Origin: Myxococcota bacterium | GTDB lineage: Bacteria; Myxococcota; XYA12-FULL-58-9; JALHOP01 | NCBI GenBank assembly: GCA_041288095.1 | Contig: JBGGMJ010000111.1 | Location: 1-32,395, forward strand | Reading direction: 5' to 3' | DNA length: 32,395 nt | Shown here: positions 1 to 32,395 of the stretch, piece by piece | How positions within the stretch are numbered: the first letter of the stretch is position 1 | How the letters are laid out: the number at the start of each line of letters is the position of its first letter | Translations under genes and position numbers: made by a program | Notes under the pieces: generated by a model | Databases searched by the model: none | What the model was told of the DNA's origin: nothing | The model's input: the letters and a program-made list of their open reading frames with translations, nothing else

Positions 1-2
1 GC

Positions 3-485
3 GAGCTCACAGGCAGCGCCATTCCCTGGTTCAAGATGGGGACGCTGCCCCTGCCACTCTCGAAGAACCTCGCTGTTTGGATCATGGAGTACGTGCCCGA
101 GTTCCTCGAGCGCTGGAATTCCCAGACCGGTACGCCCACGGGCGTCTCACGCGAAGCCGTGCTGCGCCGCTACGCCGCCGTCCTCAAGGACACGCAGGCG
201 ACGAAGCTCCTGCAAGAGGTCACCGGCCTCTCGCTCACCCTCAGCGCCGGCGAGCGCGATGACTTCATCGCCAAGGCGCGCGGCTTTGGTTGCACGGTCG
301 AACAGAGCGGCGAGACGATGGTCGTGCGCACCGCGAGCCAGGAGCTGCGTGTCAGCAGCGGCAGCGAGAACCGCATCACAGCGGCGCGCTTCCAGCTACG
401 CAAAAAGGTCCCGGCCGCGGAGCATCGTTTCGGCGGCACCACGCTGCGTATCGCCGCTGATGGCACCGCGACCTGGACGTTCTAG
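3..485 (+). CDS. 5'-truncated protein, possibly DUF5829 family
   Basis: Frame is open from base 3 (ELTGSAIPWFKMG...) to TAG at 485. PWF...WIMEYxPEFLERWN...GVSREAVLRRY and the terminal DGTATWTF resemble DUF5829 proteins as I recall them. Confidence 0.55.
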   Translation, partial: ELTGSAIPWFKMGTLPLPLSKNLAVWIMEYVPEFLERWNSQTGTPTGVSREAVLRRYAAVLKDTQATKLLQEVTGLSLTLSAGERDDFIAKARGFGCTVEQSGETMVVRTASQELRVSSGSENRITAARFQLRKKVPAAEHRFGGTTLRIAADGTATWTF

Positions 486-500
486 CGGACGCGCGTCTCG

Positions 501-1157
501 CTACTCGGTCTTCAGCCGGCCCTTGGCGAGCGAGAGCTTCTTGGTCTCGACGTCCTTGGTGCCTTCGCAGGTGCGGTTGATGGCGATGATGCGACCGGTT
601 TGCTTGAGCTCGGCCTTGCAGGTCTCGCCGCCAAGCACGGTGCCGGCGCGCTGCGAGTAGGTGTCGACGATCGTGTCTTCCTTGTCGCGGACGTGCGCGA
701 TCGCGAGCTGCGTGGTCTCGCCCTTGTCCCAGGTGCCGTCGAAGAGGACGACGGTGAGGGTGAAGTTGCCGCCCTTATCGACGTGCCGCTTCGCCACCTT
801 GGTCGGATTCGACGTGAGCTTGGGGCAGCCGGACGGCGCGTTCTCGACGCTCTTGCCGACGGCGGTGGGGTAGAGGGCCTGGATCACCGGGAGCACCTGC
901 CCAGCTTCGCCGTCATCGCAGACGCCGAGCACGAGCGCGGTGTGGCCGGCGGCGAGACCCTTCATGGCGTCGGCGGTGACCACTTCTGGATTGCCGGCGG
1001 TGAAAAGCTTTTCGCCGAGCTGCTTTTCGTTCTTCCAGTCTTCGAGCATTTGCTCCGCGACGAAGGACTTGCTCGCCGACACCAGGACAATGGCCGTCGA
1101 TGCGTTCGCTGTAGCGGACAAGACGGAAACCGCGATTGCGGTGATGACGCTCTTCAT
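501..1157 (-). CDS. hypothetical secreted protein (218 aa)
   Basis: Sec-type signal MKSVITAIAVSVLSATANA; GGGGGAG RBS upstream; four Cys residues. Confidence 0.8.
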   Translation of the reverse strand: MKSVITAIAVSVLSATANASTAIVLVSASKSFVAEQMLEDWKNEKQLGEKLFTAGNPEVVTADAMKGLAAGHTALVLGVCDDGEAGQVLPVIQALYPTAVGKSVENAPSGCPKLTSNPTKVAKRHVDKGGNFTLTVVLFDGTWDKGETTQLAIAHVRDKEDTIVDTYSQRAGTVLGGETCKAELKQTGRIIAINRTCEGTKDVETKKLSLAKGRLKTE

Positions 1158-1196
1158 GAATCTCCCCCTACGTAAGCTGCCCTTACTGTAAGCACG

Positions 1197-2366
1197 TTAG
1201 TAAAGCAAAGCGGCGTTGCGTCCCTGATGGTAGGTGTCCGCGCCTCGCAGCGCCGCATGCATGACGTCGTCGAACGGCGCGCTCGCCTCGATGAGCTCGC
1301 GCACGTTGGCGAAGCCGGTGAGCAAGTCGAACGCTGGTACGTCATCGCGGAATTCGTACGCGTCGTTGCGCCAGGCGAAGTCGTTGGGGTGCAGCTTGCG
1401 CAGCGCGTGGGTGATGGCGAGGCCGGTGCGATAGCTCTGAAACGTCCGGCGATCGGTGATGTGCATTTGGGCGCCACTGCAAACCTTGCCGGTGTGCTTG
1501 TCGAAGGTCGGGCGAAACGCGCAGGTGCGGAAGAAGACACCCGGGAGCTTGTAGGCTTCGAGCTCCTTGACCAGCTTCATGCTATCGACGAAGGGCGCGC
1601 CAAAATATTCGAAAGGACGCGTCGTGCCGCGGCCTTCGGAGATGTTGGTGCCCTCGAACAGGCACATGCCCGAGTAGACGAGCGCCGTGTCGACGGTGGG
1701 CATGTTCGGTGACGGCATCACCCAAGGGAGCCCGGTCGCCTCGTAGTACGTGTCGCGCTTCCAGCCTTCGCACTTCACGACCTCGAGCTCGCAGTCGATG
1801 CCGAAGCGCGTCTTGTACAAGGTCGCGAGCTCACCCACGGTCATGCCGTGGCGATGCGGCACCGCGAACAGCCCGACGAAGCTCTTCAAGTGCTCGTCGA
1901 GCCCGCCGCCCTCGACGATGGTGCCGCCGATGGGGTTCGGCCGGTCGAGCACGATCACCTTCTTGCCGGCTTTGCCGGCGGCCTGCATGCACAAGGCCAT
2001 CGTCGCGGCGTAGGTGTAATAGCGGACACCAATGTCCTGGACGTCGAACACCAAGACGTCGATGCGGTCCAGCTCCCGCGGTCGCGGCGTCAGCGATTCG
2101 AAGACCTTGCCGTAGAGCGAGGCGACCGGAATGTTGGTGCGGTCATCCTTCTCGTCGTCGACGTCGACCATGTACTGCACGTCGCCGCGGATCCCGTGCT
2201 CGGGGCCGAAAAGCTGCGCGAGCTTGACGTCGTCGCTTTCGGCCAACACATCGGCTGCGTGCTTGAGCTTGCCGTCGACGGTGGTCGGATTGCACACCAA
2301 GCCGACGCGGGCATTGCCCAGGAAACGCTTTGGATCGTCCAGTAGACGCATCAGACCGGTCTTCAT
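1197..2366 (-). CDS. namZ: exo-beta-N-acetylmuramidase NamZ (DUF1343 family)
   Basis: Motifs RVGLVCNPT, LFGPEHG, FDVQDIGVRYYTY, LDRPNP, RHGMTVGELA, PSPNMP, FEGTNISEGRGTTRPFE. Start placed at 2366 (MKTGL); 2378 is the alternative. Confidence 0.92.
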   Translation of the reverse strand: MKTGLMRLLDDPKRFLGNARVGLVCNPTTVDGKLKHAADVLAESDDVKLAQLFGPEHGIRGDVQYMVDVDDEKDDRTNIPVASLYGKVFESLTPRPRELDRIDVLVFDVQDIGVRYYTYAATMALCMQAAGKAGKKVIVLDRPNPIGGTIVEGGGLDEHLKSFVGLFAVPHRHGMTVGELATLYKTRFGIDCELEVVKCEGWKRDTYYEATGLPWVMPSPNMPTVDTALVYSGMCLFEGTNISEGRGTTRPFEYFGAPFVDSMKLVKELEAYKLPGVFFRTCAFRPTFDKHTGKVCSGAQMHITDRRTFQSYRTGLAITHALRKLHPNDFAWRNDAYEFRDDVPAFDLLTGFANVRELIEASAPFDDVMHAALRGADTYHQGRNAALLY

Positions 2367-2396
2367 GGCGGCGACCATAGTTTTTTCTCGCGAAGG

Positions 2397-2423
2397 TGTC
2401 CAAACCCCGAAGGGTCACTCGTC
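2397..2423 (+). promoter_or_regulatory. putative ECF41/ECF42-type promoter for the yciI gene
   Basis: TGTCCAA-N16-CGTC about 50 nt upstream of the YciI ATG; resembles the TGTC...CGTC consensus of these ECF groups. Confidence 0.5.
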
Positions 2424-2474
2424 ATCGGTCAAAGCACGCGATAGAGCGTTGCCGAAAGCCAAAGGAAAAAGACC

Positions 2475-2828
2475 ATGAAAGACTACGTATTGCTCTACCG
2501 AGGCGGGGATCCCAACTGGCGGTCCAAGGCTTCGCCCCAGGAAATCGGGGCCATCATGGAGAAGTGGGGCGCCTGGATGGCGAACCTGCAGAAGACCGAC
2601 CAGCTGGTCTCGGGCGGCTCGCCGCTCGAGAGCGCCGGCAAGCGTCTCACCAAGAGCGGTGAGGTGGTGACCGATATTGCCTCCAGCGAGCTCAAGGAGC
2701 TGGTGACCGGTTACTCCATCGTGCGCGCCCGCAACATCGAGGACGCGGTGGTGATCGCCAGGGCCTGTCCGATTCACCGCTTCCACGACGCTACCGTCGA
2801 GGTGCGCGAAGTCATGAAGATGAGCTAG
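2475..2828 (+). CDS. YciI/DGPF-family protein
   Basis: MKDYVLLYRGG...WGAWM...GGSPL...VVTD...KELVTGYSIVRA...A..IARACP...VEVRE; AAAGGA RBS. Confidence 0.88.
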   Translation: MKDYVLLYRGGDPNWRSKASPQEIGAIMEKWGAWMANLQKTDQLVSGGSPLESAGKRLTKSGEVVTDIASSELKELVTGYSIVRARNIEDAVVIARACPIHRFHDATVEVREVMKMS

Positions 2829-4095
2829 CAGAGCCGAGGAGGCGCTCCAGTTGCTCGTCCATCAGACGATGCTCCCGTGGAGTGCCTCCCTTGGCCTTCG
2901 CCGCCGCCGCGAGCTCACGTGCCCGCTCCGCCTTGCCCGCTTTCGCGAGCAGATGCGCGAGCGCGGCCAAAGGTAAGTGTGAGGCGCGCAAAGCGTGATG
3001 GTCGACCAGCTTTTCGATCGCCGCGATGGCCTCATGAACCTGACCTGCATAGCCGGCAGCGACCCAACGCGTGAGCTCGGCGAGTGGTGAGTCGGTGATG
3101 CGCACCAGCTCGTCATAGAGCGCGACGATGGTCGGCCAACGCGTTTCCGAGAAGCTCGCCGCCACGCAGTGCTCGCGCGCGATGCGGGCTTCCACGGGAA
3201 AGCGATCACGTCCGCCGGGCCGCGCGGCATCCATCCGCTCGAGCAGACCCTCACCGCGACGAATCCACTCCTGATTCCACAGCGAGCGGTTCTGCAAGTC
3301 GATGGGCACGGCGTAGCCCTCGGCGTCGAGCCGCGCCTGCACCCGCGCGAAATGGAAGTACATGAGCGCGAGGAGCCCGAGAGTGTCGCGGTTCGCGACC
3401 GACGGCTCATCGGCGACGAGCTTCACCAGCTGCATCGCTTCCTGACAGAGCGCGACATCGAGCGCCGACTCGGCGTCCGAGCTGTGAAAGCCCTCGTTGA
3501 ACATCAGGTAGAGCACCGTGTGCACGGCATCGAGGGTCGCGTCGCGCTGCTCGGCCGGTGGCAGCTCGAAGCGCGCTTCCGCCAGGCGTTCTTGGGTACG
3601 GGCGATGCGCTTGCGCACGGCCGCTTCGGGGAGCACCAGGGCACGCGCCACGGCTGGGATGGTGAAGCCGCACAGCGAGCGCAGCACGAAGGGGATGAGA
3701 TTTTCGCTGCCGACGTCGGAGGCGCAACAGATGACGATCATGCGCAGCTGATCGTCGTGAATACGCTCTTCGGCGAACTCCTGGTCGATGGTCGAGCCCA
3801 AGGACCATTCGCTCTCGAGGTGCTGCGTGAGGTCGGGCGCGAAGCGTACGCGTGTCTTGTTGGTGCGTACGGCGTCGATCGCTTGGTGCTTCGCGGTTTG
3901 CATGATCCAAGCGGCCGGGTTGTCAGGCACACCGGCGTCGTTCCAGTGCTCGAGCGCCTTACGAAACGCCTCCTGCAAGACGTCTTCGGCGAGCTCGATG
4001 TTGCGCAGCCCGAAGATGCGCGTGAGCACCGCGAGAATGCGCGCGGCGTGCTCCTTGTAGACGCGGTCGACGTGAGCCTGCGCGTCCCGGCTCAC
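2812..4095 (-). CDS. ECF sigma factor with C-terminal DUF6596/TPR extension (ECF42-like)
   Basis: Region 2 AEDVLQEAF..ALEHW..GVPDNPAAWIM.TAKHQAID, then DDQLRMI, region 4 HTH, VLYLMFNEG, QNRSLWN and a TPR-like tail. Confidence 0.9.
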   Translation of the reverse strand: MSRDAQAHVDRVYKEHAARILAVLTRIFGLRNIELAEDVLQEAFRKALEHWNDAGVPDNPAAWIMQTAKHQAIDAVRTNKTRVRFAPDLTQHLESEWSLGSTIDQEFAEERIHDDQLRMIVICCASDVGSENLIPFVLRSLCGFTIPAVARALVLPEAAVRKRIARTQERLAEARFELPPAEQRDATLDAVHTVLYLMFNEGFHSSDAESALDVALCQEAMQLVKLVADEPSVANRDTLGLLALMYFHFARVQARLDAEGYAVPIDLQNRSLWNQEWIRRGEGLLERMDAARPGGRDRFPVEARIAREHCVAASFSETRWPTIVALYDELVRITDSPLAELTRWVAAGYAGQVHEAIAAIEKLVDHHALRASHLPLAALAHLLAKAGKAERARELAAAAKAKGGTPREHRLMDEQLERLLGSASSSS

Positions 4096-4097
4096 GA

Positions 4098-4682
4098 TCA
4101 GTGCGGCTTGAGGGACGACGTCAGAAACTGCACGCGCTCGCGGCGAGCGTCGACATCGGTTTTGCCGTCCTGCACGAGCACCTGCGTACCGCTCGGCGCG
4201 GCCGCCGCGGACGAGCCACCGTGCAAGACGTACGACTTGACGCGCGTGTCCGCTGTAGCGAGCGGAGCCGCGAGGGCGCGCCCTTCGCCGCAGCCGACGT
4301 AGGCAAGGCGAGTCTGCGCGGCTCCGTGCTCGACGGCGAGATCCAGCGCACGCTGCACCGCCGACACGCGCTGTGATTCGTCTGCTTCTTTCGGCAGGGC
4401 GATGATGACCGAGACGGTGCCGCGGCTCGCCAGGATGAGCGCCTCGTTCGCGAACACCTGACCAGCATCGGCGGCGTCGTTTGCGTAGACGACGCCGGCG
4501 AGCTTGCCGCTCTTGTTGCGTGGCTCGATGACCGTGGCCTGGACGCGATGGCCCGCCGAATCGAACGCAACCTCTGTGACTTGCGCGCCGTTTTGTTCCC
4601 GCTGACTGACGACCTGAGCGTTCACGGACGCTCCGGTCATGGTGGCTAGCAGCAGGAACACGAGGAAGTTCATGATCTTCAT
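4098..4682 (-). CDS. secreted, degenerate alpha/beta-hydrolase-like protein
   Basis: Signal peptide; VAFDSAGHRVQATVIEP...GVVY, RLAYVGCGEG and DTRVKSYVL echo the dienelactone hydrolase/peptidase fold. Confidence 0.6.
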   Translation of the reverse strand: MKIMNFLVFLLLATMTGASVNAQVVSQREQNGAQVTEVAFDSAGHRVQATVIEPRNKSGKLAGVVYANDAADAGQVFANEALILASRGTVSVIIALPKEADESQRVSAVQRALDLAVEHGAAQTRLAYVGCGEGRALAAPLATADTRVKSYVLHGGSSAAAAPSGTQVLVQDGKTDVDARRERVQFLTSSLKPH

Positions 4683-4798
4683 GAACGCTTTACGCGCGGG
4701 CTTGCAGCGTATTTCAGCGTTTGGCGTTTTTTGCGCTCCTTTACCATGGTCGTCAACCCGTGGCAGGTTGCGCCGCCTAACAGCCCGAGATCTCGTCG

Positions 4799-6916
4799 TT
4801 GAACGCTACCCACGCAGAGGACACGGCAGAGGCCCTGTCGCCGAAAGAACGGACGGTCCTGGCCGAGGAGCTCAGGCTTCTCATGAACGTCCATGACGCC
4901 ATCGCCAAAGCACGTGGTGATGCTCTGGCCGCCCGAGACACCGAACGGCGCTCTCTGACCGGACTTACGGAGCTGCGCGAGCAAGCCGGCGAGACCTCGG
5001 CCGATGACCTCCCCACGGTCCTCCTCGACATGAGCGTTCGCCACCGGCTCCTCGAGCGCGGAGGCCGCTTCGATTTGCCCGACCCCGCGAGTCCGTACCT
5101 CGCTCACTTGCGGCTCCGTGAAGGCGACGTCGAGCGCGATTACTTGTTGGGCAGCCTCACGTTTATCGAGAGCCGTGCCAACGTCCGTGTCGTCGACTGG
5201 CGCGTCGCTCCCATCGCCCAGGTCTTCTACCGCCACCGAGAAGGTGACGCCTTCGAGCACGAGCTTCCCGAGCGCATCATAGAGGGTCGCGTCGTGGCGC
5301 GCCGCATCGTCGTCATCGAGAAGGGGGAGCTGCGCCGTGTCGTCGGCAGTGACGTCGCCATCGAATGTGACGCGAATGGCGTCTGGCGCTCGCTGTCGCG
5401 CGAAGCGCTCGAGCTCGCCGGCGGAGGGGCCCAGACCTCGGCGCGTCCTGGCATCCTGGGTGTCGGCGCCGGCCTGAAGGATCGCGTCGGCCCAGCGGAC
5501 ATCACGGCTCTGCTCGACGCCGAGCAGTACGCGGCGGTGAGCGCGCCTCCAGAAGACGCATTGCTCGTGCTCGGTAGCGCCGGCAGCGGCAAGACCACGG
5601 TCGCGTTGCATCGGTTGGCGCGCATCTGTGCCGCGCAGCCGCACAAGTATCCGCTACAGCATACAAAGGTCGTCGTGCCTGAAGAGGGTCTCGCGCGTCT
5701 GTCGCGCCGCCTCTTGTCCCCGCTGGGCGCCGGCTCCGCTCAGGTGCAGACCCTCGACGCCTGGGCCGCCGATCTCACGCAACGCATCTTCGAGCGCGAG
5801 CTCAAGCTCCACTACGACGCACCGGGCCTCGTGGTGTCGCTCAAGCGTCATCCGGAGACCTACCGCGCGTTTCGTGAACGCTTCGCCAAGCTCGACGGCG
5901 AGCGCACCACATGGCAGCGCTTGCGCCGCCTCATCGCCGAGCAGTTCAGCAACCGTGACTTCCTCACCCAGATCGTCGGTTCCGCGGCCGGCGACTTGTC
6001 CGGTCGCTGCATCGACGCGGTGATTCAACACACCATGCGCCAGCTCGCCGACGACCCACGGCGCGAGCTCTCGTTCATCACCGACGCCGATCGCCGCGAG
6101 GCTCTCGACGGCAAGCCCATCTACGAAGGGTCGCCCGAGGAAATTGCCGGCACCCTCGACGTCGAGGACTTGCCGGTGATGCTCTTCCTCAAGATCTGGC
6201 GTGCCGGTACCGGTGGCCGTCAGTACTCACAGCTCGTACTCGACGAAGCGGAGGACTTCTCGCTCTTCGAGCTCGCGGTTTTCGGTGACCTCGTCGGCAA
6301 GAAGGGCAGCGTCACGCTCGCCGGCGACGAGGCCCAGCAAACCGCCTCGAGCTTCGCCGGTTGGGACACGTCGCTCGCAACCCTCTCGAACCGCAAGGTC
6401 GCGACCTGCAAGCTCACGACCTCGTACCGCTGCCCCAAGCCGATCGCCGAGCTGGCGCGCCAGGTCCTGGGGCCGATGGCACCCGAGACGCCGCTCCTCA
6501 CTGCCCGCGATGGCGTACCCGTCAACGGCACGCACTATCCCACCGCCGAGCAGGCCCTCCTCACCTGTGTCGACGCTGTCGCCGACTTGGTCGAACGCGA
6601 GCCCAAGGCCAGCATTGCCGTCATCGCCGCCGACGCGGACGGGGCCAAGCGCTGCTACGACCTCATGCAGCACATTCCCGCGGCGCGACTCGTCGTCAAC
6701 GGCGACTTCAGCTTCGAGCCGGGGATCGACGTGACCGATGTCGACAACGTGAAGGGTCTCGAGTTCGACTACGTGGTCGTCCCAGACGCCACCGCTGCGG
6801 CCTACCCGCTCACCAACGACGCGCGCCGCCGCTTGCATGTCGCGGTGACCCGCGCCTCGCATCAGCTCTGGGTCGTGTCGGGCGGCTTGCGCACGCCAAT
6901 CCTGCGCACCGGCTAG
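4799..6916 (+). CDS. UvrD/HelD-like superfamily 1 helicase-type ATPase
   Basis: PYLAHL, VDWRVAP, Walker A GSAGSGKTTVALHR, Walker B VLDEAED, GDEAQ, SYR, KGLEFD, VAVTRA. The TTG start is uncertain. Confidence 0.88.
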   Translation: MNATHAEDTAEALSPKERTVLAEELRLLMNVHDAIAKARGDALAARDTERRSLTGLTELREQAGETSADDLPTVLLDMSVRHRLLERGGRFDLPDPASPYLAHLRLREGDVERDYLLGSLTFIESRANVRVVDWRVAPIAQVFYRHREGDAFEHELPERIIEGRVVARRIVVIEKGELRRVVGSDVAIECDANGVWRSLSREALELAGGGAQTSARPGILGVGAGLKDRVGPADITALLDAEQYAAVSAPPEDALLVLGSAGSGKTTVALHRLARICAAQPHKYPLQHTKVVVPEEGLARLSRRLLSPLGAGSAQVQTLDAWAADLTQRIFERELKLHYDAPGLVVSLKRHPETYRAFRERFAKLDGERTTWQRLRRLIAEQFSNRDFLTQIVGSAAGDLSGRCIDAVIQHTMRQLADDPRRELSFITDADRREALDGKPIYEGSPEEIAGTLDVEDLPVMLFLKIWRAGTGGRQYSQLVLDEAEDFSLFELAVFGDLVGKKGSVTLAGDEAQQTASSFAGWDTSLATLSNRKVATCKLTTSYRCPKPIAELARQVLGPMAPETPLLTARDGVPVNGTHYPTAEQALLTCVDAVADLVEREPKASIAVIAADADGAKRCYDLMQHIPAARLVVNGDFSFEPGIDVTDVDNVKGLEFDYVVVPDATAAAYPLTNDARRRLHVAVTRASHQLWVVSGGLRTPILRTG

Positions 6917-7569
6917 TTGCGGACGGTCGACCAGCTGCGCACGCCACTGAGCGGCTTGCCCTGGGTGCGTATGAGGTAGCTGCAATCGACGCTCGCGGTC
7001 GTCGCCGGAATCTCGCCCATGTCCACCGGCGAATCACCGAGCGTCGTGGCCCGGCACATCCGCGCGCCATCCACCATGCACTCGTAGCCGATGACCGCCT
7101 CGCCCCGCGGATCGTAGCCAACCATGCCGATGCTCACCTGACCGCACTTCTGCACGAACGTGGGCGCGGTGAGCTTGCTGACCACGCGACCGTTGCCGGC
7201 GTAGCGCGTGATCGAGAAATCGTAGGCGTTGTGGCCGGCCCAGCAATCGATGCCGGGAAAGCGGTCGGGAGCGAGCGATGCGCCGTCGGGGCAGGGCAGA
7301 TCGGTGCGATTGCCGTCGTGGTCGATCATGATGACGCGCCTGTGAGCGTCATCGCGGACGGCGGTGTTCTGGCCGAAGCTCAGGTAGTAGACCTCTCGCC
7401 CTTCGGCGATGGTCTCGCCGCGCCATCTCACAGTCACCGACGGCTCAATCGAGATGATGCCGGAGATCCCCGATTTGACGGTGGCCTCGAGTCGATCGGT
7501 CAACAAGACGCTGCGCTCCTCGCGGCAACCCGCGAGGGCGAGCAAGACGATGGGCCAGTGCTTAAGCAA
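6913..7569 (-). CDS. hypothetical lipoprotein
   Basis: Lipobox LALAGC; several Cys; start overlaps the stop of the upstream MgtC gene. Confidence 0.7.
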   Translation of the reverse strand: MLKHWPIVLLALAGCREERSVLLTDRLEATVKSGISGIISIEPSVTVRWRGETIAEGREVYYLSFGQNTAVRDDAHRRVIMIDHDGNRTDLPCPDGASLAPDRFPGIDCWAGHNAYDFSITRYAGNGRVVSKLTAPTFVQKCGQVSIGMVGYDPRGEAVIGYECMVDGARMCRATTLGDSPVDMGEIPATTASVDCSYLIRTQGKPLSGVRSWSTVRN

Positions 7570-8845
7570 TGATCAGAGCTACGACACCGGCGCCTATGAC
7601 TGCAATCGCGGCTAACAAGAATCGCCATCCCAGGGCGCGTCCGCCGAGCCAGGTGGCCATGCCGACCTTGGACAGAGTGTTGACCATCGCGGCGATCGCC
7701 ACGGCGGTGGTCGCCATCCCGGCCTCCATGCCTTCGCGGTGCATGGTCGCGGCGCTCAGCATGATGCCGTCGACGTCGGCGATACCGGTGAGGGCCGCCG
7801 TGCCGTAGAAGCCGCGCGCGCCGAAGGCCTCGTTGGCCCAGCGCGTGAGCAGCACGACCGCGGTGATGACGAGACCTACGGTGACCGCGGAGCGCAGCTC
7901 GAATGGATTGTGGAGCTTCAGATCCTTGCCGTCTCGAGCGGTGCTGCGTGAACGGCGAAACGAAAAGACGGCGATGCCGGCGCTGACCACGGCCATGGCG
8001 ACGAACGGCGGTGCGAGGCTCGGCACCAAGCTCGCGTCCATCACCGCGATGACCACGATGACGCGGATGAACATGCTGCCGCCGGCCGCCACCACCGCCG
8101 CGAGGGCCGGATACAGCGCCTTTTCATTTTCGCGCACGCGCCCAGAGAGGCTCACGGTCACCGCGGTCGACGATGCGAGACCGCCCAACGCACCTGTGAG
8201 CAGGAGCGCGCGATCGGCGCTGATGAAGCGTGTCGCGAAGTAGCCCACGAAGCTGATGCCCGCGATGAGGGCGACCATCAGGCCAATCTTGAAGGGATTG
8301 ATTGCCTGGTACGGGCCGAAACCCTCGTTCGGCAACAGTGGCAGGACGATGAGCGCCAGCAAGACGAACTTCGCGCTGGCATACATGTCGTCGAGCGACA
8401 GCTTGCGGACCGCGTCGTGCAACGGCTCCTTCACCGAGAGCAGCGACATCAGGCCGCCCGCTATAGCGGGCACGAGCAGCAGACGGTGGTGCACCGCGAG
8501 CTCGCCAACCGGCATGGTCGCGAGCACACCGAGCAGGTAGGTGACCACGGCGGCGATCTCGCTGGTGATGCCGGAACCCTGGCGCGTCTCGACCTCGTGG
8601 TAGTGACTGATGGCGAGCAGCACGCCGATCACGAGGATGCCGGCGACGACGATCCATGGCCCCAGCGCCTGCGCGAGCAGCCCAGCGAGGGCGCCCGCGA
8701 GGCAAATCGCCGGATAGGTGCGGACGCCTCCGAAGCCATTTCCGGTGCCGGCGCGTGCTTGCTCGCGCTCGATGCCGATGACGGCTCCGGCGGCCACGGC
8801 GATGAGCATGCCGAGCATGGCTTGTGAGAAGGGCGTGTCGAACAT
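7562..8845 (-). CDS. MgtC/SapB-family membrane protein with DUF4010
   Basis: GAVIGIERE, GGVRTY, GITSEIAA, LPLLPN, GGLASSTAVT, NPFELRSA, GIADVD; many transmembrane segments. Confidence 0.9.
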   Translation of the reverse strand: MFDTPFSQAMLGMLIAVAAGAVIGIEREQARAGTGNGFGGVRTYPAICLAGALAGLLAQALGPWIVVAGILVIGVLLAISHYHEVETRQGSGITSEIAAVVTYLLGVLATMPVGELAVHHRLLLVPAIAGGLMSLLSVKEPLHDAVRKLSLDDMYASAKFVLLALIVLPLLPNEGFGPYQAINPFKIGLMVALIAGISFVGYFATRFISADRALLLTGALGGLASSTAVTVSLSGRVRENEKALYPALAAVVAAGGSMFIRVIVVIAVMDASLVPSLAPPFVAMAVVSAGIAVFSFRRSRSTARDGKDLKLHNPFELRSAVTVGLVITAVVLLTRWANEAFGARGFYGTAALTGIADVDGIMLSAATMHREGMEAGMATTAVAIAAMVNTLSKVGMATWLGGRALGWRFLLAAIAVIGAGVVALIIA

Positions 8846-8902
8846 CGCGTATCCTATCGGGTCAGGAAGATACGGAAGACACGCCGCCCCGATTCCGCAA
8901 GG

Positions 8903-9463
8903 TCAGCGCTTGGACAGGATGATCTGACCAGGCCGATCGGTGTCGCCTCGTAAACGGCGGAGCTGCCACAGTGCTTGCGCCGTCGAAGTGCGCGCGTCGA
9001 AGCTCGAGAGCCATTCAGCGCGGGCGGCGTTGCGTCGCGCGGCGCTACGCGCGGTTTGCTCGGCGCGTGCATCGCGCTCGGTCTCGGCGGTGATGGTCCT
9101 GAGGACACGGTCGGGGTTCGCGCTGACACCGCGGATCTCGGCGTCGACGAGCGGGCGCAAGGCGCGTTGCTCGCTCTCGAGAGCTTGAGTGGCGCGGACA
9201 GAGCGTCCACGCGCGCGCGCCAAGGCGAAGACCATGTCGTTGGTGACGGGCTGCCCGCGCAAAGGGGCGAGCTGCATGTTGCCTTCGAGAGCAGCGACAT
9301 CCTCATCGGCTGCGCGCTTCTCCTCGTGGAGACCTCTGACGCGCTCACCGTAGAGGCCATCGACGCGGCTCGCGACCTCGACGAGGTTGGTGGCCATCGC
9401 TTCGATTTGAGCGCTGTTGTAGTGGCCAAAATGCCCCGGCGGCGCACGGGTAACAGAAGTCAT
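8903..9463 (-). CDS. hypothetical helical protein without signal peptide (186 aa)
   Basis: Fills the gap between flanking genes; Ala/Arg/Glu-rich helical composition; sigma28-like motif 7 nt upstream of the ATG. Confidence 0.65.
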   Translation of the reverse strand: MTSVTRAPPGHFGHYNSAQIEAMATNLVEVASRVDGLYGERVRGLHEEKRAADEDVAALEGNMQLAPLRGQPVTNDMVFALARARGRSVRATQALESEQRALRPLVDAEIRGVSANPDRVLRTITAETERDARAEQTARSAARRNAARAEWLSSFDARTSTAQALWQLRRLRGDTDRPGQIILSKR

Positions 9464-9470
9464 ACCGAGA

Positions 9471-9497
9471 GTTTCGGCAGAATTTCGTGTTTGGTGC
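9471..9497 (-). promoter_or_regulatory. sigma28/FliA-like promoter (leaderless)
   Basis: GCACC-N14-GCCGAAAC-N7-ATG on the minus strand. Confidence 0.55.
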
Positions 9498-9512
9498 GCG
9501 CCGGGGCACCGA

Positions 9513-10055
9513 TTACGGCAAGAACCGCGACAATGCAGACCATTTCGCCGAGCGACCGGCCTTGATGTTCAGCACCGCCGTGAGCGCGATGATGGCCGCG
9601 CCGGCAATGATGTTGATCCGGCCCAGGTGGCCGCTCGCCTTCAGCGCGGTGTCATTCGGCTCGCGATTCCCAACGGCCTTTTCGGCGGTGGAAACGCGTG
9701 GCTCGTTTTGGCCCCCGAGGAAGCCCAAGCCGATGGCACCAAGGCCGCTCGCGACATAGCTCGCGACCATGACGTCTTTGGCGAGCACCAGCCGGCGGGT
9801 CGTCGAATCGATCTCGCTGCCCGAGATCATCGTACGTCCCGTCAGCCAGGTGAGGCCGACGATGGCGATCCCCGCCGCATGCGCGGGGCTGAAATTCCGC
9901 CACGCCCGGTGGAGAAGCTCGCCACGCTCTTTCGTGTTGCCGACGGCTTTCATCGCAGGATGAAAAGCCATCTGACCGAAGAGCGCCCCGCCGAAACCAG
10001 CCGCTACGCCGAGATCGTGAAGCGTCAGGGCGGTCCCTGTCAGCGCCGTGTTCAT
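9513..10055 (-). CDS. hypothetical membrane protein (180 aa)
   Basis: ATG at 10055 with AAAGGGGGA RBS; about four hydrophobic segments (LHDLGVAAGFGGALFG...). Confidence 0.8.
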   Translation of the reverse strand: MNTALTGTALTLHDLGVAAGFGGALFGQMAFHPAMKAVGNTKERGELLHRAWRNFSPAHAAGIAIVGLTWLTGRTMISGSEIDSTTRRLVLAKDVMVASYVASGLGAIGLGFLGGQNEPRVSTAEKAVGNREPNDTALKASGHLGRINIIAGAAIIALTAVLNIKAGRSAKWSALSRFLP

Positions 10056-10103
10056 GTATCCCCCTTTGTTGCGCCGCGGTCGCGCGACGCGGACGACAAA
10101 GGG

Positions 10104-10120
10104 TGCAACACGCGTGCCGG
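10104..10120 (-). promoter_or_regulatory. sigma54 (-24/-12) promoter
   Basis: CCGGCACGCGTGTTGCA gives GG-N10-GC, close to TGGCACG-N4-TTGCW, 48 nt upstream of the 10055 ATG. Confidence 0.7.
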
Positions 10121-10200
10121 AAGACACACCAGCGCCCAGCGGGCCACTGCCCGTCCTGGACGCTGAAACACTTTCTCGGGCCCACCACACGAGGCAGGCC

Positions 10201-10237
10201 GCTAGAGCACGTCCGCTACAGCGGACAGGGCACTAGC
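10201..10237 (-). terminator. possible hairpin after the SWIB gene
   Basis: GTCCGCT-AC-AGCGGAC inverted repeat with outer GCTAG/CTAGC arms; no U-tract. Confidence 0.3.
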
Positions 10238-10544
10238 TCAAGTGCTTGCTGATGAGCTTGGTCATCTCGAACATCGACACCTGAGCCTTCTTGAAGATCG
10301 GCTTCAGCTTGGCGTCGGCGTTGATCATGGTCTTCTTCGCCGCGTCCTGGAGCTTGTTCTTCTTGATGTAAGCCCAGAGCTTCTTGGTCACTTCGGTGCG
10401 CGGCACCGCCGTGTTGCCGATCACTGCGGAGAGCAGGTCGCTCGGAGTCACCGGCTTCATGAAAGCGCTGTTCGCTTTCTTCCCGCCGGCCTTCTTCTTC
10501 GGAGCAGCCTTCGCCTTCTTCGCAGCTTTTTTCTTGGTTGCCAT
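10233..10544 (-). CDS. SWIB/MDM2 domain protein with Lys/Ala-rich N-terminal tail
   Basis: NSAFMKPVTPS..L..VIG....PRTEVTKKLWAYIKKNKLQD...INADAKLKPIF...VSMFEMTKLISKHL. Confidence 0.95.
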   Translation of the reverse strand: MATKKKAAKKAKAAPKKKAGGKKANSAFMKPVTPSDLLSAVIGNTAVPRTEVTKKLWAYIKKNKLQDAAKKTMINADAKLKPIFKKAQVSMFEMTKLISKHLS

Positions 10545-10770
10545 GGCGCGCTTTTACAACAAGGTCTGAGGCGCATGCCACAAGAGATCGCGCGATTCGT
10601 ACACGCGCGTACCGACATCTGATGCTTCGAGTGACGGGGCGAGGGCGGCCGGCCGGCGCTCATCTCCTACGAACCGAAGGCCCGTGAAGAGAACGCCGAC
10701 CGGCTGAACAACCCAAAATTTTGTGAGGGACGCGCCGCGTTGCACGGCGCACCCTAGGAACTGCACTATC

Positions 10771-12240
10771 TCAAGCGATCTTCTGACCCGACTTGGCGAC
10801 GCCGGCGCGCACCGCGGTAGCCGAGAGGCTCCCCGCCGCTTTCCAAACCGCCTTCGCCGGACCCCAGTTGCCTTCGCTATCCTGGGCCCGCACGTAAACC
10901 AGCTCCGCCGACTTCGCGAGCGGCGAGGTCTTGAGGCCTTCGGCGACGAACGTACCGTCGTTGCCGGTGAGCTTCTTGCCTGAGCCGGGCTTGGCGAACG
11001 GGCTCGACACGACTTCGACCGCCGCAGCGGACTTGCCGGTTAGGGCGTCCTTGGCGATCGCCGTGAGCTTACCGTTGGCGCTCATGCGCACGCTTTCGAT
11101 CTCGGGACCCGCCGACAGCTTGCGCCAGTCGGGCGAGATCGCGGCCGCGTACTGCAGGACCGGGAAGTTCTTCTTGTAGGTCTCCTCGAACTGCGCGTCC
11201 GTCTGGTGGAACGCGCGGCCGGTCTCGACCACGAAGCTCGGGATCTTCCAGCGCTCGTACGGGAGCTGGCTGGTGCCGCTCGTCGGGTAGAGCTCGATCG
11301 AAGCTTGCGGCGTGTAGCCGTTGAAGCTCGCCATCTTCTTACCGACGCGGATGAAGTGTTCCTGATCCGGCGTCGTGTTACGGCGGTCGTCCTCCGGCGG
11401 ATACAGCACGAGCTCGGAGTACGAGTGCCAGTCCATGAAGAACGCGGGCTTGGTCGTCTCGGTGTGCGCGACGATGGCCTTGTTCTCGAGCTCGCTGCCG
11501 GCCGACGGGCCACGGTAGGTGTCGCTCGAGGGCGAGCTGCTGGCACCGGCTGTGCCCCAGTTCTTCTCGGGCCAGTTACGGTTCAGGTCGGTGCCCGCGC
11601 CGTTGTTGCCCGAGGTGTTCTTGCGCTTCATCAAGTCGCCGCCACCGGTGTAGCCGCGCTCGACGACGGCGTGGCCGTCGGGGTTCATCATCGGCACGAG
11701 GTCGATGATGTGGTTGTCGAGGAGGGCGGTCGCCTCGGCGTCCTTGCCGTAGTTCTCGAGGGCCCACGCCGCGTAGCGCATGAGCACTTCGGGGTTTGCG
11801 ATCTCGCGGGCGTGCTGACCGGCGATGTGCAGAACGCGGGTCTTCTGGCCCTCGGTCGGCTGCTTCGGGCTGGTGAGCGCCATCGAGATGATGTCGCGGT
11901 CCGCTTTACCGGTCGACTTCTCGAAGGTGTCGCCGATGTCGGTCACCTTGACGAACTCGGGATACTTCTTCGCGAGCTCGAAAATGGCGGCCTTCACCTG
12001 CTCGTAGGTGCGGAAGTACTTGGGCGCCTCGCGAGCCGCCTCGGCGCCTTCTTTGCCGTGCAGAGCCTCGCGGCCCATCTTCAAGCGGCGCTCGATGACC
12101 TCGGGACGCAGACCAGGCAGCTGTGGGGCGCTCTGCATCTGAGTGCCCTTGGCCGCTTTGGCGGTCTGGGCGGGGGCTTGGGCCGGGGATTGGGCGCCGA
12201 GCGAACGTACGCCGGCCTTCGAAGCCTTGATCGTAGCCAT
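10771..12240 (-). CDS. M14 zinc carboxypeptidase (carboxypeptidase T-like), no Sec signal
   Basis: HARE, NPDG, RKN, GTDLNRNW, YRGPSAGSE, DWHSY and a catalytic Glu candidate in VVETG. ATG 12240 has an AGGAG RBS. Confidence 0.9.
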   Translation of the reverse strand: MATIKASKAGVRSLGAQSPAQAPAQTAKAAKGTQMQSAPQLPGLRPEVIERRLKMGREALHGKEGAEAAREAPKYFRTYEQVKAAIFELAKKYPEFVKVTDIGDTFEKSTGKADRDIISMALTSPKQPTEGQKTRVLHIAGQHAREIANPEVLMRYAAWALENYGKDAEATALLDNHIIDLVPMMNPDGHAVVERGYTGGGDLMKRKNTSGNNGAGTDLNRNWPEKNWGTAGASSSPSSDTYRGPSAGSELENKAIVAHTETTKPAFFMDWHSYSELVLYPPEDDRRNTTPDQEHFIRVGKKMASFNGYTPQASIELYPTSGTSQLPYERWKIPSFVVETGRAFHQTDAQFEETYKKNFPVLQYAAAISPDWRKLSAGPEIESVRMSANGKLTAIAKDALTGKSAAAVEVVSSPFAKPGSGKKLTGNDGTFVAEGLKTSPLAKSAELVYVRAQDSEGNWGPAKAVWKAAGSLSATAVRAGVAKSGQKIA

Positions 12241-12309
12241 CGAACTAACTCCTGGATGTGTTGGGGCAACCGGCCTGCGAGGAACCGCGGCGGTTTTGGG
12301 GACGTCCAC

Positions 12310-12337
12310 TAATCGGCAAGTGCATGCCCAGTGTTGC
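12310..12337 (-). promoter_or_regulatory. sigma28/FliA-like promoter of the M14 peptidase gene
   Basis: GCAAC-N15-GCCGATTA on the minus strand. Confidence 0.65.
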
Positions 12338-12399
12338 GCCTGGATCGCGTGTGATCCGCCTCTCCGACACCGCTTCAGGCATGGCACCCCCGGGGTGAC

Positions 12400-12426
12400 G
12401 CAACCCGCCGGAAACGGACTCGATAA
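12400..12426 (+). promoter_or_regulatory. sigma28/FliA-like promoter of the scramblase-like gene
   Basis: GCAAC-N14-CTCGATAA. Confidence 0.55.
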
Positions 12427-12462
12427 CGAGCGTCTCGGGCCAAACCTTTAGAGGGGCATCAC

Positions 12463-13419
12463 GTGTCCAACAACGACGTCGCAATCTCCCGCCTGGCACA
12501 AGCCGGCACCCCCCAATTCACGGCCCTCGAAGCGCTCGACCAAAGCGGCGACGGCAATAACGCCATCAGCGTCGAGGAAATCCAGCGCCTGTCGTGCTCG
12601 GCGCCCCCCGCGGGGCTCACCTCGGCCCAGGTGCGCGCGCTACAAACCACGTTCGTCAACGTCGTTGATCCGGGCGTCGGCGCCGGTGTCCGCTTGAACG
12701 GATGCGCGCCCAGCCGCGTGTTGCCGCGGTCCGGCGAAATTCGCGAGAGCAACGGCACCGCGGTCCGCAAATACCTGGGCGTCGGCGCGGCCTTCCCCAA
12801 CCTCTACGTCACCGACACCAGCGGTAACGACCTGAACACCATGTCGCGTCGCTGGGCGAGCAACGGCGCCCGCGACTTCTTCCAGAACGTCTTCGGCGTC
12901 ACCCTGACCCTGCGCGAGGGCTCGGACACCAGCAATCCGAACGCGGTCATCGCCGAGGCGCACCCACGCATCATCGACACCAAGAGCTTCACCAACAACT
13001 TCCGCACGAACATCGACATTCTCGATGGCAGCGGCCAGCGCATCGGCACCATCCGCCAGACCTGGGAGAGCGTCGGCGGCTCCATCCTCCAGAACATGGT
13101 GCTCGGCCGCAGCATCTGGACGACCTACGAGATCCTCGACGCCAACGAGCAAGTCCTCGCCCGGTCCGCCAAGACGGAGTTCTTCGGTGCCCGTATGAAC
13201 GTCATCGGCAACGACGGCCAACCCGCCGCCGACCTGCAACGCAACTTCCTGCAGTCGTTGGTACGCGACCGCTGGCACTTCGTCGCCAACGACGGCCAGC
13301 AGATCGACCGGCGCGTGCTCGCGTTCATGGCCGCCTACAAGACCATGGCGGACATCCAGCGCACCGACGCGGCGGCGCGCTCGTTCTGGGGCGAGGTCAT
13401 CAAGCAGCTCGCCGATTAA
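12463..13419 (+). CDS. LURP-one/phospholipid scramblase (Tubby-C-like) domain protein with N-terminal EF-hand-like segment
   Basis: Repeated beta-hairpins IDILDGSGQRIGTIRQ, YEILDANEQVLAR and MNVIGNDGQPAADLQR, closing helix IDRRVLAFMAAY; GTG start with GAGGGG RBS. Confidence 0.7.
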   Translation: MSNNDVAISRLAQAGTPQFTALEALDQSGDGNNAISVEEIQRLSCSAPPAGLTSAQVRALQTTFVNVVDPGVGAGVRLNGCAPSRVLPRSGEIRESNGTAVRKYLGVGAAFPNLYVTDTSGNDLNTMSRRWASNGARDFFQNVFGVTLTLREGSDTSNPNAVIAEAHPRIIDTKSFTNNFRTNIDILDGSGQRIGTIRQTWESVGGSILQNMVLGRSIWTTYEILDANEQVLARSAKTEFFGARMNVIGNDGQPAADLQRNFLQSLVRDRWHFVANDGQQIDRRVLAFMAAYKTMADIQRTDAAARSFWGEVIKQLAD

Positions 13420-13461
13420 CGAAAGTTGCGGCGTTGACGAGGGGCGGCCTACCATCGCGGC

Positions 13462-13926
13462 ATGAAGACAATCACCCCCCTGGTCATTGCTCTGGCGTTC
13501 GCTGCTTGTGGTGACAGCGACGACGACAACACGCCGCTGATCTCCGGTAGTGTTACCGGTACCTACGGTGACGACACGTTCACCCTCCGCAATGGTGTGC
13601 TCGGTAAGACCAGCGGTGGCTCCGACGTCGTCATTCTCGGGACCGACGCCATGACCTGTGCGAGTCCGAAGGCACCGGCGCCTCCGGAGGGCAACTTCGC
13701 CTCGATCGCCGTCGGGGTGCTCGCCGTCGGCACCTACGGTGGCGTCCTGGTGCAGGTGTACGAGAACCACGACGACTTCAGCGGCGCCGGCTCCTCGACC
13801 GGCACCTTTACGATCGACGACCTCACCGACACCACGATGAGTGCCAGCGTGAGCTTTTCCGCGACGGTCGACGGCAAGGCGCTGGCCCTGAACGGCGACT
13901 TCGAAGTCGAGCGCTGCGCGAACTAG
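13462..13926 (+). CDS. hypothetical lipoprotein
   Basis: Lipobox LAFAAC followed by GDSDDD; beta-rich body ending in LNGDFEVERC. Confidence 0.85.
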   Translation: MKTITPLVIALAFAACGDSDDDNTPLISGSVTGTYGDDTFTLRNGVLGKTSGGSDVVILGTDAMTCASPKAPAPPEGNFASIAVGVLAVGTYGGVLVQVYENHDDFSGAGSSTGTFTIDDLTDTTMSASVSFSATVDGKALALNGDFEVERCAN

Positions 13927-13944
13927 CGAGCGCTTGCTCCGGCT

Positions 13945-14487
13945 CTACTGGAGCTGGCACTCGGCGCGCACGGTGTCGCGCATGAAGAACGAGGCCAAGT
14001 GCGCCCCGTGACTCTTCATCTCCGCGAAAGCGTACCTAGTGTGACCCTTCTCGTCGAGCTCCAGCTTGAGCTCCGCGGTCGAGCCGTAAAAGCCACTGCT
14101 CCACTCCACCGTGAGCATCTTGCCGCCCCGCTTCGTCGTCGCGACGTAGTGCTCGACGCGTTTCGTGTCCTGCGGTGGGTAGGCATGGCCAAAACGCCGC
14201 GCGACCAGGTCGCGGCCATCGCGCGTGAACTCGAGGATCAGAACCCCGCTTTGCTCGGGCGTCCCGATATTCTCCGAGAGGCTCAGGGTCGAGACGCCGT
14301 CCTGGGTCGCATACGACACCTGGCACTTCCCGTCCTTGGAGAGCTTCGACATCACTGACAGGTGCGGATCGTTCGCGACGCGCGCGTACTCTGCCCCGAA
14401 CGTGAAGCCCTTGAGACGAAAGAGCTCGGGCGTGCCGGTATCGGGAGCGGTGAGCAGGGTAACGGCGAGGAGCATGAGCGTCGGCAT
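13945..14487 (-). CDS. hypothetical secreted protein
   Basis: MPTLMLLAVTLLTAP signal-like start; start is uncertain (14475-14517). Confidence 0.7.
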   Translation of the reverse strand: MPTLMLLAVTLLTAPDTGTPELFRLKGFTFGAEYARVANDPHLSVMSKLSKDGKCQVSYATQDGVSTLSLSENIGTPEQSGVLILEFTRDGRDLVARRFGHAYPPQDTKRVEHYVATTKRGGKMLTVEWSSGFYGSTAELKLELDEKGHTRYAFAEMKSHGAHLASFFMRDTVRAECQLQ

Positions 14488-14521
14488 TGTCGGTGGCATG
14501 GTAGCCCGCCCGACCATGGAC

Positions 14522-14549
14522 GCAACATGCGCGCGGCGCGTGCCGATAT
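14522..14549 (+). promoter_or_regulatory. sigma28/FliA-like promoter of the S8 protease gene
   Basis: GCAAC-N15-GCCGATAT. Confidence 0.65.
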
Positions 14550-14609
14550 GGGACGCGTCTCGGGACCCTTCCTTCCCTCGAGGCTCAACTCCAACAGTTG
14601 GCCTTTCTC

Positions 14610-15998
14610 ATGAGCGAGCTCACCGTTCGTGCCGTCACTGGTACGCTTCTCCCGCCTTCTCCGGCGCCAACTCCGGCCGTAGACACCCCCGCGCTCGCCG
14701 TCCGCTCTAGCGACAGCATCGACGAGAACCCGCGCGATTACATCGTGTTTGGCGACGTCGCGAAGCTCACGCTGCGCGCGCCGACCATGCACGGGATGCA
14801 GTTCCGTGGCGGCCTCTCCGGCAGCGAGCCTTGGAGCACGGCCCGCATGACCGCCGCCGAGGCGGCCGAGCTCGTCGCGCAGGGCTTTCAGGTCCACGAA
14901 GACCGGCCCACGGCCGTTGCGAAAACCACCCCGGCAACCGGTCCAGTCAGCGATGCGTTGGCGAACATTCACCAGGCGCAGGATCTGAACGCCCTCGGGC
15001 CCGAGTGGCAGGGCGAAGGCGGCTTGTTCATCAGCCTCGACAGCGGCGTGGCGCCCCATCGTGACCTGCCGCCTATCGAGCGCTTCGACAACGTCTTCAC
15101 CGAGTCTCCGGAAGATCCGCCCGCCGATCCCACACATCACGGCACGCACACGACCGGCTCCGCCATTGGTCGCGGCGATCCCGCACAGGGTGGTGTTCGC
15201 GGCGCGGCACCCCGCGCGCGCCTCATGGCGGTCCAGGTGCTCGACGACACCGGCCGGGGCACCGAGTCGTCGACGCTGCGCGGTCTCGAGCGCGCCATCG
15301 AGTGGGCTCGGCAACACGACGGCTTCGTGGTCATCAACGTCTCGCTCAGCGGCTCCGCGATGGTTCACCGCGACCGCGATCCGCTGGTGCAGCTCATCGA
15401 GCGGGCGACGCGCGAGCACGGCATCTTGTTCTCGATCGCGGCCGGCAACGAAGGCCCGTTCCCCGGCTACCTTGGTCGACTCGGGCTCGCTCCGAGCGCC
15501 ATCACCGTCGCCGCCATGGATCACAACGGCACCGTCGACACGACGGACGACCGCATCGCCGTCTTCTCGTCGCGCGGCAACGGCTGGGAGAACAAACCGA
15601 ACATCGCGGCACGCGGCATGGCCGTGCGCTCGACCATCCCCGGTGACGCCTATAGCGCGCTCAACGGCACCTCGATGGGCGCCGGCCTCAACGGCGGTGG
15701 CGTGCTCGCGCTCGGGCAGGGCTTGCTCGCGATGTACCGGCGCGGCGAGCTCCGCGAAGATCCACGCGATCTGGTGCGCCGCAACGAGTTCCAACGCATC
15801 GTCGCCGAAGCATCGTTCGACAACCCACGTATCGCGAGCGACCGCGAAGGCTCGGGCGATCTGCGTTTGATGAATGCGCGCGAGATGTTCTTGCAGCGCT
15901 TCGCGACCGCGAACACCCAAGGGCCGGCCCCCTATTTCCCGCGCCACCGCATGCCGCCCGCGGCGCTGCCGGCCGCCGGTTACCAACCACCGTTCTGA
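14610..15998 (+). CDS. S8 subtilisin-family serine protease, no Sec signal
   Basis: Catalytic triad motifs SLDSG, HGTHTTG and GTSMG; oxyanion AAGNEG; FSSRG, KPNIAARG. Confidence 0.9.
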   Translation: MSELTVRAVTGTLLPPSPAPTPAVDTPALAVRSSDSIDENPRDYIVFGDVAKLTLRAPTMHGMQFRGGLSGSEPWSTARMTAAEAAELVAQGFQVHEDRPTAVAKTTPATGPVSDALANIHQAQDLNALGPEWQGEGGLFISLDSGVAPHRDLPPIERFDNVFTESPEDPPADPTHHGTHTTGSAIGRGDPAQGGVRGAAPRARLMAVQVLDDTGRGTESSTLRGLERAIEWARQHDGFVVINVSLSGSAMVHRDRDPLVQLIERATREHGILFSIAAGNEGPFPGYLGRLGLAPSAITVAAMDHNGTVDTTDDRIAVFSSRGNGWENKPNIAARGMAVRSTIPGDAYSALNGTSMGAGLNGGGVLALGQGLLAMYRRGELREDPRDLVRRNEFQRIVAEASFDNPRIASDREGSGDLRLMNAREMFLQRFATANTQGPAPYFPRHRMPPAALPAAGYQPPF

Positions 15999-16015
15999 GT
16001 CTGTTGGGAGCTCCT

Positions 16016-16426
16016 ATGTGCAAGGCAATCCTTCGTCTCTTCTCCAATCCGACCATCACATGGGACCAACGCCGTGAGATGGCGCGAGCGCTGGCCAAGC
16101 CGGAGGCGCCGTCGCAGTGGCCGAAGTCCATCGGCGAATGGCAGCAGCGCACCGAGAAGTTGATCGCGCGCGGCCTCGACACGACACCGCGCGATCTCAT
16201 CGAAGACTTTCGCGAGCTCAGCATCGTCGAAGCAGGCGCTCAAGCCGCCTGGGGCTTCACCGAAGAACGCTATCGCGACATGTTGATCGGCGGCGGCGAC
16301 AACCCCGCCCTGGTGTCAGCGCGTGCCGCGTTGGGCGAAGCTGGTATCTTGAAGGTAGCCGCGAACGCTGCGCTGCGCGTCCTCTTGGACCGCGCCATGA
16401 AAGAGAACTGCGGCGAAGGAAAGTAG
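16016..16426 (+). CDS. hypothetical helical protein (136 aa)
   Basis: GGGAG RBS before ATG 16016; its stop overlaps the next start (TAGTG). Confidence 0.65.
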   Translation: MCKAILRLFSNPTITWDQRREMARALAKPEAPSQWPKSIGEWQQRTEKLIARGLDTTPRDLIEDFRELSIVEAGAQAAWGFTEERYRDMLIGGGDNPALVSARAALGEAGILKVAANAALRVLLDRAMKENCGEGK

Positions 16427-18018
16427 TGCGGTCGATCTCGGTGCTTGCAGTCGTGATCCTCGCGGGCGTCGCCTGCAAGAGCAGCGATCCGCCGTCAGAC
16501 GAGCAGCCGACGGACGAGCAGCCCGCGGACGAAGATATCACCGAGTGCGACCCCTGCGGTGACGCATACGAGCTGACCGCGCGCTTCACCCGCGGCGCCT
16601 CGAGCCAGCTCAGCCCGATCGTGGTGCATGCGCGGCTCACCAACCACGGCATCGGTGTCGCCGGCGCGACGCTCACGCTCGAATCCTCGCGCGGCACGGT
16701 TGGCGCCGTCAGCGACGGTGGCGGCGGTGACTATACGGCGACTATTACCCCGGCGGGTACCGGTGAGTACGCGATAACGGTGTCATTCGCGGAGCTCACG
16801 GTGCGTCGCGTCGCCCTCGTGCTCGAGCACGTGAGCGACACCTGGGACCAGCCGATGGTGGTCGACGGCCTGGTGAATACCGCCGGCTATGAAGATGGCG
16901 CCAACGTCACTTCGGACGGTGCTTATCTGTTCGTGCATTACGGCCCGATCTACTTCAGCGGGCTCATCCTCGCGTCGTTCCCACGCGCGAGCGGCGGTTG
17001 CGGCGGTCTGCGGCTCGATCCCGATCGCTGCACGCATCCGTGGATCGATACGACCATTGGCCCATTCGCCGCGCCCGAGCGGCCCGGCTTCTTCGTCGGC
17101 CGCATCGATACGGCGACCGGTGCTTTGCGCCACAACTCCAATCTCTACGGTCTCGGTGACGACGAGGCGCCCATCGTCGCGGCGGTCACCATGTTCTATG
17201 GCTTTCACCGGCAGCCGGACGGCAGCTACGCCGAGCCCTTCTACGTCGCCTTCGACGATGCGCAAGACGCCATCGCCAATCCCTTCGGACTGCACGTCGT
17301 TCCGCCCAATATCGCGGTCTTCGCGCAGCAGGATACGCAGACGCGCGGGGTCGATGTGTTCACGACACCACTGACGCTCGGCCAGAACACAATCCTCGGC
17401 ACCTACACACCCGGGAGCCCGCCCCAGCGCGGGACGCCATTCGCGTCGACACGCCTCGCCTTCGGCGACACCGGTACGGAGGGAACCTTCGGCACGCAGG
17501 GCAATCCCATGATGGCGACCGATTCCACCGGCGCGGTCTGGGCGGTGTTCACCGACGACGAGTTCGACTCGGGCAACGAAGAGCCGCTCGACGATGACGA
17601 TGCCGACGGTATCAGCGCCTTCGTCCACACCGGCGCCGCCTTTCCAGACGGCACCTGGACCAAGGTGATCTTGCCCAGCGTCGTCAACGACCCGAGCGCC
17701 GCGGAGAACCAGCCCTTCCTCGACAGCGACGGCTACTTTTACTTCCGTCGCGACAACAGCCTCATGCGTAACCGCTTCGACGGCGCCAGGAATGCGGTTG
17801 CTTTAGCGGACGCGGCGTCGTGGACCGTGCCCAGCGTCGAGCTCGCGCCCGCTCCGACCAGCAACGTCGGCGACATCCTCGCGGTGGGTGAGCCTTCGGT
17901 CGCCGTCATCGACGGCAAACGCGTGCTGTTCTTCGTCTACGGTCGCATCCGCGCCGTCGGCGATCCATCGGGCTTTCCCGACCTCGACATGCAGATCGGT
18001 ATGGTCGAGCAGCGCTAA
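16426..18018 (+). CDS. lipoprotein with invasin/Big_1-like Ig domain and a probable beta-propeller-like region
   Basis: GTG start, lipobox LAGVAC, GTVGAVSDGGGGDYTATIT (Ig-like), VNTAGYEDGANVTSDG and VNDPSAAENQPFL (PD40-like repeats). Confidence 0.75.
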   Translation: MRSISVLAVVILAGVACKSSDPPSDEQPTDEQPADEDITECDPCGDAYELTARFTRGASSQLSPIVVHARLTNHGIGVAGATLTLESSRGTVGAVSDGGGGDYTATITPAGTGEYAITVSFAELTVRRVALVLEHVSDTWDQPMVVDGLVNTAGYEDGANVTSDGAYLFVHYGPIYFSGLILASFPRASGGCGGLRLDPDRCTHPWIDTTIGPFAAPERPGFFVGRIDTATGALRHNSNLYGLGDDEAPIVAAVTMFYGFHRQPDGSYAEPFYVAFDDAQDAIANPFGLHVVPPNIAVFAQQDTQTRGVDVFTTPLTLGQNTILGTYTPGSPPQRGTPFASTRLAFGDTGTEGTFGTQGNPMMATDSTGAVWAVFTDDEFDSGNEEPLDDDDADGISAFVHTGAAFPDGTWTKVILPSVVNDPSAAENQPFLDSDGYFYFRRDNSLMRNRFDGARNAVALADAASWTVPSVELAPAPTSNVGDILAVGEPSVAVIDGKRVLFFVYGRIRAVGDPSGFPDLDMQIGMVEQR

Positions 18019-18063
18019 CCGCTCTTGCCAATCCGTCGTTCTCCTTTCAAGGTCACCGCCATC

Positions 18064-19353
18064 ATGACCAAGCATGCTCTCGCCCTGGTGCTGTTCTCCA
18101 CGACGGCGCTCGCAGCCTGTTCGGACGACGACAAGGAAAACGACGACGACACCTGCGTGAACTGTGTTTGCGTCAACTGCACCGACGGCGGTGGCGACGA
18201 CGATGGTGGCGGTGATGACGGGGACTTCGACGGTGACAGCCCCGGTGATAGCGGTCCCGTGCTGCTCGGCGAGGCGCCGCTCTATCGCATCGAATCCACG
18301 CAGGACATCTCGACCTCAGTTAGCCCCGTCGATCTCGTGGCCGGCGACTTCACCAATGACACCCATCTCGACATGGTGGTGGCGACGGGCGCCAACGTTC
18401 AGTACACCATCGGCGCCGCTACCGGCCTTTTCGGGGCCTTCAACACGCCCGCGACCTCGTCAGTGCCCGCGAGCAGTGTCGCGCTCGCTCATCTCAACGG
18501 CGATACCGGCGTCGATCTCATCGTCGGGCGCGCCGCCAGCGCCGAAGTGGAGGTCTATCTCCACACCAACAGCTCACCACCGTTCAACACGCACACCGTC
18601 GAGCCCATGACCGGTCTTCCCCGCCGTATCGTCGCGTTCGACGTCGACGGTGACAGCGACAACGACATCATCGCCGTTACCAGCGCGAACATCATCGCCG
18701 TGCTCGCAAACAACGGCTCCGGTGGCTTTACCGGCTCGACGGACTTCCCCGCTGGTGTCGACCCCCGCGCCCTCATCGCCGCCGATCTGAATGAAGACGG
18801 CCACGACGACATCGTCACGGTGAACCATGGCTCTGACTCACTCTCGATTCTCCTCGGTACCGGCGGCCCGCTCGCGACCGCGTTCGGCGCGCCCACCTTC
18901 ATCGAGACCGAAGACGAGCCGACGTCCGTTACAGCGGCCGACTTCAACGGCGATGGTAATCTCGATCTCGCGGTCGCGAGCTTCGCCAGCATCCGGCTCG
19001 CGATTCACCTGGGGACCGGGACCGGCTCCTTCGCGGCGCCTCTCGTTACCATCACCTCGGGCGGTCACAACTGGGTCTCGTCCGGCGACTTGAACGGCGA
19101 CGGCAGGGCCGATCTGTTCCTTACCGGCGCTTCCTCGGTGAACCCGCTCTACCTCGGCGGTCGCGGCGACGGCACCTTCTTCACCGCGGTGAAGGGCCAG
19201 GTCTCACAGCCCCTCTTCGACAACGCGACGCAGCGCCGCTCGGTGCTGGTCGACATCAACCATGACGCGCGCACTGACTTCTTGTGGGCCGCGGGTGAAT
19301 TCGGCGGTAGCCGCGTGCGCAGCCTTATCCAAGGACCGCCGACACCGCCGTAA
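18064..19353 (+). CDS. FG-GAP/VCBS-repeat lipoprotein
   Basis: Lipobox ALAAC; repeated DFNGDGNLDL, DLNEDGHDDI, DLNGDGRADL and DVDGDSDNDI motifs. Confidence 0.9.
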   Translation: MTKHALALVLFSTTALAACSDDDKENDDDTCVNCVCVNCTDGGGDDDGGGDDGDFDGDSPGDSGPVLLGEAPLYRIESTQDISTSVSPVDLVAGDFTNDTHLDMVVATGANVQYTIGAATGLFGAFNTPATSSVPASSVALAHLNGDTGVDLIVGRAASAEVEVYLHTNSSPPFNTHTVEPMTGLPRRIVAFDVDGDSDNDIIAVTSANIIAVLANNGSGGFTGSTDFPAGVDPRALIAADLNEDGHDDIVTVNHGSDSLSILLGTGGPLATAFGAPTFIETEDEPTSVTAADFNGDGNLDLAVASFASIRLAIHLGTGTGSFAAPLVTITSGGHNWVSSGDLNGDGRADLFLTGASSVNPLYLGGRGDGTFFTAVKGQVSQPLFDNATQRRSVLVDINHDARTDFLWAAGEFGGSRVRSLIQGPPTPP

Positions 19354-19363
19354 GCGACGTCGG

Positions 19364-20608
19364 TTAGCGACTCCGCCGCGGCGGTGCGGCGCCTGCATCC
19401 CGCTGCTGCGGATGCGGTCGTCGTTCGTTCTGCTGCTGCGGTCGTCGTTCGTTCTGCTGCTGCGGTCGTCGTTCGTTCTGCTGCTGCGGTCGTCGTTCGT
19501 TCTGCTGCTGCGGGCGCCGGTCGTTCTGCTGCTGCGGGCGCCGGTCGTTCTGCTGCTGCGGGCGCCGGTCGTTCTGCTGCTGCGGGCGCCGGTCGTTCTG
19601 TTGCTGCGGGCGCCGGTCGTTGTGCTGCTGCGGCCGTCGGTCGTTCTGCTGCTGCGGCCCGGGTCGACGCTCGCCGCGCGGCGCTGTCTGCTGTTGCGGA
19701 CCTCGCCCATCGCGCAGGGGTGGAACTGCCTGAGGAGGGCGCTTGCCGCGAGGCGCCTGGTGCATCGGTCCGCCCTGGTTGCGGCGACGCTGCTGCTCGT
19801 CCTTGCGCGCGTCGTCGATGACGTCCATCACGCCGCTGACGTGGGCCTGTTTCGCCGAGCGAACGTACTTCCCGGTGAGGCGGGTGTCCGCTTTCAGCTC
19901 GCCGCGCTCGTACAGACTCCAGAGCTCTTCGGCGTAGGGCGGGCTCGTCCACCCGCGCACGAAGCGCGCGACGAAGCGATGCAAGTTGTCGACGTCGCGC
20001 ATCAAGATCTTGCGTGCGTTCTGATTACCGGCGGCGTCGATCGCCTGCGGAAAGTCGATGATGACAGGTCCGTCCCCGGCCATGAGCACGTTGAACTCGG
20101 ATAAGTCGCCGTGGACGACGCCGGCGTGGAGCATGCGCACGACGTCGGCGAGCAGCACCTCGAAGATCAGCATGGCATCGTCCGGCGCGAACTGCAGCTC
20201 GCCCAGACGCCTCGCGGGGCTGCCGTCGGCGTCACACACTAGCTCCATGAGGAGCACGCCCTCGACGAACCAATAGGGCTCCGGCACCCGCACACCCGCC
20301 GCGCTCAGCCGATAGATCATGTCGACTTCGGTCGACTTCCAGGCGGCTTCGTCACGCGAGCGCCCGTACGCGGTCCGCTTGCTCATGGCGCGCTGATCGC
20401 GCGAATTCCGAACCCGGCGTCCCTCGGTGTACTCAGCCTTGTTCTTGAAGCTGCGTTCCTTCGCGTCCTTGTAGACCTTGGCGACGCACTGACGACCTTC
20501 GGAGATGACGAGATAGACGAGCGCCTCTTTGCCGCTCATGAGCGGTCGAACGACCTCATCCACGATTCCGTGATCGACGAGAGGCGCGAAGGCCTCTGGC
20601 AAACGCAT
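19364..20608 (-). CDS. RIO1-family atypical kinase/ATPase (PA4780-like) with repetitive C-terminal tail
   Basis: LMSGKEALVY, AKVYK, AAGVRVPEP, LLMELV, VHGDLSEFNVL, IIDFPQA, RDVDNL. Confidence 0.92.
   Translation of the reverse strand: MRLPEAFAPLVDHGIVDEVVRPLMSGKEALVYLVISEGRQCVAKVYKDAKERSFKNKAEYTEGRRVRNSRDQRAMSKRTAYGRSRDEAAWKSTEVDMIYRLSAAGVRVPEPYWFVEGVLLMELVCDADGSPARRLGELQFAPDDAMLIFEVLLADVVRMLHAGVVHGDLSEFNVLMAGDGPVIIDFPQAIDAAGNQNARKILMRDVDNLHRFVARFVRGWTSPPYAEELWSLYERGELKADTRLTGKYVRSAKQAHVSGVMDVIDDARKDEQQRRRNQGGPMHQAPRGKRPPQAVPPLRDGRGPQQQTAPRGERRPGPQQQNDRRPQQHNDRRPQQQNDRRPQQQNDRRPQQQNDRRPQQQNDRRPQQQNERRPQQQNERRPQQQNERRPQQQNERRPHPQQRDAGAAPPRRSR
19418..19657 (-). repeat. 10 x 24-bp coding tandem repeat (PQQQN[D/E]RR)
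   Basis: Four identical CCGCAGCAGCAGAACGAACGACGA units plus six units of the CCGCAGCAGCAGAACGACCGGCGC type, in frame in the RIO1 gene. Confidence 0.95.
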
Positions 20609-20702
20609 GGCGTCCCTTTATCCGCCCTAGCGGAAGCTGGACAAGCCGCGCGTTCGTAAAGCCGCGGAAAATGACCATTTGGCGGGTCCGCCCGGCCGTC
20701 AC

Positions 20703-20730
20703 GCACCGACAGCCTCGGAACCGTCGATAC
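20703..20730 (+). promoter_or_regulatory. sigma28/FliA-like promoter (leaderless)
   Basis: GCACC-N15-GTCGATAC-N8-ATG. Confidence 0.6.
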
Positions 20731-20738
20731 CGTCCTAA

Positions 20739-22436
20739 ATGCGCGTGGTGGAAGGATCTTCGTCGCTGCCAGGCTCGCCCGGGATAACCCCGGCGTTGCC
20801 GCCTGCCCAGCCGCTTGCTGGGGGCGAGCCCGGTCGCGCACGCCCCGAGCCGCTCGAGCCCCGCGTCCGGCGCGGCGTCCCCTCCGAAACGCCCGGCGAA
20901 GCGGCTTGGTTGCAAGCGCTGCGCCCGCACGCCGACGCGTTCCTGGCACATTGGCAACAGTCGCCTGACGCACAGCGCTGTCTCGCCATCATCGTCGCTT
21001 TGCGACCTTACCTCGGTGAGGCACAGGCAGCTTGGCTGCTCGCCGAGATCGTCTTGGACGGCCCCCCTGCGCGTAGTGGCACCCCGGCGCCGGCCGCGCC
21101 CATGAAGCTCACGACACTGCTCGGGCTGCTCGAGCGCTCCGACCCGCGACCCGTGCGCGCGCCATTTCACCGCCTGCTGGTCGCGAATCTCGGGACGTCG
21201 CCGCTGCTCGAGGAAGCGCGGGCGGCGTTGCCGACCTTGCCGCTCGATGTGCTCCTGCGGCTGTCGTTTCATCTCGAATCGACCCACCCCTTGCGCCGCG
21301 AGCTGTCCGAGGAAGCGCAGCGTCGATGCGCCGCGGTTGCCGGCTCGACCGATGATGCCACACGGCCCGAGTGGTTCGCGGAGCACCTCCTGCCGACCTT
21401 CGACAGAGGCGGGGAGCTGCAAGGCATGCGTGTCGCTGCCCTCGCGTCCACCGACGCCGAGAGCTTGGCACGCGACTATCTCGAACGCGGCCGACGCATC
21501 CTTGGTGACGAGTTTGTCGCTAAAGCGGACGAGCTGCGCCGGCTGTCGCGTGGCGCCTCCTCGGTGAGCGGCAATCTCTCTCGCGACGCCATGCGCCGTG
21601 AGCTCGCCGACAAGCTCGCGAAGGTTGTCGAGGCGCGAATCGCGAGCTCGCCATTGCGCCGCGATGTGGCGTTGGTGGCGGCGTCGCACATACCGGTGCA
21701 AGCAGCCGACGCCTATGGGCGCGCTCGACTCTTCGAGCAGCTCGCAACCACGCTGCAGCTCACCCATGGCGAGGTCGCTCGTGTGATGATCGAGCTCCGC
21801 GACCGCGATGCCGACGCTCGTCCCGAGCTGCGCAAGCGCCTCGAGCGTGTCGCCGAGTTGCCGGCAGAGCCGATCTTTCCGTTGCAGCCGGGCGACCGCT
21901 TCAGCGCCACGACGTTTTCGAACCCGCTCCTGCCCTCGGAAACCTCGCACGAGCTGGGTCACGCCTACGAAGCCGCGTGCCCCGAGGTGCTGTCCGCCGC
22001 GGCAGCCATGCGCGGCATGATCGCCATCGGTCCCCCGCGGCCGCTCAACGACCTCGCGGTGATTCACTCGGTGGCGTGCGCCAGCGGTGTCGACGGCATG
22101 CACGAGAAGCTGCTGCGTACGCTCGCGACCCGCGAAACCTGGCCTATTCTCGACTCCGCCAAGGCGGTGCGCACACTGCTCGCCGGCCATGGTCTCGAGT
22201 CCGTCATCGACGGCGTGCTCGCGAGCCAAGAGTGGGCAACGTTGCGGCCGTATGCAGCCAACGAGATCGCGCTACCGGTCGCGGCGCATCCTTATCTGGG
22301 AAAGATTTGCCCTGACGGCTCGACCGAGATCGTCTCGGTCGGTTTCGAGAAGCTCACGAGTGGCGAGGATCTCCTGAACGCCTATCTCGATTGCCCGGAG
22401 CACGTGTTGTTCACGCTTGGGTGTCTGCCGTCCTGA
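20739..22436 (+). CDS. hypothetical protein with C-terminal HExxH zincin-like domain
   Basis: Pro-rich N-terminus, helical middle, HELGH at 21948-21962 and downstream PYLGK...STEIVSVGFE. Confidence 0.7.
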   Translation: MRVVEGSSSLPGSPGITPALPPAQPLAGGEPGRARPEPLEPRVRRGVPSETPGEAAWLQALRPHADAFLAHWQQSPDAQRCLAIIVALRPYLGEAQAAWLLAEIVLDGPPARSGTPAPAAPMKLTTLLGLLERSDPRPVRAPFHRLLVANLGTSPLLEEARAALPTLPLDVLLRLSFHLESTHPLRRELSEEAQRRCAAVAGSTDDATRPEWFAEHLLPTFDRGGELQGMRVAALASTDAESLARDYLERGRRILGDEFVAKADELRRLSRGASSVSGNLSRDAMRRELADKLAKVVEARIASSPLRRDVALVAASHIPVQAADAYGRARLFEQLATTLQLTHGEVARVMIELRDRDADARPELRKRLERVAELPAEPIFPLQPGDRFSATTFSNPLLPSETSHELGHAYEAACPEVLSAAAAMRGMIAIGPPRPLNDLAVIHSVACASGVDGMHEKLLRTLATRETWPILDSAKAVRTLLAGHGLESVIDGVLASQEWATLRPYAANEIALPVAAHPYLGKICPDGSTEIVSVGFEKLTSGEDLLNAYLDCPEHVLFTLGCLPS

Positions 22437-22481
22437 CGGGGTGTCAGAACCCACACGCAGCCCGTGCAGGTATGCACGAGC

Positions 22482-23039
22482 ATGACCCGTCTATCCGACG
22501 CCCGAGCTGATCGCCTGTGGTCCGACACTCAAGCACAGCCGCGGACGTTTGCGCAGCGAGCCCAATCGCACGTGCGGCGGGGGGATACGGCATCGGGAGG
22601 GACGTCGACGTCCGATGCGGCTGGTCAGGACCGCGTCGCGAACGACCGCATCCTGCGCGCGGAAGCGCCCAGCACGGTTGCCGCGGGCTTGCCCATCAGT
22701 GCCGAGGAGCCGCCGGCGATCCAGACGGAAGCGCCACTCCCGCCGCCGATCTACTCGAAGGGCCCGCACTACTATTGCCCGGCAGGGTTCGAGGGGACGG
22801 CGCTCGATCCGCTACGACTCGCCGAGGAGTTCATGGCGCTCCCGGATGAGCTGCGCGGCAACTACTTCAACGCCTTGTGCCAGTACAACCCGAGCCTGGG
22901 GAGCGCGCTCAATTCCACGCTGCGCGACATCCGCGGCGCCGACGTGCAGAAGAACTGGCTCACGACGATGGACAACAGGCAGGGCAGCACCTTCAGCGCC
23001 GAAGGCCTGCCGCCCTGGTTGCTGTCGCACTTCACCTAG
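22482..23039 (+). CDS. hypothetical protein with disordered N-terminal half
   Basis: ORF downstream of 20739-22436 on the same strand; folded-looking C-terminal region of about 95 aa; start is uncertain. Confidence 0.55.
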   Translation: MTRLSDARADRLWSDTQAQPRTFAQRAQSHVRRGDTASGGTSTSDAAGQDRVANDRILRAEAPSTVAAGLPISAEEPPAIQTEAPLPPPIYSKGPHYYCPAGFEGTALDPLRLAEEFMALPDELRGNYFNALCQYNPSLGSALNSTLRDIRGADVQKNWLTTMDNRQGSTFSAEGLPPWLLSHFT

Positions 23040-23689
23040 CGTTGCGGTAACGCCTGCCGGAGAAACGCCGAGAGCTTCTTCGTTGCGATGTTGGTGTTGC
23101 GCCAGAGCTGGAGCAGCGCGGGGAGCTTCCAAGGGGCGCTGAGGAGCGCCCACGCGACTTTGCAATAGTCGACGTTCTGGTCGGGGCCCACGAGCTTGTT
23201 GAAATCGAACGGCAAGTCCTGGTCGGCGGTGTCGGAAATGGCACGGATGATCGTGCAGTTGACCCCTCGGTTGCGACAGATGGCCCGGATGAACCCCGAC
23301 TCGTTCTCGACGACGTCGGCGCCCGTCTGCTCGCGCAAACGCTGCCTATCGGCCACCGTCACTAGGACGTGCTCCGTGGTCGCAAAGCGGACCGGTTTGC
23401 CGCCGAGAGCAATCAAGGCCCCCGCGAGGCCCGGATCCGAGGTGTCGAAGACGATGTCGCCTACCGCCAGATCGGGGCGCAGCCCGCCGGTGACGCCCGT
23501 CGTGATCACGTGACCCGGCCGACCTCCCGCGAGAACCCGTAGGATAGCGGCCTCGGCATTCTTCCGACCCATGCCGCTGGTGCGGACGTCGATATCCGTG
23601 CGGCCCTTGGTGTCGCGAAGGAAAGGCCGAGACTCCTGCTCGAGCGCGAACAGGACGACCGTCTTATGGGGTAACGAAGGCACAACCAT
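23036..23689 (-). CDS. nucleoside phosphorylase/MTA-SAH nucleosidase family (HpnG-like)
   Basis: FALEQE, SGMG, TGVTGGLRPDLAVGDIV, GADVVENES, IRAISD..DQDLP. Confidence 0.82.
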   Translation of the reverse strand: MVVPSLPHKTVVLFALEQESRPFLRDTKGRTDIDVRTSGMGRKNAEAAILRVLAGGRPGHVITTGVTGGLRPDLAVGDIVFDTSDPGLAGALIALGGKPVRFATTEHVLVTVADRQRLREQTGADVVENESGFIRAICRNRGVNCTIIRAISDTADQDLPFDFNKLVGPDQNVDYCKVAWALLSAPWKLPALLQLWRNTNIATKKLSAFLRQALPQR

Positions 23690-23768
23690 CGAATTCACTC
23701 TGGGGGCGGAGTGTATCGATGCCTGCGAATCGAATGGTGCGCCGGGAGGGGGTGACGCCCCCGGCACC

Positions 23769-24572
23769 TCAGAAGTAATTGACCGATCGGCCCCTAGCCT
23801 CGGTCCGCGCCGCCACCGCGCTGCCTATGAACGTCCAGAAGTCATTGCGACCGTCCTCGTCGAGCTGGAACTCGACCGCGAGGCCGGGCTGTTCGGCATC
23901 GCTCACACAGCGGATCACGCGGCACGGAATCGGAAACTCGGCCTTGGTCTTGGGGTGAACGACGCGCAACGTCAGGCGCTCGCCCGCGGCGGTGACGATG
24001 CTCGTTGCGATGAACATGCCGCCCTGGGAGAGGTCGCGGGTGTGCATCGACACGAGGTCTTCGATGCTGTCGAAATACGCCTTGACCTCCACGAGGACCT
24101 CGAAGCGTTGGTAGCGTCGGCGCTCCGCTTTCGCGGACTCCTTGCGGCGGGGCAGGGCCGGCGGTTGCACGACTGGCGGTGATTCGACCGCGGGCGCGAC
24201 CGAGACCTCTTCTTTTTCTTTCTCCGCCAACTCGGGGTGTCGACGCTCGATCTCGCGCACGAAGCGATGCCACGCGTCGCGCTCATTGGGGCCGTTACCG
24301 TAAAAGGCCACCCCCACCCCGGAGGGTCGCTTGGGGTCACTCGAGCGGCGCACCGAGGTGATGCGTCCGAGCAGCTCGAGGGCGCCGCCGTCGAAGGGCA
24401 GGTCGATGCCGAGACGCACGAACTCGCCATCTTTCGGTCGTGCGTCCGTGCGCACGAAAACCCCGCTCATCCCGACGTCTGCGGTTTCTAGGGATAGCTT
24501 GTCTTTGCCGATGAGCAGCTCGACGGGGATGCAGATCTGGTAGCGGCGATACCGTCTCCCGTTAGCTTTCAT
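23769..24572 (-). CDS. tandem PilZ-domain protein
   Basis: Two RxxxR...DxSxxG-type units: RRYRRY..DVGMSGVFV and RRRYQRF..DLSQGGMFI; AAGGAG RBS before ATG 24572. Confidence 0.88.
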   Translation of the reverse strand: MKANGRRYRRYQICIPVELLIGKDKLSLETADVGMSGVFVRTDARPKDGEFVRLGIDLPFDGGALELLGRITSVRRSSDPKRPSGVGVAFYGNGPNERDAWHRFVREIERRHPELAEKEKEEVSVAPAVESPPVVQPPALPRRKESAKAERRRYQRFEVLVEVKAYFDSIEDLVSMHTRDLSQGGMFIATSIVTAAGERLTLRVVHPKTKAEFPIPCRVIRCVSDAEQPGLAVEFQLDEDGRNDFWTFIGSAVAARTEARGRSVNYF

Positions 24573-24669
24573 GCTCCTTGGCAGCGTACCGCCGTCACGT
24601 CGTTGCGTCCACACGTGGTGGCAGGCGTTGACCGAGCATGGCTCTCTATGACGAGGTGTGAGGACTCCA

Positions 24670-26121
24670 ATGAAACTCAAGCTCGCTCTGCCGTCATGCT
24701 GTGTCCTGCTCGTCGCCTGTTTGTGGGTTAGCGCCGCCCGCGCCTTTCCCGTCGATGACTTCGAGCGCACCGGCATCCGGCGCCTGAAGTTCCAGCAGGA
24801 CGCGCTCAACGGTCTCCACAGAGGACCCAAGCTGGTTCCAGGCGCTCGCTGGCCAGCCGCCAACATCAAGCTGCGCATGCGCGAACAGGGTCGTAACTTC
24901 GAGCTGACGACCGCGACGCCCAAGGATCCCGTCCTTCAGCCAGCCCTCGAAAAGGTGCTCAAGCAGTGGTCGTGGCACAAGTACGACGTCGCCATTCTCG
25001 ACATCACCGATCCGGCGCACCCGCGCTACGCAGCCGTCAACGAGCAAGTGGGACAGACGCCCGGCAGTGTCGCCAAGGTCCTCGTTGCATCGGGCATGTT
25101 CGACCAGCTCAAGCAGCGTTTTCCCAACGACATCGCGGCCCGCGAGAAGGTGCTCAGAGAGACGATCGTCACCGCCGACGATTGGGCGATGAAGGACTCG
25201 CACGACCTTCCCTTCATCACCGGAGCCAACCTCGACAAGAGCACCAGCCGCCGCGTCGTCATCGGCGACAAGCTCAGCTTGTGGGAGTGGATGGACGGCG
25301 CGCTATCGGCGAGCAACAACTCGGCGGCGGCGATGCTGTGGCGCGAGGCCACGTTGATGAAGCTCTTGGGCGCGGAGTATCCGCCCCCCAAGGTCACGGC
25401 TGACCTGTGGAAGCAGCTCGGCCGCGATGCGCTCACCAATGCTTCCTTCGAGGTCGTCAGCAAGCCGCTGTCCGATGCGGGACTCGACCCTGAGATCCTC
25501 CGCTTGCGCCTCTACTTCACCAAGGGCGCGGGCAAATACATCCGCTCGCAAACCAGCAGCGCTACCGCGTTGTCGCTCGTGCAGTGGCTGTTGCGCGTCG
25601 AACAGGGTCGCATGGTCGATGAGTGGTCGAGCCTCGAGCTCAAGAAGATGATGTATCTGACGCGCCGCCGCGTCCGTTATCTGCACACGCACAAGCTCGA
25701 CAACTTCGCGGCGTTCTTCAAGAGCGGCAGCCTCTTCAGGTTCAAGCCCGAGACCACCGAGCGCGTGCAGTACGAGGGTGACCTCCAGAACATTCTCAAC
25801 TCACTCATCGAGATCGACACTACGCCGCCGCCGGCCGAAGCCCTCGCCGCCGTCACCGGACCGGCTGCCGACCTCGCGGCCAAGACGCCCAGCGTGAACG
25901 CGGCAGGCAAGCCCTACGTCTATCTCGTTGCCGTCATGTCGAACGAGCTCAAGCGCAACGCCGCCGAGGATCACGCCCGCCTCGCGGAAGCGATCCACGC
26001 GTTGATCACCGCGACGAAAGACGCGCCGGCGGTGATCCCGACCTCACCCGACGCCCTGAAGGTGCCGGACGTGAAGGAGGGGGCTGAAGACAAGGACGAA
26101 GGAGCGGACTCGCCGCAGTGA
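24670..26121 (+). CDS. secreted serine hydrolase, beta-lactamase/DD-peptidase fold
   Basis: Signal peptide; SxxK (GSVAK), SxN (SNN) and KSG motifs in the expected order. Confidence 0.8.
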   Translation: MKLKLALPSCCVLLVACLWVSAARAFPVDDFERTGIRRLKFQQDALNGLHRGPKLVPGARWPAANIKLRMREQGRNFELTTATPKDPVLQPALEKVLKQWSWHKYDVAILDITDPAHPRYAAVNEQVGQTPGSVAKVLVASGMFDQLKQRFPNDIAAREKVLRETIVTADDWAMKDSHDLPFITGANLDKSTSRRVVIGDKLSLWEWMDGALSASNNSAAAMLWREATLMKLLGAEYPPPKVTADLWKQLGRDALTNASFEVVSKPLSDAGLDPEILRLRLYFTKGAGKYIRSQTSSATALSLVQWLLRVEQGRMVDEWSSLELKKMMYLTRRRVRYLHTHKLDNFAAFFKSGSLFRFKPETTERVQYEGDLQNILNSLIEIDTTPPPAEALAAVTGPAADLAAKTPSVNAAGKPYVYLVAVMSNELKRNAAEDHARLAEAIHALITATKDAPAVIPTSPDALKVPDVKEGAEDKDEGADSPQ

Positions 26122-26149
26122 GCCTGTGCGCTAAAGCGGTCGGGTGAGG

Positions 26150-26884
26150 CTAGCGATGAAAGCGGCGCCCCTCGAGGTCCTTGTGTCGGCTGCCGAGCAC
26201 GAAGAGATCCACGACATCGAGCGGAATCGACAAGACGTGCAGGACGTCGCCAATCAGCGGCGGCGAGTAGCCCTCGCGACGTCGCGTCGACCAGTAGTGG
26301 CTCAAGTCCTGGCCTAGAGTGCGAACATAGCCTGCGTCCGCCTTCTCTTGCTCGAGCGCGAAGATGAGCTTCTGTCCCACGGAGGCGACGTCGGGAACGT
26401 CACGCCAGTGATGCATCAGATCGGTGATGAGGCCGACCTCGAACGACGAGATCGCCGCGCCAGTCTGGAGGTACTTCAGAGTTTCACCGCCCGTGGCCGT
26501 GAAACCGTTCCAGCCACTTCGAGAGGTGCCTGCTTCGATTGAGCGCGAGAGCGCTTGAGCAAGCGCCACCGCGAGCTCTTGCCGAGTGCGCGTTAGGGGC
26601 GGCACCTCGGCGATGGCCTTGGTGCTGGCGCCTTCGAGCACGTCGTTGCCGCTGCCGGCGCGGTCGTAGCCGCCGCGGTGGTTCCGCGCGGCCGCGTAGA
26701 TCTCGAGGAGCGACGCCTGCGACTTGCCGGGCAGGAGACGCTCAATGGTGGCCCGTTGAGCGGCCGGCACCTTGTCGAGCTGGACGACGTCATCGAGCCG
26801 CGATTGGACCTGCGCGGCGTCAATGCCGAGCACGCCCTGCGCAATGTCCGCGACCAGCTTCTGAGGACTCGCAATCTTATCCAT
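26150..26884 (-). CDS. hypothetical protein without signal peptide (244 aa)
   Basis: GGAGG RBS; helical composition; hydrophobic segment near the C-terminus. Confidence 0.75.
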   Translation of the reverse strand: MDKIASPQKLVADIAQGVLGIDAAQVQSRLDDVVQLDKVPAAQRATIERLLPGKSQASLLEIYAAARNHRGGYDRAGSGNDVLEGASTKAIAEVPPLTRTRQELAVALAQALSRSIEAGTSRSGWNGFTATGGETLKYLQTGAAISSFEVGLITDLMHHWRDVPDVASVGQKLIFALEQEKADAGYVRTLGQDLSHYWSTRRREGYSPPLIGDVLHVLSIPLDVVDLFVLGSRHKDLEGRRFHR

Positions 26885-26931
26885 ACGCCGCCTCCGCTCA
26901 CAGCACCCAAGAGTATCTGGGTTCTGGTGCC

Positions 26932-26958
26932 TTATCGGGCGACGGGGGACCGTGTTGT
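26932..26958 (-). promoter_or_regulatory. sigma28/FliA-like promoter
   Basis: ACAAC-N14-CCCGATAA on the minus strand; the -35 overlaps a hairpin. Confidence 0.5.
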
Positions 26959-26976
26959 CCGTTTGGACAACCCCCC
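26944..26976 (-). terminator. stem-loop downstream of the RHS gene
   Basis: GTTGTCC-N4-GGACAAC perfect inverted repeat (26954-26971) with outer G5/C5 arms, about 20 nt after the stop; no clear U-tract. Confidence 0.4.
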
Positions 26977-26995
26977 ATGCGACAGCGTGGCAGAG

Positions 26996-29900
26996 CTAGC
27001 CTTTGATACCGACGCCATGCGACGCGTACGATTGCGCCGACATTGGCGTGCCCCGGTTCGCGTCGGGAAAGCTCAAGTCTGGCGGCCGCGTGCTCAGATC
27101 CTGCGGCAGGACGTAGCCCTGCACGGTGTTGCCGTTGGGGAGCAGGATGTCGACGATGGCGAACGTGCCCGAAGGGTCGAAGCCCTTGAACTCGACCACG
27201 TCACCGAGGTGCAGCCGGTGGAAGTTCCAGGCCATGAGGTCGGGCCGGTCGAGCGCTTTCGTATCGTGCACTTTCACATAGAGCGGCTTGCACGCCGCGA
27301 GCCCCGAGGGGTCCACGAAGTTCACCGGGTCACCGTACGCGTAGCCGTACAAGTTGCTATCGCCGCCGGCGAAGCCGCTCGGATCTTTCGCGGTCCATCG
27401 GCCGGTTTGTGCGTCGTAGTCGCGCGCGCCGAAGTGCGTGAGCCCGGTCGCGGCGTCGTAGAGACCGCCGGCGAAGCCGAAGGGCTGGAAGCCGGGGTTG
27501 GTGTCGTTCGTCACCCGACCTAGGTCGTCGTAGTCGATGCGCTGAGCGACCGTGCCGGTCGTGACGTCGACCACCAACCGCGGGCTGCCCAAGTGATCGG
27601 TGATGATGCGGTAGGGAACCCCGAGCCGCGTCATGTACTCGGGCACGTTGGCGCGCGTCGCATAGACGAAGCGACTCACGATGGTGCCGGCCCCATCGAG
27701 CTCGGCCACCGGCCGCAGGGCGCCTTGATAGACGAAGCCTTGGACGAGGTTGCCGTCCACCATCCGGCCGATGCGGCGCCCCTCGCCGTCGATGAGGTAG
27801 TCGATGTCGGTCGCGTCCGGCAGCAAGACCTGCAAGAGATTGCCGAGCTCGTCGTAGCTGTACGTGGTCGTCGAAGCGCCGGTCGTCTTGCTCGCGAGCT
27901 GACCGCTCGCGTTGTGCACGTAAGTCGTGGTGCCCTGCGCGGTGAGCCGATCTTGTCCGTCGAAGGTCGACGTGACCCCGTTCGACGAGGTGCGGTTGCC
28001 GTTGGCGTCGTAGGCGTGCGTGCTGAACGCCGCCGCGTCCTTGGTCACCGAGGTCAAGCGCCCCGCGGTGTTGTAGCCATAGACCCAGGTCGCGGATGTG
28101 CCCTCGATGCTCTCGATGATCTGGCTGATACGGCCAAAGTCGTCGCGCGTGTACGTCGCGCTGTAGACGGGCGTCCCGCTGTACGCCGCGGCGTACGAGG
28201 CCAGCTCGCCGTACGCGTTGTATGTCGACGTGTCGGCTACGCTCCCGAGCGCGGTGCCGGTGAGCAAGCCGTTCTGCGCGTCGAAGCCCAGCGTCATGCT
28301 ACCTGCGCTGGTCAAGAAGCCATCGTTGTCGTAGCCGAACGCCACGAGGCTGCCACCGTTCACGCGCTCGGCGTTCACGCGCATGTCGTTGTCGTAGGTG
28401 TAGGTCACGCTCGCGGCGACGGCGCCGGTCCACGCCACGCCCGTGAGCAATGCCCCGTCATGGCTGTAGCTGAGCCCGAGGCCGCCTGGCGCGGTGACCG
28501 AGGTGAGGTGGCTGGTGATGTCGTTGTAGTCGAACCCGATCACACCGCGGGCGAGGCTCACGCCGCCAACACGTCCTTCGGGATCGTACGTGACCACGAT
28601 GTTGCGCCCGTCGGGCAAGCCCACGTTGGTCAGGTTGCGATCATCGTCGTACGCGTAGAGCGTCGGGGCGCCGCCGGGCGGCGTGTAGCTTGCGATTTGA
28701 TCGATCGCCGTGTAGCTCACGCCGTGACCTGTCCGCTCAGGCGGAGTGATCGACGTCGGATTCCCAGCGGGATCGTAGCCGAACGTGACGCTGCGCGCGC
28801 CGGGTAACGTCTGACTGATGACCCGCGCGGCCGCGTCGTGGGAGAAGCCGACTGTCCGCCCAAGCGCATCAGTGACGCCGGTGCGCTCGAGGGCCGTGTT
28901 ATAGGTGAGCGTCGTGTCGCGGCTGCCTTGGCTGATGAGGCTCACGAGGCCGTCGCCGTCGTACGTAAAGCTGACGGGGTCGATGCCCGGAGTCTGCCAG
29001 CCATCGATGCGCCCGAGCGCGTCGAGGGTGACCGCGGCGCTGCGTCCCAGTGGCGTCGTGTACGTGAGCGTTCGCGACGCGCCGGTCGCGTCGTACACCA
29101 ACGTGCTGACGCGGCCGTTGTCGGTGTACGTGTCCGTGAAGAGGGTGAGGCTCAGGAGGTCGTTGGGGTCCGAGAGCGTCGCGGTGCGCGCGATGGTGAT
29201 CGTGCGCTGGACTCCGGCCGGGCTGCGCACCACGATGCGCGCCGGCACCGGCGCCATCATGCCCCAGCGCGGATCGGGTCCCATGGTCACGGTGAGGGTG
29301 GTGCCGTTCGGGAAAGTCGTCAGCTCGCTCCCGTTCGGGGCGAGCACGGTCACGGTGGTCGCACCCGACGGCGCGATCGACGTGCGACGCACTCCGCCGG
29401 CGGCGAGCTTCTCCACGCGATACGTGCTGACGACGCCGAGCTCCGACGTGGCGGTGACGGTGTAATCATCGCCGAGCTCGGTCCGCGCGAGCGTCGTGCT
29501 GCCTCCCTCCGGATCCTCGTCGAGCGTGAGGCGGCCGGTGCTGTCGTAGGTGAAGTCGTGCACGTTGTCGCGCGGATCGGAGAACGACACCAAGAGCCCT
29601 TGAGGCGAGTAGCTCATCGAGTGCGTTCCGCCCGCGGGATCCGTGATGCTCTCGAGCCAGGTGCTCGTGACCACGAGATCGGTACGGTGCCCGCCGGGCC
29701 CGATGATCGCGGTCGCATCGGGGCCGGTGCGCTCGATGGCCGTGACATTGCCACTACCATCGGTGACCGACGTCAGATAGCCGGCGCTGTCGTAGGCGAA
29801 CTGATAGCGCAGCGCGCCCGTGAGCGCGTCCACCGTCCGCTTGTGACGATAGCTGCTGTCGAACACGTAGAGCTCGCTGCCGTCCTCGGATGCGACCAGC

Positions 29901-32395
29901 GTGTCCGAGATCGCAAACGATGGGAACAGCGGTGCGATGCGGCGGACCACGTCGTTGTCGGAGTCGGCAATATAAAGGACGCCGTCGGGGCCGACGGTCA
30001 TGCCGCCAACGGTGCCGAGCCTCGCCGCGGTGGCGGGTCCCCCGTTGCCGTGGTTCGCCGAGCCATTCGTTCCCGCGATGCCCGCCACGGTGGTGATGAT
30101 GCCGTCACTGCCGACGTAACGGATGGTGAAGTCGTCATCGTCGGCGATGTACAAGCCGCCGTCCGACGCGACCGCTATAGCGGCTGGACGCGCGAGGTTT
30201 GCCACCGTCGCCCGGCCGCCGTCGCCGGCGCTGCCGTAATCGCCATTGCCAACGACGGTGGTGATGATGCCGTCAGGCGCGACACCGCGGATGCGCGAGT
30301 TGGCGACGTCGACGATGTAGACCGTGCCCTCGGGTCCGACGCCGACGCCCTCGGGCAAGAAGAGCTGCGCCGCGCTTCCGAGGCCGCCGTCACCGCTGTA
30401 GCCCTGGAAATCCCAGATGCCGGCGACGACACGGACGCGACCGTCGGTGCCGACGCGGTAGATCTGATCCTGGAAGCCGCAGGCGATGTAGATGCTGCCG
30501 TCGGAGCCCACCGCGAGGTCGAAGATGCGCGAGAATGAGGTCGCCGTGGCGAGCGCGCCGGGGCCGCTGAAGGTAGTACCGCCGTTTCCAGCGACGGTGC
30601 TGATGACGCCGTCCGCGCCGACGCGACGGACGCGGTTCGCCGAGCCGATGAGGAGGCTGCCGTCGAGCGCGACCGCCACTGTGTCGACGACGCCGATGCC
30701 TGCTTGCAAAGCCGGCAAGCCGTCGCCGCTGAACGAGTCGCTGCCGTTGCCGGCTACGGTCGTGATGACGCCGCTTACGCCAACCCGGCGAACCACGCGG
30801 TTGCCGCGATCGGCGATGTAGAGGCTCCCATCCGGGGCAAGAGCCACGTCGGCGGGCTGGTTGATGCGCGCCGCCTTCGCCTGGCCGTCGTCGCCCGTGT
30901 AGCCGGAAGTACCCGTGCCGGCCGTGGTCGAGATGATCGACGAGAGCGACTCGGCGTGACGCTGCGTTCCGTCACCCAATAGGATTGTCCGCGACAACGG
31001 ACTATAGGCGTGGTGGACGTTCAGGCTCCAACCACCGAGCCCCTGGGCGCGGCTGTCCCAACGCTCGACGCGCGCGACGTACTCTTGCCAGAGCGTAATC
31101 TCGAGGCGCTCGGAGTCCGCGGTCGCGGGCGCCCCGTCGAAGGTGTAGTGACCGAAGGTCTGAGCCGCTACCGCGATCTGCTCGCGGCGGCCCGGCGACA
31201 GGTACACGCCGCGATAGGTGTAGCCGATGCGCACCTTCACGCTCTGCGTTGTGTGCACGGCGCGCCCGTAGGCGTCGGTCCCGTCCCACGCGAGGGTGTG
31301 CGTGAGGTTCGGCGTCGCCCCGTAGTCGAACGTCGACTGCTTGCCGGCGACGGTCACCTCGAGCTTGACCCCACGGAGGTTGGGCGGGAGCACCGCGTCG
31401 GTGAGCGGGATGCGCAAGCCCTCTTGGTTCGCGGGGCTGCGATCGCTCTGATAGTTGAGCGTGAACGGCGTGCCCGCGAGCGGCACGGACTCACCCAAGG
31501 ATTGGTTCTCGCAGCCGATGATCGAGCCGCAGCGGCGCGTCGGCCGACTCAACCGCGGGACGCTCGGCTTGCGCATGAACGGCGCGCGCGCGCCGAGCGG
31601 CGGACCCCAGGGCCAGTTGAAGTCCCAGGGCGTGAAGTGAGTGACGGGCACGCGCCAGAGCTGTGTCCCGGCGCTGTACAGTGTCGCGAGATTGGTGAGC
31701 TCCTCTCCCGTCACGCCAAGCGCGGTCAGCGGCGCCCCGGTGTCGGCCAAGCCGTCGCCGTCGATATCGAGCACGGCGGAGCCCGTGGTGATGTCGAGGA
31801 TCTCGATGACGAGGCCGTTGTCCGAGGCGACCCACTCGGCGCGCACGCGGTCGTAGTACCCAGCCGGCACGACGCTGCCTACCTCGAAGCCCAAGAAGTT
31901 CTCGACGTAGACCGGCAGCGGTGTGTCGAATTGCACGTCGGTCGCGCCGGCGGCGAGCGCCTGGTCGACGCTGAGCTCGGTTGCATACGTATAGCCGCTG
32001 TTCGGAGGCAGCGTCGCGGGCATCGCCAGCGGTCCGCGATCGCCGACCGTGAACTCGGTCGCGCGCAGGTCCATCGATGTGAGCGGCTGGGTCGAGCCGT
32101 CCGCGAGCACCATGGTCGCGGTCGTGCCGGCGGGGATGAGCACGGTCGCCTGGCGTTCTCCTTCGTCGTCGACGACGACGCTGCCACGCGCGACCTGCAG
32201 GGTACCGGCGCCGAGAGTCACCACCGTGACCTGGGGATCGAGCGCCACCATCACCACGTCGGGGAGCCACGCGAAGTCACGCCAGGGCGCGACCACCGCG
32301 CGTTGTGCGGTGAGGAGGCCGTCTTTTTCGTAGCGCAAGGTCAGCAGGCCGCCGCCGTTGACGGCGAGATCGAAGAGACCGTCGGCGCGGCTGCG
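26996..32395 (-). CDS. bacterial teneurin-like RHS/YD-repeat protein (5'-truncated) with NHL repeats and 100-aa C-terminal cargo
   Basis: Frame is open to the window end, with SRADGLFDLAVNGGG (teneurin-like signature), NHL repeats (about 29900-30930), YD repeats and RHS core FQPFGFAGGLYD..T.HFGARDYD..GRW..KDP...NLYGY..GDPVNFVDPSGL. Confidence 0.93.
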   Translation of the reverse strand, partial: RSRADGLFDLAVNGGGLLTLRYEKDGLLTAQRAVVAPWRDFAWLPDVVMVALDPQVTVVTLGAGTLQVARGSVVVDDEGERQATVLIPAGTTATMVLADGSTQPLTSMDLRATEFTVGDRGPLAMPATLPPNSGYTYATELSVDQALAAGATDVQFDTPLPVYVENFLGFEVGSVVPAGYYDRVRAEWVASDNGLVIEILDITTGSAVLDIDGDGLADTGAPLTALGVTGEELTNLATLYSAGTQLWRVPVTHFTPWDFNWPWGPPLGARAPFMRKPSVPRLSRPTRRCGSIIGCENQSLGESVPLAGTPFTLNYQSDRSPANQEGLRIPLTDAVLPPNLRGVKLEVTVAGKQSTFDYGATPNLTHTLAWDGTDAYGRAVHTTQSVKVRIGYTYRGVYLSPGRREQIAVAAQTFGHYTFDGAPATADSERLEITLWQEYVARVERWDSRAQGLGGWSLNVHHAYSPLSRTILLGDGTQRHAESLSSIISTTAGTGTSGYTGDDGQAKAARINQPADVALAPDGSLYIADRGNRVVRRVGVSGVITTVAGNGSDSFSGDGLPALQAGIGVVDTVAVALDGSLLIGSANRVRRVGADGVISTVAGNGGTTFSGPGALATATSFSRIFDLAVGSDGSIYIACGFQDQIYRVGTDGRVRVVAGIWDFQGYSGDGGLGSAAQLFLPEGVGVGPEGTVYIVDVANSRIRGVAPDGIITTVVGNGDYGSAGDGGRATVANLARPAAIAVASDGGLYIADDDDFTIRYVGSDGIITTVAGIAGTNGSANHGNGGPATAARLGTVGGMTVGPDGVLYIADSDNDVVRRIAPLFPSFAISDTLVASEDGSELYVFDSSYRHKRTVDALTGALRYQFAYDSAGYLTSVTDGSGNVTAIERTGPDATAIIGPGGHRTDLVVTSTWLESITDPAGGTHSMSYSPQGLLVSFSDPRDNVHDFTYDSTGRLTLDEDPEGGSTTLARTELGDDYTVTATSELGVVSTYRVEKLAAGGVRRTSIAPSGATTVTVLAPNGSELTTFPNGTTLTVTMGPDPRWGMMAPVPARIVVRSPAGVQRTITIARTATLSDPNDLLSLTLFTDTYTDNGRVSTLVYDATGASRTLTYTTPLGRSAAVTLDALGRIDGWQTPGIDPVSFTYDGDGLVSLISQGSRDTTLTYNTALERTGVTDALGRTVGFSHDAAARVISQTLPGARSVTFGYDPAGNPTSITPPERTGHGVSYTAIDQIASYTPPGGAPTLYAYDDDRNLTNVGLPDGRNIVVTYDPEGRVGGVSLARGVIGFDYNDITSHLTSVTAPGGLGLSYSHDGALLTGVAWTGAVAASVTYTYDNDMRVNAERVNGGSLVAFGYDNDGFLTSAGSMTLGFDAQNGLLTGTALGSVADTSTYNAYGELASYAAAYSGTPVYSATYTRDDFGRISQIIESIEGTSATWVYGYNTAGRLTSVTKDAAAFSTHAYDANGNRTSSNGVTSTFDGQDRLTAQGTTTYVHNASGQLASKTTGASTTTYSYDELGNLLQVLLPDATDIDYLIDGEGRRIGRMVDGNLVQGFVYQGALRPVAELDGAGTIVSRFVYATRANVPEYMTRLGVPYRIITDHLGSPRLVVDVTTGTVAQRIDYDDLGRVTNDTNPGFQPFGFAGGLYDAATGLTHFGARDYDAQTGRWTAKDPSGFAGGDSNLYGYAYGDPVNFVDPSGLAACKPLYVKVHDTKALDRPDLMAWNFHRLHLGDVVEFKGFDPSGTFAIVDILLPNGNTVQGYVLPQDLSTRPPDLSFPDANRGTPMSAQSYASHGVGIKG

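Follow-up and report, generated by a model that had tools for sequence, protein, structure and literature searches.

A T3SS*-linked FliA-like sigma factor, its putative promoter motif and several hundred candidate type III substrates in an uncultured member of the Myxococcota

In Pseudomonas syringae, the alternative sigma factor HrpL is encoded with that species' type III secretion system (T3SS); HrpL drives the apparatus as well as dispersed effector genes, and the hrp box finds effectors. HrpL is an ECF sigma with its own box, and the complete injectisome that it serves is aimed at plants. The system described here is similar in that one T3SS-encoded alternative sigma would serve the apparatus and dispersed target genes. 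In contrast to HrpL, this sigma belongs to group 3, the machine lacks a secretin, and the putative regulon is roughly ten times larger.

The needleless T3SS* of Myxococcus xanthus (mxan_2434-2464; 'Myxo' group, Abby and Rocha 2012, PMC3459982) comprises SctRSTUV, Q, N, L, O, and J, as does the apparatus studied here. The two, alike in these inner-membrane and cytoplasmic components, also share an I-like gene, TPR chaperones, and the lack of flagellin and of a dedicated secretin (PMC10433427; PMC12075869). M. xanthus needs T3SS* to lyse its prey, and the effectors of T3SS* are called unknown (PMC10433427, PMC12075869); Abby and Rocha doubted extracellular secretion by such systems (PMC3459982). 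The cited portions of these accounts describe no regulator, promoter, or effector, whereas our proposal names about 370 candidate regulon genes along with their sigma and promoter.

Sigma-28 provides the regulatory comparison. FliA residues S224 and Q228 read TCTAAAG, 14 bases upstream of GCCGATAA, and the P. aeruginosa fliC promoter TCTAAAG-N14-GCCGATAA has the same -10 octamer and 14-base spacer as the motif described below (PMC12784957). The late flagellar regulon is also similar in its FliA/WhiG-like sigma and in targets that are predicted late type III substrates. In contrast to flagellar sigma-28, our system has a CGCAAC -35 box, a KSWTSR helix, no flagellin match, and hundreds of targets. 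The predatory bacterium Bdellovibrio bacteriovorus likewise uses sigma-28 as a large regulator, with proteases and unknown genes in its FliA regulon (TTAAG-N16-CCGATA), but flagellar genes and the -35 box of flagellar promoters are retained there (PMC3627812). Our system instead combines a changed box with a linked nonflagellar machine and with targets among which signal peptides are strongly depleted.

The window is a stretch of 32,395 nucleotides (contig JBGGMJ010000111.1) from an uncultured Myxococcota metagenome-assembled genome, G000, which is 90% complete and belongs to a lineage outside the cultured families.

Promoter motif in the window and across the genome

The original prediction was that six genes of the window share a bipartite upstream motif. 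All six sites were found where predicted, with exact boxes and spacers, and a pattern covering them matches nowhere else in the window. C precedes the first box in five of the six, as claimed. However, the prediction missed a seventh intergenic site. The features are as follows.

9471..9497 (-), promoter motif GCACC-N14-GCCGAAAC, 17.2 bits, ATG 7 nt downstream
8903..9463 (-), candidate substrate, 186-aa helical protein, no Pfam family, no signal peptide
12310..12337 (-), promoter motif GCAAC-N15-GCCGATTA, 16.7 bits
10771..12240 (-), M14 carboxypeptidase of 489 aa, carboxypeptidase T relative, S/T/P/A-rich start
12400..12426 (+), promoter motif GCAAC-N14-CTCGATAA, 23.2 bits
12463..13419 (+), 318-aa protein, predicted tubby/LOR/scramblase-type barrel, N-terminus not unusually S/T/P-rich
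14522..14549 (+), promoter motif GCAAC-N15-GCCGATAT, 21.5 bits
14610..15998 (+), S8 subtilase of 462 aa, D/H/S motifs, P/T/S-rich start, no signal peptide
20703..20730 (+), promoter motif GCACC-N15-GTCGATAC, 18.4 bits, ATG 8 nt downstream
20739..22436 (+), 565-aa protein, S/P-rich start, HELGH (HExxH) at residue 404, no Pfam family
23713..23740 (-), seventh intergenic site GCACC-N15-ATCGATAC, 15.6 bits
23036..23689 (-), phosphorylase/nucleosidase-family gene downstream of the seventh site, ordinary N-terminus
26932..26958 (-), promoter motif ACAAC-N14-CCCGATAA, 18.7 bits
26150..26884 (-), 244-aa protein, no Pfam family, no signal peptide, N-terminus not S/T/P-rich

The gaps from site to start are 7 nt (gene at 9463), 69 nt (12240), 36 nt (12463), 60 nt (14610), 8 nt (20739), and 47 nt (26884), and the genes at 9463(-) and 20739(+) are likely leaderless. 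Genome-wide, ATG triplets in any frame were most frequent 7 to 11 nt downstream of the -10 box, which is what leaderless transcripts would give; at sigma-28 promoters, transcripts begin about 8 nt past this box. The seventh site may be a weak true site or a chance match, and the product of the gene behind it does not look like an obvious substrate. In related genomes the CTCGATAA site is conserved in G001 and G003 and the GCCGATAT site in G001, G002, and G003, in each case with an altered spacer; the GCCGATTA site stands before a homolog in G002, with the boxes kept and the spacer altered.

A bit-score scan of G000 gave the consensus CGCAAC-N14/15-GCCGATAA, with 476 matches at 14 bits or more, 376 of them intergenic, compared to 12 to 24 intergenic matches for each of four wrong-spacer control pairs. 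On the other 211 contigs, 168 matches were found in 393,872 intergenic bases, compared to 6.65 (maximum, 12) in 20 third-order Markov simulations. By spacer length, 124 intergenic matches had 14 bases and 55 had 15, with 0 to 10 at each other length from 8 to 22. Given the simulations and this spacer specificity, the motif is not a product of chance outside the window, and the prediction of an excess over background held genome-wide. Between tandem gene pairs, 183 sites were co-oriented with the genes and 6 were opposed. The octamer GCCGATAA is both the -10 consensus and the most frequent 8-mer of the 376 sites. The -10 box and the 14- to 15-base spacer are thus those of a sigma-28 promoter, but the -35 box is CGCAAC rather than TAAA/TCTAAAG; the canonical pattern had 10 matches in G000, one of them intergenic. 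The motif precedes about 370 G000 genes, which constitute a putative regulon.

A T3SS* locus with a FliA-like sigma factor

Neither a sigma factor nor an export apparatus lies in the window, and the original prediction asked whether a fliA/whiG homolog lies beside type III export genes elsewhere in the genome. A FliA-like gene does share a contig stretch with Sct genes, within a locus spread over three contigs (C92, C31, and C41, the last carrying SctU/FlhB). SctR, SctS, SctQ, and SctV passed the NCBIfam cut-offs, and SctT, FliO, SctO/FliJ, SctN, SctL, and SctJ gave matches below them. SctV scored 851 bits as SctV, above the cut-off, versus 695 bits as FlhA, below it. The export gate (SctRSTUV), SctQ, the ATPase group (SctN/L/O), and the ring protein SctJ together make up a Myxo-type T3SS*, and the gene order is homologous in four genomes of family f16. 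No flagellin match was found in the 90% complete genome. A dedicated secretin was not found either; to judge by their gene neighbors, the three secretins encoded in G000 belong with pilus, Tad, and type II systems, and none is near T3SS* genes. The sigma and the type III apparatus were therefore as predicted, but the machine is a nonflagellar T3SS* and the putative regulon extends to about 370 genes, some of them apparatus genes.

In G000 the motif stands before the sigma operon (16.3 bits), before the sctI-like gene (13.7 bits), and about 400 nt upstream of sctV (17.3 bits). With respect to the needle subunit SctF, weak needle-family matches, none of them reaching the cut-off, were obtained for the first gene of the sigma operon in 3 of 18 and in 2 of 30 homologs; 60 further relatives gave none.

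The T3SS* sigma scored 163.7 bits against TIGR02479, under the curated cut-off of 189.6, but this was still its best family (E, 5e-48), and its best PDB matches were FliA and WhiG. In the tree, the 40 T3SS*-linked rows, which were selected by helix motif, form one side of a branch with 100/99 support; judged by sequence, these sigmas are a divergent FliA/WhiG subfamily. Their -35-reading helix is KSW[T/A]SR, compared to ESRVSQ in solved FliA; it is KSWTSR in the G000 protein and KSWTCR in 6/6 small genomes. The conserved region 2 would read GCCGATAA, and an Arg where FliA has its TCTAAAG-reading Gln would account for the shifted -35 box. On this evidence, the FliA-like sigma of the T3SS* cluster very probably reads CGCAAC-N14/15-GCCGATAA.

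It is improbable that another sigma reads the motif, either an ECF sigma or the second, orphan FliA, which is paired with FlgM on contig C127. GCAAC-N16-CGAT does resemble ECF-type boxes, and the ECF sigma HrpL runs a T3SS regulon in Pseudomonas. In the main text of an ECF reclassification preprint, which places its motif tables in supplements, none of the strings GCAAC, GTAAC, and CGAT occurs. G000 has 36 sigma-70 region 2 matches, and 6 to 7 sigma-70 proteins, several of ECF size, remain in the small genomes. However, the sigma-28 octamer is complete at the -10 position and stands in the fliC register. The orphan FliA, beside which alone FlgM is found, keeps the canonical helix SRVCQ, and a search of G000 found no TAAAG-type regulon. 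Its orthologs with at least 44% identity were found in only 7 of 39 genomes and not in nine motif-bearing genomes (G004, G075, G080, G008, and the five of f16).

The footprint in related genomes also favors the T3SS* sigma. The motif stands before its own operon at 21 of 30 loci (wrong spacer, 0; opposite strand, 0) and before the sctI-like gene at 23 of 38 (wrong spacer, 3; opposite strand, 0), and is absent at the remaining 9 and 15 loci, respectively. Of 20 genomes in the order, 19 had at least two strict-pattern matches for every wrong-spacer match. The T3SS* sigma is missing from two genomes of the order, but in both its operon is interrupted by a contig end. In family f20, the sigma occurs in 0/42 genomes, and the summed matches were 27 versus 20 for the reversed pattern. 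In G113, a complete myxobacterial genome, 4 of 22 matches lie inside the T3SS* cluster, and others stand before LysM-GH19, LysM-CHAP, SLT, and protease genes. There are counterexamples: G070 has T3SS* genes but 18 versus 17 matches, and G053 (13/19), G096 (19/13), and G101 (19/13) have the sigma. G006 has a site before a T3SS* gene and 22 versus 7 matches, but two queries did not find FliA there, which is a point for another sigma.

Motif-led proteins and their possible destination

Type III substrates carry no Sec or Tat signal and have disordered, S/T/P-rich N-terminal stretches of 20 to 50 residues. Gene starts and signal peptides were called by simple rules of our own rather than by SignalP. 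By our hydropathy rule, none of the six window proteins has a hydrophobic signal-like start, as predicted. S/T/P-rich starts had been claimed for most of them; over residues 2 to 26 the share was 0.28, 0.28, 0.48, and 0.44 in four proteins (control mean, 0.185), but 0.20 in the 12463 protein and 0.08 in the 26884 protein. Genome-wide, signal-like starts were found in 25/364 motif-led versus 562/2,259 other genes (P = 3.5e-17). The S/T/P share was 0.242 versus 0.185 (P = 3e-21), returning to background by residue 60. The predicted enrichment upstream of signal-less genes with S/T/P-rich N-termini was thus borne out. N-terminal composition predicted motif membership with an AUC of 0.78, compared to 0.60 for the middle and C terminus. 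The motif-led set as a whole, though not every member, has the N-terminal features of type III substrates, and these N-termini are probably type III export signals. Genes of the T3SS* cluster carry the same kind of start. Several chaperone-linked genes with type III-like starts have no motif site.

The M14 and S8 assignments were confirmed by Pfam, with catalytic motifs present. A signal-like N-terminus occurs in 1 of 111 M14 homologs with a Met start, and the S8 subtilase has two further motif-led paralogs in G000. The scramblase-like reading of the 12463 protein is modestly supported: its Tubby_C_like match is below the Pfam cut-off, but the best Foldseek match of the predicted structure is At5g01750 (1zxu; E, 4.5e-4; TM, 0.44 by target), which is consistent with a tubby/LOR/scramblase-type fold. 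Only six homologs of this protein were found. For the 20739 protein, said to be metalloprotease-like, HELGH is present but no Pfam family was found; the only other support is a weak Atlas lead (Peptidase_M90, 0.83). Among 170 motif-led proteins scanned, 53 have a Pfam family and 117 have none. About 35 of the 53 are hydrolytic, four being peptidoglycan enzymes; some others appear cytoplasmic or Sec-routed (aminotransferase, AAA ATPase, desaturases, and OmpA protein). Signals were found in 0/23 motif-led hydrolase paralogs, compared to 6/22 of those from other genes.

Another possibility, which we consider unlikely, is global life-stage control by the sigma, resembling that by the attack-phase FliA of Bdellovibrio, with T3SS* and many fast-evolving genes induced together. 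The products of these genes would then remain intracellular or be released in vesicles or through lysis, and their S/T/P-rich ends would be no more than disordered leaders or propeptides. Such a regulator has a precedent, as 92 of 140 attack-phase promoters carry a FliA-type motif, including those of proteases and uncharacterized genes (PMC3627812), and myxobacteria are reported to secrete many hydrolases independently of Kil/T3SS* (PMC10433427). The missing dedicated secretin, the apparently cytoplasmic enzymes, and a Flp-pilin-like gene in the regulon are also in keeping with it. However, S8, M4, M14, M28, and peptidoglycan hydrolases normally have Sec signals, and the motif-led members do not. 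The cytoplasm offers peptidoglycan enzymes no substrate, and membrane proteins are depleted (2/364 versus 115/2,259). The compositional bias moreover does not extend past the first 50 residues, and the T3SS* cluster genes start likewise.

Alternatively, the regulon and type III export may be right, with the proteins directed not at bacterial prey but at a eukaryotic cell, such as that of a protist or fungus, or at the envelope of the producing cell; we also regard this as unlikely. Serpins, a Kelch protein, a Fic domain, a Ser/Thr kinase, and the tubby/LOR-type fold among the cargo point in this direction. The sigma is retained in relatives with genomes of only 1.3 to 2 Mb, a size that suggests host dependence, and export might stop in the periplasm because there is no secretin. 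Against this, peptidoglycan enzymes are among the motif-led proteins (four in G000 and three in G113), G000 has a Tad locus and a secretin, and the lysis of bacterial prey by M. xanthus has been linked to T3SS* (PMC10433427, PMC12075869).

Combined reading and its meaning

The original interpretation, apart from secretion and predation, is supported. Our preferred reading, with a probability of roughly 0.6, places the machine and several hundred likely substrates under the control of a T3SS*-linked sigma-28. The sigma would switch on T3SS* together with the signal-less proteins, and T3SS* would export these onto or into prey cells; by analogy with the M. xanthus lysis phenotype, we infer a prey cell as the target, for lysis and digestion.

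A more far-reaching version is possible but, taken whole, doubtful. A dedicated Myxococcota sigma-28 subfamily might have been inherited with the flagellum-derived T3SS*, and its changed -35 box might mark the entire substrate set, from a dozen or two in G113-like genomes to about 350 in the genus of G000. This arsenal might be among the largest known for type III systems and be directed at bacteria. Divergent needle or filament subunits might be encoded by the regulon's first gene and its seven paralogs, in an arrangement (small helical gene, subunit, TPR chaperone) that follows the injectisome E-F-G order; the machine would then not be needleless.

Since effectors of T3SS* are called unknown in reviews and in a 2025 study, the motif yields a testable list of candidates. 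A promoter shared by T3SS* operons and by scattered genes for proteases and wall-lytic enzymes without signal peptides narrows the effector question to a short list. If the reading is true, the late-gene circuit of the flagellum would have survived the step to an injectisome with a recoded -35 contact, and hundreds of uncharacterized candidate antibacterial enzymes would be supplied.

Motif within the window and across the genome

The six sites described in the original prediction are present in the window, which is the entire contig C111 of a 5.85-Mb genome (212 contigs, 66% GC, about 90% complete), and the pattern covering them has no further match there. Because this pattern was derived from the six window sites, the other contigs served as an independent test. 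They contain 168 intergenic matches, compared to 6.65 in 20 Markov simulations, placing the motif well beyond background. Enrichment was found only with spacers of 14 and 15 bases (124 and 55 intergenic matches), while 14 other spacers gave 0 to 10 intergenic matches each. A matrix refined on the intergenic matches (consensus, CGCAAC-N14/15-GCCGATAA) had 476 matches in the genome at a threshold of at least 14 bits, 376 of them intergenic. About 1 in 20 sites may be false, since wrong-spacer controls of the matrix yielded 12 to 24 matches. An intragenic match at window positions 1342-1369 (14.7 bits) was taken as chance.

Between tandem genes, 183 sites were oriented with the genes and 6 against them. 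ATG triplets were most frequent 7 to 11 nt downstream of the second box, the position that would be expected for leaderless transcripts if the box ends at -8, as is described for the Pseudomonas aeruginosa fliC promoter (PMC12784957). For three window sites comparable in congeners, both boxes are kept and the spacer is altered; the other three window genes had no usable match in congeners for this comparison. With genes called by a hexamer model (5,070 in all), which places starts roughly, sites stand before 387 genes on 132 contigs, in 368 cases at a distance of no more than 150 nt. A canonical TAAA(G) sigma-28 regulon was looked for in this genome and not found, and no second -35 class was detected among the 264 remaining intergenic -10 sites. 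Other genes in the window were as follows.

Other window genes
1197-2378: NamZ muramidase
2812-4095, minus strand: ECF sigma factor with a DUF6596 extension, adjoined by a small gene (region 2475-4095)
19364-20608: RIO kinase
26996-32395, minus strand: teneurin-like NHL/YD-shell (RHS) protein of at least 1,780 aa, ending at the contig edge and directly upstream of the site of the minus-strand gene starting at 26884

Motif-led genes and their products

N-terminal statistics were based on gene starts called blind to the motif and on controls with an upstream gap of at least 60 nt. As had been proposed for the window genes, motif-led products tend to lack signals and to begin with S/T/P-rich stretches. 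A signal-like N terminus, judged by a rough hydropathy rule, was found in 25 of 364 motif-led genes versus 562 of 2,259 controls, and at least three membrane helices were found in 2 and 115, respectively. With signal-like genes removed from both sets beforehand, the S+T+P fraction of residues 2 to 26 was 0.242 versus 0.185, an excess that was gone by residue 60. Motif-led membership could be predicted from N-terminal composition (AUC, 0.78) but hardly from the middle and C-terminal parts (0.60).

A Pfam scan covered 170 of 308 eligible proteins (at least 15 bits and at least 100 aa), picked by clustering on fetched stretches and omitting one 4,157-aa protein. No family was assigned to 117 of the 170. 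By our count, about 35 of the 53 with a family are hydrolytic, comprising peptidases (M1, M4, M20, M28, M64, S8, S9, S41, and trypsin-like), lipases, nucleases, phosphatases, an amylase, GH97, and the peptidoglycan-type enzymes amidase, VanY, and two SLT proteins with peptidoglycan-binding domains. The nonhydrolytic families were serpins, Kelch, Fic, a kinase, oxidoreductases, desaturases, and an OmpA protein. None of 23 motif-led hydrolase paralogs carried a signal, compared to 6 of 22 encoded by other genes (P = 0.009).

The window M14 enzyme (10771-12240), predicted to be a carboxypeptidase, proved to be a relative of carboxypeptidase T, and a signal-like start was found in 1 of its 111 homologs. 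The window protein starting at 20739, which contains HExxH, had Atlas matches below 0.9 with TM below 0.5 and received no assignment. Signal-less S/T/P-rich leaders also occur in M14 homologs P0013-P0106, some labeled Thermoleophilia or Gaiellales and frequently present in several copies on one contig; judging by these leaders, a second lineage may export M14-type enzymes by a type III route.

Several other loci were observed. Four tandem M4 (thermolysin-like) protease genes at C69:10176-19568 all have signal-less, type III-like starts, with a site 161 nt upstream of the first. The gene for the 4,157-aa giant protein (C190:4574-17047) and a Flp-pilin-like gene (C23:7871-8122) are each preceded by a 20-bit site, at distances of 66 and 58 nt, respectively. 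The site of the Flp-pilin-like gene may connect the motif to the Tad/Kil pilus; a Tad locus is at C27:37537-47602.

FliA-like sigma factors and the T3SS* cluster

A FliA-family sigma factor beside export genes had been anticipated outside the window, and one of the two FliA-like genes of this genome indeed lies in a type III gene stretch on contig C92. Both proteins score below the TIGR02479 cutoff. The C92 gene neighbors sctI-like, sctJ, FliG-like, sctL, sctN, sctO, FliK-like, sctQ, fliO, sctR, sctS, sctT, and TPR chaperone genes, with sctV on C31 and sctU on C41. Flagellar export was set aside, as this genome, about 90% complete, has no flagellin match. The three secretin genes, judged by their neighbors, belong to pilus, Tad, and type II contexts. 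The system is the secretin-less "Myxo" type III secretion system, T3SS* (described in PMC3459982). Homologs of the FliA-like protein come mostly from Myxococcota or Deltaproteobacteria MAGs and some Bdellovibrionales.

Among related loci, 21 of 30 have the motif ahead of the sigma-holding operon, and 23 of 38 have it ahead of the sctI-like gene, with 0 to 3 in wrong-spacer and opposite-strand controls; these loci are kin rather than independent events. A search of 301 genomes of the phylum found the T3SS*-linked sigma in 183. Strict matches numbered 90 to 140 in the genus (7 to 15 with wrong spacers) and reached at least twice the wrong-spacer count in 19 of 20 genomes of the order. Family f20 has the sigma in 0 of 42 genomes and 27 matches versus 20 reversed. 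Since the reversed pattern was too lenient a control for composition, 61 hand-picked genomes were also compared with wrong-spacer counts. Seven f9 genomes without the sigma, chosen for high counts, had 93 matches versus 71 with wrong spacers, G070 had 18 versus 17, and G053, G096, and G101 had no clear excess. Sites are present in G006, where two queries found no FliA; in G024 and G070, the sigma is missing only at the point where a contig end cuts off its operon.

The complete 9.0-Mb genome G113 (family f16) carries its T3SS* cluster in one piece; a looser pattern gave 22 matches there versus 6 reversed. Four are inside the cluster, ten further matches precede plausible gene starts (by eye), and eight are seemingly intragenic. 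Some of the following genes have S/T/P-rich starts, and the products include LysM-GH19, LysM-CHAP, an SLT protein with a peptidoglycan-binding domain, and a protease carrying FTP and PepSY domains. The LysM-GH19 and LysM-CHAP proteins have LysM at the very start and no disordered leader. LlpM is a GH19 lysozyme of Myxococcus xanthus (PMC9098779).

A T3SS*-type sigma, together with parts of the locus, is retained in relatives with genomes of 1.3 to 2 Mb, a hint that these relatives depend on a host or prey.

Small-genome loci
L156-L161: in G049, G054, G122, G116, G087, and G020

These small genomes hold 6 or 7 sigma-70 proteins, and a site precedes a T3SS* gene in three of the six loci, as could be the case if another sigma factor, for example an ECF type, read the motif. 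We consider such a reader improbable. The second, orphan FliA-like gene, followed by an flgM gene (C127:21759-22853; loci L009 and L135), keeps the helix SRVCQ; a search of 39 genomes found close orthologs in only 7, and it was rejected as the reader because its distribution does not track the motif. This fliA-flgM pair sits in a genome without a flagellin match or a TAAAG-type regulon.

P. aeruginosa sigma-28 is described as recognizing TCTAAAG, 14 bases before GCCGATAA, through S224 and Q228 (PMC12784957). In this register, CTAAAG is replaced by CGCAAC. Aligned with solved FliA chains, the sigma has S271 and R275 at the positions of the sole Ser and Gln that lie four residues from each other in the FliA helix; 9wsm was taken to be the P. 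aeruginosa protein. The helix is KSW[T/A]SR in T3SS*-linked sigmas and KSWTCR in six small-genome sigmas. A branch with 100/99 support separates the T3SS*-linked sigmas, selected by this helix motif and with small-genome rows left out, from four other FliA rows. From these sequences we infer that the altered helix explains the differing -35 box, and the T3SS*-cluster sigma very probably reads the motif.

The first gene of the sigma operon and its paralogs were also compared.

First gene and paralogs
C92:37386-37943 (L008:17386-17943): first gene of the sigma operon, product ending in a conserved helix
C210, C46, C188, C82, C181, and C10: paralogs

The C-terminal helix is common to seven paralogs (six at E < 1e-4 and one at 0.14) and occurs in 2,934 protein clusters. 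A TPR gene follows the first gene in 29 of 31 loci, an order resembling the injectisome E-F-G genes. Needle-family matches were weak (3/18, best E of 0.0034; 2/30, E of 0.014; Atlas, 0.88). PDB sequence searches and Foldseek gave nothing, VIA-align returned generic helices only (Z < 7), and none of 60 relatives matched SctF. The model is one long helix (pLDDT, 52), and the small gene upstream had no chaperone match. We consider it less likely than not that the gene encodes a hidden needle. Three paralogs adjoin TPR chaperone genes (C10:80372-83033, C181:33054-36441, and C210:20756-23494), suggesting unrecognized filament or translocator operons.

A putative T3SS* regulon directed at prey

The motif, its footprint before T3SS* operons, the helix change, and the cargo bias are features of these genomes. 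T3SS* is needed by M. xanthus for prey lysis, and its effectors are described as unknown (PMC10433427, PMC12075869, PMC12428579, PMC10849154, and PMC11509652). Most motif-led targets are likely T3SS* substrates. Counting against this export route to prey, the outer-membrane step is missing, and many myxobacterial hydrolases are reported to leave independently of T3SS* (PMC10433427). The motif could instead define a global life-stage regulon whose products are not exported by a type III route, for which Bdellovibrio provides a precedent (PMC3627812), but we regard this as unlikely. It is similarly unlikely that the target is a eukaryote or the cell's own envelope rather than prey.

The literature searched, which included few subscription papers and neither Thiery 2022 nor Arend 2021, yielded nothing on this promoter, the sigma, or substrates of T3SS*; a 2025 Kil/T3SS* paper does not contain "FliA," "sigma," or "SctF." We regard the proposed regulon as a variant of the sigma-28 regulon that would work like the HrpL regulon, although as defined it belongs to neither. 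In the reading that we favor, with a probability of roughly 0.6, the T3SS*-cluster sigma would read the motif, and the motif-led products would leave by T3SS* and act on prey.
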